Counted from the stretch's first letter, positions 1 to 64,000 are shown. The stretch is DNA of 64,000 nucleotides from an uncultured Xanthomonas sp. (GCA_943912265.1 CALTTS010000011.1:15309-79308); one strand, 5' to 3'. The notes: generated from the letters alone by a model not told the origin. A program made the numbers and translations.

Positions 1-270
1 GCCAGGTGTCGAAGGGCCGGCCTTCGCATGGGCCACCCGCGGCGACGGCCGCGCCGGGCACCGGCCGCACGGCTGGCGGCAGCGGCCCGACAACGGCCGT
101 ATCGGGACCCTGCGCGATCACGCTGCCACCGGGCCGAACGGACCGGATGCCGTCGATGCCAGGGTCACCGCGCCACCGCTTCACCCCCGTACCGGCCGGC
201 GCCGGCCCGGGCGCGCCGACGGCGCGCGCGGCAGGCTGCCGGCCCGCCTCCCGCCATCACGGAACCCGAC

Positions 271-1611
271 ATGAGCGACACCCGCGACTTCCTGCTGCCC
301 GACCTCGGCGAAGGCCTGCCCGACGCGACCATCGTGGAATGGTTCGTGCGCGAAGGCGACACCGTGCGCCTCGACGAACCGCTGGTGGCGATGGAAACCG
401 CCAAGGCCGTGGTCGAAGTGCCCGCACCGGTATCCGGCACCGTGCTCAAGCTGGCCGGCGGCGCCGGCGACGTGATCCTCACCGGCCACCTGCTGGCCCG
501 CTTCGCGGCCGACCCGGCGCTGCCGCAACGCGCCGACGGCCACGACACCGGCCATCGCCACGGCGCCGCCCCGCCTGCCGCCGCGGCGCAGGCACAGCCG
601 GCCGGCGCCGCGGCGGACTCCGCCGACGCCGGCACCGTGGTCGGCGCGATGCAAAGTTCCGATGCCGTGCGCAGCGAAGCCGCGGTGGCCGTCGGCGGCG
701 TCAAGGCGATGCCGGCAGTGCGCGCGATGGCGAAGAAGCTCGGCATCGACCTGTCCCGCATCGCCGCCACCGGCGCCGACGGCACCGTCACCCTGACCGA
801 CGTGCGCCGTGCCGCCGAACAGGGACCGATGTCGCCGCTCGATGCCGCCGAGCCCGCACCGGCCCGCGTCACCCGCCCCGCCGCCGCCGCGCCGGCGCCC
901 GGCCCGGCGCGCACGCCGCTGTCGGCCAGCGGCAGGCCGATGCGCACGCGCCCGCCCGGTGCCGCCGACGCGCACGGCCAGCCCGAACCGCTGAAGGGCG
1001 TGCGCCGCAACATGGCGCGGGTGATGGCCGATGCCCACGCCCAGGTGGTGCCGACCACGCTGACCGACGATGCCGACCTGCACGCCTGGCCGGCCGGCAC
1101 CGACACCACCGCGCGGCTGGTGCGCGCGATCGTCGCCGCCGCGCGCGCGGTGCCCGCGCTCAATGCCTGGTTCGACGGCGCCGCGCTGACCCGCACCCTG
1201 CACCCGCAGGTGGACGTGGGCATCGCCGTGGACACCGACGAGGGCCTGTTCGTGCCGGTGCTGCGCAACGCCGACATGCTCGACGCCGCCGCCATCCGCA
1301 CCGGCATCCAGCGCCTGCGCGCGCAGGTGGGCGACCGCAGCATCGCGCCGTCGGAGCTGTCGGGAGCAACCCTCTCGCTGTCCAATTTCGGCATGTTCGC
1401 CGGCCGCTACGCCACGCCCGTGGTGGTGCCGCCGGCCGTGGCCATCGTCGGCGCCGGCCGCGCCCGGCACCAGCTGGTGCCGGTGATGGGCGGCATCGAA
1501 ACGCACCGGCTGCTGCCGATCTCGCTGAGCTTCGACCACCGTGCCGCCACCGGCGGCGAAGCCGCCCGCTTCCTGCGCGCCCTGCTCGACGATCTCGCCC
1601 GGCCGGACTGA
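271..1611 (+). CDS. 2-oxo acid dehydrogenase E2 component (dihydrolipoamide acyltransferase, single lipoyl domain; BkdB/AcoC-like)
   Basis: The translation has a lipoyl attachment motif (METAKAVVEVPAPVSG), an Ala/Pro-rich linker, a peripheral subunit-binding domain and a catalytic domain ending ...SFDHRAATGGEAARFL. The ATG at 271 was chosen inside the longer ORF 28..1611. Confidence 0.85.
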   Translation: MSDTRDFLLPDLGEGLPDATIVEWFVREGDTVRLDEPLVAMETAKAVVEVPAPVSGTVLKLAGGAGDVILTGHLLARFAADPALPQRADGHDTGHRHGAAPPAAAAQAQPAGAAADSADAGTVVGAMQSSDAVRSEAAVAVGGVKAMPAVRAMAKKLGIDLSRIAATGADGTVTLTDVRRAAEQGPMSPLDAAEPAPARVTRPAAAAPAPGPARTPLSASGRPMRTRPPGAADAHGQPEPLKGVRRNMARVMADAHAQVVPTTLTDDADLHAWPAGTDTTARLVRAIVAAARAVPALNAWFDGAALTRTLHPQVDVGIAVDTDEGLFVPVLRNADMLDAAAIRTGIQRLRAQVGDRSIAPSELSGATLSLSNFGMFAGRYATPVVVPPAVAIVGAGRARHQLVPVMGGIETHRLLPISLSFDHRAATGGEAARFLRALLDDLARPD

Positions 1612-1668
1612 CCGCACGACCGGCCACGGCGCTGCTGACGTGGCCATCCGCCTTCACGGAATCACGCC

Positions 1669-2052
1669 ATGAGCCACCGCAGCCGCCTCGCCGGGTTCAT
1701 CATCGACTGCCAGGGCGGGAACCACGACGCCGCCGCCGACTTCTGGAGCCGGGCCCTGGGCCTGCCGCGCGGGGAAACCCATGTGGACGGCCAGGCCCGC
1801 TACACCGCGCTGACCGGCACGCCGGCGGCGCTGCACGTGGAAGTGCAGCAGGTCGACCATCTCTCGCGCGTGCACCTGGACATCGAGGCCGACGACATCG
1901 ACGCCGAAGCCGCGCGGCTGGAAGCGCTGGGCGCCACGCGCATCGGCTTCGTCAAGCGCTGGTGGGTGATGCAGGCGCCCAGCGGCCAGCGCTTCTGCGT
2001 GGTGCGGATGAAACACCCCGGGCAGGGGACCGAACCCAACCGCTGGGACTGA
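1669..2052 (+). CDS. VOC/glyoxalase family protein
   Basis: 127 aa ORF with a glyoxalase-like fold pattern. It lies just downstream of the E2 gene. Confidence 0.6.
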   Translation: MSHRSRLAGFIIDCQGGNHDAAADFWSRALGLPRGETHVDGQARYTALTGTPAALHVEVQQVDHLSRVHLDIEADDIDAEAARLEALGATRIGFVKRWWVMQAPSGQRFCVVRMKHPGQGTEPNRWD

Positions 2053-2088
2053 AGCCCGGCCGGCAGCAGCAGACCAGTGTCGGGTTCC

Positions 2089-2116
2089 CGGCTCCCGCCC
2101 GCCGGAAGCGGAGCCG
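2089..2116. terminator. GC-rich hairpin between convergent genes
   Basis: Inverted repeat cggctcccgc / gcggagccg with a 9-nt loop, between the + glyoxalase gene and the - pilX-like gene. No clear U-run. Confidence 0.2.
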
Positions 2117-2155
2117 ACCGTGGCTGCGCCGCTGCCGGGAACGGGACCGCAGCCC

Positions 2156-4345
2156 CTACAGATACCGCGCCCAGCGGACCTGCACGCCGATGCCGCTTCC
2201 GGTGGAGGGCACCGCGGGGCAGGAGCCGTCCAGTTCGCACGGCTGCACCGCAGGCGTGTATCCCTCCGGCAGGCCGCGCAGATCCAGCGTGGTGCTGCCG
2301 CCGGCCGCATGCGAGGCATCGCCCTGCGACAGGGCGGTGACGGTTCCATGGATGGTCGTGCTGCCGCCGCTGGAATAGAGGTTGCCCGAAAGCACGCTGC
2401 CGAAGATTTCGCTGGAACTCCCCAGCACGATGTTGCCGCCCACGTAATGGTTCGCGCCGTCGTAGCTGCCGGCCAGGAGCGCGTAGTTGCCGATCACGCT
2501 GCCGGCGGGAGGCGCATAGGTCCCCGTGGCCGCGTTGCAGTAATCGGTGGGGTAGCGCCCGGGGAAATACGTGTTCAGGCAGATCCCGGTCGGCGCATAG
2601 GTCTTCTGGACGCCGGACGTGACGCGGGTGCCGTCGTATCCGGCATAGTTCATGCCGTATACCTTCGTCCCGCCGGCCGTGGACAGGTTGCCGGTAGCGA
2701 CGAAGGTATTGAAATAGGTGCCGTTGGAAAGCAGGAGGTTGCCCTCGAACCAGGCAATGCCGGGCACGAGGCTGGTCCCGCTCAGCGTCCAGGTCCGGCT
2801 GGACGCGTCGTAGGCGATGCAGTTGTTGTAGGTGGAATAGCCCGCGCATACCGCACCGGGCGGATCGCGCACCGGCGCCTTGCAACGCGGTGCCGCGGGG
2901 GTCGAGTCGGCAGCCAGTTCGCTGCACATGAAATCCTTGTAGCCGCGGCTCCAGCCGGTTTCGGCCGTGTTGTCGTAGTCGCCGATGAAATAGGTGCCGT
3001 CGGCGATGCCCGCGATCGCGCGCACCGTGACCACCTTGTAGCCGCCGGCATCGATCTTGAACGCGTAGTGCGCCAGGTTCTCCACCGTGTAGGCATTGAA
3101 ATTGCTCGTGTTCAGCGTCACCGGCGAAACCGGGGAAATCGGAACCTGCAAGCCGGGCTGGACGAGGACGCCGGACCATCCCGCCGTGCAGTTGCCCGGC
3201 CCGCTGACCGATTTGCCCGCCACGCCCGATTCGCTGCCGCCGCAGTTGGTATCCAGCACGCGACCCGTCGCGCGCAAGCCGTTGCCGGTGGCGACCGAAC
3301 CGGAATTGATCCTCACGCTTCCGTCGGCCGTCACCGTTTTCGCTCCCGAATTGTCCTGGAGATCGACGGCATACGGATTGCCGTCCGCATCGATCGCCAC
3401 CGAGGGGCACTTGGCGGTCGTCTGCGCATCCCGGTCGCTGTGGCCCAGGGCCTGCACGTCGCCAAGGGCGACGCTGCCGCCGGCCACCACCGAGCCGTTC
3501 GCCTTGACCGTTGCATTGGCGGCGTTCGCGCCACCGGAGAGGCAGATGTCGCCGCGCGCCAGCACCGCCTGGGTGGCGCTGACGGAACCGTCGAACTTGA
3601 TGTCGCCGTTGGATTCCAGCGTGCCGAACGTGGAACCGCTGGATATCTGGATCGAGCCCGTGGCGCGGATCGTGTCCACGCCGGTGATGCTGTTGCCGCC
3701 GGTGGTCAGATCGCCGTTGACGTTGATCTGGTATCGGGCGCCTTCGTCCTTGAGGATCTTGATGTCGCCGGACAGGTTCAGATCGTTGTTGAACGTGATC
3801 ACCGCCGGCGTGGAGGTGCCGTCGCTGCCGCCGCCCGTGGTGCCGCTGCCGGACACCGGTTCCACCTCGTACACCACTTCCACCGTGGCGGTGGCCAGGC
3901 GATTGGCCGGCACGGTCGCGCAGGCATTGCCGGCGCAGCCGGTGACGCGTGCGGTGATGCGGTAGGCGCCCTGCGTGGCGGCCCGGCAGATGCCGGTCAG
4001 CCGGGCATCGCCGATCTGCAGGCCGGCCATGCCGGCGAGCGGCAGGTCCAGGGCCGTGCCGCCACCGTCGCAGTCCTGGCTCCAGGCGGCCCCCGTGGCC
4101 AGCCCGCTCCAGCCGAGCAACCTGGCGGCATCCGTCTGCAGCAGCGTCTGGCGCAGGGTCTCCACGCCCCGCCAGGCCGCCGCCCGCGCGGCCGCATCGG
4201 CATGGGTGCCCAGTTGCCGCTGCTGGTTGCCGCGCAGCGCATGCACGGCGCCCAGCACGGTCACCGTCATCGCCAGACCGAGCAGCAGCAGGATCAGCAA
4301 GGTGGCGATGCCGCGCTGGCGGCCCGCACGAAGATCCGCATTCAT
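2156..4345 (-). CDS. Large PilX-N-terminal-domain minor pilin-like protein with Gly/Ser/Thr-rich repeat region and Cys-rich C-terminal domain (729 aa)
   Basis: N-terminus MNADLRAGRQRGIATLLILLLLGLAMTVTVLGAV matches the PilX N-terminal signature (RQRG + hydrophobic helix). It is followed by ~450 aa of G/S/T/N-rich repeats (GDIKILKDEG..., SNGDIKFDGS...) and a C-terminal part with about 10 Cys. The ATG overlaps the upstream pilW stop (ATGA). Confidence 0.7.
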   Translation of the reverse strand: MNADLRAGRQRGIATLLILLLLGLAMTVTVLGAVHALRGNQQRQLGTHADAAARAAAWRGVETLRQTLLQTDAARLLGWSGLATGAAWSQDCDGGGTALDLPLAGMAGLQIGDARLTGICRAATQGAYRITARVTGCAGNACATVPANRLATATVEVVYEVEPVSGSGTTGGGSDGTSTPAVITFNNDLNLSGDIKILKDEGARYQINVNGDLTTGGNSITGVDTIRATGSIQISSGSTFGTLESNGDIKFDGSVSATQAVLARGDICLSGGANAANATVKANGSVVAGGSVALGDVQALGHSDRDAQTTAKCPSVAIDADGNPYAVDLQDNSGAKTVTADGSVRINSGSVATGNGLRATGRVLDTNCGGSESGVAGKSVSGPGNCTAGWSGVLVQPGLQVPISPVSPVTLNTSNFNAYTVENLAHYAFKIDAGGYKVVTVRAIAGIADGTYFIGDYDNTAETGWSRGYKDFMCSELAADSTPAAPRCKAPVRDPPGAVCAGYSTYNNCIAYDASSRTWTLSGTSLVPGIAWFEGNLLLSNGTYFNTFVATGNLSTAGGTKVYGMNYAGYDGTRVTSGVQKTYAPTGICLNTYFPGRYPTDYCNAATGTYAPPAGSVIGNYALLAGSYDGANHYVGGNIVLGSSSEIFGSVLSGNLYSSGGSTTIHGTVTALSQGDASHAAGGSTTLDLRGLPEGYTPAVQPCELDGSCPAVPSTGSGIGVQVRWARYL

Positions 4346-5070
4346 GGGCTGGTTCCCCCGCTGGCGGCCGGCGTGCTCTGGCCGACCACGATGTTGGACA
4401 GGCACGCCACCAGCAGATCGCCGCCGTCGCTGGCGCGCAGCACCACGCGCTGGGCCAGCGCATGCGCCGTGTCGGCCGCCAGGGCCTGCTGCGCATAGGG
4501 CAGCGTGCAGGTGCCGTCGAGCAGGAAGCGCGCGCCGCCGGGATTCGGCACGCCCGTCTCGGCCAGTGCGGCGCCGCTGCGGTCGCTTTGCCGGAAAAAG
4601 GCCATGCCCGTGGCCAGTGCCCGGGTTTCGGTGCCGGCCCAGCTTGCGGTGCCGGCATCGGTGCAGGCCCTGGGAACCAGCCAGTACAGCCCTTGCGCGG
4701 TCCCGGTGGAAGCCAGCTGCAGCCCGGCGCAGGTATCGCTGCTGCCATCCGTGCGGTAGCGCCAGACGATCCGCGACGGCTCGGCACCGGCCGCGGTGAC
4801 CGACAACAGCGACGTCTCCGCCGGCCCCGCCGTCCGCTCGATGCCGTAACCGGCCTGCAGCAGTTCGAGCCGGGCCGCTTCCAGTGCCGAGCTCCATTGC
4901 CCGTCGCGGCGGGCGGCGCCCGAAGCGTTGGCCGAGGCGTCGATCACCAGCCGGTACAGCGCCAGTGTCGCGATGATCGCCAGGATCGACAGCAGCAACC
5001 CCACCAGCAGGCCGACCAGGCTCAGGCCCGCCTGCAGGCGCGGCGCCGGCCGGACAGGATGGTCCGTCAT
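4342..5070 (-). CDS. PilW-like type IV pilus minor pilin (atypical: Gly at +5)
   Basis: N-terminus MTDHPVRPAPRLQAGLSLVGLLVGLLLSILAIIATL has a prepilin-like leader and hydrophobic helix. The position equivalent to Glu+5 is Gly. The start overlaps the pilV stop (ATGA). Confidence 0.55.
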   Translation of the reverse strand: MTDHPVRPAPRLQAGLSLVGLLVGLLLSILAIIATLALYRLVIDASANASGAARRDGQWSSALEAARLELLQAGYGIERTAGPAETSLLSVTAAGAEPSRIVWRYRTDGSSDTCAGLQLASTGTAQGLYWLVPRACTDAGTASWAGTETRALATGMAFFRQSDRSGAALAETGVPNPGGARFLLDGTCTLPYAQQALAADTAHALAQRVVLRASDGGDLLVACLSNIVVGQSTPAASGGTSP

Positions 5071-5477
5071 TGCTGCGTCCCCAGGGCAAGCGCGGTCTGC
5101 CCGTCCAGCCCGAGATCGCCGGCCGCCACCGTCAATGTCATGGCGGGCGGCGGCGTGACCGTGTAGCTGGTCCCGTCCAGCGTCACGCCGAGGCCGGAGG
5201 CGGTGGCGCAGGCCACGGCGATGGCCTTGTCGCCAAGCGCCGAGGGCAGGGCCAGCGACGGCGACGTGCCGCACAGCTGCACGCCGCTTTCCGCCAGCTG
5301 CCGCTCCATGCCGTCCAGCGCCAGCCTTGCCACGGCGGCCTGGCGCTGCTGATCCAGCGTGCGCGCGAGCAGGTGCGCCATGCCGGCGCCCACCAGCCCG
5401 GCCACCAGCACGCCGATCAGGGCCTCCAGCAGGATGTCGCCGCGCTGGCGGCCGGGGGACTCACCACGCTTCGACAT
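5067..5477 (-). CDS. PilV-like type IV pilus minor pilin
   Basis: N-terminus RQRGDILLEALIGVLVAGLV keeps Gly-1 and Glu+5. Position +1 is Asp rather than Phe/Met. 136 aa. Confidence 0.55.
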   Translation of the reverse strand: MSKRGESPGRQRGDILLEALIGVLVAGLVGAGMAHLLARTLDQQRQAAVARLALDGMERQLAESGVQLCGTSPSLALPSALGDKAIAVACATASGLGVTLDGTSYTVTPPPAMTLTVAAGDLGLDGQTALALGTQQ

Positions 5478-5967
5478 CGACGGACTCCAGCTGACCCACC
5501 TTCACTCCGACGACGACCCGGGACGTGCCGGCCGGCAGCGGGCAGTCGTCCGATCCCACCGGCCGGCCGCGCGTGTCGTAACCGAGGCAGGCGAAATCGG
5601 CCGTGCCGACCTTCAGCGCCACGCTGCCGGTCACCGGCGCGCTCTGCCAGAACGGCGCCGTGCCGGCCGCCGGCCAGCCGCCGTCGGGTTGCCGCAGCAC
5701 CACGCGCAAGGCATGCGTCCCCGCGTCGTGCACGAGCCGGGATGCCTCCACGGGCGAACCAGCGTTGCCGGCCAGCAATGCCTCGGGATTGCGCAATGCC
5801 ACCGCCCGCGCCTGGCCAATGCCCTCGTTCAGCCGGCCCACCATCTGCCACTGGCGGTTGGCGTCCAGCCAGTCGCGGGTGAACGGCATCGCCACCGCGG
5901 CCAGCACCGCCACGATCAGCAGCGTGATGGCGATCTCGACCAGGGTGAACCCCGCTGCACGCACCAT
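5461..5967 (-). CDS. FimT/FimU (GspH-like) type IV minor pilin
   Basis: N-terminus MVRAAGFTLVEIAITLLIVAVLA carries the canonical GFTLVE prepilin cleavage/methylation motif. 168 aa. Confidence 0.75.
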   Translation of the reverse strand: MVRAAGFTLVEIAITLLIVAVLAAVAMPFTRDWLDANRQWQMVGRLNEGIGQARAVALRNPEALLAGNAGSPVEASRLVHDAGTHALRVVLRQPDGGWPAAGTAPFWQSAPVTGSVALKVGTADFACLGYDTRGRPVGSDDCPLPAGTSRVVVGVKVGQLESVDVEAW

Positions 5968-5971
5968 GGCG

Positions 5972-6361
5972 CTACCACCCGTCGCCCGAGCTGCCGGGGC
6001 AGCCGGACTGGCCGCGGGCGCCGTCGGCCGCCAGCGTCAGCGAGCAGCCGGCCAACCGCCCGGCGCCGGTGGCCGTCAGCGTGTAGCCGCCCGTGGCGGC
6101 ATACGAGAACCCGAAATCGCCGGCTTTCGATGCCGGATTGAACGCCGCCTTCGCGGCGGTTTCGTCGGCCGGAAAGGCCAGGGTCCGCTGCCGCATGCCT
6201 TCGACCACCGCCGACCAGGCCAGCAGGTCGCTCTGCGCGATGCGGACCTTGGTGCGCAGCACGTACTGCCCGTAGGCCGGCAACGCGATGGCGGCGAGGA
6301 TCGCCAGGATCGCGACCACCACCATCAGCTCGATCAGCGTGAAACCGCGCCCCCGCTCCAT
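5972..6361 (-). CDS. Type IV pilin (PilE/PilA-like) with C-terminal disulfide pair
   Basis: N-terminus [33 protein letters not shown] matches the type IVa pilin consensus. A C-terminal Cys pair ([16 protein letters not shown]) is present. RBS AAGGA upstream. Confidence 0.8.
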
Positions 6362-6417
6362 GCCCCTGTCCTTGTATGCGGCCGCCGCGGACTCGCCGCC
6401 GGCATGCCTCGAGGACA

Positions 6418-6447
6418 GATGACACCTTCAAATTGCCATATTGTCAA
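6418..6447 (-). promoter_or_regulatory. Candidate sigma70-like promoter for the pilin operon
   Basis: Minus-strand TTGACA, a 17-nt spacer, then TGTCAT, about 55 nt upstream of the pilin ATG. No convincing sigma54 (GG-N10-GC) match. Confidence 0.2.
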
Positions 6448-6510
6448 CCAGGAATTGCGTAAAGCCACGGGGGTACGGGCAAGAATCCACGGGTTCCACG
6501 GAAACCCACC

Positions 6511-6924
6511 TTGCACAACGCCCACTGGAGGTTGGCGACAGAGATGGCCGCGCCAGCCGAAGACTTCGCAAAACGCCTGCGCTGGTCCCTGGATCACGCC
6601 GGGTTCGCGCGCGGACGGGGGCGGGCCAGCGCCCTCGCCTTGCGCTACGGCGTCAGCCGCGAAACCTCGCGCAAGTGGCTCAACGGCATGGCCATGCCCG
6701 AACTGGAACGGATGATCGAACTGGCGACCGATTTCGGCGTCAGCTTCGACTGGCTGGCGACCGGGCGCATGCCCACCCTCCCGGCAAACCGGCTCGCGGA
6801 AGCGGCCGCCGACTACGACACCGCACCGCTGTCCGGCGACGAAATGAAGGTGCTCCGCAGCCTGCGCAGGCTGCCACCGCCCAAGCTGCGCGTCATCCTC
6901 GACCTGATCGACCTGCTGGGCTGA
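6511..6924 (+). CDS. XRE/Cro-C1-type helix-turn-helix transcriptional regulator
   Basis: HTH-like segment ASALALRYGVSRETSRKWLNGMAMPELERMIELATDFGVSFDWLATG. Divergent from the pilin operon. The start may be the internal ATG at 6544. Confidence 0.55.
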   Translation: MHNAHWRLATEMAAPAEDFAKRLRWSLDHAGFARGRGRASALALRYGVSRETSRKWLNGMAMPELERMIELATDFGVSFDWLATGRMPTLPANRLAEAAADYDTAPLSGDEMKVLRSLRRLPPPKLRVILDLIDLLG

Positions 6925-6972
6925 GCCCCGCTTCCCGCATCGCCGGCGGCCGCGGACCGGCCACGCCGTTTC

Positions 6973-7917
6973 TCAGCGCCGCTCGCGGTCCAGCCAGCAG
7001 GCCAGGCCCTGTGCGTTGAGTTCGATGTCCATGTCGATCGTGCGCAGCACGCCGGCATCGTCCAGCGGCACGGCCTGCGCGCGGGCACGGCGCAGGTAGA
7101 GCGCGGCCAGTGCCGCGCGCAGGCGCGCATGGCGGTCGTCGGCATCGGCCGCCGCCGCATCGGCCTCGCCGGCGATGGCGACCATCGCGTCGATCTGCTC
7201 GACCAGATCGGCGGCCAGCCGCTCGACCTCGACCACGCGGTCGTAGTGGGTCAGGTACATCGCCTGCGGCGCGCTGGACAGCAGCCGCGCGATGGACGCC
7301 TTCAGCGCTTCGGGCTCGAACTGCACCGGCGAAGTGGTGGGCAGGATGAACGGCCCGTCGGGGCCGTCCAGCTCGCGGTAGGACAGGCCGAAGGTGTCGC
7401 CGGTGAACCAGCTGCGGCTGCGCGCGTCCCACACGCACAGGTGGTGGCGCGCGTGGCCGGGGGTGTCGCGGCACAGCAGCGGGCGCCCGGCCAGATCGAC
7501 CACGTGGCCGTCCTCGGCCACCACCACCCGTTCGGCCGGCACCGGCACGATGGCGCCGTAGCTGCGCGCGATCTCGGCCTCGCCGTACACGGCCGTGGCA
7601 CCGGCCACCAGCGCGGACGGGTCGATCATGTGGCGCACACCGCGCGGGTGCACCGCCAGCCGCGCGTTCGGCAGCAGCTGCATCAGCGCGCCGGCGCCGC
7701 CGGCATGGTCGAGGTGGACGTGGGTGAGGATCAGCCAGTCCACGTTGGCCGGCGCGAGGCCGGCGCGTTCGAGCGCGGCCAGGATGTTGGGGATCGAATG
7801 CTGGGTGCCGCAGTCGACCAGCGCGCCGCGCCCGTTCTGGACGACAAGGTAGGCCGCGTCGAAATGCTCGCGCTGGAACGCGGTGTCGATGGTGTGGATG
7901 CCGTGCAGATGGGTCAT
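6973..7917 (-). CDS. MBL-fold metallo-hydrolase
   Basis: HxHxDH motif (THVHLDHAGG) and later His/Asp ligands. Start at MTHLHGIH; an alternative ATG is at 7947. Confidence 0.75.
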   Translation of the reverse strand: MTHLHGIHTIDTAFQREHFDAAYLVVQNGRGALVDCGTQHSIPNILAALERAGLAPANVDWLILTHVHLDHAGGAGALMQLLPNARLAVHPRGVRHMIDPSALVAGATAVYGEAEIARSYGAIVPVPAERVVVAEDGHVVDLAGRPLLCRDTPGHARHHLCVWDARSRSWFTGDTFGLSYRELDGPDGPFILPTTSPVQFEPEALKASIARLLSSAPQAMYLTHYDRVVEVERLAADLVEQIDAMVAIAGEADAAAADADDRHARLRAALAALYLRRARAQAVPLDDAGVLRTIDMDIELNAQGLACWLDRERR

Positions 7918-8111
7918 GGCGCCGTCCTGGATGTCCGTGCCGAGCATAGGCGGTGGCGCCGGCCGGCATGGATAGGGCTTTGGTCGAAACCGGCAGGCCG
8001 TCACGCGGCGCGCATCGTCCTGAACCGCGTGCCGGGGCGGCGCGCGGTTTTCACCGCGCCTGCATCGCGGCTCGGCAAGGCTGGGGCCGGACATCAACCG
8101 AGGAGAACGCG

Positions 8112-8561
8112 ATGCGAACCCATGCCCTGAGGCTGGCGATGGCCCTGGCCGCCATGACCGCGGTGCCCGTGCTGGCGATGGCGCCACCGGCCGCCGCGCA
8201 GGCCGGCACGGCGACCCGGGCGCAGGCCGAGCAGCAGCTGCGCGCCGGCGGCTACACCCGGGTGCACGACCTGCGCTTCGACCAAGGCCTCTGGCAGGCC
8301 AAGGCCACCAGCGCGGACGGCCAGGACGTGCGCGTCAGGATCGACCCGGAAAGCGGCGAGATCCTCGCCGACAAGGCGGTCTCGCAGGTCGGCAAGGACG
8401 ACATCCGCGCCAGCCTGTCCGCCGCCGGCTACACCGACGCCCACGACATCGACTTCGACGACGGCGTGTGGAAGGCCAAGGCGAAGAATGCCAACGGCGA
8501 CAAGGTGGAACTGCAGCTGAGCCCGAAGGACGCCGGCATCCTCGCGGTCGACGGCGACTGA
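8112..8561 (+). CDS. Secreted PepSY-domain protein (two PepSY repeats)
   Basis: Signal peptide MRTHALRLAMALAAMTAVPVLAMA followed by two ~55-aa repeats (GYTRVHDLRFDQGLWQAKA / GYTDAHDIDFDDGVWKAKA). RBS AGGAGA. Confidence 0.7.
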   Translation: MRTHALRLAMALAAMTAVPVLAMAPPAAAQAGTATRAQAEQQLRAGGYTRVHDLRFDQGLWQAKATSADGQDVRVRIDPESGEILADKAVSQVGKDDIRASLSAAGYTDAHDIDFDDGVWKAKAKNANGDKVELQLSPKDAGILAVDGD

Positions 8562-8573
8562 GGTGCATCCGTC

Positions 8574-8613
8574 CGCGCCGCGCCGGTAACCGGCAACCGG
8601 CGCGCGCCGCGGC
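8574..8613. terminator. Bidirectional GC hairpin between convergent PepSY gene and trpS
   Basis: Stem gcgccggt / accggcgc with extended GC pairing on both sides. Confidence 0.35.
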
Positions 8614-8615
8614 GA

Positions 8616-9911
8616 TCAGGGCGCGGCCGCCTCGCGCAGCGCGGCCAGCGCCGCCAGCACCGCGTCCACCGGCGCCAGCACCTGGACCAGCGGCGTCTGC
8701 AGCGCGTCGCCGGCCTCGGCCTGCTTGAGCACCGCGACCAGCTGCCCGGCCTCGCGCGGCGAGTCGAAGCCGGCGCTCTGCAGCAGCACCGCGCCTTCGG
8801 CATCGGCCAGCTTGAAGTAGAAACGGCCGTCGGCCTCGCGGTACTGCTTGAACGCCGGCAGCGCCGCCTTGTCCGGCTTCTTCGCCGCCCGGGCCGGCAG
8901 CGCGGCCAAGTCGCGCAGGCCGACCGCATCGCGCAGCCGCGCCAGCAGCGGGATGGCGTACCGCTCCCGCAGGCGGCGGCCGCCGTCGCGCAGGATGGCC
9001 TCGATCTTCGCCGGCTCGGCGATCAGCGCCTCGTAGCGCGCGCGCATCGGCGCGATCTCCGCGTCGATGCGCTCGAACACCTGCTGCTTGGCCTCGCCCC
9101 AGCCGATGCCGTCGGCGAAGGCCTGGGCGAAGCGCGCGGTTTCCTGTTCGCCGGCGAAGGCCTGGTAGAGCTGGAACAGCGCCGAGCCTTCGGTCTGCTT
9201 CGGCTCGCCCGGCGCGCGCGAGTCGGTGACGATGGAGAACACCAGCTTCTTCAGCTCCTCGCGCGGGGCGAACAGCGGGATGGTGTTGCCATAGCTCTTG
9301 CTCATCTTGCGCCCGTCCAGGCCGGGCAGCGTGGCCACGTGCTCGTCCACCAGCGCCTCGGGCAGCACGAAGAACTCCTGGCCGTAGACGTGGTTGAAAC
9401 GCTGGGCGAAATCGCGCGCCATCTCGATGTGCTGGATCTGGTCGCGCCCCACCGGCACCTTGTGCGCGTTGAAGATCAGGATGTCGGCCGCCATCAGCAC
9501 CGGGTACATGAACAGCCCGGCGGTGATGCCGGCATCGTCGTCCTCGCCCTCGGCGCGGTTCTTGTCCACCGCCGCCTTGTAGGCGTGAGCGCGGTTGAGG
9601 ATGCCCTTGCCGGCCACGCAGGTCAGCAGCCAGGTCAGCTCGGTGGTCTCGGGCACGTCGCTCTGGCGGTAGAACCACACCTTGTCCGGGTCCAGCCCGG
9701 CGGCCAGCCAGGTCGCGGCGATCTCCAGGGTGGAGCGCTGGGTCTTGTCCGGGTCCTGCGCCTTGATCAGGCTGTGCAGGTCGGCCAGGAAGTAGAAGCT
9801 CTCGGTGCCCGCGGCGCGGCTGGCCTGGATGGCCGGGCGCACGGCGCCGACGTAGTTGCCCAGGTGCGGGGTGCCGGAGGGGGTGATGCCGGTGAGGACA
9901 CGGGTGGTCAT
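8616..9911 (-). CDS. trpS: Tryptophan--tRNA ligase (long form with C-terminal extension)
   Basis: Class I aaRS motifs: TPSGTPHLGNYVG (HIGH-like) and KMSKS. 431 aa with a C-terminal extension. Confidence 0.95.
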   Translation of the reverse strand: MTTRVLTGITPSGTPHLGNYVGAVRPAIQASRAAGTESFYFLADLHSLIKAQDPDKTQRSTLEIAATWLAAGLDPDKVWFYRQSDVPETTELTWLLTCVAGKGILNRAHAYKAAVDKNRAEGEDDDAGITAGLFMYPVLMAADILIFNAHKVPVGRDQIQHIEMARDFAQRFNHVYGQEFFVLPEALVDEHVATLPGLDGRKMSKSYGNTIPLFAPREELKKLVFSIVTDSRAPGEPKQTEGSALFQLYQAFAGEQETARFAQAFADGIGWGEAKQQVFERIDAEIAPMRARYEALIAEPAKIEAILRDGGRRLRERYAIPLLARLRDAVGLRDLAALPARAAKKPDKAALPAFKQYREADGRFYFKLADAEGAVLLQSAGFDSPREAGQLVAVLKQAEAGDALQTPLVQVLAPVDAVLAALAALREAAAP

Positions 9912-9992
9912 GCGCGGGGTCTGGTGCGAAATCGAACCGGCAGTTTACTGCACCGCCCGGGGCGCCCCGCCCCGCATGCCCCGCCGGACGGC

Positions 9993-10018
9993 GAAGGGCC
10001 GGATCGCTCCGGCCCTTC
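9993..10018. terminator. Perfect 11-bp stem hairpin downstream of the first entericidin gene
   Basis: GAAGGGCCGGA-tcgc-TCCGGCCCTTC. Confidence 0.35.
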
Positions 10019-10039
10019 GCGCACGATGCCTGCCGATGT

Positions 10040-10174
10040 TCAGCGGCGGGCGGCGTCGTGGATCTTCTCGCCGGCCTTCTCGACGTCCTTGCCGACGCCG
10101 GCGACCGTGTTGCATGCGGACAGCAGGAACGCCGCCAGCGCGGCGGACACCAACCAGACGGACTTGCGCTTCAT
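10040..10174 (-). CDS. Entericidin A/B family lipoprotein (44 aa)
   Basis: MKRKSVWLVSAALAAFLLSACNTVAGVGKDVEKAGEKIHDAARR. It has a lipobox LSAC and the Ecn core NTxxGxGKD. Too short to appear in the ORF track. Confidence 0.7.
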   Translation of the reverse strand: MKRKSVWLVSAALAAFLLSACNTVAGVGKDVEKAGEKIHDAARR

Positions 10175-10234
10175 CAGGATTCACCCCGGTACGGACCGCC
10201 CGGGATGATAAGGGAATCCGCCATCGGCGCCGAT

Positions 10235-10268
10235 GCCCGGCCGCCGACAGGCGCGACGGCGGCCGGGC
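10235..10268. terminator. GC hairpin between entericidin copies 1 and 2
   Basis: Stem gcccggccgcc / ggcggccgggc. Confidence 0.3.
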
Positions 10269-10294
10269 ACGTCCGTGTTCCCGGCCTCGCCCGG

Positions 10295-10432
10295 TCACTT
10301 CTTGGCGGCACCCTCGATCTTCTCGCCGGCGCCCTGGATGTCCTTGCCGGCACCCTTCACCGTGTTGCAGCCGGCCAGCAGGCCGACCGAGAACATCGCC
10401 AGTACCGCCAGCATGATGGAACGCTTCGTCAT
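10295..10432 (-). CDS. Entericidin A/B family lipoprotein (45 aa)
   Basis: MTKRSIMLAVLAMFSVGLLAGCNTVKGAGKDIQGAGEKIEGAAKK. RBS GAGGGGGAA. Confidence 0.7.
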   Translation of the reverse strand: MTKRSIMLAVLAMFSVGLLAGCNTVKGAGKDIQGAGEKIEGAAKK

Positions 10433-10469
10433 CGTGATTCCCCCTCGGGTTGGTGAACGGACAGGCGGC

Positions 10470-10622
10470 TCAGCACTTGCCGTCGCTGCATTTCTCGGCG
10501 GTGTCCTCGACCTTGGTGCCCGCCTTCTGGATGTCCTTGCCGGCCCCGGCCACGGTGTTGCAGCCGCTCAGCAGGCCCGCGGCGAAAGCGCCCAGCACCG
10601 CCATCATCATCAATCGCTTCAT
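10470..10622 (-). CDS. Entericidin A/B family lipoprotein (50 aa, Cys-containing C-terminal tail)
   Basis: MKRLMMMAVLGAFAAGLLSGCNTVAGAGKDIQKAGTKVEDTAEKCSDGKC. RBS AAAGGACGA. Confidence 0.7.
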   Translation of the reverse strand: MKRLMMMAVLGAFAAGLLSGCNTVAGAGKDIQKAGTKVEDTAEKCSDGKC

Positions 10623-10820
10623 CAGCATCGTCCTTTCGTTGCGTTACCCGGCGGACGCATCGCATCCCCCGGCAGGCATCGAATCTGCCGGGCGCGCCGT
10701 CTACCCCGCGTGAAAGCGCGCCGGCCCGGCCGAAGCCCGCACATGCGCACCGGCGGTGCAATCGCCCAGCGAACAACGAGGAATCGGCGGCCAGGGCCAC
10801 CCGCAGTTGCCGGCATCCGG

Positions 10821-10860
10821 CGACGTGCGACGTGCGACGTGCGACGTGCGACGTGCGACG
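10821..10860. repeat. Heptanucleotide microsatellite (CGACGTG) x5.7
   Basis: Perfect tandem copies visible directly in the sequence, in the intergenic region upstream of the entericidin array. Confidence 0.9.
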
Positions 10861-10976
10861 GAAAGCAGGAAAGCATTGCCGTCTTGCCGATGCCGCACCA
10901 TGCCAAACCGATGCCGCGCACCCGCCCCTGCGCCGCCGCATGGCACGCAGCGCGAAGATTGATGAAGGGATGAAAA

Positions 10977-11052
10977 TGGTGCCGCTTGTCCGAATCGAAC
11001 GGACGACCTACTGATTACAAATCAGTTGCTCTACCGACTGAGCTAAAGCGGC
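10977..11052 (-). tRNA. tRNA-Thr (anticodon UGU)
   Basis: 76 nt with CCA. It folds as a cloverleaf: acceptor GCCGCUU/AAGCGGC, D arm GCUC..GAGC, anticodon loop UUUGUAA, T arm GUCCG-UUCGAUU-CGGAC. Confidence 0.9.
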
Positions 11053-11183
11053 GATGTCGTACTTCTCTTGCTCAAACCGTGTCCGGCTTGACCCGCAGTC
11101 TACGCGCTGGCGGGCCTAAAGCCTTGCCGTGCTTAGCTTTCGGTTCGGCTGCCACAACAAACGCGTCCGAGTTACAAGGCAGC

Positions 11184-11209
11184 TGCTCTACCGACTGAGC
11201 TAAAGCGGC
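11184..11209 (-). pseudogene. Degenerate duplicate of the tRNA-Thr 5' half (acceptor + D arm, anticodon-like CTTGTAA)
   Basis: A 26-nt exact direct repeat of tRNA positions 1-26, then sequence that cannot form an anticodon stem or T arm. Confidence 0.5.
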
Positions 11210-11243
11210 GCGGGCGATCCCGGCCCCGGAGGGCGGCCGGATT

Positions 11244-11972
11244 CTAGCGCATCCCCGCGCAGTCCAGCGCCTGGCGGCGGGCCGCCTCGGCGGCCGGGGC
11301 ATCGCCGGCGAAGGCCGCATCCAGCCACCATTGCGATGCCGGCGCGCCCTGGGTCTCGATCCGTGCGCGGATGCCGGCCCGTTGCAGTTCGGCCAGCCGC
11401 GCCTCGGCGCCGTCGCGCTTGCGGTACAGGCCCAGCGCGATGCCGTTGGCGTTCTCGCCGCCGCGGATCACGTAGTAGTCGCCGATGCCGGCGGCGGTCA
11501 GCTTGCGCACGCTCGCCTCGACGGCCGCATCGTCGGCGGCGGCGGGCAGGAACACGCGGTAGCTGGTGCCGGGTGCCGCAGGCACCGGCAATTCGCGCAG
11601 CGCGGAGCGTTCGAGCCGGCCGAGCCTGGCCCTGGCCGCCTGCGCCGCGGCGCGGTCGGGGTAAGGGCCATAGCTGTAGCAATGCGGCACGACGGCCCTG
11701 GCCGGCGCTTCCGCCACGGCGGGGTCCGGCAGGGCGGCCGGCGCCGGCACGGTGTGCATAGCGGCGGGGGCGGCAAGGTCCGGCGCCGCCGGCGCAGCCT
11801 CGGGCACGGGCGCCGCAGCGGCCGCCCCGGCTTCGCGCCACAGCTGCAGGCGGGCCACGCCGGGCGACGCGGCCACCACGGCGTCGGCCGGGGCCGGGCG
11901 ATGCAGCGCCCACCACAGGCCGGCACCGAGGTTGAGCACCGCCAGGACGACGATGAGGACGCGCGCGATCAT
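11244..11972 (-). CDS. SPOR domain-containing protein
   Basis: N-terminal transmembrane helix, an Ala/Pro-rich linker and a C-terminal SPOR-like fold (YRVFLP...GIGDYYVIRGG...GLYRKRDGAEARLAEL). Last gene of the birA-coaX operon. Confidence 0.65.
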   Translation of the reverse strand: MIARVLIVVLAVLNLGAGLWWALHRPAPADAVVAASPGVARLQLWREAGAAAAAPVPEAAPAAPDLAAPAAMHTVPAPAALPDPAVAEAPARAVVPHCYSYGPYPDRAAAQAARARLGRLERSALRELPVPAAPGTSYRVFLPAAADDAAVEASVRKLTAAGIGDYYVIRGGENANGIALGLYRKRDGAEARLAELQRAGIRARIETQGAPASQWWLDAAFAGDAPAAEAARRQALDCAGMR

Positions 11973-11981
11973 GCGGGAATT

Positions 11982-12722
11982 CTAGCCCGCGTCCGGCGCG
12001 TTCTCGCGCGCCCACGCGGCGAGCCCTTCCAGCACCAGGCGCGGGCGTTCGCGCGCGGCCGGCAGCAGCGGCAGCAGCGGTCCGGCACCGCCGCCGTGGA
12101 CCAGCAGCCGCGGTTCGCGCCCGAGCAGACGCGCGGCCTCGCGCAGGCTGCGTTCGACCAGCGCCACCGCGGCGCCGTCGCAACCGGAGGCCAGCGCATC
12201 GTCGGTGTCGTCGGCGAACTCGCGGTAATCGCCACCCTCGGCCGGCAGCTGCGCGGCGCGCTGGTGCAGCGCCTCGCGCATCGTCGTCGGCGAGGCGGCG
12301 ATGCGGCCGCCGCGGTGGCGGCCTTCGCCATCGAGCAGGTCGATCGTCAGCGCGGTGCCGACGCCGGCCACCAGCACCGGGACGCCGGGCTCGCGGGCGC
12401 CGAGCAGGGCGAGGAAGCGGTCCACGCCGAAGCGCTCCGGCCGCGCGTAGGCGATGGCCACGCCCGCGCAGCGGGCCTGGGTGCGGGCCATCACCACCCG
12501 CCCGAAGCGCCCGTCCAGGGCGCGCAGCACGCGCTCGCGCAGGTCCGGCGAGGCCACGCTGGCCAGCCACGCCACCTCGCCCGACGGCAGCCGCGCGATG
12601 TCGTCCGCGGCAAACGCCTCGCCGCCGTGCGGCCATGCGGTGACCTCGCCGACGCGGCCGTCGGCCAGCAGCGGCGCGCCCTTGAAACGCGAATTGCCGA
12701 GGTCGAACAGCCAGTGGCTCAT
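11982..12722 (-). CDS. coaX: Type III pantothenate kinase
   Basis: N-terminus MSHWLFDLGNSRFKGA (DxGNT/SRxK motif). 246 aa. Overlaps birA by 4 nt. Confidence 0.9.
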   Translation of the reverse strand: MSHWLFDLGNSRFKGAPLLADGRVGEVTAWPHGGEAFAADDIARLPSGEVAWLASVASPDLRERVLRALDGRFGRVVMARTQARCAGVAIAYARPERFGVDRFLALLGAREPGVPVLVAGVGTALTIDLLDGEGRHRGGRIAASPTTMREALHQRAAQLPAEGGDYREFADDTDDALASGCDGAAVALVERSLREAARLLGREPRLLVHGGGAGPLLPLLPAARERPRLVLEGLAAWARENAPDAG

Positions 12723-13687
12723 CCGGCCGCCCTCACGCTGACTTCGCCGGCGTGGAACAGGCGCACGCGGCCGGCCACGTCCACGCGCAGCGCGCCGTCG
12801 TCGGCCACGCCCAGCGCGATGCCGGACTCGCTGGCGGCGCCGCCGGCCACCGTCACCTCGCGCCCGCGCAGCACGTCCAGCGCGGCGAAGCGCGGCAGGA
12901 ACGGCGCCAGCCCTTCGGCATCGAACAGGTCCAGCGCCGGCAACAGCCGCGCCAGCAGCGCGACAACCACCGCGTCGCGCGACACCGGCCCGGCGGCCAG
13001 CCGCGACAGGTCGGTCCACGGCTGGCCGATCGTGCGGGCGGCCGCCTCGGGCATGCGCACGTTGATGCCGATGCCGATCACCGCCTGCACCGGCCCGCCG
13101 TGCTCGCCGCCGCCCTCGATCAGCAGGCCGCCGAGCTTGCGCCCGCCGGCGAACAGGTCGTTCGGCCATTTCAGGCCCACTTCGGCGTGGCCGGCCGCGC
13201 GCAGGGCCTCGGCGGCGGCGACGCCGGCCACCAGGCTCAATCCGCCCAGCCGCGCCAGCCCGCCATCGAAACGGCGCGCCAGCGACAGGTAGACGTGCGC
13301 CGCCAGCGGCGAGGCCCAGGTGCGGCCGCGGCGGCCGCGGCCGCCGGTCTGGCGCTCGGCCAGCAGCACCGCCGCGCCGTGCGCGGGCGCGCCGCGGCGC
13401 AGCAGTTCGGCATTGGTCGAATCCACGCTCCACAGCACGTCCAGCGCGGCCACGCCGGCACGCAGCGGCGGCGGCAGCGCGGCGCGGATGCGCGCGGCGT
13501 CGAGCAGGTCCAGCGGCTGCGCCAGGCGGTAGCCCTCGCCGGCCTGCGCATCGACCGGCAGGCCGGCCTCGCGCAGGGCGTGGATGCGCTTCCAGATCGC
13601 CGCCCGGGTCACCCCTATTTCGCGCGCCAGCGCGTCGCCGGAAACCGGGCCGGCGGCAAGGCGGGCAAGCAGCTGACGGTCGTCCAC
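12719..13687 (-). CDS. birA: Bifunctional biotin--[acetyl-CoA-carboxylase] ligase / biotin operon repressor
   Basis: N-terminal HTH (GVTRAAIWKRIHALREAGL), GRGRRGRTW ligase motif and KWPNDL motif. Confidence 0.9.
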   Translation of the reverse strand: MDDRQLLARLAAGPVSGDALAREIGVTRAAIWKRIHALREAGLPVDAQAGEGYRLAQPLDLLDAARIRAALPPPLRAGVAALDVLWSVDSTNAELLRRGAPAHGAAVLLAERQTGGRGRRGRTWASPLAAHVYLSLARRFDGGLARLGGLSLVAGVAAAEALRAAGHAEVGLKWPNDLFAGGRKLGGLLIEGGGEHGGPVQAVIGIGINVRMPEAAARTIGQPWTDLSRLAAGPVSRDAVVVALLARLLPALDLFDAEGLAPFLPRFAALDVLRGREVTVAGGAASESGIALGVADDGALRVDVAGRVRLFHAGEVSVRAAG

Positions 13688-13827
13688 GGCGGTTCCAGCG
13701 AGGCGGGTCGGCGATTATGCGGGAACCGCCCGATCCGGCCCAAGCCGCCGGGCCTGCACGGCGGCCGCGGTCGGGCTATAGTCGGCATTCGCGCCCGGAC
13801 GGGCACGACTCACCCGGGACACGGACC

Positions 13828-14154
13828 ATGCGCATCGCCTGCTGCCTGCTTTTGCTGTCGGCTCCTTCCGCCGGGGCCTGGGCCGCTGCTGCCGCAACCG
13901 AGCCGGCCGCCGCCGCGGCCAGCCGCGGCGCCTGCGTCTACACGCCGGCCACGCATGCCTCCAGCCTGGACGGGCGCCCGGAAGCGGCCGCCGCGCCGCT
14001 CCCTGCACGCGCGCCGCGGGCCACCACCTCGGCCATGCCGTCGCTGCCCGCGCCGGCGACCACGCGCGGCGGCGGCAGCGACGGCGACGACCTGCCGATC
14101 CCGCGCCTGCGCGCGCCACGCTGGCACAGCTTCCTGCCGGGGATGTTCCGCTGA
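13828..14154 (+). CDS. Hypothetical secreted Ala/Pro-rich protein
   Basis: Signal peptide MRIACCLLLLSAPSAGAWA. Low-complexity remainder. Its stop overlaps the apparent start of mtfA. Confidence 0.3.
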   Translation: MRIACCLLLLSAPSAGAWAAAAATEPAAAAASRGACVYTPATHASSLDGRPEAAAAPLPARAPRATTSAMPSLPAPATTRGGGSDGDDLPIPRLRAPRWHSFLPGMFR

Positions 14155-14930
14155 TCCGAGGCTGGCTGCAGCGGCTGCGCCCGGCGCCGCCGCCGATCGA
14201 CGACGCCCTCTGGCACGGCCTCGCCGCGGATTTGCCGTGGCTGCCGGCGCTGGCGCCCGAGCGCGCCGAAAGGCTGCGTTCGCTGGCCGCCGCCTTCCTC
14301 CACCGCAAGCGCGTGGCGCCGGTGTCGGGCCTGCGCCTGGACCCGCGCCAATGCCTGCTGCTGGCGGTGCTGTGCTGCCTGCCGCTGCTGGAATACGGCG
14401 AGAACGGCCTGAACGGCTGGTCGCAGCTGATCGTCTACCCGGACGCCTTCCGCGTGCACCGCAGCCACGTCGATGCCGCCGGCGTGCTGCACGAGTGGGA
14501 CGACGAGCTGGTCGGGGAAAGCTGGGAACAGGGGCCGCTGATCCTGTCCTGGGCCGACGTGCAGGCCGACCTTGCCGAACCGCACGCCGGCTACTGCGTG
14601 GCCGTGCACGAGATGGCGCACAAGCTGGACGTGCTCGACGGCGCGCTCGACGGCACCCCGCTGCTGCCGCGCGAGTGGCAGCGCGCCTGGGCCCGGGACT
14701 TCCAGCAGGCCTACGGCGCGCTGTGCCGCGAGGTGGACCACGGCCGCGAACCGCTGATCGACGCCTATGCCAGCGAGGCGCCGGAGGAGTTCTTCGCGGT
14801 GGCCAGCGAATACCACTTCTCGGCCCCCGGGCTGCTGCACCGGGCGATGCCCAAGGTGGCCGCGCACCTGCAGCGCTTCTACGGCCCCTCGCCGCTGGTG
14901 GCGCACTTGCCGGCCCACCGCATTCCCTGA
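14151..14930 (+). CDS. mtfA: Mlc-titration factor A-like zinc peptidase (DUF980/M90)
   Basis: HEMAH zinc motif. The N-terminal region LIRGWLQRLRP...LPWLPALAPERAERL aligns to E. coli MtfA (MIKWPWK...LPWQEALS). There is no in-frame ATG: the candidate start is CTG at 14151 or TTG at 14232. Confidence 0.65.
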   Translation: MIRGWLQRLRPAPPPIDDALWHGLAADLPWLPALAPERAERLRSLAAAFLHRKRVAPVSGLRLDPRQCLLLAVLCCLPLLEYGENGLNGWSQLIVYPDAFRVHRSHVDAAGVLHEWDDELVGESWEQGPLILSWADVQADLAEPHAGYCVAVHEMAHKLDVLDGALDGTPLLPREWQRAWARDFQQAYGALCREVDHGREPLIDAYASEAPEEFFAVASEYHFSAPGLLHRAMPKVAAHLQRFYGPSPLVAHLPAHRIP

Positions 14931-14952
14931 CGGAGCGGCCGCCCCCGGACGG

Positions 14953-16371
14953 TCACGGCCCGGCCGGCAGCGTCGCCTCGAAGCGCGCACCGCCCAGCTC
15001 CTCCGAACGGGCCACCTCCAGCTGGCCGCGGTAATCGCGCACCAGGTCCTGCACGATCGACAGCCCGATGCCGTGGCCCTGCACCCGCTCGTCGCCGCGC
15101 ACGCCGCGCTGGAGCACGTTGGAAACGTTGTCCGGCGCGATGCCCGGGCCATCGTCCTCCACCACCAGCACCACCCCGGCCCGGCGCGCGCCCGGCGGCG
15201 GGGGCGTGGCGCGCACGGTCAGCAGCACGCGCCGCCGCGCCCACTTGAAGGCGTTCTCCAGCAGGTTGCCGAGCAGCTCCTGCAGGTCGCCCGGCTCGCC
15301 GTGGAAGCGGGCCGCCGGGTCGATCTCGAACTCGCACAGCACGCCCTTGGCGGCGTAGACCTTCTCCAGCCCGCGCACGATCTCCTCGGCGCAGGGCTCG
15401 ATCTCCAGCGGCTTGGCGAACAGCTTGTGCCCGCCCGACGCGGCGCGGGCGAGCTGGTAGGACACCAGGTCGTTCATCTTCTTGAGCTGGATGTCCAGCT
15501 CCTGGCGCAGCGCCGCGCCGTCGGCGCCGCTGTCCAGCTGGGTGCGCATCACCGCCAGCGGCGTCTTCAGGCTGTGGGCCAGGTCGGCCAGGGTGTTGCG
15601 CTGGCGCTCCAGGTTCTCGCGCTCGCTCTGGATCAGGGCGTTGATGCTGTCGGTCAGCGGCTCCAGCTCGCGCGGGTGGTGCTCGCTCATGCGCTGGGCC
15701 TGGCCGCGCTGCACCAGCGCCAGCTCCCGGATCACCCGCTTGAGCGGGCTCAGGCTCCACTGCAGGATCAGGATCTGCAGCAGCAGCAGGGTCAGGCCGG
15801 CGCCGCCGAGGTACACCCACACCGAACGCCGGAACACGCGCAGCTGCGCGCCGAACACGCTGGCGTCCTCGAGCACGTAGATGGTGTACGGGAATTCGGC
15901 CTCCGGGCCGCCGTCGGCCCAGATGTAGCCCACGCCGTAGCGGTACACCTCGCCCTTGCTGCCGTCGATCTGGGTGACCGGGTACGGCCCGCCGAAGCTC
16001 TCCTGCCGCGGCTCCAGCATCTTGGCCTGCGGCAGCAGCGGCCCCTCGGCCGACAGCGAGGCCCAGTGCCCGCTGGGCAGCACCACCTGCGCGTACAGGC
16101 CGCTGCCGGGGATGCCGAAGCGCGGGTCGGGTTCGAGGTCGGGCGTGTACAGCGAGCCGTCGCGGGCGAAGTCGATGTTCTTCGCGTAGGCCAGCGCGTA
16201 GCTCTTGAGCTGCTGGCGCAGGTTGCTGCGCGCGGTCTCGGCGAACACCTGGCCGAGCGAATAGCCGGCCAGGGCGAGGAAGGCGACCAGGCACAGGCTG
16301 GCCGCCAGCAGCTGCCGCGCCTGCAGCGAGCGCGGCTTCCATCGGCGCAGCAGGGTGCGGCCGCCTTCCAT
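14953..16371 (-). CDS. phoQ: Sensor histidine kinase PhoQ
   Basis: Two TM helices flank a periplasmic sensor domain. H-box LAHSLKTPLAV plus N, G1, G2 boxes. Immediately downstream of phoP. Confidence 0.85.
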   Translation of the reverse strand: MEGGRTLLRRWKPRSLQARQLLAASLCLVAFLALAGYSLGQVFAETARSNLRQQLKSYALAYAKNIDFARDGSLYTPDLEPDPRFGIPGSGLYAQVVLPSGHWASLSAEGPLLPQAKMLEPRQESFGGPYPVTQIDGSKGEVYRYGVGYIWADGGPEAEFPYTIYVLEDASVFGAQLRVFRRSVWVYLGGAGLTLLLLQILILQWSLSPLKRVIRELALVQRGQAQRMSEHHPRELEPLTDSINALIQSERENLERQRNTLADLAHSLKTPLAVMRTQLDSGADGAALRQELDIQLKKMNDLVSYQLARAASGGHKLFAKPLEIEPCAEEIVRGLEKVYAAKGVLCEFEIDPAARFHGEPGDLQELLGNLLENAFKWARRRVLLTVRATPPPPGARRAGVVLVVEDDGPGIAPDNVSNVLQRGVRGDERVQGHGIGLSIVQDLVRDYRGQLEVARSEELGGARFEATLPAGP

Positions 16372-16392
16372 GACCGGACGCGCCGAGCGCCG

Positions 16393-17076
16393 TCAGTCCG
16401 CGTTGCGCGGAATGGCGAAGCGGTAGCCGCGGCCGCGCACGGTCTCGATCGGCTTCAGCTCGCCGTCCGGGTCCAGCTTCTTGCGCAGGCGGCCGATGAA
16501 CACTTCCAGCACGTTGGAGTCGCGGTCGAAGTCCTGCTGGTAGATGTGCTCGGTCAGGTCGGCCTTCGAGACCAGTTCGCCGGCGTGCATCATCAGGTAC
16601 TCGAGCACCTTGTACTCGTAGCTGGTCAGGTCGACGTTGGCACCGCCCACGCTCACCGTCTGCGCCGCCAGGTCCAGCGACACCGGGCCGCATTCCAGCG
16701 TGGGCTTGCTCCAGCCGGCGGCGCGGCGCAGCAGCGCGTTGACCCGGGCCAGCAGCTCCTCGACGTGGAACGGCTTGACCAGGTAGTCGTCGGCGCCCTG
16801 CTTGAGCCCTTCCACCTTGTCCTGCCAGCTCGAACGCGCGGTCAGGATCAGCACCGGGAACTTCTTGCCTTCCTCGCGCAGGGCCTTGATCAGTTCCATG
16901 CCCGACATCTTGGGCAGGCCGAGGTCGATGATGCCGACGTCGAACGGCACCTCGCGGCCCATGTACAGGCCTTCCTCGCCGTCCTGGGCGGCATCGACCG
17001 CGAAGCCTTCGCGCTTCAGGCGCGCGGCAAGGGTCTCGCGGAGGGGGGCTTCGTCTTCGACCAGAAGGATACGCAT
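16393..17076 (-). CDS. phoP: Response regulator PhoP (OmpR family)
   Basis: Receiver domain MRILLVEDE...DLGLP and an OmpR-type winged helix C-terminus (RGRGYRF). Confidence 0.9.
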   Translation of the reverse strand: MRILLVEDEAPLRETLAARLKREGFAVDAAQDGEEGLYMGREVPFDVGIIDLGLPKMSGMELIKALREEGKKFPVLILTARSSWQDKVEGLKQGADDYLVKPFHVEELLARVNALLRRAAGWSKPTLECGPVSLDLAAQTVSVGGANVDLTSYEYKVLEYLMMHAGELVSKADLTEHIYQQDFDRDSNVLEVFIGRLRKKLDPDGELKPIETVRGRGYRFAIPRNAD

Positions 17077-17147
17077 GGACTCTCCCTAGTGTTGGGCCGG
17101 CCGCGGCGGAGCGCGGCGACGGCGGGCGATCCGGCGCCGGCAGGCAC

Positions 17148-17546
17148 TCACGGACCGGAATTCTCTGCGCCGGGCGGTGGCGGCAGCGTGATCGCGCGCG
17201 GCACCCGCGGCGCGGCGCGCTCGGGGACCGGATCGTCCATGTAGCGCACCCGGCCGCGCTCGTCCATGTACTTGATCCGGTTGATCGCGCGGCCGTCGAA
17301 CGGCACCCGCTCGGCGCCGAGGATCTGCCCGCCGGTGCTGCGCTGCACGCGGCGGATCGCCTCGGACAGCGAGGACGCGCGCTCGCCGCGCTCGGCCCGC
17401 GGCGGCTCCGGCGGGGCGGCCATGTCGCGCGGCGCCGGATGCGCCGGGAACCCGCGCGGCTCCTGCGCCCACACGCCGCCGCCTGCCGCGGCCAGCACGG
17501 CGCAGCAGCTCAGGGGGAGGGATCGACGGAACGTGCGGGAAAACAT
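17148..17546 (-). CDS. Small secreted PepSY-like protein upstream of phoPQ
   Basis: Signal peptide MFSRTFRRSLPLSCCAVLAAAGGGVWA. C-terminal PepSY-like segment (EAIRRVQRSTGGQILGAERVPFDGRAINRIKYMDERGRVRYMD). Confidence 0.5.
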   Translation of the reverse strand: MFSRTFRRSLPLSCCAVLAAAGGGVWAQEPRGFPAHPAPRDMAAPPEPPRAERGERASSLSEAIRRVQRSTGGQILGAERVPFDGRAINRIKYMDERGRVRYMDDPVPERAAPRVPRAITLPPPPGAENSGP

Positions 17547-17716
17547 GACTGCCTCGAATCCTAGCGGATTTCCGAAAGCGTTAGAAAACGGTGAAACCGT
17601 GCTTTCCGTCAGGCAATCCGGGCCGTGGCGGCCCCGCTTGCCGATGGAATTCGAGGCAGATTCTTGGTTTGCGGCGGTGAATCCGGTCTGAAACCGGCCG
17701 GAGCGGCCGCGATCGC

Positions 17717-17732
17717 GTTCAGTTAGCTGAAC
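17717..17732. promoter_or_regulatory. Inverted repeat GTTCAG-N4-CTGAAC
   Basis: Perfect 6-bp arms in the AT-richer region between the ADI-family gene stop and the PepSY-like gene. Could be an operator or a short terminator. Confidence 0.2.
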
Positions 17733-17734
17733 AA

Positions 17735-18649
17735 TCAGAAAACCTCGGCCACACAGCAGCGCAGCGAACCGCCGCCGGCCTCGATCGCCGCCAGCGCCAC
17801 CGCGCCGACCCGGAACCCGGCCCGTTCCAGCTGCGCCGCGTGCACCGGCGCGAGCGCGGCGGCGGCGCGCGCGCTCATCCACACCCGGCCTGGCGCCAGG
17901 GCGATGGCGTTGGCGCAGAACGCCGCCTGTTCGGCACGGTCCAGCCAGACCGCGTGCGGCGCGTACAGCGCGCCGATGCCCAGCGCCACCGCCGGGTCGG
18001 CAAACCCTTCGGACGCCACCAGCGCCGCGCGCCCGGCCAATACCGCCAGCACCACGTTGGCGTGGTATTCACCCGCGGCCAGGTCGAACAGCAGGGTGGC
18101 GCGCAGGCCGAAGGCCCGGTGCATCAGCCGCGCGCCGGCCTCGTCGCAGCGCTCGGACAGGCCGCAGTAGCCGATGCCGCGCAGGCGGTCGATCACCAGC
18201 GAGCCGGTCAGTTCGCAGGGATGCGGCTGGCCGGACAGGTCGATCTCCTCGCGGCCGAGCACGTCGCGCAGGAAGCCGCGGATGTCCGCGCGCTCCGCCT
18301 CGCGCCGGCGCACCGGGTGGCGCATGCGGCCGACGATCGAACGCCCCGGCACGGTGGCGAACACGTTGTTGGGGAACACCGCGTCCGGCGTGGCCGGGTC
18401 GCCCGGGAACGCCAGCACCGGCACGTCGGCGCCCAGCGCCGCCTGCAGCGCGCGGTGCTCGGCCAGCGCGGACGCGGCATCGAAGGCCTCGGCCGCGGCC
18501 ATGTAGCGGTTGTCGCCGGCCGACTGCTCGGCGCGGGCGAAGCCTTCCGGCGCCACCAGGAAGGCCGCGCGCGCGGTGGCCGGGCCGAACGGCGGCAGCG
18601 CCGGGTCGAAGAATGGCCGCAGCGCGGCCGGGTCGCGGGTGACGGTCAT
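17735..18649 (-). CDS. Amidinotransferase/arginine deiminase-superfamily hydrolase (DDAH/CtlX-like)
   Basis: 304 aa ending with a catalytic Cys motif GGGSLRCCVAEVF, typical of the guanidino-group modifying enzyme fold. Confidence 0.65.
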   Translation of the reverse strand: MTVTRDPAALRPFFDPALPPFGPATARAAFLVAPEGFARAEQSAGDNRYMAAAEAFDAASALAEHRALQAALGADVPVLAFPGDPATPDAVFPNNVFATVPGRSIVGRMRHPVRRREAERADIRGFLRDVLGREEIDLSGQPHPCELTGSLVIDRLRGIGYCGLSERCDEAGARLMHRAFGLRATLLFDLAAGEYHANVVLAVLAGRAALVASEGFADPAVALGIGALYAPHAVWLDRAEQAAFCANAIALAPGRVWMSARAAAALAPVHAAQLERAGFRVGAVALAAIEAGGGSLRCCVAEVF

Positions 18650-18665
18650 CGGGATGCCGGGCCGT

Positions 18666-19667
18666 TCAGGCCGCCTCGCGGGTTCGGGTGGCCTGCAGCG
18701 CGCGTTCCACCAGCGACCAGTCGGCGCCGGGCCGGTGCGCGCCCTCGCTGAGGATCTGCCGGAATGCGCGGCCGCCCGGCTGGCCGTGGAACAGGCCGAG
18801 CACGTGGCGGGTGAAATGCTTCAGCGCCATGCCTTCGCCGAGCCGGCGCTCGACGTGCGGGCGCAGGCCGCGCAGCAGGTCGGCACGCCCGGCCAGGCTG
18901 CCGCCGTACAGGGCGACGTCGAGCCGGTGCAGCAGGTACGGGTCGTGGTAGGCGGCACGGCCGAGCATCACGCCGTCCACGTGCCGCAGCTGCGCGCAGG
19001 CGGCATCGAACTCCGCGATGCCGCCGTTCAGCACCACCGGCAGGTCCGGCCGCTCCTGCTTGAGGCGATGCACCCAGTCGTACCTGAGCGGCGGCACATC
19101 GCGGTTCTCCTTCGGCGACAGGCCCTTCAGCCACGCATTGCGCGCGTGCACGACGACCATCGCCGCGCCGGCCGCAACGACGCCGTCGACGAACCCGGCG
19201 AAACGCGCATAGCAGTCGTCGTCGTCCACGCCGAGCCGGCATTTCACCGTCACCGGGACGTCCACCGCAGCGGCCATCGCCGCCACGCACTCGGCCACCC
19301 GCGCCGGCTCGCGCATCAGGCAGGCGCCGAAACGCCCGGCCTGCACGCGGTCGGACGGACAGCCGCAGTTGAGGTTGACTTCGTCGTAGCCCCAGTCGCG
19401 CGCGATGCGCGCCGCCTGCGCCAGCACCGCCGGCTCGCTGCCGCCGAGCTGCAGGGCCAGCGGATGCTCGACGGCATCGAAGCCCAGCAGGCGCGCGCGG
19501 TCGCCGTGGATCGCCGCATTGGCATGCACCATCTCGGTGTACAGCCGCGCGTGCGGCGCCAGCGCGCGGTGGAACACGCGGCACTCGCGGTCGGTCCAGT
19601 CCATCATCGGCGCGACGGACAGGCGCAGGGAATCGGCGTAGGCGGACGGCGGCGTCATGGCGCGCAT
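18666..19667 (-). CDS. dusA: tRNA dihydrouridine(20/20a) synthase DusA
   Basis: SVAPMMDWTDR... FMN-binding TIM barrel with catalytic Cys (NLNCGCPSDRV). An alternative ATG lies 9 nt downstream. Confidence 0.85.
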   Translation of the reverse strand: MRAMTPPSAYADSLRLSVAPMMDWTDRECRVFHRALAPHARLYTEMVHANAAIHGDRARLLGFDAVEHPLALQLGGSEPAVLAQAARIARDWGYDEVNLNCGCPSDRVQAGRFGACLMREPARVAECVAAMAAAVDVPVTVKCRLGVDDDDCYARFAGFVDGVVAAGAAMVVVHARNAWLKGLSPKENRDVPPLRYDWVHRLKQERPDLPVVLNGGIAEFDAACAQLRHVDGVMLGRAAYHDPYLLHRLDVALYGGSLAGRADLLRGLRPHVERRLGEGMALKHFTRHVLGLFHGQPGGRAFRQILSEGAHRPGADWSLVERALQATRTREAA

Positions 19668-19723
19668 TGTAGCGACGGCCGCCCCGTAGCCCGGATCGGG
19701 CGATGCCGAGCGCGGCGGCGCGT

Positions 19724-20440
19724 TCAGGCGGCCAGCGCCTCGATGCGCGCCAGCGCGGCCGGCAGTTCCGCCGCGCCGGCCACGGTGGCCACGTGCGGGT
19801 GGTTCTCGGCCAGGCCGTGCTCGAGCTCGTGCGCCCAGGTCACGTGGTAGGGCATGTGGATGCCCCAGCCGCCGAGCTTCACCACCGGCTCCACGTCCGA
19901 GGGCAGCGAGTTGCCGATCATCGCGAACTCGCCGGGCGCCACGCCGAATTCGGCCAGCACGCGGGTGTAGGTGGCCGGGTCCTTTTCGGAAACGATCTCG
20001 ATGCGCGGAAACAGGTCGGTCAGGCCGGAACGGGCGATCTTGGCTTCCTGGTGGAACAGGTCGCCCTTGGTGATCAGCACCACCGGGTGGCGCGCGGCGA
20101 TGGCGGCGACGGCGTCGCGGATGCCGTCGAGCAGTTCCACCGGGTGCTCCAGCGTGGCCCGGCCGATGTCGAGGATGCGCTTGATGTCGGCAGCGGAGAT
20201 GCGCCCGCCGGTCAGGGCGATGGCGGCCTCGATCATCGACAGGGTCATGCCCTTGGCGCCGTAGCCGAACACCTTGAGGTTGCGCCGTTCCACCGCCAGC
20301 AGGTGCTGCTGCATGCCGGCCGCGCCGAGGTCGATGTAGGCCGAGAGCACGTCCTCCAGCGCCGCCTCGGCCGCGCGGTAGTAGTCCTCGCTGCGCCACA
20401 GCGTGTCGTCGCCGTCGAAACCCACCAGCCTGATCGCCAT
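19724..20440 (-). CDS. HAD superfamily hydrolase
   Basis: Motif I at MAIRLVGFDGDDTLW plus later K/D motifs. ATG chosen at 20440. Confidence 0.7.
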   Translation of the reverse strand: MAIRLVGFDGDDTLWRSEDYYRAAEAALEDVLSAYIDLGAAGMQQHLLAVERRNLKVFGYGAKGMTLSMIEAAIALTGGRISAADIKRILDIGRATLEHPVELLDGIRDAVAAIAARHPVVLITKGDLFHQEAKIARSGLTDLFPRIEIVSEKDPATYTRVLAEFGVAPGEFAMIGNSLPSDVEPVVKLGGWGIHMPYHVTWAHELEHGLAENHPHVATVAGAAELPAALARIEALAA

Positions 20441-20588
20441 CGTTCGCCCCTGCCGCCACGTGAAAGCGCGCAATCATAACGTGCCGCCGGCCTCAGCTTG
20501 AGCGAGTCCGTCAACCTGTTGCACACGCGGCCCTGCTTTGGTCGCACCATGGCGTTCCCCGGCCTCCAGGCGCCCCTAGAATCGGCCC

Positions 20589-23201
20589 ATGAACACCCAA
20601 TACCGCAAGCCCCTGACGGGCACCTCGCTGGATTATTTCGATGCCCGCTCCGCCGTCGAGGCCGTCTCGCCCGGCACCTGGAGCGGCCTGCCCTACACCT
20701 CGCGCGTGCTGGCCGAGAACCTGGTGCGCCGCTGCGAGCCGGCCACGCTGGACGCCTCGCTGCGGCAGCTGACCGAGCGACGGCGCGACCTCGACTTCCC
20801 ATGGTTCCCGGCACGCGTGGTGTGCCACGACATCCTCGGCCAGACCGCGCTGGTGGACTTGGCCGGCCTGCGCGATGCGATTGCCGAGCAAGGTGGCGAC
20901 CCGGCACAGATCAACCCGGTGGTGCCGGTGCAGCTGATCGTGGACCACTCGCTGGCGGTGGAGTGCGGCGGCTACGATCCGGACGCTTTCGCCAAGAACC
21001 GCGCCATCGAGGACCGCCGCAACGCCGACCGTTTCCACTTCATCGAGTGGACGCGCGATGCGTTCCGCAACATGGACGTCATCCCAGCCGGCAACGGCAT
21101 CATGCACCAGATCAATCTGGAGAAGATGTCGCCGGTGGTGCAGGTGCGCGAGGGCGTGGCGTTCCCGGATACCTGCGTTGGCACCGACAGCCACACGCCG
21201 CACGTGGACGCACTGGGCGTGATCGCCATTGGCGTGGGCGGGCTGGAGGCCGAGAACGTGATGCTCGGCCGCGCCTCGTGGATGCGCCTGCCGGACATCG
21301 TCGGCGTGGAACTGACCGGCAAGCCGCAACCGGGCATCACCGCCACCGACGTGGTGCTGGCGCTGACCGAATTCCTGCGCAAGGAGAAGGTGGTCGGTGC
21401 GTGGCTGGAGTTCTTCGGCGAAGGCGCCGCCAGCCTGACCATCGGCGACCGCGCCACCATCTCCAACATGTGCCCGGAATACGGCGCCACCGCCGCGCTG
21501 TTCCACATCGACGGCCAGACCCTGGACTACCTGCGCCTGACCGGCCGCGAGGAGCAGCAGGTCGCCTTGGTGGAAACCTACGCCAAGGCCGCCGGCCTGT
21601 GGGCCGACGACCTGAAGGATGCGCAGTACGAACGCGTGCTGCACTTCGACCTGTCCGGCGTGGTGCGCAACATGGCCGGCCCGTCCAACCCGCACCGGCG
21701 CCTGCCCACCAGCGCGCTGACCGAACGCGGCATCGCCGACGAAACCAAGCTCGATGCCGGCAAGGCCGAGGAAGCGGCCGGGCTGATGCCTGACGGCGCG
21801 GTGATCATCGCCGCCATCACCAGCTGCACCAACACCTCCAACCCGCGCAACGTGATCGCCGCCGCGCTGCTGGCGCGCAACGCCAATGCGCGCGGCCTGA
21901 GCCGCAAGCCGTGGGTGAAGTCCTCGCTGGCACCCGGCTCCAAGGCCGTGCAGCTGTACCTGGAGGAAGCCGGGCTGCTGGGCGAGCTGGAGAAGCTGGG
22001 CTTCGGCATCGTCGCCTTCGCCTGCACCACCTGCAACGGCATGAGCGGTGCGCTGGCCCCGGCGATCCAGCAGGAGATCATCGACCGCGACCTGTACGCC
22101 ACCGCCGTGCTCAGCGGCAACCGCAACTTCGACGGCCGCATCCACCCGTATGCCAAGCAGGCCTTCCTGGCCAGCCCGCCGCTGGTGATCGCCTACGCCA
22201 TCGCCGGCACGGTGCGCTTCGACATCGAGCGCGACGTGCTGGGCGTTGATGCGGACGGCAACGAGGTGCGGCTGAAGGACATCTGGCCGGACGATGCGGA
22301 GATCGACGCCATCGTCAAGGCCAGCGTCAAACCCGAGCAATTCCGCAAGGTCTACGGACCGATGTTCGACGTGAAGGTCGAGCACGCCCGGGTCAGCCCG
22401 TTGTACGACTGGCGCGCGCAGAGCACCTACATCCGCCGCCCGCCGTATTGGGAAGGCGCGCTGGCCGGCGAGCGCACGCTGCGCGGCATGCGCCCGCTGG
22501 CGGTGCTGGGCGACAACATCACCACCGACCACCTGTCCCCGTCCAACGCGATCATGGCCGCCAGCGCCGCCGGCGAATATCTGGCGAAGATGGGCGTGCC
22601 GGAGGAGGACTTCAATTCCTACGCCACCCATCGCGGCGACCACCTGACCGCGCAGCGTGCCACCTTCGCCAACCCCAAGCTGATCAACGAGATGGCGGTG
22701 GTGGACGGTGAAGTGAAACAGGGCTCGCTGGCGCGGCTGGAGCCCGAAGGCGAGGTCAAACGCATGTGGGAGGTGATCGAAACCTACATGGCGCGCAAGC
22801 AGCCGCTGATCGTGATTGCCGGCGCCGATTACGGGCAGGGCAGCTCGCGCGATTGGGCCGCCAAGGGCGTGCGCCTGGCCGGCGTGGAGGCCATCGTGGC
22901 CGAGGGCTTCGAGCGCATCCACCGCACCAACCTGATCGGCATGGGCGTGCTGCCCCTGCAGTTCCCGCTGGAAGTGGACCGCAAGACGCTGGGCATCGAC
23001 GGCACCGAAACCTTCGACGTCGTCGGGCAGCGCACGCCCGGCGCGATGCTCACGCTGGTCATCCGCAAGCGCAACGGCGAGGTCATCGAGACCCCGGTGC
23101 TGTGCCGGCTGGATTCGGACGAGGAAGTGGGCATCTACGAAGCCGGCGGCGTGCTGCAGCGCTTCGCCCAGGACTTCCTGGCGTCCTCGCGCGCGGCATG
23201 A
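20589..23201 (+). CDS. acnD: Fe/S-dependent 2-methylisocitrate dehydratase (aconitase family, AcnD)
   Basis: 870 aa. The N-terminus MNTQYRKPLTGTSLDYFD...LPYTSRVLAENLVRR is AcnD-type. Aconitase Cys ligands and substrate residues are present. Confidence 0.9.
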   Translation: MNTQYRKPLTGTSLDYFDARSAVEAVSPGTWSGLPYTSRVLAENLVRRCEPATLDASLRQLTERRRDLDFPWFPARVVCHDILGQTALVDLAGLRDAIAEQGGDPAQINPVVPVQLIVDHSLAVECGGYDPDAFAKNRAIEDRRNADRFHFIEWTRDAFRNMDVIPAGNGIMHQINLEKMSPVVQVREGVAFPDTCVGTDSHTPHVDALGVIAIGVGGLEAENVMLGRASWMRLPDIVGVELTGKPQPGITATDVVLALTEFLRKEKVVGAWLEFFGEGAASLTIGDRATISNMCPEYGATAALFHIDGQTLDYLRLTGREEQQVALVETYAKAAGLWADDLKDAQYERVLHFDLSGVVRNMAGPSNPHRRLPTSALTERGIADETKLDAGKAEEAAGLMPDGAVIIAAITSCTNTSNPRNVIAAALLARNANARGLSRKPWVKSSLAPGSKAVQLYLEEAGLLGELEKLGFGIVAFACTTCNGMSGALAPAIQQEIIDRDLYATAVLSGNRNFDGRIHPYAKQAFLASPPLVIAYAIAGTVRFDIERDVLGVDADGNEVRLKDIWPDDAEIDAIVKASVKPEQFRKVYGPMFDVKVEHARVSPLYDWRAQSTYIRRPPYWEGALAGERTLRGMRPLAVLGDNITTDHLSPSNAIMAASAAGEYLAKMGVPEEDFNSYATHRGDHLTAQRATFANPKLINEMAVVDGEVKQGSLARLEPEGEVKRMWEVIETYMARKQPLIVIAGADYGQGSSRDWAAKGVRLAGVEAIVAEGFERIHRTNLIGMGVLPLQFPLEVDRKTLGIDGTETFDVVGQRTPGAMLTLVIRKRNGEVIETPVLCRLDSDEEVGIYEAGGVLQRFAQDFLASSRAA

Positions 23202-23782
23202 GCGGGCGCGCTTCCCGGCGCCTGTTCTTCGCGTCGATGCCGCCTGCGGCATGGCGCGAACGAATGCAGGCGCAGGTGGTGGCGCACGGTCTGGACCGGC
23301 GCCTGCGCGGGGCGATGTTCGCGCCCGGCAACTGGCACCAGTCCTGGTCCGAACGGGTGTTCGACCCGACCCCGGCCGAATGCGATGCGTTGCTGCAGGT
23401 GGGCGCGCGAGTCCGTGCCCACGCCTGCACGCTGCCGTTCAACCGCATCGACAGCAGCGGCGACGAGCCCGGCCGCATCCACTGGACGCTGCGCGCGCGC
23501 GGCCGTCCGGCGGCCTTCGATGCCGCGGCCGCATGCATCCGCACCACGCTGGCCGATGCCGGCCATGCGGCCATCGCCACCGGCGTCAGCCCGCACATCA
23601 CGCTCAGCTACTGCGCCCGCGACACGCTGGAGAAGATCGCGCTCGACCCGCCGCTGGCATGGACCATCGACGAGCTGCTGCTGGTGATCGGCGGCGGCCA
23701 GCCCTATGCCTACGAGGTGATCGGCCGCTGGCCGCTGCTGCCGGAAACCGATCCCCCCGCCACCCAGATGGGCCTGTTCTGA
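23198..23782 (+). CDS. 2H phosphoesterase superfamily protein (LigT/2'-5' RNA ligase-like)
   Basis: N-terminus RLFFASMPP and two H-x-[ST]-x motifs (HQSW, HITL). ATG overlaps the acnD stop (ATGA). Confidence 0.6.
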   Translation: MSGRASRRLFFASMPPAAWRERMQAQVVAHGLDRRLRGAMFAPGNWHQSWSERVFDPTPAECDALLQVGARVRAHACTLPFNRIDSSGDEPGRIHWTLRARGRPAAFDAAAACIRTTLADAGHAAIATGVSPHITLSYCARDTLEKIALDPPLAWTIDELLLVIGGGQPYAYEVIGRWPLLPETDPPATQMGLF

Positions 23783-23828
23783 ACCCGGCCCGCCCCGTCC
23801 CACGATTGCACGCACACCGGAGTCCGCG

Positions 23829-25031
23829 ATGTCCCGCCAACCTCAGCCCCATGCGCCGCAAGTCCGCATCCCCGCCACCTACATGCGCGGCGGCACCTCC
23901 AAGGGCGTGTTCTTCCGACTGGAGGACCTGCCCGAGGCCGCGCGCGTGCCGGGCAAGGCGCGCGATGCGCTGCTGCAGCGGGTGATCGGTTCGCCCGACC
24001 CTTACGGCAAGCAGACCGACGGCATGGGCGGGGCCACCTCGAGCACCAGCAAGTGCGTGATCGTCTCGCCCAGCACCCGGCCCGGCCACGACATCGACTA
24101 CCTGTACGGGCAGGTGAGCATCGAGACCGACTTCGTCGACTGGTCTGGCAACTGCGGCAACCTGAGCACCGCTGCCGGCGCCTTCGCCCTGCATGCCGGT
24201 TATGTAAACAGGACGCGCGTGCCCGAGGACGGCGTGGCGGTGGTGCGCATCTGGCAGGCCAACATCGGCAAGACCATCCTCGCCCACGTGCCGGTGACGG
24301 CCGGGCAGGTACAGGAAACCGGCGATTTCGAGTTGGACGGGGTGACCTTCCCGGCCGCCGAGATCGTGCTGGAGTTCATCGACCCGGCCGACGACGGCGA
24401 GGAAGGCGGGGCGATGTTCCCCACCGGCCACGTGGTGGACGCGCTGGACGTGCCCGGCGTCGGCACGCTTCAGGCCACGATGATCAACTCCGGCATCCCC
24501 ACCATCTTCGTCAACGCCGCCGACCTCGGCTTCACCGGCACCGAGTTGCAACCGGCGATCAACGGCGACAAGGCCATCCTCGACAGGATGGAGGCCATCC
24601 GCGTGGCCGGCGCGTTGCGCATGGGTCTGATCAAGGCCCCGGAGGAAGCCGCCACCCGCCAGCACTCGCCCAAGGTGGCCTTCGTCGCGCCCGCGCAGGA
24701 CTACACGAGTTCGGCCGGCAAGACGGTCAAGGCCGGCGACATCGACCTGCTGGTGCGGGCGATGTCGATGGGCAAGCTGCATCACGCGATGATGGGCACC
24801 GCATCGGTGGCCATCGCCACGGCGGCCGCGGTGCCCGGCACGCTGGTCAACCTGGCCGCCGGCGGCGGGCAGCGCGAGGCGGTGCGCTTCGGCCACCCCT
24901 CCGGCACGCTGCGCGTCGGCGCGGCGGTGAAGCAGGTGGACGGCGAGTGGACTGTGGCCAAGGCGGTGATGAGCCGCAGCGCGCGCATCCTGATGGAAGG
25001 CTGGGTGCGGGTGCCGGGCGACTCTTTCTGA
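23829..25031 (+). CDS. prpF: 2-methylaconitate cis-trans isomerase PrpF
   Basis: N-terminal ATYMRGGTSKGVFF motif of the PrpF/AcnX family. 400 aa. Confidence 0.9.
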   Translation: MSRQPQPHAPQVRIPATYMRGGTSKGVFFRLEDLPEAARVPGKARDALLQRVIGSPDPYGKQTDGMGGATSSTSKCVIVSPSTRPGHDIDYLYGQVSIETDFVDWSGNCGNLSTAAGAFALHAGYVNRTRVPEDGVAVVRIWQANIGKTILAHVPVTAGQVQETGDFELDGVTFPAAEIVLEFIDPADDGEEGGAMFPTGHVVDALDVPGVGTLQATMINSGIPTIFVNAADLGFTGTELQPAINGDKAILDRMEAIRVAGALRMGLIKAPEEAATRQHSPKVAFVAPAQDYTSSAGKTVKAGDIDLLVRAMSMGKLHHAMMGTASVAIATAAAVPGTLVNLAAGGGQREAVRFGHPSGTLRVGAAVKQVDGEWTVAKAVMSRSARILMEGWVRVPGDSF

Positions 25032-25111
25032 AACGGCCGCGGCGTCCCGGCCGCATCACGAAGAAGCCACGGACCGCCCTTGTCGCGGCAGGCGCCGCGG
25101 GCGCTCCCGGT

Positions 25112-25486
25112 TCACGGCGCCGGCGCGGCGCCGGACGATGCGCGGTTGAACAGCCACCAGCCCAAACCGACGCCGGACAGCGCACCGACCACTTCCAGCA
25201 CCACGCGCCCGCCCAGTTGGTCCGGGTCGTGGATGTATTCCAGCGCCAGCCGGGCGTACAACGGCGACTCCAACCGCACGATGCTGGTGTAGAACAGGTT
25301 CCAGATGTCCACCCCGGCCCCGGCCGCCACCGCGATCACGCAGGCCCAACCGATGATCTGGCCCTGCGACATCCCCCCGCGCCGCCCCAGCCAGCGCCAG
25401 CCGCAGAACACCAGAAGGCCGGCCAGCAAGGCGATCACGCCGGCCTCGAGCGAACCGAGCAGGCCGAAGTGCAGCGGAAGATTCAT
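25112..25486 (-). CDS. Small integral membrane protein (3-4 TM), hypothetical
   Basis: Hydrophobic segments throughout. Last gene of the long minus-strand array. Confidence 0.4.
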   Translation of the reverse strand: MNLPLHFGLLGSLEAGVIALLAGLLVFCGWRWLGRRGGMSQGQIIGWACVIAVAAGAGVDIWNLFYTSIVRLESPLYARLALEYIHDPDQLGGRVVLEVVGALSGVGLGWWLFNRASSGAAPAP

Positions 25487-25544
25487 GGCGTGCCCCCTCG
25501 TGCAAAGGGCGCCAGTCTAGTCGCTCGCACGGGCTGCGGCTCGC

Positions 25545-26285
25545 TCAGCGCACCGGCACGTCGTAGGCGATGGTCGGCGCGGGTTCGGGCTGGAAGGTGT
25601 AGTGCCACCACTCGTTCGGATAGTTGACGAAACCTGCTGCGGCCATTGCCTGCAGCAACTGCCGGCGATGGGCACGCTGCACCTCGCCCAGGCCCGGCGC
25701 GTCGGTATGCGCGCGCAGGCCGAAGTAGTCGAAGCCGGTGCCCATGTCCAGCGCCGTGCAGGCCTTGCGGCAATCGAGCAGGCCCAGATCGACGGTGGCG
25801 CCGCGGCTGTGGCCGGACACTTCGGCCACATAGCCGTCGGGGATGATCCGCGCCTTGTCCAGATCGGGGTAGAACTCGGCCTTGTTCGCCTGATCGGCCG
25901 GATCGGCGGCCCAGGCGACGAAAGCCTTGACCGCACGCACGGGGCGGTAGCAATCGAACATCAGCAGCGAATACCCCTCGGCACGCAGACCGGCCTGCAC
26001 CTTGGCCAGCGCCTGCGCCACCGGCGCGAGCAGCAGGCAGGTCGGCGCCTCGTAACCCGGTACCGGGCGGGCGGTGAAGTTGTGCCAGCCGGCATAGCGC
26101 ATGTCCAGGGCGATGTCCGGCGCCAGCGTGCGCACGTCCACCAACCCGGCTTCGGCGGCGGTGGTGGCCGGTGACACGCTCACCTCGCCAGCGCGGGCAA
26201 CAGGCACAAATGCCGTTGCCGCCGCCACGAGCACGCAAGCGGCCAGTGGGAAATGTCGGGCGCAACGGACCATCGGCGGGTTCAT
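25545..26285 (-). CDS. D-alanyl-D-alanine dipeptidase (VanX/DdpX, peptidase M15D)
   Basis: Zinc-binding motifs SGHSRGATVDL and EWWHYT. Signal peptide present. Confidence 0.85.
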   Translation of the reverse strand: MNPPMVRCARHFPLAACVLVAAATAFVPVARAGEVSVSPATTAAEAGLVDVRTLAPDIALDMRYAGWHNFTARPVPGYEAPTCLLLAPVAQALAKVQAGLRAEGYSLLMFDCYRPVRAVKAFVAWAADPADQANKAEFYPDLDKARIIPDGYVAEVSGHSRGATVDLGLLDCRKACTALDMGTGFDYFGLRAHTDAPGLGEVQRAHRRQLLQAMAAAGFVNYPNEWWHYTFQPEPAPTIAYDVPVR

Positions 26286-26324
26286 CCGGAGGAAGGCGAC
26301 ATGCGCATCATCCCGCCGCCGGCC

Positions 26325-27086
26325 TCACTGCGTCCACGCATCGCGGGTCAGCGCGTACAGGATGCTGCGGTCCTTGCCGTCCAGCTCGGTCGCGCCGTCG
26401 CCGCGGTAGTGGTTGCGGAACGCGCGCACCGTGGCGGCCTTGTCGTCGAGCGGGTAGCCGATCAGGCGCAGCGCGATCCACGGGTCGAAGTTGGCCGGCG
26501 GGGTTTCGTCGTCGCGCTCGGGCCAGCGGCCGTATCCGGCATCGGCCAACCGCTTCCACGGGAACAAGGGGCCCGGGTCTGGCTTGCGGGTCGGCGCGAA
26601 ATCCTGATGGCCGACGATGGCCGATCGCGGAATGCGCAGGCGCTTGCACAGGTCGTCCAGCAACACGATCAGGCTGTCGATCTGCGCATCGGGGAACGGA
26701 CTGTGCCCGTCGTTGTCGATCTCGATGCCGATGGAGGCCGAGTTCAGATCGGTGATCGTGCCCCATTGCCCGGGACCGGCCTGCCACGCGCGCTTGCCGT
26801 CGGCGACGAGCTGGTACAGATGCCCGTCGCGGCCGACCAGATAATGCGCACTGACCGGGCCGCCGCTGTTGGCCGTGCGCAGCGTGTCCAGCGATTCCTG
26901 TACCGACCCCTGATCGGTGTAGTGCAGCACGATCAGGATCGGCCGGCGCGCGTCGAAATTCTTCGACGGCACCCACGTGGCCAGCGGATTGCGCGGGTCG
27001 TGGGCGCAGGCGGACAGCAGCACGGCGAGCAGCACCATGCCGATCAGGCGCGGCAGGCGAAACGATTGGGAACGGGGCATCGGCAT
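26325..27086 (-). CDS. N-acetylmuramoyl-L-alanine amidase, AmpD/AmiD family (amidase_2), lipoprotein
   Basis: Lipobox LLSAC and amidase_2 features (HYTDQGS...HYLVGRDG...GHQDFAPTRKPDPGPLFPW). Confidence 0.8.
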   Translation of the reverse strand: MPMPRSQSFRLPRLIGMVLLAVLLSACAHDPRNPLATWVPSKNFDARRPILIVLHYTDQGSVQESLDTLRTANSGGPVSAHYLVGRDGHLYQLVADGKRAWQAGPGQWGTITDLNSASIGIEIDNDGHSPFPDAQIDSLIVLLDDLCKRLRIPRSAIVGHQDFAPTRKPDPGPLFPWKRLADAGYGRWPERDDETPPANFDPWIALRLIGYPLDDKAATVRAFRNHYRGDGATELDGKDRSILYALTRDAWTQ

Positions 27087-27097
27087 GCTTCCTCGAA

Positions 27098-28741
27098 TCA
27101 ATGGGCATCGCACGCGGCGACGCGGGTAAAGGCCAGATCGGCGTAGTCGTAGCTGAAGTCGGCATCCGGGTCGATGGCCGCCATCGCCAGCGTGGTGGTC
27201 CGGGCGTGCGCGTCGTGCTTGAACGCCAGCCAGGGTTCGGCGTCCACGCTGTCCTCATCCCAGTCCACCAGCCAGCGCGTACCGAGCTTCATCACCCGGC
27301 CACGCAGCATCGGCGAGCGTCTGGATGCGAAACGCACGCCGCCGTCCGGCCCCGGGCAGATGCGCACTTCGCCGAACCACGGGTCGCGGTACACACCCTG
27401 CCATCCGGCCAGATCGCGCGTGCTCGCCGGCACCCGGGACGAGGTGTCCGGCTTGCGCGACGACGCCGGCCGCGCGGCATCTTCCCGATCCAGCAGGCCG
27501 GCGTAATACGCCGCATCGCGGTGCGCCTGCGGTTCGGTCCAGCGCTTGATCAACGCTTCGCCGAGTACCGTGCGCGCGGCCTCGCCTTCGCCGTTGGTGA
27601 GGATGACGAAACCGTTGCGCCGGTCCGGCAACATCGCCACCGACGAATACATGCCCGCCAGCGTGCCGGTATGGGCCACCTTCCATTGCCCGTCCACGTC
27701 GGCGATGCGCCAGCCGAAACCGTAGCCGTACATGTGCGTGTTGTCCCATTCGCGTGCCCGCTGCGAGATCGGCATCGGCATCTGCAGGGCCCACACCACG
27801 CGGCGTTGCGCCTGCGACAGCCACGTCGACTTCGGATCCAGCCACATGCCCACCCAGGTCAGCATGTCGTTGATGCTGCAGCGGATGCCGCCGGCCGGCA
27901 TGGACGCGATGTCAGGCACCACGTCGCCGTCCTCGCGGATCGGCACGTTGCCCGCTGCGGTGCGCATGTGCGGCTGGGCGACGTTGCCCACCCGTGCCGG
28001 GCGCCAGCTGCCGACCTGGCAGCGGCCCATGCCGAGCGGGCCGAACAGTTGCTCGCGCACCAGCACGTCGTAGGGTTTGCCGCCGGCTGCCGCAGCCACC
28101 TCGCCGGCCACCACGTACAGCAGGTTGTCGTAGGCGTAATGCGAACGGAAGCTGTGGGTGGGCTTGAGCCAGCGCAGCCCGGCAATGATGTCGGCGCGGG
28201 TGAAGTCGTTGGGCTCGGGCCACAGCATCAGGTCGCCGGCCCCCAGGCCCAGCCCGCTGTTGTGCAGCAACAGGTCGCGCACCTGGAAATTGGCGGTGAC
28301 CCAATCGTCGTGCATGCGAAAGCCCGGCAGGTATTTCGTCACCGGGTCGTCCCACTTCAGCCTGCCCTGATCCACCAGCCGCGCCAGCACGCCGGTGGTC
28401 ATCGCCTTGCTGTTGGAAGCGATCTTGAACAGCGTGTCCGGCGTGACCGCCTCGCCCTTGCCCGCTTCCAGCTCGCCGGCGGTGCGCAGGTAGACCACCT
28501 TGCCGTCTTCGATCACGCCGACGGCAAGGCCCGGCAACGCATAGTGCGCAAAGGTGTAATCGAAAGCTGCATCCAGCTCGGCCTTGCGCGCATCGTCCGC
28601 ATCCGCCGCCATGCCAGGCATGGCGATGCCCGCCGCCAGCAACAAGCCCGCAAGCAGACCGGTGCAACGTCTTGCCGCGAGCGCAGGAGAAGATGTCCGT
28701 CGTGCCACTGTTTCAAGCCTCCGCCGAGGGTTCGGCCGCAC
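27098..28741 (-). CDS. Serine hydrolase of the beta-lactamase/PBP-like family (class C-like; D-stereospecific peptidase candidate) with extra C-terminal domain
   Basis: SxxK (ASNSKAM), YxN (YAYDN) and H/KTG-like (HTG) motifs. Signal peptide. About 150-aa C-terminal extension. Confidence 0.8.
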   Translation of the reverse strand: MRPNPRRRLETVARRTSSPALAARRCTGLLAGLLLAAGIAMPGMAADADDARKAELDAAFDYTFAHYALPGLAVGVIEDGKVVYLRTAGELEAGKGEAVTPDTLFKIASNSKAMTTGVLARLVDQGRLKWDDPVTKYLPGFRMHDDWVTANFQVRDLLLHNSGLGLGAGDLMLWPEPNDFTRADIIAGLRWLKPTHSFRSHYAYDNLLYVVAGEVAAAAGGKPYDVLVREQLFGPLGMGRCQVGSWRPARVGNVAQPHMRTAAGNVPIREDGDVVPDIASMPAGGIRCSINDMLTWVGMWLDPKSTWLSQAQRRVVWALQMPMPISQRAREWDNTHMYGYGFGWRIADVDGQWKVAHTGTLAGMYSSVAMLPDRRNGFVILTNGEGEAARTVLGEALIKRWTEPQAHRDAAYYAGLLDREDAARPASSRKPDTSSRVPASTRDLAGWQGVYRDPWFGEVRICPGPDGGVRFASRRSPMLRGRVMKLGTRWLVDWDEDSVDAEPWLAFKHDAHARTTTLAMAAIDPDADFSYDYADLAFTRVAACDAH

Positions 28742-28804
28742 CCCCGCTGCGCCGCCGGCAAGCGCCGGCGACGGAACGACGGGCGACAGTGCGGCCTTGC
28801 CGGT

Positions 28805-31678
28805 TCACTTGAACTTGTATTCCGCCAGCACGCTGTAGGCGCGTCCGCGCGGATCGGCCACGCGCGGCTCCCAGCCGGCACCTGCCGCGTAATCGTTCAT
28901 GTGCGCGGTGAACGGCGGGTCGGTGTCGAACAGGTTCTTCACGCCCAGCGTGAGCTTCAGGTTGCGGATGCCCGCGTAGCTGACGCTGTAGTCGTAGACG
29001 ATGTAGCTGTCCACGTTCGGGTCCCAGCGCGGCGGAATGTAGGTACCGTTCCGCACGCTGACCGGCTCCTCGTCCTTGTAGCCGCCACGGTAGACCTGGG
29101 TCAGCGTGTGTGCCCAGTTGCCGCGTGCCCAGCTGAAGCTGAGCGTGTGCTTCCAGCGGATCGGCAGGCTGTAGTAGCGGACGTATTCGCCGACCAGGTT
29201 GTCCGAATACGGCAGGGTCTGCAGGTCCTTGGTCTTGTAGGTGCTCAGGTAGCTGCCGTTGAGGTGCACGTTGAGCAGGCCGCCGAACACATCCTCGAAG
29301 CGCGCATTGGCATCGAGCTCGATGCCGCGCATCAGGCTGCCGCCCGAATTGATGTAGCGCTGGTCGATGGCGACGATCTGCCCGCTGGAATCGCGAATGA
29401 AGTTGTCGGCGAAGATGGCGTAGTTGTCGATCAGCGTGTCGATCGAGATGCCCGACCGGATGGTCTTCTCGCGCTTGATCTCCCACCAGTCCACGCTGGC
29501 ATTGAGCCACTCGGTCGGTTCGATCACCATGCCGAAGCTCTTCTGCTTGGACTCTTCCGGCTCCAGATCCTTCTTGCCGCCGGTGATCAGGTTGGGCTGG
29601 ATCGCCTCGCAGCCGGCCTTGGTGGGGTCCGCCACGCCGCCCGGGCAGCTCGCCGGGTCGGCCAGATCCTGGCCGGTGTACGGGCTTTCGGCCACGCCGT
29701 AGTACATCTGGTTGAAGGTAGGCACCTTGAAACCCGTGCTGTACGCGCCACGGAAGGCCAGCATGTCGATCGGCTTCCACTTGAACGAGAACTTCGGATT
29801 GGTGGTGCCGCCGAAGCCTTCGTAATGGTCGTAGCGGCCGGCCAGCGTCACGTCCAGGCTGTCCAGCACCGGGATGTACAGCTCGGCGAATACCGCCTTG
29901 GTGTCGCGGCTGACGTTCTTGAGGATATTGCCGTTGTCGAAGGGTGCCAGATACACGCCCGCCGCTTCGGCCGCGGCATTGCCGCCGAATTCGTATTCCT
30001 CTCGGCGCAGATCGACGCCGGTGGCCAGCTGCACCTCGCCGCCGGGCAACGAGAAGCCGAGGCCGCCGGACACGCTGGCATCGACCGACGTGGTCACCGA
30101 CGTGCCGCCGTACAGCTTCACGCCGTCGGCCGATGCCGCTGCCAGTGCGGCCATTGCCTCGGCAGTCTGCGATTCGCCCTCGGTCAGGAACGGATTGAGC
30201 AACCCGCTGCCCAGCACCGCCTTCAGCTTGCTGGTGTAGTAGTAGCCGCTCTCCAGCGTGGAGGTGGACTTGCTGTATGCGCGCGACAGGCCCGCGTTGT
30301 AATCCCAGCTGCCCAGTGCTCCCTCGAAACCCAGCAGCAGGCGGTAGGACTTGGTGTTGGTCGATATCTGCCGCGAACCGCACGCGGTACAGCGCCAGCG
30401 GTAGGCGATCGGCGCACCGTAGTTGAGCTGGCCCGCACCGAAATAGGCAGCCAATGCGTTGTAGATATCGTCGTAGGCCGCACCGGTGCTCGGGTACCAG
30501 GTGCTGGCGTCGAACGTGCTGCCCGGCGATATCTGGTAGGGCTCGAACGACTTCTTCGCATCCACCTCCGAACCGACCGCCTCGAAAAACACGCGATGCT
30601 CGTCGTTGATCTTGTACGTGGCGCGGCCGATGAAATCCTTGCTCTCCAGCGGCTGCTGGATCACCGCCGCCGCCGGGTAGTCGTAGGCGCAGGCATAACG
30701 CGCGGTGCTCACGCCCCACATCGTGTAGTCGTACGGCCCCATCATCGAACTGGCGCTCTCGCAACCGGAGGCGCCCGGCAGGTTGAGCACGTTGATGTAT
30801 TGCTGGGTTGAATTGTCCAGCGGGTCCTTCACGCCGTTGCCGATCAGCGAACCGGCACGGTTGGCCACCGTGGCGAACGGCGTGCCGCGCGTGTCGGGCG
30901 ACAGGCCACGGTCGGCCTGGAAGCCATTGGAGAAATCGCGATCGGTACCGCGCAGGATTTCGTTCTTCTTCCAGCTCAGCGTGGCAAACGCGTTCCAGCC
31001 GTCCTTGTCGAGGTCGCCGCCGCCCACCAGCAGGCTGCCGCGATAGATGCTGCCGCCCCCGGCCTCGGCCGCGTCGACGAATGCGGAAACCTCCGCACCC
31101 TGGTAATCGGTCTTGGTGATGAAGTTGATGACGCCGCCAATGGCGTCGGTGCCGTAGATCGCCGACGCGCCATCGCGCAGCACTTCCACACGCTCGATGG
31201 CGGCGAACGGGATCGAGTTGAGGTCGACCACGCGTCCCTTCAAACCATGGGCCGCTACCCGGCGCCCGTTCAACAGCACCAGCGTCGCGTCCGCACCCTG
31301 CCCGCGCAGGTTGGCCGACGACACGCCGTTGTTGCCGCGCTGGTCCACCCCGGACACGATGCCGGCGTTGCTGGCAAGGTTGTCCGAGCCGTTGCCGGCG
31401 ATGTTGAGGTACATCAACAACTGCTCGGCCGAGCTGATGCCCAGCGCATCGATCTGCTGCTTCTTCATCACCGTGATCGGCAGCTGGGTCTCGATGTCGG
31501 TGCGCTTGATGCGCGAACCGGTGACCGAAACGCCATCGAGCGTCTTGGCCTCGGCTTTTTTCGTTTCGCTGTCCGTGGCGGACGATTGGGCCGACGCGGC
31601 GACCGGACAGGCCAGCGCGATCAGCAGGGCCGCGCTCAGGCGGTGGAAAGAAAGGCGTTCAGGCATCAGGGCAGGCAT
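28805..31678 (-). CDS. TonB-dependent outer membrane receptor
   Basis: Signal peptide, TonB box/plug (DGVSVTGSRIK...), a long beta-barrel and an aromatic C-terminus. ATG chosen at 31678; an alternative is at 31666. Confidence 0.85.
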   Translation of the reverse strand: MPALMPERLSFHRLSAALLIALACPVAASAQSSATDSETKKAEAKTLDGVSVTGSRIKRTDIETQLPITVMKKQQIDALGISSAEQLLMYLNIAGNGSDNLASNAGIVSGVDQRGNNGVSSANLRGQGADATLVLLNGRRVAAHGLKGRVVDLNSIPFAAIERVEVLRDGASAIYGTDAIGGVINFITKTDYQGAEVSAFVDAAEAGGGSIYRGSLLVGGGDLDKDGWNAFATLSWKKNEILRGTDRDFSNGFQADRGLSPDTRGTPFATVANRAGSLIGNGVKDPLDNSTQQYINVLNLPGASGCESASSMMGPYDYTMWGVSTARYACAYDYPAAAVIQQPLESKDFIGRATYKINDEHRVFFEAVGSEVDAKKSFEPYQISPGSTFDASTWYPSTGAAYDDIYNALAAYFGAGQLNYGAPIAYRWRCTACGSRQISTNTKSYRLLLGFEGALGSWDYNAGLSRAYSKSTSTLESGYYYTSKLKAVLGSGLLNPFLTEGESQTAEAMAALAAASADGVKLYGGTSVTTSVDASVSGGLGFSLPGGEVQLATGVDLRREEYEFGGNAAAEAAGVYLAPFDNGNILKNVSRDTKAVFAELYIPVLDSLDVTLAGRYDHYEGFGGTTNPKFSFKWKPIDMLAFRGAYSTGFKVPTFNQMYYGVAESPYTGQDLADPASCPGGVADPTKAGCEAIQPNLITGGKKDLEPEESKQKSFGMVIEPTEWLNASVDWWEIKREKTIRSGISIDTLIDNYAIFADNFIRDSSGQIVAIDQRYINSGGSLMRGIELDANARFEDVFGGLLNVHLNGSYLSTYKTKDLQTLPYSDNLVGEYVRYYSLPIRWKHTLSFSWARGNWAHTLTQVYRGGYKDEEPVSVRNGTYIPPRWDPNVDSYIVYDYSVSYAGIRNLKLTLGVKNLFDTDPPFTAHMNDYAAGAGWEPRVADPRGRAYSVLAEYKFK

Positions 31679-31932
31679 AGCGTCTCCGTCGTTGTTCCCG
31701 TGCAACAGGCGTTGGCGTCGTCACCCGGCATGCACAGCGTGCCGGCGACACATGGTTGTCTCCACAAGCAGGAATGGCAGGAAGCCACCACGACACCATC
31801 CCTGGCAATCGAACCCGCATCCGATGTCTGAAAATCCCTGCATGGGCGCGTTCCCCTCCACGCCGATGCCGCTTGCTGATTACCACGCATGGAAAACCGG
31901 CTCAAGCACATTGGCTCGCGCCTGCCGACGAG

Positions 31933-31965
31933 CCCGCCCCCGCGATGCGGAGGCGGGTCCCCTTT
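31933..31965. terminator. GC hairpin + T-run between the two TonB receptor genes
   Basis: CCCGCCCCCGC-gat-GCGGAGGCGGG followed by TCCCCTTTT on the plus strand. About 290 nt of non-coding DNA separate the two receptor genes. Confidence 0.3.
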
Positions 31966-31969
31966 TGCC

Positions 31970-34900
31970 TCAATAGTTCAGCGATACCACCAGTTGCGCG
32001 TAGCGCGGCGACTGGAAGCTGGTCGGCCACAGGAACGTTTCGTTGTGGTGGCCGATGTCGTCTTCCAGCGTCTGATCGACGGAAAGCTTTTTCTGCTGGT
32101 TGGTCACGTTGTAGACGGCAAACTTCACCCGCAAATTGGCATCGCCGAACTGCTTGGCCCATGTGGTGCTGAGGCCAAGCTCGTAGGTGAACGGCATGCG
32201 CCCGTAGGCGCCTCGGGTGGACGAGGCATACACGCGCTCGGATGCCACGGCCGAGGTGCAGTTCTCGATGCACACGTAGTAGCTGTGGTAGTTGGTGCCA
32301 TCGAACGGATTGCCCACGCCGAAACCGGTGATCGGGCCGCCGGTACGGGCATCCAGGGTTGCGCCGATGGTCCAGTCATCGGTAATGGCGTAGCTGCCGC
32401 GCAACTTGAGCTGGTGGCGACGGTCGTTGGGCAGATAACCGTAGCCGTTGTAATTCACCCATGGATCGTCGAAGTTCTCGGTCCGGCCCGTATCGGCAAA
32501 ATCGGTATCCGAATTGACCGGGCCTTCGGCATTGCCCTTGCCCCACGACAACGTGTACGAGGCATTCATCGACCACTTGCCGTCCCACGCGCGATCCAGC
32601 TGCAGTTCCAGCGCCTTGTAATCGCGCTTGGGCTTCACCCAACCGCGCTGCCCGACATAATTGCCATTGTCGTCATACAGCGCCCAGCCTTCCTTCGAGG
32701 TATCCACGGTCAGCCAGCCATCCGCACTGCCGTCGCAATTGGTGTCACCCCACACGGTGACCTTCTTGCCCGGGTTGGCCATCACCCAGCCCACGTAGGA
32801 ATCGCCACACTGGCCGGTGGCGGTGATCTCCATGTCGTCGATGGCGTTGTGCAGCTTGCGGTAGATGCCGCGCACCGCATACGACCATGCATCGTTGATG
32901 GACTGCTGGAAGCCGAGGATCGCCTCGTCCTGATAGACCGGATCCATGTTGCGGTCCACTTCCGAACGCAGATCGCCCACCGTGCCGTTGCCCTGTGAAT
33001 CGTCGACCGCACCGATCTGCGCGCCGAGAATCGGCGTCACGTAGGTCAGGCCGTTGAGCGTCTTGGTTTGCCAGCCGTCCAGCGCGTAGTAGGTGCGCTC
33101 GTCGAGCAGGCCACCTGCCTGCTTGATGTTGATCACGTTGGCCACCGGCAGGAAGTAGCGGCCCACGTTGCCGAACAGCTTGGTGGTACCGTCGCCCCTC
33201 ATGTCCCATGCGAAGCCGAAGCGCGGCGCCCACATGTTGTCCATCTTGATGTAGCTCTTGCCGGCGGCATCCTTGTTGTCGAAGCCTTCGTTGCGGATGC
33301 CGAGGTTGATCAGCAGGTTGTCGGTGACCGACCAGTTGTCCTCGAGGTAGTAAGCCGAGTTGGTGGTCTCGAAGCTGCCGCTGATCTCGTAACGACGCGC
33401 ACGCACATAGGCCGTGGTACCGGCCGGCACGACACCGCCATTGGCCAGGGTCGAGCCGGGCGTGGTCGCCGAGACGGTGTAGTAATAGCCGCCGGGGCCC
33501 GGATAATGGCGATCGTAGTCGGAGGTGTCCTTCTCGTGATCGACACCGAAGCGCAACAGGTGCGAGTCACCCAATTGCCACTCCAGATCCACGCGCGCCT
33601 GCTTGCGCTCGTCCAGACGCGACTCGACCTTGCTGCTGGACGTGCAACCGGCGGCCACGCCGGTCGGGCGGACCGAGACCGGAGCGGACACGTAGTTGCA
33701 CTCGATGTCGGTCTGGCTCTTCTGCGAGGAATTGCGCTGGTTGTCGCCATACATCGCGCGCAGCGACAAGCCATCGGTCAGGTGGCCGGTATAGCTCAAC
33801 GCCCAGTTCTTGCCACCGGATTTGGTGTAGACCTTGTTGGTCAGATCGCCCTTGGTATCGGTATCCAGGTCGTAACCGTAGACGTCGTATACCCAGTTGT
33901 CCTTGTCGCTGAAGCCCAGCAGGCTCAGGCGATGGTCGTCGTTGATCTGCCAGTCGAGCTTGCCGCCCCAGAACCCGTCATTCGTGGAGCCGTCCGAATA
34001 GGTGGTGCCGCTGCTGTTGGTGTAGCGGTCACGGTCGAAGCGGCCCTCGTAGAGGCCAAAGAAGAACAGCTTGTCCTTGATCAGCGCGCCCGAAGCCCAC
34101 AGGTCGATCTTGTTGGTGTCGTGATCGTCCTTGCTGGAGATGATGTAGGGGTCGCCATTGGGCGCATAGTGATCGTCCGCCTTGGCCTGCAGCGCCGACG
34201 GCTCGAAGGTCATCTCCATGCCGGCGTGGAACTCGTTGCTGCCCGACTTGGTGGACGCGTTGATGACGCCGCCGGTGGTGCGGCCGAACTCCACCGAATA
34301 GCCGCCGGTCTTGACCTGGAAATCCTGGAAGAACAGGAAGGGTGCGGCCGAGAAACCGACGCGGTTGTAGAAGTCGGTGACGTTCAGGCCATCGATGTAG
34401 ACCGAATTCTCGGCTACCGACGAGCCGCCGAACGAGATGCCCTGAGAGCCGAGCGATGACTTGCCCGCCACCACGCCCGGCGCCAGCAAGGCCACCGACT
34501 TGAGGTCCTGCGCCACCGGCAGGCGCGCCACGTCCTGCGAGCTGATGTTCATCGCCGACTCGGTGGAGGTCACGTCCACCATGTTGATCACGCGCGGCGC
34601 GGACACCTGCACCGAGCCGAGCGTGCTGATGCCGCTGATCGGCACGTTGACGGTGGTGGCGTTGCCGATGGAGACGGTGACGTCGGTCACCTTGGTGGCC
34701 GCGCCGCCGTCGCGCGACAGCTCCATCACGTAATTGCCGACCGGCAGCAGCGGAATGCGGTAATTGCCGTTGGCATCCACCGCCACCGCGCGCGAGAACC
34801 CGGTATCCGGGTTGCGCACGGTGATTGAAAGACCGTTGAACGACTCGCCCTTCGGCGCGATCACGCGGCCGACCACCGAACCATCCTGCGCGAACGCGGC

Positions 34901-34972
34901 CGGCGCCAGTGCCCCCATGCAGGCCCCCAGCGCGATGCACAGCGCCGCCTTCCTCAAACCCTTGCCCCTCAT
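31970..34972 (-). CDS. Oar-type TonB-dependent receptor (carboxypeptidase-regulatory-like N-domain + barrel, ~1000 aa)
   Basis: Signal peptide MRGKGLRKAALCIALGACMGALAPAAFAQ. CarbopepD_reg-like segment (GRVIAPKGESFNGLSITVRNPDTGFSRAVAVDANGNYRI), then plug and barrel. RBS GGAGAG. Only 56 nt downstream of the transglutaminase-like gene. Confidence 0.85.
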   Translation of the reverse strand: MRGKGLRKAALCIALGACMGALAPAAFAQDGSVVGRVIAPKGESFNGLSITVRNPDTGFSRAVAVDANGNYRIPLLPVGNYVMELSRDGGAATKVTDVTVSIGNATTVNVPISGISTLGSVQVSAPRVINMVDVTSTESAMNISSQDVARLPVAQDLKSVALLAPGVVAGKSSLGSQGISFGGSSVAENSVYIDGLNVTDFYNRVGFSAAPFLFFQDFQVKTGGYSVEFGRTTGGVINASTKSGSNEFHAGMEMTFEPSALQAKADDHYAPNGDPYIISSKDDHDTNKIDLWASGALIKDKLFFFGLYEGRFDRDRYTNSSGTTYSDGSTNDGFWGGKLDWQINDDHRLSLLGFSDKDNWVYDVYGYDLDTDTKGDLTNKVYTKSGGKNWALSYTGHLTDGLSLRAMYGDNQRNSSQKSQTDIECNYVSAPVSVRPTGVAAGCTSSSKVESRLDERKQARVDLEWQLGDSHLLRFGVDHEKDTSDYDRHYPGPGGYYYTVSATTPGSTLANGGVVPAGTTAYVRARRYEISGSFETTNSAYYLEDNWSVTDNLLINLGIRNEGFDNKDAAGKSYIKMDNMWAPRFGFAWDMRGDGTTKLFGNVGRYFLPVANVINIKQAGGLLDERTYYALDGWQTKTLNGLTYVTPILGAQIGAVDDSQGNGTVGDLRSEVDRNMDPVYQDEAILGFQQSINDAWSYAVRGIYRKLHNAIDDMEITATGQCGDSYVGWVMANPGKKVTVWGDTNCDGSADGWLTVDTSKEGWALYDDNGNYVGQRGWVKPKRDYKALELQLDRAWDGKWSMNASYTLSWGKGNAEGPVNSDTDFADTGRTENFDDPWVNYNGYGYLPNDRRHQLKLRGSYAITDDWTIGATLDARTGGPITGFGVGNPFDGTNYHSYYVCIENCTSAVASERVYASSTRGAYGRMPFTYELGLSTTWAKQFGDANLRVKFAVYNVTNQQKKLSVDQTLEDDIGHHNETFLWPTSFQSPRYAQLVVSLNY

Positions 34973-35028
34973 CCTGCTCTCTCCTTCAGGTGAATCCGTG
35001 ATTGGTTGAACGGTGGTGCGTCCCGGCG

Positions 35029-36552
35029 TCATCGCTTCCCGCCGGCAGGCAACATCTGCCAGCGGAAGTCGTAGGTCCATTGATCGAAATAAAGATTGCC
35101 GCCGCGCCATTCGACTTCGCCGCGCTGGTTGTCCACCGTTTCGGAGCGGACGAAGCGTTTGGCCGGCACGAAGGGCTGCGAGATCGCATCGTTGAAGGTC
35201 ACCCGGTAGGCATCCAGGCCGCCGAGGTAGAACCAGCGCAGGTCCGGGTCGTCGGATGCCAGCTGGCCGGTGGTGACATCCATCGGCACCCAGCCGTAGG
35301 GCGCCAGATAGAGCTGGCCCCAGTCGTGCATCGTGTCGTAGTCGCCATCGGAGAACACCCAGCCGGACTGCCAGCGCGCCGGGATGCCGTTCATGCGCAA
35401 CAAGGTGATCAGCAGCAGGGTCTGTTGGCCGCAATCGGCGTGGCCGGCGCGGAATGCGTAATCGCCGATGTTGGAGATCGTCGAATACTCGCGCGCGCCG
35501 CCCCACGGGATGGCATCGACGGCGGCGAACAGCTTCTGCGCGATCCGGTACGGGTTGGTCTCGTCGCCGACGATGGCCTTCGAGTAGGCATGCAGCGCCG
35601 GGCTGAAACGGATGTGCGGCCCTTCTTCACCCAGGTAAGGCGCCAGTGCGGGGTCGTCCGCATGGGCCGGCGTCACTTTGTCCGCATCGATCCGGAACCG
35701 CCGGCCGTGCGTGGTGACTTCGTAGCGGATCTCGAACGTGGTCGGCTTTCCGGCCACGGCCCGGGCTTCCAGATACGCCGTGCGCTGCAGCGCCGATGCC
35801 GGCGCCAGCTGCGCATTGCCGGAGGTGGCGGAGAGCAGGCGGATGTGGTCCTGCTGGCCGGCGATTTCGCGCGGATACGGCAGCCACACGCGCAGCGTTT
35901 CGCCGGCCGGCACCGCATCGGGCTTCACCGTCAGCGTGTAGTCGATGCGCACGCGCCGCGGTTGCACGCTGTCGGCCCCGGTTGCCCTGGCTTCCTCGAC
36001 CGCCGCCACGTGGTAGGGGTTCAGCGACTCCATCTGGCCGTCGGCCGCCGCGTGCACCGGTGGCGCGCGGCGCGCGGCCGCCTGCGGATTCAGCAGGAAC
36101 AGGTTGGACGGCGCGCGGTTGAACCAGCGCCGCTGGCCGTCGATGTCCAGATGCTCGATCCAGCCGGCTTCGTCCCAGCGATCGAACTCGGCCTCGCCCA
36201 GATCGGGGATCTGGCGCCGGATGCGTTCGAGTACCTGCGCGCGGTCCAGCGTGAAATCCAGGCGCATGCGATGCATGCGTTCGCGCTGGAAATCCCAGGC
36301 GGCCCGCGCGTCCGGCGTCAGGCCGGGCCGGGTCAAGGCAGCATCGATCGCGCGTTGCGCACCGGCAAAGTCGCCCGCGTCGACCATCGCCACCGTGCCA
36401 TCCATGCCGGGTGCATGTGCCGGCGGCACCGGCATCTGCTGCGCGCCGGCGTCTGCCAGAGCCAGGGACAGCACCACACCGAACGCCAACCGGCGATGGC
36501 GGATGCAACGGGGTTGGCGAGCGGGGGCGGACACGTCGACACTTCCCTGCAT
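35029..36552 (-). CDS. Secreted transglutaminase-like cysteine peptidase domain protein
   Basis: Signal peptide. Transglutaminase core with Cys nucleophile (HADCGQQTLLLITLLRMNGIPARWQSGW) and downstream His/Asp. Confidence 0.7.
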   Translation of the reverse strand: MQGSVDVSAPARQPRCIRHRRLAFGVVLSLALADAGAQQMPVPPAHAPGMDGTVAMVDAGDFAGAQRAIDAALTRPGLTPDARAAWDFQRERMHRMRLDFTLDRAQVLERIRRQIPDLGEAEFDRWDEAGWIEHLDIDGQRRWFNRAPSNLFLLNPQAAARRAPPVHAAADGQMESLNPYHVAAVEEARATGADSVQPRRVRIDYTLTVKPDAVPAGETLRVWLPYPREIAGQQDHIRLLSATSGNAQLAPASALQRTAYLEARAVAGKPTTFEIRYEVTTHGRRFRIDADKVTPAHADDPALAPYLGEEGPHIRFSPALHAYSKAIVGDETNPYRIAQKLFAAVDAIPWGGAREYSTISNIGDYAFRAGHADCGQQTLLLITLLRMNGIPARWQSGWVFSDGDYDTMHDWGQLYLAPYGWVPMDVTTGQLASDDPDLRWFYLGGLDAYRVTFNDAISQPFVPAKRFVRSETVDNQRGEVEWRGGNLYFDQWTYDFRWQMLPAGGKR

Positions 36553-36613
36553 GGCTGAAGTAACGGTTGTGTAACACGGGCTGAATCGGCCAGTCAATAA
36601 ATTATTCGCAATT

Positions 36614-36631
36614 GTTGTTTTGATAGAAACA
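36614..36631. promoter_or_regulatory. Palindrome TTGTTT-N6-AAACAA inside an AT-rich divergent promoter region
   Basis: AT-rich island 36590-36645 in a 70% GC background, between the divergent transglutaminase-like and NlpC/P60 genes. Confidence 0.3.
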
Positions 36632-36678
36632 AGTATTCTTCGACCACCCGCAACCCCAACCGCGACACTGGGAGTGCC

Positions 36679-38154
36679 ATGATGTTTCCGCCTGTCTCCG
36701 CCCGCACCGCCCTGCTCCGCCAGAGGCTTTTCCGCGCCACCGGCCCGGTCGCCCTGCTGGCCCTGCTCGCAACGCCTTCCCTTGCACTGGCGCACGCCGA
36801 ACCACCCGTCCAGGCCACCGTCGTGGTGGTCGCGCCGGATGCGCCGCAACTCGTGCCGGACTACTGGATCGCCCGGCTGGGCGACGCGGATGCCACCCGA
36901 CTGTCGCCGCAAGCCGTCGCCGCACAGAACGCCCGCATGGCCGCGCTCGACCCGCACATCGAATCGCTGGCCGCGTTGCCTGCCCATGTGCCGGGCGGTG
37001 ACGTCACCGCCAGTCTGAGCGACCTGTCCAAGCGCCCGAACCGCACGTTGTACGACGTGCACGGGCAGGTGCTCGATGCCGCCATGATCGACGCCATCCT
37101 CGCCAATGCGGCGCTCGATGCGGTGCCGGCCACGGTGGCACCGCGCTACGGCCTGACCGTTGCCCGTGCCGACCTGCGCAGCTTCCCCACGGCGCAACGC
37201 GTGTTTTCGACGCGCGGCGACATCGACATCGACCGCTTCCAGGAATCGGCGCTGTTTCCCGGCGACGCGGTGGCGGTGCTGCACGAGAGCCGTGACGGCC
37301 AGTGGTACTTCGTCGCCAGCCAGCGCTATCGCGCCTGGGTGGAGAAGCGCCGCATCGCGCTGGGCTCGCGCGAACAGGTGCTCGGCTACGGCCAGCGCCT
37401 GCCGGTCCGCGTGATCACCGCCGGCACCGCACGCACCACCTTCACCCCCGACCGGCCAGCGGTATCGAACCTGCAACTGGACATGGGCATCGCCCTGCCG
37501 CTGCGCACCGACTGGCCAGCCGGACAGCCGGTCAACGGGCAGGATCCGTACACCTCATGGGTGCTCGACCTGCCGGTGCGCAACGACGACGGCTCGCTGG
37601 CCTTCGCCCCGGCACTGCTGCCGCGCACCGCCGACACCGCGGCAGCCCCTCTGCCGCTGACCCCGGCCAACCTGATCCGGCAGGGCTTCAAGTTCCTCGG
37701 CGAGCGCTATGGCTGGGGCCATTCGTTCGATACCCGCGACTGCAGCGGCTTCGTCTCCGAGGTGTACCGCAGCGTCGGCATCCTGCTGCCGCGCAACACC
37801 AGCGCGCAGGCGGTCAGCCCGGCCTTGCAGGAGGTGCCGCTGCCGCCGTCCTCCGACCGGGCCGGCCGGCTGGCGGCACTGAAAACGCTTAAGGTCGGCG
37901 ACCTGGTCTACATCCCCGGCCACGTGATGATGGTGATCGGCCACGACGCCGGCATGACCTGGGTGATCCACGACACCGCCGGCACCACTTACGCCGGTGC
38001 CGACGGCACGCTCGTGCGCGCGCGCCTGAACGGGGTGTCGGTCACGCCGCTGGAGCCGATGCGCTTCGACGCCGACACCCTGTACGCGGACCGCATCACC
38101 CGCATCCAGCGCCTTCCCGAAAAGCCCATTCCCTTAAAGATTTCCGCTCAATGA
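36679..38154 (+). CDS. NlpC/P60 family gamma-D-glutamyl-L-diamino acid endopeptidase with SH3b domains (YkfC-like)
   Basis: Signal peptide, SH3b-like N-terminal domains, NlpC/P60 catalytic Cys (RDCSGFVSEVY) and His (IPGHVMMVIGH). Confidence 0.85.
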   Translation: MMFPPVSARTALLRQRLFRATGPVALLALLATPSLALAHAEPPVQATVVVVAPDAPQLVPDYWIARLGDADATRLSPQAVAAQNARMAALDPHIESLAALPAHVPGGDVTASLSDLSKRPNRTLYDVHGQVLDAAMIDAILANAALDAVPATVAPRYGLTVARADLRSFPTAQRVFSTRGDIDIDRFQESALFPGDAVAVLHESRDGQWYFVASQRYRAWVEKRRIALGSREQVLGYGQRLPVRVITAGTARTTFTPDRPAVSNLQLDMGIALPLRTDWPAGQPVNGQDPYTSWVLDLPVRNDDGSLAFAPALLPRTADTAAAPLPLTPANLIRQGFKFLGERYGWGHSFDTRDCSGFVSEVYRSVGILLPRNTSAQAVSPALQEVPLPPSSDRAGRLAALKTLKVGDLVYIPGHVMMVIGHDAGMTWVIHDTAGTTYAGADGTLVRARLNGVSVTPLEPMRFDADTLYADRITRIQRLPEKPIPLKISAQ

Positions 38155-39248
38155 AGATCACCGACATCCGCCTGGGCATGCTGCGCGTGCCGCTCAAGAC
38201 GCCGTTCAAGACCGCGCTGCGCACGGTGGAAACCATCGAGGACATCGTCGTCGAGATCCACACCGATACCGGCCACGTCGGCTACGGCGAGGCGCCGCCG
38301 ACGCCGCCGATCACCGGCGACACCCACGGCTCGATCATCGAGGCGATCGCGCACTTCATCCGTCCGCGCCTGATCGGCCAGGACGTGGCCAACCTCAACC
38401 GCATCACCGGGCTGATCCAGGCCTCGATGGAGCGCAACACCAGCGCCAAGGCGGCGGTGGAGATCGCCGTGTACGACCTGTGGGCGCAGCTGCACGACGC
38501 GCCGCTGTACCAGATGCTCGGCGGCGGCGACCCGGTCATCACCACCGACATCACCATCAGCGTGGACCACATCGACAAGATGGTGGCCGATTCGCTGGCC
38601 GCGGTGGAACGCGGCTTCGATTCGTTGAAGATCAAGGTCGGCAAGGACATCGGGCTGGACATCGAGCGGGTCAAGGCGATCCACGCCGCGGTCGATGGCC
38701 GCGCGTTGCTGCGGCTGGATGCCAACCAGGGCTGGACCGCCAAGCAGGCGGTGTACGCGATGCAGACGCTGGAAGACGCCGGCGTGGTGCTGGAGCTACT
38801 GGAGCAGCCGGTCAAGGCCAGCGACATCGATGGCCTGAAATACGTCACCGAGCGCGTGCACACGCCGGTGATGGCCGACGAAAGCGTGTTCGCGCCCAGC
38901 CAGGTGTTCGACCTGATCCAGCGCCGTGCCGCGGACATCATCAACATCAAGCTGATGAAGACCGGCGGCATCTCCAACGCCATCCGCATCGCCGACATCG
39001 CCGCGATGTACGGCATGGACTGCATGATCGGCTGCATGCTCGAAAGCAGCATCAGCGTCTCGGCCGCGGTGCACCTGGCGGTGGCCAAGGCCCACGTGAT
39101 CAGCAAGGTGGATCTGGACGGCCCGTCGCTGGGCGTGTTCAATCCGGTCGATGGCGGGGTGATCTTCAACGAGTCCGAGATCACCGTCACCGACGCGCCG
39201 GGGCTGGGCATCCGCGAGATCCGCGGGCTGGAACCGCTGCCGCACTGA
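38151..39248 (+). CDS. L-Ala-D/L-Glu (dipeptide) epimerase, enolase superfamily (YcjG/YkfB-like)
   Basis: MKITDIRLGMLRVPLKTPFKTAL... MR/MLE-type barrel with KxK and metal ligands (D..E..D). Overlaps the NlpC/P60 stop by 4 nt. Confidence 0.85.
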   Translation: MKITDIRLGMLRVPLKTPFKTALRTVETIEDIVVEIHTDTGHVGYGEAPPTPPITGDTHGSIIEAIAHFIRPRLIGQDVANLNRITGLIQASMERNTSAKAAVEIAVYDLWAQLHDAPLYQMLGGGDPVITTDITISVDHIDKMVADSLAAVERGFDSLKIKVGKDIGLDIERVKAIHAAVDGRALLRLDANQGWTAKQAVYAMQTLEDAGVVLELLEQPVKASDIDGLKYVTERVHTPVMADESVFAPSQVFDLIQRRAADIINIKLMKTGGISNAIRIADIAAMYGMDCMIGCMLESSISVSAAVHLAVAKAHVISKVDLDGPSLGVFNPVDGGVIFNESEITVTDAPGLGIREIRGLEPLPH

Positions 39249-39268
39249 CCTCACGGAGAACCCGGACG

Positions 39269-40147
39269 ATGCCGCGCGGAGACACCGAGAAGCCCATGCC
39301 GCCCCTGGTGAAAATCCGCTCATCGCGCGACCAGATGTCGGCCATCGAGCGGCGCATCGCCGATTTCATCCTCGACAACGCCCACCTGCTGCGCGACTAC
39401 TCCTCCCAGCAACTGGCCAGCGCCTTGGGCGTGAGCCAGTCCAGCGTGGTGAAGTTCAGCCAGAAGCTCGGCTTCAAGGGCTACCCGGACCTGAAGTATT
39501 CGGTCGGCGAGGCGGTCGCGCGCGCCGGCGGCGGCACGGCCGACGCGCCCCCGGCCGAGCGGGACGACGACGACGCCTACACCCGCCTGGACCAGGCGCT
39601 GCGCCGGGCCAAGGCGACGGCCGAGGAGGAAACCCGGCTGATCAACCCGCGCGCCACCATCGAGCGCATTGCCGGCCTGATCGACGGCGCGCCCAAGGTG
39701 TTCGTGTGCGGCATCGGCGACGACGGCCTGTTCGCGCGCGAGTTCGCCATGCGGCTGTCGCTGCTGGGCGTGCTCACCGTGCACCATGCCGACGCCATCC
39801 TGATGGCCTCCAATTTTTCGGCCGCGCGCGCCGGCGACGTGCTGCTGATGTTTTCCGAATTCGGCCAGCTGCCCGCACTGAGCCAGCTGGCGCGCCAGTT
39901 CCGCAACAGTGGCGGCAAGGTGGTGTCGATCACCCGCCACAGCGCCAACCCGCTGCGCGCGCAGGCCGACGCGGCGCTGGCCATTTCCGCGCACGACCCG
40001 GCGCCGCACGTGGAGCAGTTGCTGTACCGTTCCTCGCTGCAATACCTGCTCGATTTCCTGTTCGTGCTGCTGTGCCGGACCAACCCCGAGCGCGATCGCC
40101 AGCTGGCGATGAACCTCGAGCGGGTCAACCAGCTGCTCGACGCCTGA
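39269..40147 (+). CDS. MurR/RpiR family transcriptional regulator (HTH + SIS domain)
   Basis: N-terminal HTH_6 (SQQLASALGVSQSSVVKFSQKLGFKGY) and C-terminal SIS domain (VFVCGIGDDG...). Confidence 0.8.
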   Translation: MPRGDTEKPMPPLVKIRSSRDQMSAIERRIADFILDNAHLLRDYSSQQLASALGVSQSSVVKFSQKLGFKGYPDLKYSVGEAVARAGGGTADAPPAERDDDDAYTRLDQALRRAKATAEEETRLINPRATIERIAGLIDGAPKVFVCGIGDDGLFAREFAMRLSLLGVLTVHHADAILMASNFSAARAGDVLLMFSEFGQLPALSQLARQFRNSGGKVVSITRHSANPLRAQADAALAISAHDPAPHVEQLLYRSSLQYLLDFLFVLLCRTNPERDRQLAMNLERVNQLLDA

Positions 40148-40163
40148 CCCCACCGGAGCCGCC

Positions 40164-41012
40164 ATGCCCGCCTCGTTCGCGCCGTCCCGATCCCGCTCCG
40201 GCGGCCCGCCTTCACGGCAGCGGCGGGCATGGCGCAGGCTCGCCGCCTTCGCACTGGCGGCCGTGCCCATGCTGGCCGCGGCCGCGGCCGGGGCCGACGC
40301 CGGCACGCCCGACCCGCTGGCCGGCACGCGCCAGCTGGTGGTGGTGATCGCCCCCGGCTGGGATGCCAGCGAGGCCCGCCTGCAGGCCTGGCAACGCGAC
40401 GGAGCCGGCCGCTGGCAGGCGCAGGGCGCGCCGTTCGACGTGTCCATCGGCCGCGCCGGCAGCGCCTGGGGGCTGGGCCTGCTGCCGGTGCCGGAGCAGG
40501 CCGCCGGCCCGCGCAAGCGCGAAGGCGACGGCCGCAGCGCCGCCGGCGTGTTCGCCATCGGCACCGCGTTCGGCTATGCCGAGCGCATCGACAGCGCGAT
40601 GCCGTACAAGGCCGCGCAGCAGGACAGCTACTGCATCGACGTGCCCGATTCGCCGCTCTACAACACGCTGGTGGATGCGCACGTGGTCGGCGCCGATGCG
40701 GTAAAGGGCTCCACCGAGCCGATGCGGCTGGACCTGCACCACGACGGCGACATCCGCTACCGCGAGGGCTTCGTGATCGAGCAGAACCCGCAGGCCGTGC
40801 CCGGCCGCGGCAGCTGCATCTTCGCCCACCTGCGCCGCCACCCCGGCGAGCCCACCGCCGGCTGCACCGCGATGGAGCCGGAGAACATGCAGCGGCTGCT
40901 GGCCTGGCTCAGGCCCGAGGCGCAGCCGCGCTTCGTGCTGCTGCCGCAGGCCGAATACCGCCGCCTGCAGGCCGCCTGGCACCTGCCCGCCTCCCGGGAC
41001 GCGACGAAGTGA
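40164..41012 (+). CDS. Secreted L,D-transpeptidase (YkuD) catalytic domain-like protein
   Basis: Signal peptide and a C-terminal His...Gly-Cys motif (HLRRHPGEPTAGCTAM) resembling the Ldt active site. Confidence 0.45.
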   Translation: MPASFAPSRSRSGGPPSRQRRAWRRLAAFALAAVPMLAAAAAGADAGTPDPLAGTRQLVVVIAPGWDASEARLQAWQRDGAGRWQAQGAPFDVSIGRAGSAWGLGLLPVPEQAAGPRKREGDGRSAAGVFAIGTAFGYAERIDSAMPYKAAQQDSYCIDVPDSPLYNTLVDAHVVGADAVKGSTEPMRLDLHHDGDIRYREGFVIEQNPQAVPGRGSCIFAHLRRHPGEPTAGCTAMEPENMQRLLAWLRPEAQPRFVLLPQAEYRRLQAAWHLPASRDATK

Positions 41013-42319
41013 ACGAAGAAGCCAACGCATCGGCGGCCCAGCCGCATCTGGTCCGCGCAGTCAGCCGCTGGCAGATCGTCGGCCTGTCGATCAACGACGT
41101 CATCGGCAGCGGCATCTACCTGCTGCCGGCCGCCGCCGCGGTGCTGCTCGGGCCGATGAGCCTGTGGGCGGTGCTGCTGGCCGGGCTGGCGGTGGCCCTG
41201 CTGGTGCTGTGCTACGCGCAGGCGGCCAGCTACTTCGACGAACCGGGCGGCAGCTACCTGTACGCGCGCGAGGCCTTCGGCCGCTTCGCCGGCTTCGAGA
41301 TCGGCTGGATGATCTGGCTGACCCGCATCAGCTCGGCCGCCGCGCTCGGCAACGGCCTGGCCGACGCGGTGGCGCCGCTGTGGCCGGCCGCCGCACAGGC
41401 CGGCTGGGCGCGCACGCTGGTGATCGTCGCCGCGCTCGGCGGACTGACCGCGATCAACGTGGTCGGGGTGAAGTCGGCCGCGCGCACCGGCGTGGCGCTG
41501 GTGATCGGCAAGCTGGTGCCGCTGGCCCTGTTCGTGGCGATCGGCGTCTTCCACGTGGACTGGCAGGCGGCCTTCTCCGGCACCGCCCCGGCGGTGCACG
41601 ACTTCGGCAACCTCGGCCAGGCCGCGCTGCTGCTGCTGTTCGCCTACGCCGGCTTCGAGAACATCCCGGCCGCCGCCGGCGAATACCGCAACCCGCAGCG
41701 CGACGTGCCGTTCGCGCTGATCACCATGATCGTCACCGTCACCCTGATCTACGCGGTGGTGCAGGTGGTCGCGCAGGGCACGCTGCCGCAACCGATCACC
41801 GAGAACATGCCGCTGTCGGAGGCCGCGCAGCGCTTCGGCGGGCACGGGCTGGCGCTGGTGCTGGTGGTCGGCGCGGTGATCTCCATCCTCGGCACCACCA
41901 GCAACACGGTGATGCTCGGGCCGCGCTTCCTGTTCGCGCTGGCCAAGGACGGCTACGGCCCGGCCTTCCTCGCCCGCATCCATCCGCGCTTCCACACGCC
42001 GGCGGCGGCCATCGTGGTGCAATTCGTCATCTCGCTGGCGCTGGCGTTGTCGGGCTCGTTCGCCGGGCTGGCCCTGTTGTCGATGGTGACCCGGCTGCTG
42101 GCCTACATCGGCACGGCCGCCGCGGTGCTGGTGCTGGCCCGGCGCTACCGCGACCGCCCGGGCGCGTTGAAGCTGCCCGGCGGCCCGCTGATCCCGGCGC
42201 TGGCCCTGCTGCTGTCGGTGGGCCTGCTGCTCAGCGCCAGCTGGCAGAACCTGCTGGCGGTGGGCGTGGCGCTGTCGCTCGGCGCGCTGATCTACCTGTT
42301 CCCGCGCAAGCAGGCCTGA
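41009..42319 (+). CDS. APC-family amino acid permease
   Basis: 12 predicted TM helices. GTG start overlaps the upstream stop (GTGA). Signature SGIYLLP. Confidence 0.8.
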   Translation: MNEEANASAAQPHLVRAVSRWQIVGLSINDVIGSGIYLLPAAAAVLLGPMSLWAVLLAGLAVALLVLCYAQAASYFDEPGGSYLYAREAFGRFAGFEIGWMIWLTRISSAAALGNGLADAVAPLWPAAAQAGWARTLVIVAALGGLTAINVVGVKSAARTGVALVIGKLVPLALFVAIGVFHVDWQAAFSGTAPAVHDFGNLGQAALLLLFAYAGFENIPAAAGEYRNPQRDVPFALITMIVTVTLIYAVVQVVAQGTLPQPITENMPLSEAAQRFGGHGLALVLVVGAVISILGTTSNTVMLGPRFLFALAKDGYGPAFLARIHPRFHTPAAAIVVQFVISLALALSGSFAGLALLSMVTRLLAYIGTAAAVLVLARRYRDRPGALKLPGGPLIPALALLLSVGLLLSASWQNLLAVGVALSLGALIYLFPRKQA

Positions 42320-42329
42320 GCCCAGCGCT

Positions 42330-42827
42330 TCAGGCCAGCGCGCGCATGCGCACGCTGAGGCCCACCGCCTGCACCAGACTGTAGACCACCAGCGTCGCCG
42401 CCAGGCTCATCGTCAGCGGGCTGGCATTGCCGGTGGTGTAGGCCGCCCCCTGGCTGAAGGCGCCGCCGTACCAGCGCCACGCCAACCGGCCGGCCAGCAG
42501 CAGCGACAGCGCGCCGCCGATCCACGGGTTGGGCGTGTAGCCGGGCTTGCCGTCGCGCACGTCGATGCGGGTATGCCTGAGCGCGAAAACGCCCAACGCA
42601 ACCCCGGCCAACGCACCGGCCACCATGCCCACGGCCACGTGCGGCACATACACGGCCGCAAGCCCCAGCATCACCGACACCAGCGCCAGCAACACGATGC
42701 GCGCCAGCGTGCGCCGCGGTTGCCATGGCTGCCGGCCGAAATGGCGGCGGATGCGGCGGTAATACAGCCAGCCGAAACCGGCGGTCATCAACCAGGGCAT
42801 GTACACGGGCAGCACAGCGGCAGGCAT
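42330..42827 (-). CDS. Hypothetical integral membrane protein
   Basis: Four hydrophobic helices. ATG at 42827 chosen within the longer ORF. Confidence 0.35.
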   Translation of the reverse strand: MPAAVLPVYMPWLMTAGFGWLYYRRIRRHFGRQPWQPRRTLARIVLLALVSVMLGLAAVYVPHVAVGMVAGALAGVALGVFALRHTRIDVRDGKPGYTPNPWIGGALSLLLAGRLAWRWYGGAFSQGAAYTTGNASPLTMSLAATLVVYSLVQAVGLSVRMRALA

Positions 42828-43074
42828 CGGGCATTCCTTCAGGGCGAGCGCGCAGCATCGCATGGTGCCGCGCCGGTTCAAGGTGCCGGTGGTCATTCGC
42901 CCCATTCAGAGGCCGCAACCGCGGCTGAACCCGGCCCGGCGGCTTGCGCTTCGCTCACGTTTCGCTTGCGAAGCGCTAACGCCGGCCGGTGCAACGTGGC
43001 CCCCGGCGCCTACACCGGCGCCCGCCTCCCGGATGCCCCGGCAGGCGAACGGCAATGCAGAGAGGACACGACGC

Positions 43075-43257
43075 ATGAACACTGCGAACCCGCGGCACCC
43101 GCACCTCGACAAGCAGCCACCGCACCCGACGCACGACGCGATGCAGGCCAAACCGCACGAAGACTGCCGGGCAGCCAAACGCAGACCGCAGGAAAAAACC
43201 GGGCACGACGATACCGCCCGGCGCATGCAGGAACGCGACCACAGACACCCCCACTGA
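43075..43257 (+). CDS. Small His/Arg-rich hypothetical protein (60 aa)
   Basis: ATG preceded by GAGAGGA. Low-complexity basic product. It may be non-coding. Confidence 0.15.
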   Translation: MNTANPRHPHLDKQPPHPTHDAMQAKPHEDCRAAKRRPQEKTGHDDTARRMQERDHRHPH

Positions 43258-43449
43258 CCATCCTTTCCACCCCGGCACGTGAAGACGGAGGGCACCCGCG
43301 TGGGTGCCCTTCACGTTTTCCGCCGACGGAACGGGCATGCCACCGTGACCGGCCGCGGACCAGCGCATCGGAGCGGTCGTCGTGCATTGACGGACGCACG
43401 CGCCGTGGCAGGCATCATGCGGGCAAGTCTCCTGCCAAGAAGCACCGCC

Positions 43450-44595
43450 ATGCCCCGACGACACTCGCGGCTGCCGCTGGTCACCGCTCTGCTGCTGGCC
43501 GCATCCACCGCCGCCTGCCAAGACACGCCGCCGCCGGCCGCGGCCAAGCCGTTCACCACGACGACGCTGGGCCGTTTCGACGAACCCTGGGCGATGGCCT
43601 TACTGCCCGACGGGCGCCTGCTGGTCACCGAAAAGCGCGGCACGCTGAAGCTGTTCGACCCGGCCACCCGGCGCAGCGGCACCGTCGATGGCGTCCCGGC
43701 CGTGGCCCATGGCGGGCAAGGCGGCCTCGGCGACATTGCCGTGCATCCGCATTTCACCGACAACGGCCGGGTCTACCTCAGTTATGCCGAAGCCGGCCCC
43801 GGCGACACGCGCGGCGCGGCGGTGGCCTGCGCCAGGCTGGTGCTGGACGACAAGGGCGGCGGCCGGCTCGCAGACCTGGACGTGATCTGGCGGCAGGTGC
43901 CCAAGACCGGCGGTCAGGGCCATTACGGCCACCGCCTGTTGTTCGGCCCGGACGGCAAGCTGTGGATCAGCTCCAGCGAACGGCAGAAGTTCGACCCGGC
44001 GCAGGACATGGCCAGCAATCTCGGCAAGATCGTGCGCCTGAACGACGACGGCAGCGTGCCGGCGGACAACCCGTTCGCCGCGCGCGGCGGCGTAGCCGCG
44101 CAGGTGTGGTCGCTCGGCCACCGCAACGTGCTGGGCATGGATTTCGACGCGCAAGGCCGCCTGTGGGAAGTGGAAATGGGCCCGCGTGGCGGCGACGAGC
44201 TGGATCTGGTCGAGCGCGGCGCCAACTACGGCTGGCCGCTCGTCTCCGAAGGCAGCCATTACAGCGGCCGGCCGATCCCCGGCCATGCCACCCGCCCGGA
44301 GTTCAGCGCACCGAAGATCGCCTGGACGCCGGTGATCTCGCCGTCCAGCCTGCTGGTCTACAGCGGCCGGCGCTACCCCGGCTGGGCCGGCAATGCCTTC
44401 ATCGGCGGGCTGTCGTCCAAGGCGCTGGTGCGCGTCGAACTGGACGGAGACAGCGCCCACGAAACGGCGCGCTACGACATGGGCCAGCGCATCCGCGCCG
44501 TCGAGCAGTCACCGGACGGGCTGCTGTGGCTGCTCGAAGACGGCAGCAACGCGCGCCTGCTGGAGCTGCGCCAAGGCCCCGCCACGGGGAGCTAA
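43450..44595 (+). CDS. PQQ-dependent soluble sugar (aldose) dehydrogenase, lipoprotein (YliI/Asd-like)
   Basis: Lipobox LLAASTAAC. Beta-propeller sGDH motifs (LPDGRLLVTEKRG, HRLLFGPDGKLWIS, GHRNVLGMDFD, GWPLVSEG). Confidence 0.85.
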   Translation: MPRRHSRLPLVTALLLAASTAACQDTPPPAAAKPFTTTTLGRFDEPWAMALLPDGRLLVTEKRGTLKLFDPATRRSGTVDGVPAVAHGGQGGLGDIAVHPHFTDNGRVYLSYAEAGPGDTRGAAVACARLVLDDKGGGRLADLDVIWRQVPKTGGQGHYGHRLLFGPDGKLWISSSERQKFDPAQDMASNLGKIVRLNDDGSVPADNPFAARGGVAAQVWSLGHRNVLGMDFDAQGRLWEVEMGPRGGDELDLVERGANYGWPLVSEGSHYSGRPIPGHATRPEFSAPKIAWTPVISPSSLLVYSGRRYPGWAGNAFIGGLSSKALVRVELDGDSAHETARYDMGQRIRAVEQSPDGLLWLLEDGSNARLLELRQGPATGS

Positions 44596-44652
44596 ACGCA
44601 CACGCCGCCCCGTTCCGCGCGCGGCGCGGGAGCGCATGTGGCGGCAGGCATG

Positions 44653-45012
44653 TCAGGCGGCGTGCGGTTGCGGCGAATACGGCAACGCATCCAGCACCCT
44701 GCTGGTCACCTTGCGCACCGGCTCGCCGATGTCCTCGTCCATCCTGCGCTTGATGTCGATCCATTCCGCATCGGCGAGGAACTCGCGCCAGCGGCGCTCC
44801 ATGGTGTCCGCATCCGGCCAGCGCAGCAGGTACACCAGTTCGAAGTCGGTCACCGTGGTGGATTCCCACAGCGCAGCGATCTCGAAACCGTAGCGGGCCA
44901 TGATCCGCATCGCGTGGTCGCGGAAGCGTGCGTGGAAGGCCTCGCGGCGGTCGGCCGCCACCTCGTAGATCCGCAGCTGGTACAGCGGTGCGGAGGATGT
45001 CGTCTCGCTCAT
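44653..45012 (-). CDS. NIPSNAP family protein
   Basis: MSETTSSAPLYQLRIYEV... 119 aa dimeric alpha-beta barrel pattern. Confidence 0.6.
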   Translation of the reverse strand: MSETTSSAPLYQLRIYEVAADRREAFHARFRDHAMRIMARYGFEIAALWESTTVTDFELVYLLRWPDADTMERRWREFLADAEWIDIKRRMDEDIGEPVRKVTSRVLDALPYSPQPHAA

Positions 45013-45028
45013 GTCGGCCTCCTCGGCA

Positions 45029-47206
45029 TCAGGCAGGCAGCAGCTCGAACTGCACCGCCTCGCCGGCCGTGCACGAGGACGTGACCCACACGTCGAACAG
45101 GCCCGGCTCGGCCGCGAACACGCCATCCACGCCGGTGAAGGCCAGCGCATGGCGGTCGAGGGTGAACTCCACCTCGGCGCTCTGGCCCGGCTCCAGCAGG
45201 ATCTTCTGGAAATTCTTCAGCTCGCGCACCGGCCGCACCCGGCTGGCGACGCGGTCGTGCACGTACAGTTGCACCACTTCCTCGCCGGCCCGCTTGCCGG
45301 TGTTGGCGACGGTGACCGCAACGGTCAGTGCCTGATCCCACGCCAGCGATGGCGTGCTCAAGCGCGGCGTGCCGTATGCGAACGTGCTGTAGCCCAGGCC
45401 ATGGCCGAACGGATACAGCGCCGCGTTCGGGATTTCGCGCCAGCGGGCCTTGAATTCCTTCATGTCAGGCAACTCGGGCCGGCCGGTGCGCGGGTGGTTG
45501 TAGAAGAACGGCTGCTGGCCCGGTGCCATCGGGAAGCTCACCGGCAGGCGCGCGGACGGGTTGTAGTCGCCGAACACCACGTCGGCGATGGCATGGCCGT
45601 TCTGGCTGCCCAGGAACCAGGTGACGAGGATCGCCTGCGCCTCGCGCACGGCGCCTTCCAGCGCCAGCGCGCGACCATTGCGCAGCAGCACCACGACCGG
45701 CGTGCCGGTGGCGGCCACGGCTTCGGCCAGCGCCTGCTGCGCGGCGGGCACGTCGATGCGCACGCGCGACTGCGCCTCGCCGCTGAAACGCTGCGGCTCG
45801 CCGATGGCCAACAGCACCACGTCGGCGGCGCGCGCGGCGGCCACTGCCGCCTCGATGCCGGCGTCGATCGCGGTTTCGAATCCACTGCCGTCGACCACCG
45901 CCAGTTCCGCGCCCTCGCCCATCGCCGCGCGCAGGCCGGCCTCCAGGCTGACCCGGCGGTCCGGGTCGCCGAACAGCGTCCACGGGCCTTCCACATTGGC
46001 GGTGTCGCGCGCGAACGGACCGATCAACGCGATCTTCTGCCCGTGCTTGCGCAGCGGCAGCAGCGGGCCGTCGTTCTTCAGCAGCACGATCGAACGCCGC
46101 GCGGCATCGCGGGCCAGCGCGGCATGCTCGGCATCGAGCGCGGTGTCGGCTTCGCGGGCCGGGTCGAGCGAGCGGTATGGATCGTCGAACAGACCGATGG
46201 CCTCCTTGGTCCACAACACGCGCCGCACCGCATCGTCCAGCATCGCCATCGGCACCTGGCCATCGGCGACCAGCGCCGGCAGATGGTCTGCGTAGAAGCC
46301 GCTCTGCATGCTCTGGTCCAGGCCGGCGGTGAAGGCCTTGAGCGTGGCATCGCGCGCATCGGCGGCGTAGCCGTGGGCGATCAGCTCCATGTCGGCGGTG
46401 TAGTCGGACACCACCAGCCCGGGGAACTGCCATTCCCCGCGCAGCAGGTCGGTCAGCAGCCAGCGGTTGGCGCTGGCCGGCACGCCGTTGATGTCGTTGA
46501 ACGAAGACATCACCGTGATCGCGCCGGCATCGAAGGCCGCCTTGAACGGCGGCAGGTGCACGTCGCGCAGGGTCTGCCCGGAAATGTCCACGCTGTTGTA
46601 TTCCATGCCGGCCGCCACCGCGCCGTAGGCGGCGAAATGCTTGGGCGTGGCCAGCAACGCATCGGCAGCGGCCAGGTCCTCGCCCTGGAAACCGCGCACG
46701 CGGGCGGCGGCGAACGCGCAGCCCAGCACCACGTCCTCGCCGGCGCCCTCGGCCACCCGGCCCCAGCGCTGGTCGCGGGCGATGTCCACCATCGGCGCGA
46801 AGGTCCAGTGGATGCCGGCGGCGGTGGCCTCCACGGCGGTGGCGCGCGCGGTGCGGTACGCCAACTGCGGCTCGAAGCTGGCCGCCTCGGCCAGCGGAAT
46901 CGGAAACACCGTGCGCATGCCGTGAATCACGTCGGCCGCGAACAGCAGCGGGATGCCGAGCCGGGTTTCCTCGACCGCCACGCGCTGGATCTCGCGGCCC
47001 TGCGCCGCGCCGACGCCGTTGAACAGCACGCCGACGTGGCCGGCGCGCACCTGTTCCAAGGTCTGCTCGGCGTTGCGCGCGTTGGCTTCCGGGTTCACGT
47101 CCGGGGCGAAGGGCCGGACCATGTCGGCGAACACGCCGAGCTGGCCGACCTTCTCCTCGACGGTCATGCGGGCGATCAGGGACTCGATACGGGGGGAAGA
47201 CGGCAT
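45029..47206 (-). CDS. Glycoside hydrolase family 3 (periplasmic beta-glucosidase/BglX-like)
   Basis: GH3 N-terminal domain with the catalytic Asp region (GLVVSDY) and a C-terminal domain. 725 aa. Confidence 0.9.
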   Translation of the reverse strand: MPSSPRIESLIARMTVEEKVGQLGVFADMVRPFAPDVNPEANARNAEQTLEQVRAGHVGVLFNGVGAAQGREIQRVAVEETRLGIPLLFAADVIHGMRTVFPIPLAEAASFEPQLAYRTARATAVEATAAGIHWTFAPMVDIARDQRWGRVAEGAGEDVVLGCAFAAARVRGFQGEDLAAADALLATPKHFAAYGAVAAGMEYNSVDISGQTLRDVHLPPFKAAFDAGAITVMSSFNDINGVPASANRWLLTDLLRGEWQFPGLVVSDYTADMELIAHGYAADARDATLKAFTAGLDQSMQSGFYADHLPALVADGQVPMAMLDDAVRRVLWTKEAIGLFDDPYRSLDPAREADTALDAEHAALARDAARRSIVLLKNDGPLLPLRKHGQKIALIGPFARDTANVEGPWTLFGDPDRRVSLEAGLRAAMGEGAELAVVDGSGFETAIDAGIEAAVAAARAADVVLLAIGEPQRFSGEAQSRVRIDVPAAQQALAEAVAATGTPVVVLLRNGRALALEGAVREAQAILVTWFLGSQNGHAIADVVFGDYNPSARLPVSFPMAPGQQPFFYNHPRTGRPELPDMKEFKARWREIPNAALYPFGHGLGYSTFAYGTPRLSTPSLAWDQALTVAVTVANTGKRAGEEVVQLYVHDRVASRVRPVRELKNFQKILLEPGQSAEVEFTLDRHALAFTGVDGVFAAEPGLFDVWVTSSCTAGEAVQFELLPA

Positions 47207-47277
47207 GGGGGTGGCCGGAAAACGATTCCAGCCATTCTAGCCAAGCCCCGCCGCGGCCGCCGCATCCCTGTTCAGGT

Positions 47278-47514
47278 TCAGGCGCGCAGCGACGCGGGCG
47301 ACGGCATCAGGCCGCGGCGGGCCAGCATGGCGTCGAGCCGCCTGCGGGCATCGGCGCGCCGCGCCGGGCCGGCGGCCGCCATCGCGCGCACCGCCTCGCC
47401 GACGAACCAGCGCCAGAACAGGCGCTGCGGCAGGCACACGCGCAGCAGCGCCACCTGCCGGTCGAGCCAGCGCAGGCGGCGGTCGAACTTCGATTCGGCG
47501 CTCGTCGCGGCCAC
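47278..47514 (-). CDS. Small hypothetical protein (78 aa, GTG start)
   Basis: ORF immediately upstream of the GH3 gene. Arg/Trp-rich; no recognised family. Confidence 0.2.
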   Translation of the reverse strand: MAATSAESKFDRRLRWLDRQVALLRVCLPQRLFWRWFVGEAVRAMAAAGPARRADARRRLDAMLARRGLMPSPASLRA

Positions 47515-47595
47515 GGGACAACCCCTGAATGGAACCCGCGCACAGCCTAGGCCCGCAGCATGTCCGGAAATTGTCGGACCGGCCGCGGCCGGCCC

Positions 47596-48456
47596 TCAGT
47601 CCTGCTGGCGCTTCGGGTCCGCGGCGGCCGGGGTTTCCACCGGCATGGCCGGCGGATCGAGCAAACTGGACGCCGGAGCGGGCGCAGGCGCCGTGCCGGC
47701 CGCGGCCGGGGCCGCCGTCACCGGGGCCGGCGCGGCATAGGGCATCGCGCCCGGCACCGCCGGCGAGAGCATGTACGGGGACGCGCCGCCCGGCGCCACC
47801 GAATACGCCGGCACCATGATGACCTGCGGCAGGGTCGCGGCCTGCGGCTGGGCCGGGGCCTGCGCGGCCGGGACGTTCGGCGCCGGCGGCAGCGGCTTGC
47901 CCGGGCTGGTCGCCGGCAGGTAGTGCTCCACCAGCTTGAAGAACTGGCCGTAGAACGAGGCGCTCTGCACGGTCTGGCTGGCGACCTTGACCAGCGAGTC
48001 GTCGGTGGAGCCGATCGGCAGCGACAGCGAGCCCAGCGCGCTGACGCCGACGCTGGCATTGGTGTTGCTCTTCTTCAGCGCGTAGCGGTCCTGCAGCGCG
48101 CTGACGAACATCCACGCATGGCCGTCGTCCTTGGACACGCAGGACACGTGCACCTGCACCTGCTCGTGCACGTCCACCGTCGGCTGGAAGTTCTTGGCCG
48201 CCTCGACCGAGTCGGCATCGGCATGCGCCACCACGTAGGCCTGGCTCAGCAGCGCGCGCCGCGCCGCCTCGCAGGCCCAGGCCGCGCTCACGTCGAAGGT
48301 CTGCGAATAATTGTTGCTGACGCTGAACGACTCGTCCGTCTCCGGCATCTTCTTGCTGCTCCGGTGCAGCAGGCTGCCGGCGGCGCTGCACGAGGACAGC
48401 GCGAACATCGACACGGCCAGCACGGCCAGGGCGGGAATCGAACGGGTGGACGGCAT
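47596..48456 (-). CDS. Hypothetical lipoprotein with Pro/Ala-rich C-terminal tail
   Basis: Lipobox FALSSC, a ~150-aa globular region, then a low-complexity PAPA-rich tail. Confidence 0.5.
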   Translation of the reverse strand: MPSTRSIPALAVLAVSMFALSSCSAAGSLLHRSSKKMPETDESFSVSNNYSQTFDVSAAWACEAARRALLSQAYVVAHADADSVEAAKNFQPTVDVHEQVQVHVSCVSKDDGHAWMFVSALQDRYALKKSNTNASVGVSALGSLSLPIGSTDDSLVKVASQTVQSASFYGQFFKLVEHYLPATSPGKPLPPAPNVPAAQAPAQPQAATLPQVIMVPAYSVAPGGASPYMLSPAVPGAMPYAAPAPVTAAPAAAGTAPAPAPASSLLDPPAMPVETPAAADPKRQQD

Positions 48457-48644
48457 GGGGATGTAAACGGATTCAGGACCCGCCAAGCATAGCGCCCCGG
48501 CCCCGGCCGGCACGACCGCCACCTGAACGGTGCGCGCCGGCCGCGCCCGCCTCAATTCCCGGCCCGGCCCGCCGATACGAAGGCACCGCCGCTGCTCCAT
48601 ACTCGTCCGGCCCCGCATTGCGGGCCGGTTCCGGAAAATCCGCC

Positions 48645-50408
48645 ATGTCCGACCCGAACGACGACCCGCTCTCCATCGCCAACCTCGGCCGGTGGCTGGG
48701 CCGTCGCCGCACCCCGCCGCCGGCCCCGACGGCGCGGCAGGGCACCGGGCGCCCCGAGCAGGCGATCTCCTCGGCCGCGCTGACCGCCCTGTTCGCCCAT
48801 GCCGGCGCGCCGCTGGAACTGCTGCGCGCCTTCGCCGCCGGCATGCGCGGCCTGCACGGCGAGCTGGGCGACATGGGCGAGCGCCTGGAAATCGCCTACG
48901 CGCGCGAGGACTGGCCGGCCTACGGCCGCGCGATGCGGCAGCTGATCGACAAGTACGTGCGCACCGTCGTGCTGGAGCGGCCACAGGGCGACGACGCCCG
49001 CAACGAACCCGAGCAGCTGCGCGACCTGCTGCGCGTGGCCGTGGGCGTGGCCCTGCCGTCGCTGCTGGAGGACCAGCCCGAACTGGCCGCCGAGGCCCAG
49101 GCCGCCGACGCCGCGCTGGCCGGGTGGCAGCCCGGTGCCGGCCTGGACGGCCTCGCCCGCGACCTGAAGTCGCTCGCCCAGCGCATCGACGTGCGCAACC
49201 GCGACGCCGGCCGCCGCGATTTCGCCGACCTGCTGCGCACCCTGCTCGGCACCGCCCTGCTGCCGCTGCTGGAAGGCGTGCCCGACCTGGCCGCCGAGGC
49301 GCGCCGGCTCGACGCGGCACTGGCCGAGTGGCAGCCGGGCGCCGACCTGGACGGCATCGTCCGCGGCGTCCGCTCGCTGGCCCAGCACGTGGACATCCGC
49401 GCGCACGAGGGCGACGAGCAGCGCGACCTGCTGATCGACCTGTTCGACCTGCTGCTGGAGAACGTCGGCGAACTGCTCGACGACAACAGCTGGCTGCACG
49501 GCCAGATCGACGCGGTGCGCGACCTCATCGCCAGGCCGGTGGAGCGCGGGGACATCGAGGAGGCGCGCAACAACCTTCGCGAGGTGATCTACCGCCAGGG
49601 CCTGCTCAAGCAGGGCATCGCCGAATCGAAGACGGCGATGAAGACGATGATGACCACCTTCGTCGACAACCTCGACGGCATGGCGGCCAGCACCGGCGAA
49701 TACCACGACCGCATCACCGGCTATTCGCTGGCGATCCGCAACGCGCGCAGCGTGGCCGACTTCAACAAGCTGATCAACGAGGTGCTGCAGGACACCCGCC
49801 GCACCCAGGAACGGGCGATGCACGCGCGCGACGAGATGCGCGCCGCGCGCGAGGCGGCCGACGCGGCCGAGGCGCGCGTGCAGGAGCTGGAAGCCGAACT
49901 GCACCGGGTCAACGGCCTGATCCGCTGCGACCAGCTCACCGGCGCGCTCAACCGGCGCGGGCTGGAGGACCGCTTCGCCCGCGAGGCGCACCAGGCGCAC
50001 AGGCAGAACCAGCCGCTGAGCCTGGTGATGCTCGACCTGGACGACTTCCGCCTGGTCAACACGCGCTTCGGCCACCCCGGCGGCGACGCCGTGCTGCGCC
50101 ACCTGGTGGACATCGCCCGCAACACGCTGCGCGCGGCGGACACCGTGGCCCGGTTCGGCGGCGAGGAGTTCGTGATCCTGATGCCCAACGCCACGCTGTA
50201 CGAGGCCCGCGCCAGCGTGGCGCGCATCCAGCAGGCGCTGGCGCTGCGGCCGCCGCAGTTCGACGGCCAGCGCATCGCCCTGACCTTCAGCGGCGGCGTG
50301 GCCGAATGCCGCCCGGACGAATCGCTCGACGACCTGGTCAAGCGCGCCGACACCGCGCTGTACCAGGCCAAGCAGGCCGGCAAGAACTGCGTGGTCTCGG
50401 CCGGCTGA
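48645..50408 (+). CDS. Diguanylate cyclase (GGDEF domain) with N-terminal helical sensory/coiled-coil region
   Basis: C-terminal GGDEF domain with GGEEF active site and an RxxD I-site upstream. N-terminal repeats LAAEA..LDAALA.WQPGA.LDG. Confidence 0.85.
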   Translation: MSDPNDDPLSIANLGRWLGRRRTPPPAPTARQGTGRPEQAISSAALTALFAHAGAPLELLRAFAAGMRGLHGELGDMGERLEIAYAREDWPAYGRAMRQLIDKYVRTVVLERPQGDDARNEPEQLRDLLRVAVGVALPSLLEDQPELAAEAQAADAALAGWQPGAGLDGLARDLKSLAQRIDVRNRDAGRRDFADLLRTLLGTALLPLLEGVPDLAAEARRLDAALAEWQPGADLDGIVRGVRSLAQHVDIRAHEGDEQRDLLIDLFDLLLENVGELLDDNSWLHGQIDAVRDLIARPVERGDIEEARNNLREVIYRQGLLKQGIAESKTAMKTMMTTFVDNLDGMAASTGEYHDRITGYSLAIRNARSVADFNKLINEVLQDTRRTQERAMHARDEMRAAREAADAAEARVQELEAELHRVNGLIRCDQLTGALNRRGLEDRFAREAHQAHRQNQPLSLVMLDLDDFRLVNTRFGHPGGDAVLRHLVDIARNTLRAADTVARFGGEEFVILMPNATLYEARASVARIQQALALRPPQFDGQRIALTFSGGVAECRPDESLDDLVKRADTALYQAKQAGKNCVVSAG

Positions 50409-50480
50409 GCGCGGCCTGCACCGGCGGCGGCGAAGGGCCGCGATGCCCGCGGCGGAGACGGCGAGGACGCCGACCGCCGG

Positions 50481-50504
50481 ATGCCGCCCTGCACCCGGCG
50501 GCAT
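50481..50504. terminator. Hairpin between convergent GGDEF and M1 peptidase genes
   Basis: ATGCCGCC-ctgcaccc-GGCGGCAT. Confidence 0.25.
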
Positions 50505-50538
50505 GTGACGAAGCCCGGCATCGCCGGTCCCGGAAGGC

Positions 50539-52290
50539 TCAGCCGCCGGCCGCGCCCTTCTTCGCGGCGGCTTCGGCCGCCTTGCGCCGCGCCGCGGCGT
50601 CCTCGCGCGCCTCGGCGAAACGCAGCTCTTCGCGCAGCAGCTTCGAATCCGGGTCCAGCGTGTACAACGCGCCGGCGGGCAGATCGACGTGACCGCGGCC
50701 GTCGCGCATCGGCACCGTCACCGTGTGGCCGGCATTGCCGCCGATGCGCACATCCACCGGCACCGGGAACGGGCCGTCGCCAGGCACCTGCCAGCGCAGC
50801 GCCAGGCCGGTGGCATCGCGTTCGGCCAGCAGCTGCGGCAAGGCGGCGTGGCGCAGGTACACGTCGAAGAACCAGCCGTAGTCCTTGCCGGCGACGCGGT
50901 TGACGATGTCGACGTAGTCCTGCGTGGTGGCATAGCGCGGCGCGAAGTGGCCCGGCCGCGGCGTGTCGGTGCCGTAGACCAGCTCGCGGATGCTGCGGAA
51001 GAAGGCGGCATCGCCGACCAGCCCGCGCAGCATGTGCAGCATGTACGAGCCCTTGTAGTAGATGTCGTTGCCCGGGCCGTTGTCGGCGTTGTAGACGCCC
51101 TCCTCGGTCATCGCGTGGCCGCTGACCATCGGCACCTTGTTCACCACCCCGGCGCGCTGGTCCAGCAGCGCGGCGCGGTAGTCCATCTCCCCGCGCAGGT
51201 ACTGCAGGTACAGCGGCTGCATGTAGCTGCCGAAGCCCTCGTGCAGCCACATGTCGTCCCAGTCGGCATTGGTGAGCTGGTTGCCGAACCACTCGTGCGA
51301 GAACTCGTGCTGCAGCAGCCAGTCGTAGCCGTACTTGTCGCGCCTGTAGCCGTTGCCGTAGGCGTTGACGGTCTGGTGCTCCATGCCCAGGTGCGGGGTC
51401 TCGACCACGCCCATCTTCTCGTCGCCGAACGGGTAGGGGCCGATCACGCCCTCGAAGAAGTCCAGCATCTTCGGGAATTCGGCGAACAGCTTCTGCGCCT
51501 TCTCGCGGTTGCCCTTGAGGTACCAGAACGCCAGCGGGACGGTGTTGCCGTAGCGGCTGCGGTATTCGCCGGACAGTTGCTCGAACGGGCCGACGTTGAG
51601 GGTGATGGCGTAGGTGTCGGGCTGGCGCGCGCGCCAGTGCCAGGTGCGCCAGCCGTCCTGCTCGCGCATGTCCACCAGCACGCCGTTGCCCGGCGCCACC
51701 AGCGGCGCCGGCACGGTGATGCGCTCGTCCACCCGCGCCGGCTCGCCCGTGGGATGGTCGATGCACGGCCACAGCAGGTCGCAGCCCTCGCCCTCCACCG
51801 CCGTGGCCACCCACGGCTCGCCGCCCGGCGCGGTGGCCCAGACGATGCCGCCGTCCCACGGCGCGTGCCGGGCCTCGTGCGGGTTGCCGGCATAGACGAT
51901 GCGCAGCGTCACCGCCTTGCCGGCCGCCAGCGGCCGGGGCAACGCCACGCGCATGCGTCCTTCCGGGTTGCTCCAGGCGCCGGGTTCCAGCGCCCGGCCG
52001 TCCACCTCGACCCGGCTCACCACGTAGTTGCGGTCCAGGTCCACCACCAGCGCCTGCAGTGGCGCCTTGGCGCGGAAGGTCAGCACGGCATCGCCTTCCA
52101 GGCGCTTGCCGGCCGGGATCAGCTTGAACGACAGGTCGGCATGCTCGAACGCCACCGCCGCCTGTTCCGGCGCCAACGGCCGCCCGCTGTCACGGGTGAG
52201 CGCAGTGAGTTCGGCCTGATCGGCCGCCAGTGCCGGGCCGATGGCCCAGGCCAGCAGGAAGAGGGACGTCGGCAGGGAAAGACGGGACAT
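50539..52290 (-). CDS. M1 family zinc aminopeptidase (secreted)
   Basis: Signal peptide. HEXXH-(18)-E motif (HEFSHEWFGN...LHEGF) and a GAMEN-like segment. Confidence 0.85.
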   Translation of the reverse strand: MSRLSLPTSLFLLAWAIGPALAADQAELTALTRDSGRPLAPEQAAVAFEHADLSFKLIPAGKRLEGDAVLTFRAKAPLQALVVDLDRNYVVSRVEVDGRALEPGAWSNPEGRMRVALPRPLAAGKAVTLRIVYAGNPHEARHAPWDGGIVWATAPGGEPWVATAVEGEGCDLLWPCIDHPTGEPARVDERITVPAPLVAPGNGVLVDMREQDGWRTWHWRARQPDTYAITLNVGPFEQLSGEYRSRYGNTVPLAFWYLKGNREKAQKLFAEFPKMLDFFEGVIGPYPFGDEKMGVVETPHLGMEHQTVNAYGNGYRRDKYGYDWLLQHEFSHEWFGNQLTNADWDDMWLHEGFGSYMQPLYLQYLRGEMDYRAALLDQRAGVVNKVPMVSGHAMTEEGVYNADNGPGNDIYYKGSYMLHMLRGLVGDAAFFRSIRELVYGTDTPRPGHFAPRYATTQDYVDIVNRVAGKDYGWFFDVYLRHAALPQLLAERDATGLALRWQVPGDGPFPVPVDVRIGGNAGHTVTVPMRDGRGHVDLPAGALYTLDPDSKLLREELRFAEAREDAAARRKAAEAAAKKGAAGG

Positions 52291-52422
52291 GCGCGCGGGC
52301 CGGTATGGAATCGGCACCAGCATCGCAGCATCGGCCCGGTCACGGCATGGACCGTTGGTCACGCCGCGGCGTCCCGGCGGCCTGCCGCACCCGTCCCGGC
52401 GCGCGGCAGGCCGGGCGCCGGC

Positions 52423-53070
52423 TCACTTCGACGACGTCTTCGCCTTGGCGATCTTCCTGGCCGCCTTCTTCACCGCCTTCTTCGCGATGGCCTTCTTCGC
52501 GGCGACCTTGGCGATCGCCTTCCCGGCCGTCTTCTTGGTCGCGGCCTTCTTGACGGCCACCTTCTTCTCGACCTTGAGCACCGACTTCTTCACCGCCGCC
52601 TTTTCCACGGCGATCTTGCGGGCGGCCTTCTTCTCGACGGCCTTCACCGTCTTCTTCGCCGCCGCCTTCTTCGCCGCGGCCTGCTTCTTCAGCGCGGCCG
52701 CTTCGGCGCGGGCATTGGCGCTGGCGGCGGCCAGCTTCTTCCTGGTGTCGGCGACGGTCTTCTCGGCCGCCTTCTTCACCGTGGCCGCCTTCTTCGCCAC
52801 CACCTTCTTCGCCTTGGCGACTTCGCTCTTCACCGTCTTCTTCGCCTTGGCGATCTCGGCCCTGGCCTTCTTCGTCGCCTGGCCGGCGGCCTTCTTCGCC
52901 CTGGCCACGCCGGTCTTCACCCGGGAGCGTGCGCGGGTCGTGGCGTCCTTCACCGTCTCGATGGCGGTGCCGGCCTTCTCGACCGCGGCCTGGCCGAGGT
53001 CGTCGGCGGTTTCCTTCACGCTTTCCACGGCGCCCGTCAGGGTGGCCGTCACACCGTTTCCATTGCTCAT
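52423..53070 (-). CDS. Lys/Ala-rich histone H1-like nucleoid protein (AlgP/Hc1-like)
   Basis: 215 aa, about 30% Lys and 30% Ala, with AKK/KKA repeats after a ~35-aa unique N-terminus. Strong RBS GGAGGG. Confidence 0.6.
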   Translation of the reverse strand: MSNGNGVTATLTGAVESVKETADDLGQAAVEKAGTAIETVKDATTRARSRVKTGVARAKKAAGQATKKARAEIAKAKKTVKSEVAKAKKVVAKKAATVKKAAEKTVADTRKKLAAASANARAEAAALKKQAAAKKAAAKKTVKAVEKKAARKIAVEKAAVKKSVLKVEKKVAVKKAATKKTAGKAIAKVAAKKAIAKKAVKKAARKIAKAKTSSK

Positions 53071-53400
53071 CAGACCCTCCTTCGGGCGTCGGTTGCTGCG
53101 CACAACATTGCGGAACGAAACGTCTGGATGCGGTGACGGCCATGTCGGCGCTGCATGCCCATCCCTTGGGCCGGAGCGACGGCCGACATCAAGATGTAGT
53201 GGCCGATGCGGCGGACGCTAGCGGTGCGCACCGGCCGTGTCAATCGCCCGGCAGGGCGCCGCCGGCGGGGCACTGCCGGCGCGTGCTGCCGCCTCGCCGG
53301 CCGCTTTCACTGCCGGTTAAATCGCGGCGCGGCAGACTCGTTCAGCCAAGTGAGGCCGGCGGCCTCGCTCCCGGCCCCATCCCTTGCCCGACCGACTCCG

Positions 53401-54828
53401 ATGACACGCCTGCGTCCGCTCCCGACCCTGCTCGCCCTGACCTTCGCGGCCGCGTTCGGCGGTTTCGCCGCCACCGCGATCGACCACGTCCTCGACAACC
53501 GCGCCGAAGCCGCGCCCGCGGCGGCCGTGCCCGCGCTGCCGCCGGTGGCGGACGGCACGCCGGTGCCGTCGCTGGCGCCGATGCTGCAGAAGGCGATGCC
53601 GGCGGTGGTGAGCATCAACACCAAGCAGGTGGTGCGGGTGCGCAACCCGTTCTTCAGCGACCCGTTCTTCCGCCGCCTGTTCCCGGACATCCCGCAGGAG
53701 CGCATCAACGAATCGCTCGGCTCGGGCGTGATCATCGACGCCGCCAAGGGCTACGTGCTGACCAACCACCACGTCATCGACAACGCCGACGACGTGCAGG
53801 TGACGCTGGCCGACGGACGCAGCTTCAAGGCCGAGTTCATCGGCTCGGACGCGGACACCGACATCGCCCTGATCCGCATCCCGGCCGAGAAGCTCACCGC
53901 GATCACCCTCGGCGACAGCGGCCAGCTGCGGGTCGGCGATTTCGTCGTGGCCATCGGCAACCCGTTCGGCCTCACCCAGACGGTCACCTCGGGCATCGTC
54001 TCGGCGGTGGGCCGCAGCGGCATCCGCGGGCTGGGCCTGCAGAACTTCATCCAGACCGACGCCTCGATCAATCCCGGCAACTCCGGCGGTGCGCTGGTGG
54101 ACCTGAAGGGGCAGCTGGTGGGCATCAACACCGCCAGCTTCAACCCGCAGGGCAGCATGGCCGGCAACATCGGCCTGGGCCTGGCGATCCCGTCCAACCT
54201 CGCCCGCAACGTGGTCGAGCAGCTGCTGAAGAACGGCACCGTGGTGCGCGGCACGCTCGGCATCGAATCGCAGAACCTCACCCCGCAGATGGCCCGGGCG
54301 CTGGGCATGGACGCGCCGCGCGGCGCGCTGGTGACGCGCGTGCTGCCCGGCTCCGGCGCGGCCGCGGCCGGGGTGCGGACCGGCGACGTGGTGCTGGCCG
54401 CCAACGGCCAGCGCATCGACAGCGCCGAGTCCCTGCACAACTACGAAGGCCTGCAGGACGTGGGCGGCACGGTCACCCTGGACGTGCGCCGCGACGGCAT
54501 GCCGCTGACGCTGAAGGCCACGCTGAAGGCCCAGCCCAAGGCGGTGGCCGGCGACACGCTGGACCCGCGCCTGGCCGGCGCCACCTTCGCCGACCTGCCC
54601 GAATCGCTGCGCCAGTCCGGCCTCAACGGCGTGCTGGTCAGCGACGTGGCGCGCGGCAGCCGCGCCGCCGCCAACGGCCTGGCCGCCGGCGACGTGGTGC
54701 TGGCCGCCAGCGCCGGCGAGTTCGCCGACCTGGCCGCGTTCGGCGCCAATTTCGCCGGGCAGGCGCCGCGCCCGCTGGTGCTGCGCGTGCTGCGCGGCAA
54801 CGCCGCCGGCACCCTGACGATGAACTGA
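53401..54828 (+). CDS. Periplasmic serine endoprotease DegP/DegQ (MucD-like), two PDZ domains
   Basis: Catalytic triad context (TNHHVI, DIALI, GNSGGAL) and two PDZ domains. Confidence 0.9.
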   Translation: MTRLRPLPTLLALTFAAAFGGFAATAIDHVLDNRAEAAPAAAVPALPPVADGTPVPSLAPMLQKAMPAVVSINTKQVVRVRNPFFSDPFFRRLFPDIPQERINESLGSGVIIDAAKGYVLTNHHVIDNADDVQVTLADGRSFKAEFIGSDADTDIALIRIPAEKLTAITLGDSGQLRVGDFVVAIGNPFGLTQTVTSGIVSAVGRSGIRGLGLQNFIQTDASINPGNSGGALVDLKGQLVGINTASFNPQGSMAGNIGLGLAIPSNLARNVVEQLLKNGTVVRGTLGIESQNLTPQMARALGMDAPRGALVTRVLPGSGAAAAGVRTGDVVLAANGQRIDSAESLHNYEGLQDVGGTVTLDVRRDGMPLTLKATLKAQPKAVAGDTLDPRLAGATFADLPESLRQSGLNGVLVSDVARGSRAAANGLAAGDVVLAASAGEFADLAAFGANFAGQAPRPLVLRVLRGNAAGTLTMN

Positions 54829-54907
54829 AACGCGCCGCGGCGCTAACATCGCCTGCACCGGCCGCATGGTATTGCTGGCTTCCCAATCCGTCGCAAGGAG
54901 AACCACG

Positions 54908-55276
54908 ATGAGCCTTCCCACCCACGGCGATCAGTTCAAGGACAACCTCGGCGAAGCCGGCAGCCACCTGAAATCGGCCGCCTCCGCGGCCGGCGAAGCG
55001 CTCAAGGGCGCCACCGGCGCGGCCGGCGACGAACTCAAGCTCGGCCGCGCCAACGTCAAGGCCGAGCTGGCCGACAGCGCGCTGGCCGGGCTGGCCGCCG
55101 CCGAGGAAGGCGCGGCGGTCGCGCGCGAGCAGGTGGACGCGCTGGTGGACAAGGGCAAGGACCTGATCGACAGCGCCGCCGAGCTGATCCGCGAAAAGCC
55201 GCTGGCCGCGTTCGGCGTGGCCTTCGCCGCCGGCTGGCTGATCTCGCGCCTGACCCGCGGCAACGGCGACAAGTAA
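54908..55276 (+). CDS. ElaB/YqjD/DUF883 family membrane-anchored protein
   Basis: C-terminal anchor PLAAFGVAFAAGWLISRL with a helical N-terminal region. RBS AGGAGAA. Confidence 0.7.
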   Translation: MSLPTHGDQFKDNLGEAGSHLKSAASAAGEALKGATGAAGDELKLGRANVKAELADSALAGLAAAEEGAAVAREQVDALVDKGKDLIDSAAELIREKPLAAFGVAFAAGWLISRLTRGNGDK

Positions 55277-55280
55277 GCGC

Positions 55281-55739
55281 GTGAGCGACGAGCACGCCCC
55301 GCCCGGCGCGGAATCCGCGTCCGCGGGCGACGACGCGCCGGCGCCGTCGCTGGAGGACAGCCTGCGCCGGCTGGAACAGGCCGGGCGCGAAGGCCTGGGC
55401 AACGCCGCCGGCACCGTGCGCGCGCTGCGCATGCTGGTGGCCGCCGACGTCGCGCTGGCGTGGGGCGCGCTCGGCCGCGCGGTGGCGTGGATCGCGGTGG
55501 GCATCGCGTTCGGCGCCTCGTCGTGGCTGCTGCTGATGGGCGTGCTGATCGCCGCGTTGCAGAGCTTCGGCCTGTCGTGGCTGGCCGCGATGGCGGTCGC
55601 CGCCGGCCTGAGCCTGTGCGTCACCGCGCTCGGCGTCGGGCAGGCGCTGCGCTTCCTGCGCCACACCCGGTTCAAGGCCACCCGCCGGCAGCTGCGCCGG
55701 CTCGGGTTCGGCGACGAGGACGAGGACGGCCCGGCATGA
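55281..55739 (+). CDS. YqjE-like (DUF1469) inner membrane protein
   Basis: GTG start 4 nt after the elaB-like stop. Two to three TM helices. Confidence 0.5.
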   Translation: MSDEHAPPGAESASAGDDAPAPSLEDSLRRLEQAGREGLGNAAGTVRALRMLVAADVALAWGALGRAVAWIAVGIAFGASSWLLLMGVLIAALQSFGLSWLAAMAVAAGLSLCVTALGVGQALRFLRHTRFKATRRQLRRLGFGDEDEDGPA

Positions 55740-56164
55740 AATTCGACGCCCTGCAGCAGCGCGTGCGGCGTGCCGAACGGCTGGTCGAAGGCCGCGCCGG
55801 GCAGGCGCGGGACGACTGGCACGAGATCGGCGCGGCCTGGCGCGGGCTGTGGACGCCGTGGCGCATCGTCGGCGCAGGCGTGGTGGCCGGGTTCCTGTCC
55901 GGCCGCGCCGAACCGCTGGCCTTCGCCGGCCGGCTGGGCAGCGTGCGCTGGATGGAGATCCTGACCACCGTGTCGAGTTTCGCCACCGAGATCACCGCCG
56001 CCGGCGCGGCGGCGCAGGCCGGCAGCGGCGCCGTCGCGGATGCCGGCGACGGCGATGGCGCGCGCTCCGCCGGGGCCGCCGCCACGCCCGGCCCCGCACC
56101 CGCCACGGCCGAACCGCGCGCCCCGGCGCCGGCCGAGGCGGCCACCGACCTCTCCGCGTCCTGA
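55736..56164 (+). CDS. YqjK-like protein
   Basis: ATG overlaps the upstream stop (ATGA). Short protein with a TM helix, third gene of the yqjD-E-K-like module. Confidence 0.4.
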   Translation: MKFDALQQRVRRAERLVEGRAGQARDDWHEIGAAWRGLWTPWRIVGAGVVAGFLSGRAEPLAFAGRLGSVRWMEILTTVSSFATEITAAGAAAQAGSGAVADAGDGDGARSAGAAATPGPAPATAEPRAPAPAEAATDLSAS

Positions 56165-56246
56165 GCCGCCGTTCCCCGGCGCGGGCCGCAGGACGTAAGC
56201 TGCGCTCCCGTCCGCGGCCGATGCCGCCCCGTCCGCGCCCACCGCG

Positions 56247-57347
56247 ATGAGCCTGCCCACGCCCGAACCGGCTCCGTCCGGCCGTACCGTCGAATCCCCG
56301 CCTCCCGCCCGCGGCCCGCGCGCGCCGCTGTCGCTGAAGCTGCTGGCGGTGATCGCCCTCGGCACCGTGCTGTGGGCCGCGCAGGCGGTGCTGCTGCCGG
56401 TGCTCGTGGCGGCGTTCCTGTCGCTGGTCGGCAACCCGGTGATCCGCGTGCTCGGCCGCCTGCACCTGCCGCGCGCGCTGGCCGCGGTGCTGGTGATGCT
56501 GGTCGGGCTCGGCCTGACCGGGCTGGTCGCCACCCGCATGCTGCCGGCGGCGGTGGAATGGGCGCACGCGGCGCCGCACGCCGCGCGCCAGATGGCGCCC
56601 AAGCTGCGCGAACTGCTCAAGCCGGTGCAGGACGCAGGCCAGGCCGCGGAGAGCTTCGCCCGCGCCGCCGGCGGCCAGGTCGGCCGCGCGCCGGAGATCG
56701 TCCGCACCGCGCAGGACGACCCCTTCGGCCGCCTGCTGGCCACGCCGCGCGCGCTGACCGCGGTGCTGGCGGTGGCGCTGCTGACATTCTTCTTCATGGT
56801 GTTCGGCGAGCGCCTGTGGCGCAACGCGGTGGCGCTGCTGCCGGAGGCGCGCAAGCCATTCGCCGAGGACATCCTGCATTCGATCGAGCACGAGATCTCG
56901 CGCTACGTGCTGACCATCAGCCTGATCAACGCCGCGCTCGGCACGGTGTACGGCAGCGTGCTGTACCTGCTGCATTTCCCGCTGTCCGAAGCGGTGCTGT
57001 GGGGCACCCTGGCCGCGCTGCTGAACTTCGCCCCGTACGTGGGCCCGCTGATCGGCGTGCTGCTGATGCTGCTGGTCGGGCTGGCGACCTTCGACGACCT
57101 CGGCGCCTCGCTGCTGCCGGCGGCCATCTACCTCGGCCTGCACACGCTGGAAGGCCAGCTGGTCACCCCGGTGGTGCTGGGCCGGCGGATGGCGCTGTCG
57201 CCGCTGGTGCTGATGCTGGCGCTGATGCTGTTCGGCGGGCTGTGGGGCTTCGTCGGCCTGCTGCTGGCGGTGCCGCTGCTGGTGTGCATCAAGCTGGTGC
57301 TGGCGCGGATGGACGGCCTGCAGGGCTGGGCGCGGCTGCTGGAATAG
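56247..57347 (+). CDS. AI-2E family transporter (PerM/YhhT-like)
   Basis: Eight TM helices with the family-typical 366-aa layout. Confidence 0.85.
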   Translation: MSLPTPEPAPSGRTVESPPPARGPRAPLSLKLLAVIALGTVLWAAQAVLLPVLVAAFLSLVGNPVIRVLGRLHLPRALAAVLVMLVGLGLTGLVATRMLPAAVEWAHAAPHAARQMAPKLRELLKPVQDAGQAAESFARAAGGQVGRAPEIVRTAQDDPFGRLLATPRALTAVLAVALLTFFFMVFGERLWRNAVALLPEARKPFAEDILHSIEHEISRYVLTISLINAALGTVYGSVLYLLHFPLSEAVLWGTLAALLNFAPYVGPLIGVLLMLLVGLATFDDLGASLLPAAIYLGLHTLEGQLVTPVVLGRRMALSPLVLMLALMLFGGLWGFVGLLLAVPLLVCIKLVLARMDGLQGWARLLE

Positions 57348-57387
57348 CGCCCCGGGCCGCGCGGCGGCGGCGCGCTATCATCGGCGG

Positions 57388-58122
57388 ATGAGTTTCCCGG
57401 TCCGCGCCATCACCCTCGACCTCGACGACACCGTGTGGCCGTTCGCGCCGATCGGCGCGCGGATCGAGCACGCCCTGCACGCCTGGCTGGGCGAGCACAG
57501 CCCGGCCACCGCCGAGCGCTTCCCGCCGCACGAGATGCTCAGGCTGCGCGAGCGCGTGCTGGCCCGGCACCCCGAACTGGCCCACGACCTCACCGCGATC
57601 CGCCGCCGCGCCATCGAGATCGCGCTGGCCGAGAGCGGCAGCGACCCGGCCCTGCTGGAGCCGGCGTTCGAGGTGTTCTACGCCACCCGCAACCAGGTGG
57701 ACTTCTACCCGGACAGCCTCGCCGGCCTGCGCCGCCTGGCCGCGCGCGTACCGCTGATCGCGCTGAGCAACGGCAACGCCGACCTCGCCCGGATCGGCAT
57801 CGACGGGCTGTTCGCCGGCCAGCTCAGCGCGCGCGAGCACGGCGCGCCCAAGCCGGCGCCGAGCATCTTCCTGGCCGCCTGCGCGCTGGCCGGCGCCGCG
57901 CCGGGCGAGGTGCTGCACGTGGGCGACAACGTCGAGCTCGACGTGGCCGGCGCCGCGCGGGCCGGCCTGCGCAGCTGCTGGCTGCACCGCGACGACCACC
58001 CCGACGGCCTGCGCGCGTGGCCGCACGCGCACCTCGCGCCCGACCTGACCTTCGACTCGCTGCTCGCGCTGGCCGACTGGCTCGACGCCACCCAGCCCGG
58101 CGCGGCGGCCACCGCCGCCTGA
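57388..58122 (+). CDS. HAD superfamily hydrolase (YigB-like)
   Basis: Motif I ITLDLDDTVW, motif II LSNG and motif III/IV K...GDN. Confidence 0.75.
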   Translation: MSFPVRAITLDLDDTVWPFAPIGARIEHALHAWLGEHSPATAERFPPHEMLRLRERVLARHPELAHDLTAIRRRAIEIALAESGSDPALLEPAFEVFYATRNQVDFYPDSLAGLRRLAARVPLIALSNGNADLARIGIDGLFAGQLSAREHGAPKPAPSIFLAACALAGAAPGEVLHVGDNVELDVAGAARAGLRSCWLHRDDHPDGLRAWPHAHLAPDLTFDSLLALADWLDATQPGAAATAA

Positions 58123-58162
58123 GCGCGGCCGACGCATCACCGCATTCCCGAGGATTTCCGCC

Positions 58163-59521
58163 ATGACGACCGCTTCCGCTCCCGCCGCCCCGCTGCCGCT
58201 GCACGTGCTGCTGCCCGGCCGCTTCGAAAGCTGGCTGGCCGCGCAGCCGGCCGCGGTGCAGGCCTGGGCCAACGCGCAGGGCTTCGCCGGCACGCCCGGC
58301 TCGCTGCTGCTGCTGCCCGGTGCCGACGGGCTGGCCGGCGCCGCGATCGGCGTCGGCGACGCGCTCGACCCGGCCGCCTACGGCCACGCCCCGTTCGGCC
58401 TGCCCGCCGGCGACTGGGCCGTGGCCACGCCGCTGGCAGCGGCCGAACAGGCCGCGCTCGAACTCGGCTGGGGCCTGGCCGGCTACCGCTTCGCCCGCTA
58501 CCGCAAGCCGGCGCGCGAACCGGCCCGGCTCGCGCCGGCCGCCGCCGATGCCGAAACCCGGGCCGTGCTCGACGCCGTGCTGCGGGTGCGCGACTGGGTC
58601 AACACGCCCACCGAGGACATGGGCCCGCAGCAACTGGAGGACATCGCCCGCGCGCTGGCCGCCGAACACGGCGCGGACATCCAGGTCACCGCCGGCGACG
58701 CGCTGCTCGCGGCCAACTACCCCACCATCCACGCGGTCGGCCGCGCCTCGCACCGCGCCCCGCGCATCATCGAGCTGGGCTGGGGCGACGAAACCCGCCC
58801 GCATCTGGTGCTGGTCGGCAAGGGCGTGTGCTTCGACACCGGCGGCCTGGACCTGAAGGGCGCCGAGGGCATGCGCAACATGAAGAAGGACATGGGCGGC
58901 GCCGCGCACGCGCTGGCCCTGGCCGGGCTGGTGATGGCGCGCCGGCTGCCGGTGCGCCTGACCCTGCTGGTGCCGGCGGTGGAGAATGCCGTCGGCCCGG
59001 ACGCGCTGCGCCCGGGCGAAGTGGTCACCACCCGCCAGGGCGCCACGGTGGAGATCGACAACACCGACGCCGAGGGCCGGCTGATCCTGTGCGACGCGCT
59101 GGCCCGCGCCGGCGAACTGCGGCCCGATGCCATCCTCGATTTCGCCACCCTCACCGGCGCCGCGCGGGTGGCGCTCGGCCCGGACGTGCCGGCCCTGTTC
59201 GCCAACGACGACGCGCTGGCAAACGCCTGGCAGGCGGCCGGCGACGCGGTGCGCGACCCGGTCTGGCGCATGCCGCTGTGGCGCCCGTACCTGCGCTACC
59301 TCAAGAGCAACGTGGCCGACATCGCCAACGCCGGCTCGCGCATGGCCGGCGCGGTCACCGCCGCGCTGTACCTGGAATGCTTCGTGCCGGCCGGCACGCC
59401 GTGGGCGCACCTGGACACCTATGCGTGGACCGACGCCGAGCGTCCCGGCCACCCCGCCGGCGGCGAGGCGCTGGGCCTGCGCGCGGCCTGGGCGATGCTC
59501 AAGGCGCGCTACGCCCGATGA
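58163..59521 (+). CDS. M17 family leucyl aminopeptidase-like metallopeptidase
   Basis: Catalytic motif NTDAEGRL and metal ligands (K...D...D...E). Confidence 0.85.
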   Translation: MTTASAPAAPLPLHVLLPGRFESWLAAQPAAVQAWANAQGFAGTPGSLLLLPGADGLAGAAIGVGDALDPAAYGHAPFGLPAGDWAVATPLAAAEQAALELGWGLAGYRFARYRKPAREPARLAPAAADAETRAVLDAVLRVRDWVNTPTEDMGPQQLEDIARALAAEHGADIQVTAGDALLAANYPTIHAVGRASHRAPRIIELGWGDETRPHLVLVGKGVCFDTGGLDLKGAEGMRNMKKDMGGAAHALALAGLVMARRLPVRLTLLVPAVENAVGPDALRPGEVVTTRQGATVEIDNTDAEGRLILCDALARAGELRPDAILDFATLTGAARVALGPDVPALFANDDALANAWQAAGDAVRDPVWRMPLWRPYLRYLKSNVADIANAGSRMAGAVTAALYLECFVPAGTPWAHLDTYAWTDAERPGHPAGGEALGLRAAWAMLKARYAR

Positions 59522-60075
59522 GCGCGGGAACCCGCGCTGCGCCGACGGTGCTGGTGCTGCCGGGCTGGCAGGATTCCGGCCCCGGGCACTGGCAATCGCG
59601 CTGGCAGGCACTGCACCCGGCATGGCGGCGCGTCGAACAGGCCGACTGGTTCCATCCGCGCCGCGCCGACTGGGTGGCCGCGCTCGATGCCGCCGCTGCG
59701 GCCACGCCCGGCGACCTGGTGCTGCTGGCCCACAGCCTGGGCTGCATCACCGTCGCGCACTGGGCGGCCAGCGCCCCGGCCGCCGCCGCGCGCGTGCGCC
59801 ATGCCTTCCTCGTCGCCAGCCCGGATATCGGGCGCGACGACCTGCCGGCCGAACTGGCCGACTTCGCCCCCGCCCCGCAGGCGCCGCTGCCGTTCGCGGC
59901 CACGCTGGTGGCCAGCTGCGACGACCCGTTCTGCAGCTTCGCCCGCGCGCAGGCGCTGGCCGCCGACTGGGGCGCGCCGCTGTGGGACATCGGCAAGGCC
60001 GGCCACATCAACGCCGCCGCCGGCCATGGCGACTGGCCGGAAGGCCTGGCCCGGCTGCAGGCGCTGCTGGGCTGA
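59518..60075 (+). CDS. Alpha/beta hydrolase, YdeN/RBBP9-like serine hydrolase
   Basis: Nucleophile elbow GHSLG, plus Asp/His. Start overlaps the upstream stop (ATGA). Confidence 0.7.
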   Translation: MSAGTRAAPTVLVLPGWQDSGPGHWQSRWQALHPAWRRVEQADWFHPRRADWVAALDAAAAATPGDLVLLAHSLGCITVAHWAASAPAAAARVRHAFLVASPDIGRDDLPAELADFAPAPQAPLPFAATLVASCDDPFCSFARAQALAADWGAPLWDIGKAGHINAAAGHGDWPEGLARLQALLG

Positions 60076-60179
60076 GGCTCAAACGCCTCCGCGATACGCC
60101 CGGCGCATGCCGCACCGGCCGGCCATCGCGGCCGCCGCCGGAGGATGCGCCCCGACCCGCCGCGATCCCTGCGCTCCGC

Positions 60180-60822
60180 TCCCGTGCGCACTCCACACGA
60201 CCTGACAGGCGCATCGCGGCGGCGGTGACGACCGCGCCACCGCGCACGATGGCGATCCTTGGGCGCCTGCCTCGTGTCTTCCCCGGAAGGAAGCACCGCG
60301 ACCGCATCCGCAACGGGACGGCGCCATCGTGCACGCAGGGCGAACCTCATGCTTCGGCATCAGTGCCATCCTGCCCTCCCGCATGCCGCCTTCCTCCAGC
60401 ACGCCCGGACAGGCGCATCGCGGCAGCGGCGGCGACTGCACCACCGCGCACGATGGCGACCCCTGGGCCCTGCCTCGTGTCTTCGTCCACAGCCCCGGAC
60501 GGAAGCACCGCGACCGCATTCGCAACGGGACGGCGCCATCGTGCACGCCGGGCGATCCCCATGCTTCGGCTTCGGCACCGTCCTACTGCACGCCGCCTTC
60601 CTCCAGCACGCCCGGACAGGCGCATCGCGGCAGCGGCGGCGACTGCACCACCGCGCACGATGGCGATCCCTGGGCCCTGCCTCGTGCCTTCGTCCCCAGC
60701 CCCGGACGGAAGCACCGCCACCGCATTCGCAACGGGACGGTGCCATCGAGCACGCGGGGCGATCCCCATGCTTCGGCCTCGGCACCGTCCTCCCGCACGC
60801 CGCCTTCCTCCCGCAAGCCTGG
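60180..60822. repeat. 207-bp tandem repeat array (~3.1 copies)
   Basis: Unit starts at about 60179, 60386, 60593 and 60800 (partial). Copies are about 90% identical. Each unit contains internal inverted repeats (gcgcacgatggcg / cgccatcgtgcacgc). The 207-nt period is 3 x 69. Confidence 0.85.
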
Positions 60823-61059
60823 ATACGCGGTCGCTCGGCCATGGCAGCAGCGACGTGCCGATGGCGCGTCGGCCCGTATCGGCTTCCGGTAGAGGCGCCG
60901 GCACGGAGCAGCGGCAGGGTGCAAGCGCATCACCGCGCCGGCGTGTCCGGCCAGTCGCCGCGCGGCGCGCCCGAACGAAAACCCGCGCCGCGGGCATGAC
61001 CCGCCCCGGCGATCGGAGGGACAATGGCGGGTCTTCCCCGCAACCGACCGATGCCGTCC

Positions 61060-62208
61060 ATGAAACCGATCCTGGAGATCGCCGACCTGAAGGCGCTGGC
61101 GCGCCGCCGCGTGCCCAAGCTGTTCTTCGACTACGCCGACAGCGGTGCCTGGACCGAGAGCACCTACCGCGCCAACGAGGCCGATTTCGCCCGCATCAAG
61201 CTGCGCCAGAAGGTGATGGTGGACATGAGCGGGCGCTCGCTGGCCACCACCATGGCCGGCCAGCCGGTGGCGATGCCGCTGGCGCTGGCGCCGACCGGGC
61301 TGTGCGGCATGCAGCACGCCGACGGCGAGATCCTCGCCGCGCAGGCGGCCGAGGCGGCCGGCGTGCCGTTCACCCTGTCGACGATGAGCATCTGCTCGAT
61401 CGAGGACGTGGCCGCGGCCACGCGCAAGCCGTTCTGGTTCCAGCTGTACGTGATGCGCGACCGCGGCTTCGTCGGCGACCTGATCGACCGCGCCAGGGCC
61501 GCCGGCTGCGCCGCGCTGGTGCTCACGCTGGACCTGCAGATCCTCGGCCAGCGCCACAAGGACCTGCGCAACGCGCTGTCCGCGCCGCCGCGGCTGACCC
61601 CGAAGCACCTGTGGCAGATGGCGCAGCGGCCGCGCTGGTGCCTGGGCATGCTCGGCACCCGCCGCCACCGCTTCGGCAACGTGGTCGGCCATGCCAAGGG
61701 CGTGAGCGACCTGTCCTCGCTGGGCGCGTGGACCGCCGAGCAGTTCGACCCGCGGCTGTCGTGGGACGACGTGGAATGGATCCGCCAGCGCTGGGGCGGC
61801 ACGCTGATCCTCAAGGGCGTGCTCGACCCGGACGATGCGCGCCACGCCGCCGCCACCGGCGCCGACGCATTGATCGTGTCCAACCACGGCGGGCGCCAGC
61901 TCGACGGCGCGCCCTCCTCGATCAGCGCGCTGCCGCGCATCGTCGAGGCGGTCGGCGATCGCATCGAGGTACACTTGGACGGCGGCGTGCGCCACGGCCA
62001 GGACATCCTGCGCGCGGTGGCGCTGGGCGCGCGCGGCGTCTACATCGGCCGGCCGTTCCTGTACGGGCTGGGCGCGCTCGGCCGCGACGGCGTGACCTTG
62101 GCGCTGGAGATCCTGCGCAAGGAGCTGGACGTGAGCATGGCGCTGTGCGGCAAGCGCGACATCGCCGAGGTCGGCCGCGACGTGCTGTGGGACCCGCTGC
62201 CGTTCTGA
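61060..62208 (+). CDS. lldD: FMN-dependent L-lactate/alpha-hydroxy acid dehydrogenase
   Basis: MKPILEIADLKALARRRVPKLFFDYADSGA... The active-site region is present. An alternative ATG lies at 61024. Confidence 0.85.
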   Translation: MKPILEIADLKALARRRVPKLFFDYADSGAWTESTYRANEADFARIKLRQKVMVDMSGRSLATTMAGQPVAMPLALAPTGLCGMQHADGEILAAQAAEAAGVPFTLSTMSICSIEDVAAATRKPFWFQLYVMRDRGFVGDLIDRARAAGCAALVLTLDLQILGQRHKDLRNALSAPPRLTPKHLWQMAQRPRWCLGMLGTRRHRFGNVVGHAKGVSDLSSLGAWTAEQFDPRLSWDDVEWIRQRWGGTLILKGVLDPDDARHAAATGADALIVSNHGGRQLDGAPSSISALPRIVEAVGDRIEVHLDGGVRHGQDILRAVALGARGVYIGRPFLYGLGALGRDGVTLALEILRKELDVSMALCGKRDIAEVGRDVLWDPLPF

Positions 62209-62218
62209 GCCTGCGGCG

Positions 62219-62530
62219 CTACAGCCAGCCCTTCTGCCGCGCCAGCCGGTAGGCCTCGATGCGGTTGCCGACGCCGAGCTTGCCGATGGCCTCGGACAGG
62301 TAGTTGCGCACGGTGCCGTGCGAGAGGTTCAGGCGCGCGGCGATGTCGGCCGCGCCCAGGCCTTCGCCGGCCAGGCGCAGCACCTGGCGCTCGCGCTCGT
62401 TGAGCGGGTCGGGCTCGGACCAGGCCTCCAGCGCCAGCTCCGGGGCGATGGCGCGGCCGCCGCGCTGCACGGTGCGCAGCGCCTCGGCCAGGGTCTGCGG
62501 CGGTGCATCCTTGAGCAGGTAGCCGGCCAC
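62219..62530 (-). pseudogene. C-terminal fragment of a NarL/FixJ (LuxR-type) response regulator (HTH domain only)
   Basis: VAGYLLKDAPPQTLAEALRTVQRGG...LNERERQVLRLAGEGLGAADIAARLNLSHGTVRNYLSEAIGKLGVGNRIEA. There is no receiver domain upstream in this frame. Confidence 0.55.
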
Positions 62531-62531
62531 G

Positions 62532-62714
<183 letters not shown>

Positions 62715-62792
62715 GGCCGGACTCCTGGACGGGGTGCGCACAGGCTCGCGCAGGCGCCGGCGACGCGGCAGTGGCGGCCATCAGGGACATGA

Positions 62793-62806
62793 GGTGACAG
62801 CTGTCA
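62793..62806. promoter_or_regulatory. Perfect 14-bp palindrome GTGACAGCTGTCAC
   Basis: Candidate operator in the intergenic region upstream of the macA-like gene. Confidence 0.35.
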
Positions 62807-62867
62807 CTGGTGGCACCGGCCGCAGCCACGCAGACTGCTTCCGCCGCCCACTCCGGCCGGCCGCCGC

Positions 62868-62885
62868 CGGAAAGTGACTTCCGGC
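62868..62885. promoter_or_regulatory. Inverted repeat CCGGAA-AGTGAC-TTCCGG
   Basis: Second dyad in the same intergenic region. It shares a GTGAC core with the first palindrome. Confidence 0.3.
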
Positions 62886-62946
62886 AGCTTGGACGCCGCC
62901 GCCGGCACCGGCCACACTGGCCCTGCCATCCGCCCACGGGACCCCG

Positions 62947-64000
62947 ATGAACGCCTCCGCCGAACTGCTCAAGGAACTGCGCATCGACCGCAAGGCACCG
63001 CCCCCGGCCCCGCCGCGCCGGCGGCGCTGGTGGGTGCTCGGCGCGGCGGCCATCGTGGTGCTCGCCGCGGCGGCGGCCTGGCTGGCGCTGCGGTACCGCC
63101 CGCTGGAAGTGCATACCGCGCCGGTGGTGGCGATCGGCAGCGGCGGCGAGAGCGCCTCGGTGCTCGATGCCAGCGGCTATGTCGTCGCCCGCCGCACCGC
63201 CACGGTCTCGGCCAAGATCACCGGCAAGGTGCGCGAAGTGTTCATCGAGGAAGGCATGCGGGTGGAACAGGGCCAGGTGATGGCCACGCTCGACCCGGTG
63301 GACGCCGATGCCCAGCGCGCGCTGTCGGCCGCACAGCTGGAACAGTCGCGCACGCAGGTGGCCAACATCCAGGCGCAGCTCAAGCAGGCCGAAGCCGATG
63401 CCGTGCGTCTGCACACCCTGGTCGGCCAGCAGCTGGTGTCGCGCTCGCAGTACGACCAGTCCGTCGCCGCACGCGATGCGCTGCGCGCGCAGCTGCAGGC
63501 CGCGCAGCGTGGCGTCACCGTGGCCGAGCGCAACCTGGCCATCGCCGACAACGGCGTGGACAACACCATCGTGCGCGCGCCGTTCGCCGGCGTGGTCACC
63601 GCCAAGGCGGCGCAGCCGGGCGAGATCGTCTCGCCGCTGGCCACCGGCGGCTTCACCCGCACCGGCATCGGCACCATCGTCGACATGGACTCGCTGGAGG
63701 TGGAGGTCGACGTGGGCGAGGCCTACATCGGCCGCGTGCAGCCGCACATGCCCGCCGAGGTGGTGCTCAACGCCTACCCGGACTGGCGCATCCCGGCCGA
63801 GGTGATCGCCATCATCCCCGCCGCCGACCGCGGCAAGGCCACGGTCAAGGTGCGCGTGGCGATGAAGGTGAAGGATGCGCGCATCGTGCCGGACATGGGC
63901 GTGCGGGTGAGCTTCCTGGAAAAGCCGCGCGAGGCGAAGGACGACACGCCGCAGGGCGTGCGCGTGCCGGCCGCGGCGCTGGCGCAGCGCGACGGCAGGA
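62947..64000 (+). CDS. Efflux pump periplasmic adaptor subunit (HlyD/MacA family), 3'-truncated by window end
   Basis: ATG at 62947. N-terminal TM anchor WWVLGAAAIVVLAAAAAWLAL, coiled-coil and lipoyl/beta-barrel domains. Not in the ORF track because it runs off the window end; translated manually. Confidence 0.8.
   Translation, partial: MNASAELLKELRIDRKAPPPAPPRRRRWWVLGAAAIVVLAAAAAWLALRYRPLEVHTAPVVAIGSGGESASVLDASGYVVARRTATVSAKITGKVREVFIEEGMRVEQGQVMATLDPVDADAQRALSAAQLEQSRTQVANIQAQLKQAEADAVRLHTLVGQQLVSRSQYDQSVAARDALRAQLQAAQRGVTVAERNLAIADNGVDNTIVRAPFAGVVTAKAAQPGEIVSPLATGGFTRTGIGTIVDMDSLEVEVDVGEAYIGRVQPHMPAEVVLNAYPDWRIPAEVIAIIPAADRGKATVKVRVAMKVKDARIVPDMGVRVSFLEKPREAKDDTPQGVRVPAAALAQRDGR

What the first reader, a model, noticed from the sequence alone, without database searches (positions are those of the whole stretch)
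25112..42319. A ~17 kb TonB-receptor-anchored locus that looks dedicated to importing and dismantling peptidoglycan peptides
Seven co-directional minus-strand genes run from 36552 down to 25112: transglutaminase-like secreted cysteine peptidase, Oar-type TonB receptor, second TonB receptor, class-C-like beta-lactamase/PBP-fold serine hydrolase, AmiD/AmpD-type MurNAc-L-Ala amidase lipoprotein, VanX-type D-Ala-D-Ala dipeptidase, small membrane protein. They sit divergently from a plus-strand operon with overlapping stops and starts: a YkfC-like SH3b-NlpC/P60 gamma-D-Glu-diamino-acid endopeptidase, an L-Ala-D/L-Glu epimerase, a MurR/RpiR regulator, an L,D-transpeptidase-like protein and an APC amino-acid permease. 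Every step needed to strip stem peptides from muropeptides and convert them to L-amino acids is represented: amidase, D,D- or D-aminopeptidase, gamma-D-Glu endopeptidase, dipeptide epimerase, D-Ala-D-Ala dipeptidase. Two TonB-dependent receptors sit in the same transcription unit. Known recycling pathways (AmpG/AmpD/MpaA/YcjG or YkfABCD) lack outer-membrane receptors, so the combination may be an undescribed muropeptide utilisation locus. It would fit a bacterium that feeds on other cells' walls.
Basis: partly seen in the sequence, partly recalled or inferred. Interest (0 to 1): 0.8.

Follow-up and report, generated by a model that had tools for sequence, protein, structure and literature searches.

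The report
TonB-receptor-linked cell-wall peptide catabolism locus

Summary
In detail: all twelve genes are at the stated coordinates with the stated domains.

Catalytic and specificity residues are intact and invariant in 60-80 orthologues. Only the epimerase and the regulator lack export signals.

The core is syntenic in 80 loci from two families of Lysobacterales, S. maltophilia included: ldt-murR-epimerase-NlpC/P60 <> transglutaminase-like-Oar TBDR-PBP-fold-VanX. The second TBDR and the AmiD amidase are accessory and travel together.

Locus variants add lysA, M19 dipeptidase and D-amino-acid oxidoreductases, all fitting stem-peptide constituents.

An AT-rich operator overlaps the divergent promoter in almost all loci. 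It is duplicated upstream of the second TBDR in 8 loci and occurs nowhere else.

The transglutaminase-like protein also sits next to YkfC plus dipeptide epimerase in Bacteroides, and in MurNAc-recycling clusters elsewhere, without a TBDR.

Best reading: a MurR-type-controlled locus for uptake and periplasmic dismantling of peptidoglycan stem peptides. Enzyme roles are well supported. Transport by the TBDR is inferred. No description was found in the literature. The nearest precedent is indirect evidence for Xanthomonas NixC.

The parts
25112..25486 (-). small membrane protein (124 aa), last gene of the minus-strand set; function unknown
   Evidence: No Pfam or NCBIfam hit. Hydrophobic sequence. 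Present in 27 of 80 related loci, always after vanX/amiD.
25545..26285 (-). exported VanX/PcgL-type D-Ala-D-Ala dipeptidase (M15D)
   Evidence: PF01427, 147.6 bits. Best NCBIfam hits are VanX (183.7, below the 320 cut-off) and DdpX (117 against 176). The SxHxxGxAxD and ExxH zinc/catalytic motifs are invariant in 61 orthologues. Signal peptides in the window and in orthologues.
26325..27086 (-). AmiD-like lipoprotein N-acetylmuramoyl-L-alanine amidase (accessory gene)
   Evidence: PF01510, 118.5 bits. AmpD equivalog 97 bits against a cut-off of 143. Lipobox LLSAC. His55/His160/Asp170 conserved. Present in 16 of 80 loci. Co-occurs with a second TBDR (11 both, 5 amiD only, 2 TBDR only, 62 neither).
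27098..28741 (-). exported PBP/beta-lactamase-fold serine hydrolase with a C-terminal extension (AmpH / D-aminopeptidase-like)
   Evidence: PF00144, 209 bits, plus weak DUF3471. Best NCBIfam hit is AmpH, 91.8 against 266. Only distant PDB relatives. SxxK, YxN and HTG motifs invariant in 73 orthologues. Signal peptides in orthologues. Present in 58 of 60 full loci.
28805..31678 (-). second TonB-dependent receptor (accessory)
   Evidence: Plug + TonB_dep_Rec_b-barrel. No NCBIfam family reaches its cut-off. Present in 10-11 related loci. In 8 loci it is preceded by its own copy of the locus operator.
31933..31957 (-). GC-rich hairpin 13 nt after the Oar stop codon, inside the 291-bp oar-tbdr2 spacer; possible transcript boundary or stabiliser
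   Evidence: Read directly from the sequence. Eleven-pair stem with one G-T pair, loop ATC, no T-run. Not picked up by the terminator scan.
31970..34972 (-). Oar-type TonB-dependent receptor (core gene)
   Evidence: CarboxypepD_reg + Plug + OMP_b-brl_4. Signal peptide. Present in 59 of 60 full loci, always directly after the transglutaminase-like gene. Occurs as two divergent types in the same slot.
35029..36552 (-). exported transglutaminase-like cysteine hydrolase (507 aa), first gene of the minus-strand operon
   Evidence: PF01841. Cys349/His384/Asp400 invariant in 80 orthologues, and the equivalent Cys/His/Asp columns are invariant in the alignment with distant homologues. Only structural relative is an uncharacterised Cytophaga protein, 3isr. 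Linked to YkfC + epimerase in Bacteroides and to MurNAc-recycling genes elsewhere.
36569..36597 (-). predicted promoter of the tgl-oar operon: -35 TTGACT, -10 TTACAC/TACACA
   Evidence: Conserved TTGAC(C/T)-N17-TACACA across Lysobacteraceae and Rhodanobacteraceae loci. Inferred from conservation, not from the consensus scan.
36593..36609 (.). operator box 1, AT-rich palindrome (window: GTCAATAAATTATTCGC) overlapping the -35 of the tgl promoter
   Evidence: Single match in the window; none in 100 shuffles. The exact 14-mer TCAATAATTTATTC is in 57 of 83 loci, always here. The core ATAANTTAT occurs 77 times in this intergenic region, 8 times upstream of tbdr2, and nowhere else in the loci.
36626..36639 (.). 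operator box 2, degenerate copy of GGAATAnnTATTCC on the nlpc side of the intergenic region
   Evidence: Consensus GGAATAAATATTCC, about 15 bp from box 1, in most Lysobacteraceae loci. GGAATATCTnATTC in Rhodanobacteraceae.
36679..38154 (+). exported SH3b-NlpC/P60 gamma-D-Glu-diamino-acid endopeptidase, predicted to act on free stem peptides
   Evidence: SH3_6 + NLPC_P60. Best solved relative is DvLysin 3m1u, E 7e-25. Cys355/His415/His431 invariant. Tyr217 (74/74) lies at the DvLysin Ala211 position and Asn373 at the Asn351 position. The residue rule comes from PMC4600125.
38151..39248 (+). cytoplasmic L-Ala-D/L-Glu-type dipeptide epimerase (enolase superfamily)
   Evidence: MR_MLE_N/C. 49% identical to B. 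subtilis YkfB, E 8e-102. R24, K160/K162, D190, E218, D243, K267, D321, D323 invariant in 73 orthologues. No signal peptide in any orthologue.
39296..40147 (+). MurR/RpiR-family regulator (HTH_6 + SIS), probable repressor acting at the operator
   Evidence: Pfam. Best NCBIfam hit is a MurR/RpiR family model, 147.7 against 355. Present in 59 of 60 loci. The link to the operator is inferred from co-conservation.
40164..41012 (+). exported YkuD-like protein, candidate L,D-carboxypeptidase
   Evidence: PF03734, 24.8 bits, just above the cut-off. The His...Gly-Cys motif is invariant in 66 orthologues. Signal peptide or lipobox in orthologues. No solved relative by sequence or profile. Stays paired with the permease in X. 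sacchari.
41009..42319 (+). APC-family amino-acid permease (inner membrane)
   Evidence: AA_permease_2, 166 bits. This slot holds either APC (24 loci) or a sodium:dicarboxylate symporter-family protein (45 loci), never both.

Best explanation
The locus is a regulon for scavenging and catabolising peptidoglycan stem peptides.

Proposed mechanism, with shown and inferred steps marked:

1. INFERRED. Peptidoglycan-derived peptides cross the outer membrane through the Oar-type TonB-dependent receptor. Where the accessory pair is present, as in this window, sugar-linked muropeptides enter through the second TBDR and are stripped by the AmiD-like lipoprotein amidase.

2. In the periplasm, enzyme identities are SHOWN at family and active-site level; substrates are INFERRED.
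- The PBP-fold hydrolase opens D,D cross-links and removes terminal D-Ala.
- The YkuD-like protein trims tetrapeptide to tripeptide.
- The VanX-type enzyme splits D-Ala-D-Ala.
- The NlpC/P60 enzyme cuts gamma-D-Glu-mDAP in peptides with a free N-terminal L-Ala, because an invariant Tyr blocks the lactyl/MurNAc site.
- The transglutaminase-like cysteine hydrolase carries out a further, still unidentified, step of this pathway.

3. INFERRED. Products (L-Ala-D-Glu, mDAP, D-Ala) enter the cytoplasm through the APC permease. In other genomes the sodium:dicarboxylate symporter-family transporter or a DUF819 protein takes this place.

4. The cytoplasmic epimerase converts L-Ala-D-Glu to L-Ala-L-Glu for ordinary peptidases (residues SHOWN, activity INFERRED). 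In sister loci lysA converts mDAP to lysine and FAD oxidoreductases oxidise D-amino acids.

5. The MurR/RpiR regulator represses both divergent operons at two AT-rich palindromes, one of which overlaps the -35 of the tgl promoter. The operator is SHOWN by conservation. Regulator binding and the inducer are INFERRED. The inducer may be MurNAc-6-phosphate or another cell-wall-derived metabolite.
For: Domains.

Active sites: invariant in 61-80 orthologues of each core enzyme and conserved in the 17 AmiD sequences. Epimerase: 49% identical to YkfB with R24, the KxK motif, the D/E/D metal ligands, K267 and the DxD motif.

NlpC/P60: Tyr217 at the Ala211 position of DvLysin. Experimentally, A211Y converts DvLysin into an enzyme that acts on free stem peptides (PMC4600125). 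The secreted lysin 6sqx aligns with Thr at that position.

Localisation: export signals on all hydrolases, none on the epimerase.

Synteny in 60 full loci of Lysobacteraceae and Rhodanobacteraceae: oar 59, nlpc 59, epim 59, murR 59, blac 58, ldt 56, vanX 52 (gene orders).

Variant loci insert the following. A lysA that passes its equivalog cut-off (470 against 298 bits) in 24 loci. An M19 dipeptidase in 18. A second PBP-fold enzyme in 18. DAO-type oxidoreductases in 16 + 6. A sodium:dicarboxylate symporter-family transporter in 45.

Operator: 14-mer in 57 of 83 loci. The core motif is found only in the divergent intergenic region (77 times) and upstream of the second TBDR (8 times).

Cross-phylum: the transglutaminase-like family lies in an NlpC/P60-epimerase-Transglut_core operon in Bacteroides. 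It lies beside NamZ, a MurQ-like SIS protein, a kinase, an MFS transporter and a PBP-fold gene in other metagenomic loci.
Against: No experiment bears on any step.

The substrates of the TBDRs are unknown. The one studied Oar, in Myxococcus, exports a protease rather than importing a nutrient (PMC6434023).

Free tri- and tetrapeptides are small enough for porins, so a TBDR is not obviously needed for them.

The locus encodes no recognised di- or oligopeptide importer, although the cytoplasmic epimerase needs L-Ala-D-Glu inside the cell.

The NlpC/P60 enzyme has Asn, not the Asp of canonical recycling YkfC enzymes, at the second specificity position.

No enzyme reaches an NCBIfam equivalog cut-off.

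The YkuD assignment is marginal, and the models of the YkuD-like and transglutaminase-like proteins were poor.

There are no glycan-processing or MurNAc genes in the locus, yet the regulator belongs to a family that senses sugar phosphates.

The transglutaminase-like gene with Oar also occurs beside an M61 aminopeptidase and an S33-type hydrolase with none of the cell-wall genes (L082). In L071 the transglutaminase-like gene sits between M61 and an APC permease, again without them.
Confidence: 0.62

Rival explanations
1. The enzymes trim the cell's own peptidoglycan turnover products in the periplasm. This would be an internal catabolic branch of recycling. The TBDRs do not import cell-wall material. 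Oar instead exports the adjacent transglutaminase-like hydrolase, as Myxococcus Oar exports PopC, or it imports something unrelated.
For: M. xanthus Oar is required for PopC secretion (PMC6434023). tgl and oar are always adjacent, 56 bp apart here. S. maltophilia periplasm contains dipeptide-stem anhydromuropeptides and free anhMurNAc. These imply an unidentified periplasmic peptidase and amidase acting on its own wall (PMC13436218). Small peptides could use porins.
Against: The transglutaminase-like family occurs with YkfC and epimerase in Bacteroides, and in MurNAc-recycling clusters elsewhere, with no TBDR nearby. It therefore does not need an Oar partner. It carries an ordinary signal peptide, or a lipobox in Bacteroides. 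The second TBDR carries its own copy of the operator, which is hard to explain if the receptors are bystanders. lysA, D-amino-acid oxidoreductases, VanX and the epimerase point to consumption rather than re-use.
Confidence: 0.2
2. This is a general locus for scavenging peptides that contain D-amino acids or unusual linkages. Examples are lipopeptide or non-ribosomal peptide debris, poly-gamma-glutamate and proteins. It is not specific to peptidoglycan.
For: In two Rhodanobacteraceae MAG loci the transglutaminase-like gene lies in other peptidase contexts. In L082 it is with Oar, beside an M61 aminopeptidase and an S33-type hydrolase. In L071 it lies between an M61 aminopeptidase and an APC permease. 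The PBP-fold enzyme is equally distant from AmpH, D-aminopeptidase and esterases. NlpC/P60 enzymes can cleave other gamma-glutamyl bonds (general knowledge).
Against: The combination MurNAc-L-Ala amidase, D-Ala-D-Ala dipeptidase, SH3b-NlpC/P60, an L-Ala-D/L-Glu-type epimerase with R24, and lysA in variants matches the L-Ala-D-Glu-mDAP-D-Ala-D-Ala stem. I know of no other substrate that it matches. Distant transglutaminase-like homologues sit with NamZ and MurQ-like genes.
Confidence: 0.08
3. This is a cell-wall remodelling or antibiotic-tolerance island. VanX, a beta-lactamase-fold enzyme and an L,D-transpeptidase would alter the cell's own wall or destroy antibiotics.
For: VanX, class-C-like and YkuD families are best known from resistance and remodelling.
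Against: There are no VanH/VanA partners. The PBP-fold protein scores 81 bits against a class C cut-off of 415. The genes sit in operons with an epimerase, transporters, TBDRs and, in variants, lysA and D-amino-acid oxidoreductases. That is a catabolic, not a resistance, architecture.
Confidence: 0.04

Closest known systems
Murein-peptide catabolic branch: B. subtilis ykfABCD and E. coli MpaA-YcjG-PepD
   Same: Same chemistry is proposed: gamma-D-Glu-mDAP cleavage, then L-Ala-D/L-Glu epimerisation. The epimerase is a true homologue of YkfB (49% identity, all key residues). The NlpC/P60 enzyme belongs to the same SH3b-NlpC/P60 class as YkfC.
   Different: Here the hydrolases are periplasmic. 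They sit in a divergent regulon with TonB-dependent receptors, VanX, a PBP-fold enzyme, a YkuD-like protein and a transglutaminase-like hydrolase. There is no S66 L,D-carboxypeptidase (YkfA/LdcA), no M14 MpaA and no Opp/Mpp transporter.
Proposed periplasmic pathway of Bacteroides thetaiotaomicron (BT1313 epimerase, BT1314 YkfC, BT1086/1087; Xu et al. 2015, PMC4600125)
   Same: An extracytoplasmic YkfC-type enzyme is paired with a dipeptide epimerase in a Gram-negative bacterium. I find that the same transglutaminase-like family completes a three-gene operon in Bacteroides.
   Different: The Bacteroides YkfC has the canonical Tyr/Asp pair, and its epimerase carries a Tat-like signal. In Lysobacterales the pair is Tyr/Asn and the epimerase is cytoplasmic. 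There is no TBDR, VanX or MurR-type regulator next to the Bacteroides trio. The paper does not mention the transglutaminase-like gene.
TBDT-centred nutrient loci of Xanthomonadaceae (CUT loci) and the GlcNAc regulon with the NixA-D receptors
   Same: Same architecture: TonB-dependent receptor + periplasmic degradative enzymes + inner-membrane transporter + dedicated regulator. NixC gave indirect genetic evidence for uptake of peptidoglycan degradation products through the outer membrane (PMC4173781).
   Different: Nix/CUT loci target sugars and carry glycoside hydrolases. This locus has no glycosidase and targets the peptide moiety. Its core receptor is Oar-type.
Myxococcus xanthus Oar
   Same: Same domain architecture by Pfam (CarboxypepD_reg, plug, large barrel), and adjacency to a protease-like gene.
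   Different: Oar exports PopC (PMC6434023). Sequence similarity to the Myxococcus protein was not measured here. Here the partner protein has a signal peptide and occurs widely without any Oar.
Periplasmic or outer-membrane single enzymes: E. coli AmiD, E. coli AmpH, Salmonella PcgL; the YkuD-fold L,D-carboxypeptidases ElsL and Csd6
   Same: Same families and predicted compartments for AmiD, AmpH and PcgL. There is precedent that YkuD-fold proteins act as L,D-carboxypeptidases (PMC8649774, PMC4599014).
   Different: None reaches equivalog score. In the model organisms these genes are scattered, not assembled into one regulon with receptors. PcgL and the AmiD properties are recalled from the literature, not tested here.

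Membership tests
L-Ala-D/L-Glu epimerase (YkfB/YcjG group, enolase superfamily) | MR_MLE N- and C-terminal domains with Asp/Glu/Asp metal ligands and the Lys (KxK) / Lys acid-base pair | tested here: met
   K160/K162, D190, E218, D243, K267 align with YkfB K160/K162, D191, E219, D244, K268. Invariant in 73 orthologues.
L-Ala-D/L-Glu epimerase (YkfB/YcjG group, enolase superfamily) | Specificity residues: Arg24 for the Glu side chain and the Asp321-x-Asp323 motif for the dipeptide amino terminus (roles from the YkfB structural literature, recalled) | tested here: met
   R24, D321, D323 present and invariant.
L-Ala-D/L-Glu epimerase (YkfB/YcjG group, enolase superfamily) | NCBIfam equivalog score | tested here: not met
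   NF041118: 257 bits against a cut-off of 500. NF011708: 132 against 343. These models are built on Thermotoga and E. coli types; the YkfB match is much stronger.
L-Ala-D/L-Glu epimerase (YkfB/YcjG group, enolase superfamily) | Epimerisation of L-Ala-D-Glu in vitro | not testable with these tools
   Needs an enzyme assay.
YkfC-type 'recycling' gamma-D-Glu-diamino-acid endopeptidase | SH3b + NlpC/P60 architecture with a Cys-His-His triad | tested here: met
   SH3_6 + NLPC_P60. C355/H415/H431 invariant.
YkfC-type 'recycling' gamma-D-Glu-diamino-acid endopeptidase | Tyr from SH3b1 that blocks the lactyl/MurNAc site (PMC4600125) | tested here: met
   Tyr217 aligns with DvLysin Ala211. 74/74 orthologues. 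Based on a sequence alignment, not on a structure.
YkfC-type 'recycling' gamma-D-Glu-diamino-acid endopeptidase | Asp in the catalytic domain that binds the free L-Ala amine | tested here: not met
   Asn373, as in DvLysin Asn351. The Bacteroides neighbours of the transglutaminase-like gene have Asp. The natural Tyr/Asn pair equals the engineered DvLysin A211Y, which acts on free peptide.
TonB-dependent transporter, Oar type | Signal peptide, CarboxypepD_reg N-terminal domain, plug, large beta-barrel | tested here: met
TonB-dependent transporter, Oar type | TonB box and TonB-dependent transport of a defined substrate | not tested
   The TonB box was not examined. The substrate needs experiments. 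No solved or named close homologue.
TBDT-centred utilisation locus (CUT-locus definition: TBDT + degradative enzymes + inner-membrane transporter + regulator; definition recalled) | All four components in one conserved cluster | tested here: met
   A shared operator supports joint control.
TBDT-centred utilisation locus (CUT-locus definition: TBDT + degradative enzymes + inner-membrane transporter + regulator; definition recalled) | Carbohydrate substrate and glycoside hydrolases | tested here: not met
   No glycoside hydrolase inside the locus. The GH3 gene at 45029-47206 is a separate neighbour.
VanX/DdpX/PcgL D-Ala-D-Ala dipeptidase (M15D) | PF01427 with the zinc and catalytic motifs | tested here: met
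VanX/DdpX/PcgL D-Ala-D-Ala dipeptidase (M15D) | Equivalog score | tested here: not met
   183.7 against 320 (VanX); 117 against 176 (DdpX).
AmiD/AmpD Amidase_2 | PF01510 with the His/His/Asp zinc site; lipoprotein signal as in AmiD | tested here: met
   The AmpD equivalog score is not reached (97 against 143).
MurR/RpiR regulators | HTH_6 + SIS domains | tested here: met
   Best NCBIfam models are below cut-off.
MurR/RpiR regulators | Binding to the operator and response to MurNAc-6-phosphate | not testable with these tools
   Only co-conservation of regulator and palindromes was shown.
YkuD L,D-transpeptidase / L,D-carboxypeptidase | YkuD domain with catalytic His and Cys | tested here: inconclusive
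   24.8 bits against a cut-off of 23.4. The His187...Gly-Cys199 motif is invariant. No PDB relative by sequence or profile. The model was too poor for a fold comparison.
Canonical E. coli-type recycling (AmpG, NagZ, AmpD, LdcA, Mpl, MpaA) | Presence of those families | tested here: not met
   None of AmpG (MFS), NagZ, LdcA (S66), Mpl or MpaA (M14) is in the locus or elsewhere in the window.

The most novel reading that the evidence does not exclude
Lysobacterales have coupled an ancient peptidoglycan stem-peptide catabolic module to a dedicated Oar-type TonB-dependent receptor. The module is shared with Bacteroidota. It consists of a YkfC-type endopeptidase, a dipeptide epimerase and a transglutaminase-like cysteine hydrolase with an activity not yet known in cell-wall catabolism. 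The receptor exists in two interchangeable types. On this reading it is the first outer-membrane transporter for cell-wall peptides. The locus would let these bacteria, many of which kill neighbours, feed on foreign cell walls. It would also supply the unidentified periplasmic peptidase and amidase activities seen in S. maltophilia.
Probability: 0.35. Interest if true: 0.78.

Novelty: new variant of a known kind. Interest (0 to 1): 0.62.

Why it matters
Peptidoglycan is a large pool of organic carbon and nitrogen, but known routes for consuming its peptides are cytoplasmic or Gram-positive. No outer-membrane transporter for them is established; a 2024 review of TBDT substrates lists none.

A regulon that links a TonB-dependent receptor to a full set of periplasmic stem-peptide hydrolases gives three things:
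- A directly testable candidate for such a transporter.
- A new enzyme family to characterise, the transglutaminase-like hydrolase. It is conserved beside YkfC and the epimerase from Bacteroides to Stenotrophomonas.
- Named candidates for the 'unidentified periplasmic peptidase and amidase' that generate dipeptide-stem muropeptides in S. maltophilia, where such fragments feed into L1/L2 beta-lactamase induction (PMC13436218).

The conserved operator also offers a ready reporter for finding the inducer.

Tried and rejected
1. Structure prediction. The transglutaminase-like protein (pLDDT 64.7) and the YkuD-like protein (pLDDT 61.5) gave poor models. For the first, Foldseek against the PDB found only the uncharacterised 3isr and a weak, non-significant match to the pseudomurein endoisopeptidase PeiP. 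For the second it found nothing meaningful. No function was drawn from either.

2. Sequence and profile searches of the PDB. Nothing for Oar (sequence search only) or for the YkuD-like protein. Only 3isr for the transglutaminase-like protein, by profile. Only generic plug matches for the second TBDR.

3. tblastn of the NlpC/P60 protein against plasmids, to sample other taxa. Five weak, uninformative hits.

4. Consensus promoter/terminator scan of the locus. No more hits than in shuffles, and it missed the conserved promoter. The promoter is inferred from conservation instead.

5. Ten full-text literature searches for a description of the locus or of TBDR-mediated uptake of cell-wall peptides. 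None found.

6. Horizontal transfer as the cause of the G+C dip (0.62-0.65) over the TBDR genes. Set aside, because third-position G+C there (0.81-0.88) is close to that of neighbouring genes.

7. The first, simple gene caller merged neighbouring genes. It was replaced by a log-likelihood caller.

8. The Rfam and tRNA scans found no RNA element in the locus.

Full report
OBSERVATION

The window has about 70% G+C, so the mechanical ORF list is full of wrong-frame ORFs. Seven are on the minus strand, from 36552 down to 25112. Five are on the plus strand, from 36679 to 42319.

Pfam confirms every domain named:
- Transglut_core
- An Oar-type receptor (CarboxypepD_reg + Plug + OMP_b-brl_4)
- A second Plug/TonB_dep_Rec receptor
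- Beta-lactamase fold
- Amidase_2
- Peptidase_M15 (D-Ala-D-Ala dipeptidase)
- SH3_6 + NLPC_P60
- MR_MLE_N/C
- HTH_6 + SIS
- A marginal YkuD match
- AA_permease_2

The small last gene has no family. Spacings are operon-like, with 4-base overlaps for nlpc/epim and ldt/apc. The exception is 291 bp between the two receptor genes, which contain a GC-rich hairpin.

THE PROTEINS

No protein reaches an NCBIfam equivalog cut-off, so the assignments are at family level. The active sites, however, are intact and invariant across 61-80 orthologues of each core enzyme, and conserved in the 17 AmiD sequences.

Epimerase. It is 49% identical to B. subtilis YkfB (E 8e-102). It keeps R24, K160/K162, D190, E218, D243, K267 and D321-x-D323.

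NlpC/P60. Its closest solved relative is DvLysin. Xu et al. (PMC4600125) showed two things. Recycling enzymes restricted to free stem peptides carry Tyr/Asp where the lysin DvLysin has Ala211/Asn351. The single change A211Y turns DvLysin into an enzyme that acts on free peptide. The window protein has Tyr217 and Asn373 at those positions, invariant in 74 sequences. This is the natural equivalent of the engineered A211Y enzyme. It is therefore predicted to need peptides already freed from MurNAc.

Localisation. All hydrolases carry signal peptides, and AmiD carries a lipobox. The epimerase starts at residue 1 of the YkfB alignment in every orthologue, so it is cytoplasmic.

The transglutaminase-like and YkuD-like proteins. 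Neither has an informative solved relative, and their models were poor.

CONSERVATION AND VARIATION

Homologues of the transglutaminase-like protein led to 80 genomic loci. All are in Lysobacterales: Pseudoxanthomonas, Stenotrophomonas (S. maltophilia included), Luteimonas, Lysobacter, Dyella, Frateuria, Fulvimonas and Rhodanobacter.

In the 60 loci with full flanks, tblastn finds oar in 59, nlpc 59, epim 59, murR 59, blac 58, ldt 56 and vanX 52. It finds apc in 20, amiD in 15 and tbdr2 in 11. Gene-order strings from my own caller agree.

The core is therefore ldt-murR-epim-nlpc <> tgl-oar-blac-vanX. The second receptor and the amidase are accessory and co-occur: 11 both, 5 amiD only, 2 TBDR only, 62 neither. 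This count is not corrected for phylogeny.

The transporter slot after ldt holds either an APC permease (24 loci) or a sodium:dicarboxylate symporter-family protein (45 loci), never both.

Rhodanobacteraceae and some other loci insert:
- A lysA that passes its equivalog cut-off (470 against 298 bits; 24 loci)
- An M19 dipeptidase (18 loci)
- A second PBP-fold enzyme (18 loci)
- A DUF819 membrane protein (18 loci)
- FAD oxidoreductases of the D-amino-acid type (16 + 6 loci)

All of these act on constituents of the L-Ala-D-Glu-mDAP-D-Ala stem. That is independent support for the reading.

X. sacchari keeps only ldt-apc and the right-hand neighbours. The window itself matches only metagenomic contigs exactly. 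Its nearest named relative is 'Xanthomonas massiliensis' at 70-78% protein identity.

REGULATION

The 126-bp divergent intergenic region holds an AT-rich island in a GC-rich genome. Across loci it aligns as GTGTAACAC ... GTCAATAATTTATTCTTG-N~15-GGAATAAATATTCC. The same architecture lies between DUF819 and tgl in Rhodanobacteraceae.

Read towards tgl, it is TTGAC(C/T)-N17-TACACA. The first palindrome therefore overlaps a -35 box.

The exact 14-mer occurs in 57 of 83 loci, always there. The core ATAANTTAT occurs 77 times in that intergenic region and 8 times between amiD and tbdr2. It occurs nowhere else in the roughly 1.6 Mb of locus sequence. In L067 the copy upstream of tbdr2 reproduces the whole architecture.

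The two operons, and the accessory receptor where it has its own promoter, thus share a specific operator. The co-conserved MurR/RpiR gene is the obvious candidate to bind it. Binding and inducer are inferred.

BEYOND LYSOBACTERALES

The full-length transglutaminase-like family is large: 485 clusters at 50% identity with E <= 1e-30. A metagenome scan with distant members returned 80 loci with 32-60% G+C.

In 27 of them the gene lies with both a YkfC-type SH3b-NlpC/P60 gene and a dipeptide epimerase. In 9 it lies with the epimerase only, and in 6 with the NlpC/P60 gene only. Named members are Bacteroides uniformis, B. fragilis and Mediterranea. Independent gene calls show a tight NlpC/P60-epimerase-Transglut_core operon.

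There the YkfC has the canonical Asp, and the epimerase carries a Tat-like signal.

In other loci the gene sits beside NamZ exo-muramidase, a MurQ-like SIS protein, a BadF-type kinase, an MFS transporter and a PBP-fold gene.

None of these loci has a TBDR. The transglutaminase-like hydrolase is therefore a conserved, uncharacterised member of peptidoglycan fragment catabolism. The paper that proposed the Bacteroides pathway does not mention it. The coupling to a TonB-dependent receptor is the innovation of the Lysobacterales.

MECHANISM

Shown: gene content, active sites, compartments, synteny and the shared operator.

Inferred: the order of reactions and all transport steps.
1. Stem peptides, free or cross-linked, enter through Oar. 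Where the accessory pair is present, muropeptides enter through the second receptor and are stripped by AmiD.
2. The PBP-fold enzyme opens D,D bonds.
3. The YkuD-like enzyme removes the fourth residue. There is precedent for YkuD-fold L,D-carboxypeptidases in ElsL and Csd6.
4. VanX splits D-Ala-D-Ala.
5. NlpC/P60 releases L-Ala-D-Glu and mDAP.
6. The permease imports the products.
7. The epimerase makes L-Ala-L-Glu.

Two steps are unsolved: which protein imports L-Ala-D-Glu, and what bond the transglutaminase-like enzyme cuts. Candidates for that bond, from the chemistry of the fold, are the MurNAc-L-Ala amide, a cross-link, the mDAP-D-Ala bond, or a gamma-glutamyl bond of a different chemotype. 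This list is speculation.

RIVALS

The main rival is that the enzymes only trim the cell's own turnover products and that Oar exports the neighbouring hydrolase, as Myxococcus Oar exports PopC. Three things argue against it:
- The hydrolase occurs widely without Oar.
- The hydrolase carries an ordinary signal peptide.
- The operator in front of the second receptor points to the receptors belonging to the regulon.

This rival cannot be excluded without experiments.

A generic D-peptide scavenging role and a resistance or remodelling role fit the gene set poorly.

KNOWN AND NEW

Both parents of this system are known: the YkfB/YkfC and MpaA/YcjG catabolic branch, and TBDT-centred utilisation loci. 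A Xanthomonas receptor, NixC, has indirect evidence for taking up peptidoglycan products on the sugar side.

I found no description of this locus, of a TBDR tied to stem-peptide enzymes, or of the transglutaminase-like partner. Ten full-text searches were run. A 2024 review of TBDT substrates lists none.

I therefore rate it a new variant of a known kind.

It gains relevance from a 2026 report that S. maltophilia periplasm contains dipeptide-stem anhydromuropeptides, made by an 'unidentified periplasmic peptidase', and that there is also an unidentified periplasmic amidase. The orthologous NlpC/P60 is a candidate for the peptidase, although its Tyr217 argues for free-peptide substrates. AmiD, where the locus carries it, is a candidate for the amidase. 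AmiD is absent from the four sampled S. maltophilia loci.

Noticed in passing
window 31970-34972; loci L004-L083: The Oar receptor in this conserved slot is dimorphic. There are two types with under 56% identity between them: type A in 39 loci, type B in 30 including the window. The types do not follow taxonomy. Luteimonas salinilitoris (L037) and L. suaedae (L011) share 88-99% identity in the flanking genes but only 53% in Oar. This implies replacement of the receptor gene by recombination. It could reflect substrate variants or pressure from phages or bacteriocins.
   Followed up: partly
L085-L166 (e.g. L165 7602-11335; L158 5524-9293): Homologues of the transglutaminase-like protein form a tight NlpC/P60(YkfC)-dipeptide epimerase-Transglut_core operon in Bacteroides (uniformis, fragilis). 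This third gene is not mentioned in the paper that proposed the Bacteroides YkfC/epimerase pathway.
   Followed up: yes
L158 6710-7897, L132 6776-7927, L098 10676-11830: The Bacteroides-type dipeptide epimerases next to these genes begin with a twin-arginine-like signal (e.g. MQNRRDFLKTAAFAA...). This suggests a periplasmic enolase-superfamily epimerase. The Lysobacterales epimerase has no signal.
   Followed up: no
L095, L102, L120, L123, L156: In other metagenomic loci the transglutaminase-like gene lies beside NamZ exo-beta-N-acetylmuramidase, a MurQ-like SIS protein, a BadF-type sugar kinase, an MFS transporter and a beta-lactamase-fold gene. These are MurNAc/peptidoglycan recycling clusters. 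L095 and L102 have the epimerase but no recognisable NlpC/P60.
   Followed up: partly
L084 (Xanthomonas sacchari CP100647.1): X. sacchari keeps only the YkuD-like gene and the APC permease (overlapping, as in the window), plus the DUF1453, GSDH and GH3 neighbours. The rest of the locus is absent and an IS110 transposase lies nearby. The ldt-permease pair seems to be a unit of its own.
   Followed up: partly
L082 7987-15733; L071 487-5421: In two Rhodanobacteraceae MAG loci a transglutaminase-like gene lies with none of the cell-wall genes. In L082 it is with an Oar receptor, an M61 glycyl aminopeptidase and an S33-type alpha/beta hydrolase. In L071 it is between an M61 aminopeptidase and an APC permease.
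   Followed up: partly
S. maltophilia loci L056, L059, L066, L074: A 2026 paper (PMC13436218) reports dipeptide-stem anhydromuropeptides in the S. maltophilia periplasm. It infers an unidentified periplasmic peptidase and an unidentified periplasmic amidase. The exported NlpC/P60 of this locus is present in S. maltophilia and is an untested candidate for the peptidase. None of these four loci carries amiD, so the amidase must be encoded elsewhere.
   Followed up: no
window 20589-25031 and 42330-47206: The flanks are unrelated to the locus. On the left are an AcnD-like aconitase and a PrpF-like protein (methylcitrate cycle). On the right are a DUF1453 membrane protein, a glucose/sorbosone dehydrogenase, a NIPSNAP protein and a GH3 glycosidase. 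The right flank is syntenic with Stenotrophomonas; the left is not conserved.
   Followed up: partly
window 2156-4300 (-): A 714-aa coding-like ORF with no Pfam hit at E <= 1e-5.
   Followed up: no
window 10977-11052 (-): tRNA-Thr (TGT). This is the only RNA gene or Rfam match in the 64-kb window. It lies in a roughly 1.3-kb stretch with no called gene.
   Followed up: no
L018, L023, L058 and S. maltophilia loci: Several genomes that carry the locus are listed among carriers of the bacteria-killing Xanthomonadales type IV secretion system: Dyella jiangningensis SBZ3-12, Dyella sp. AtDHG13, Frateuria terrea and S. maltophilia (PMC6536674). This is a circumstantial ecological link to feeding on killed neighbours.
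   Followed up: no
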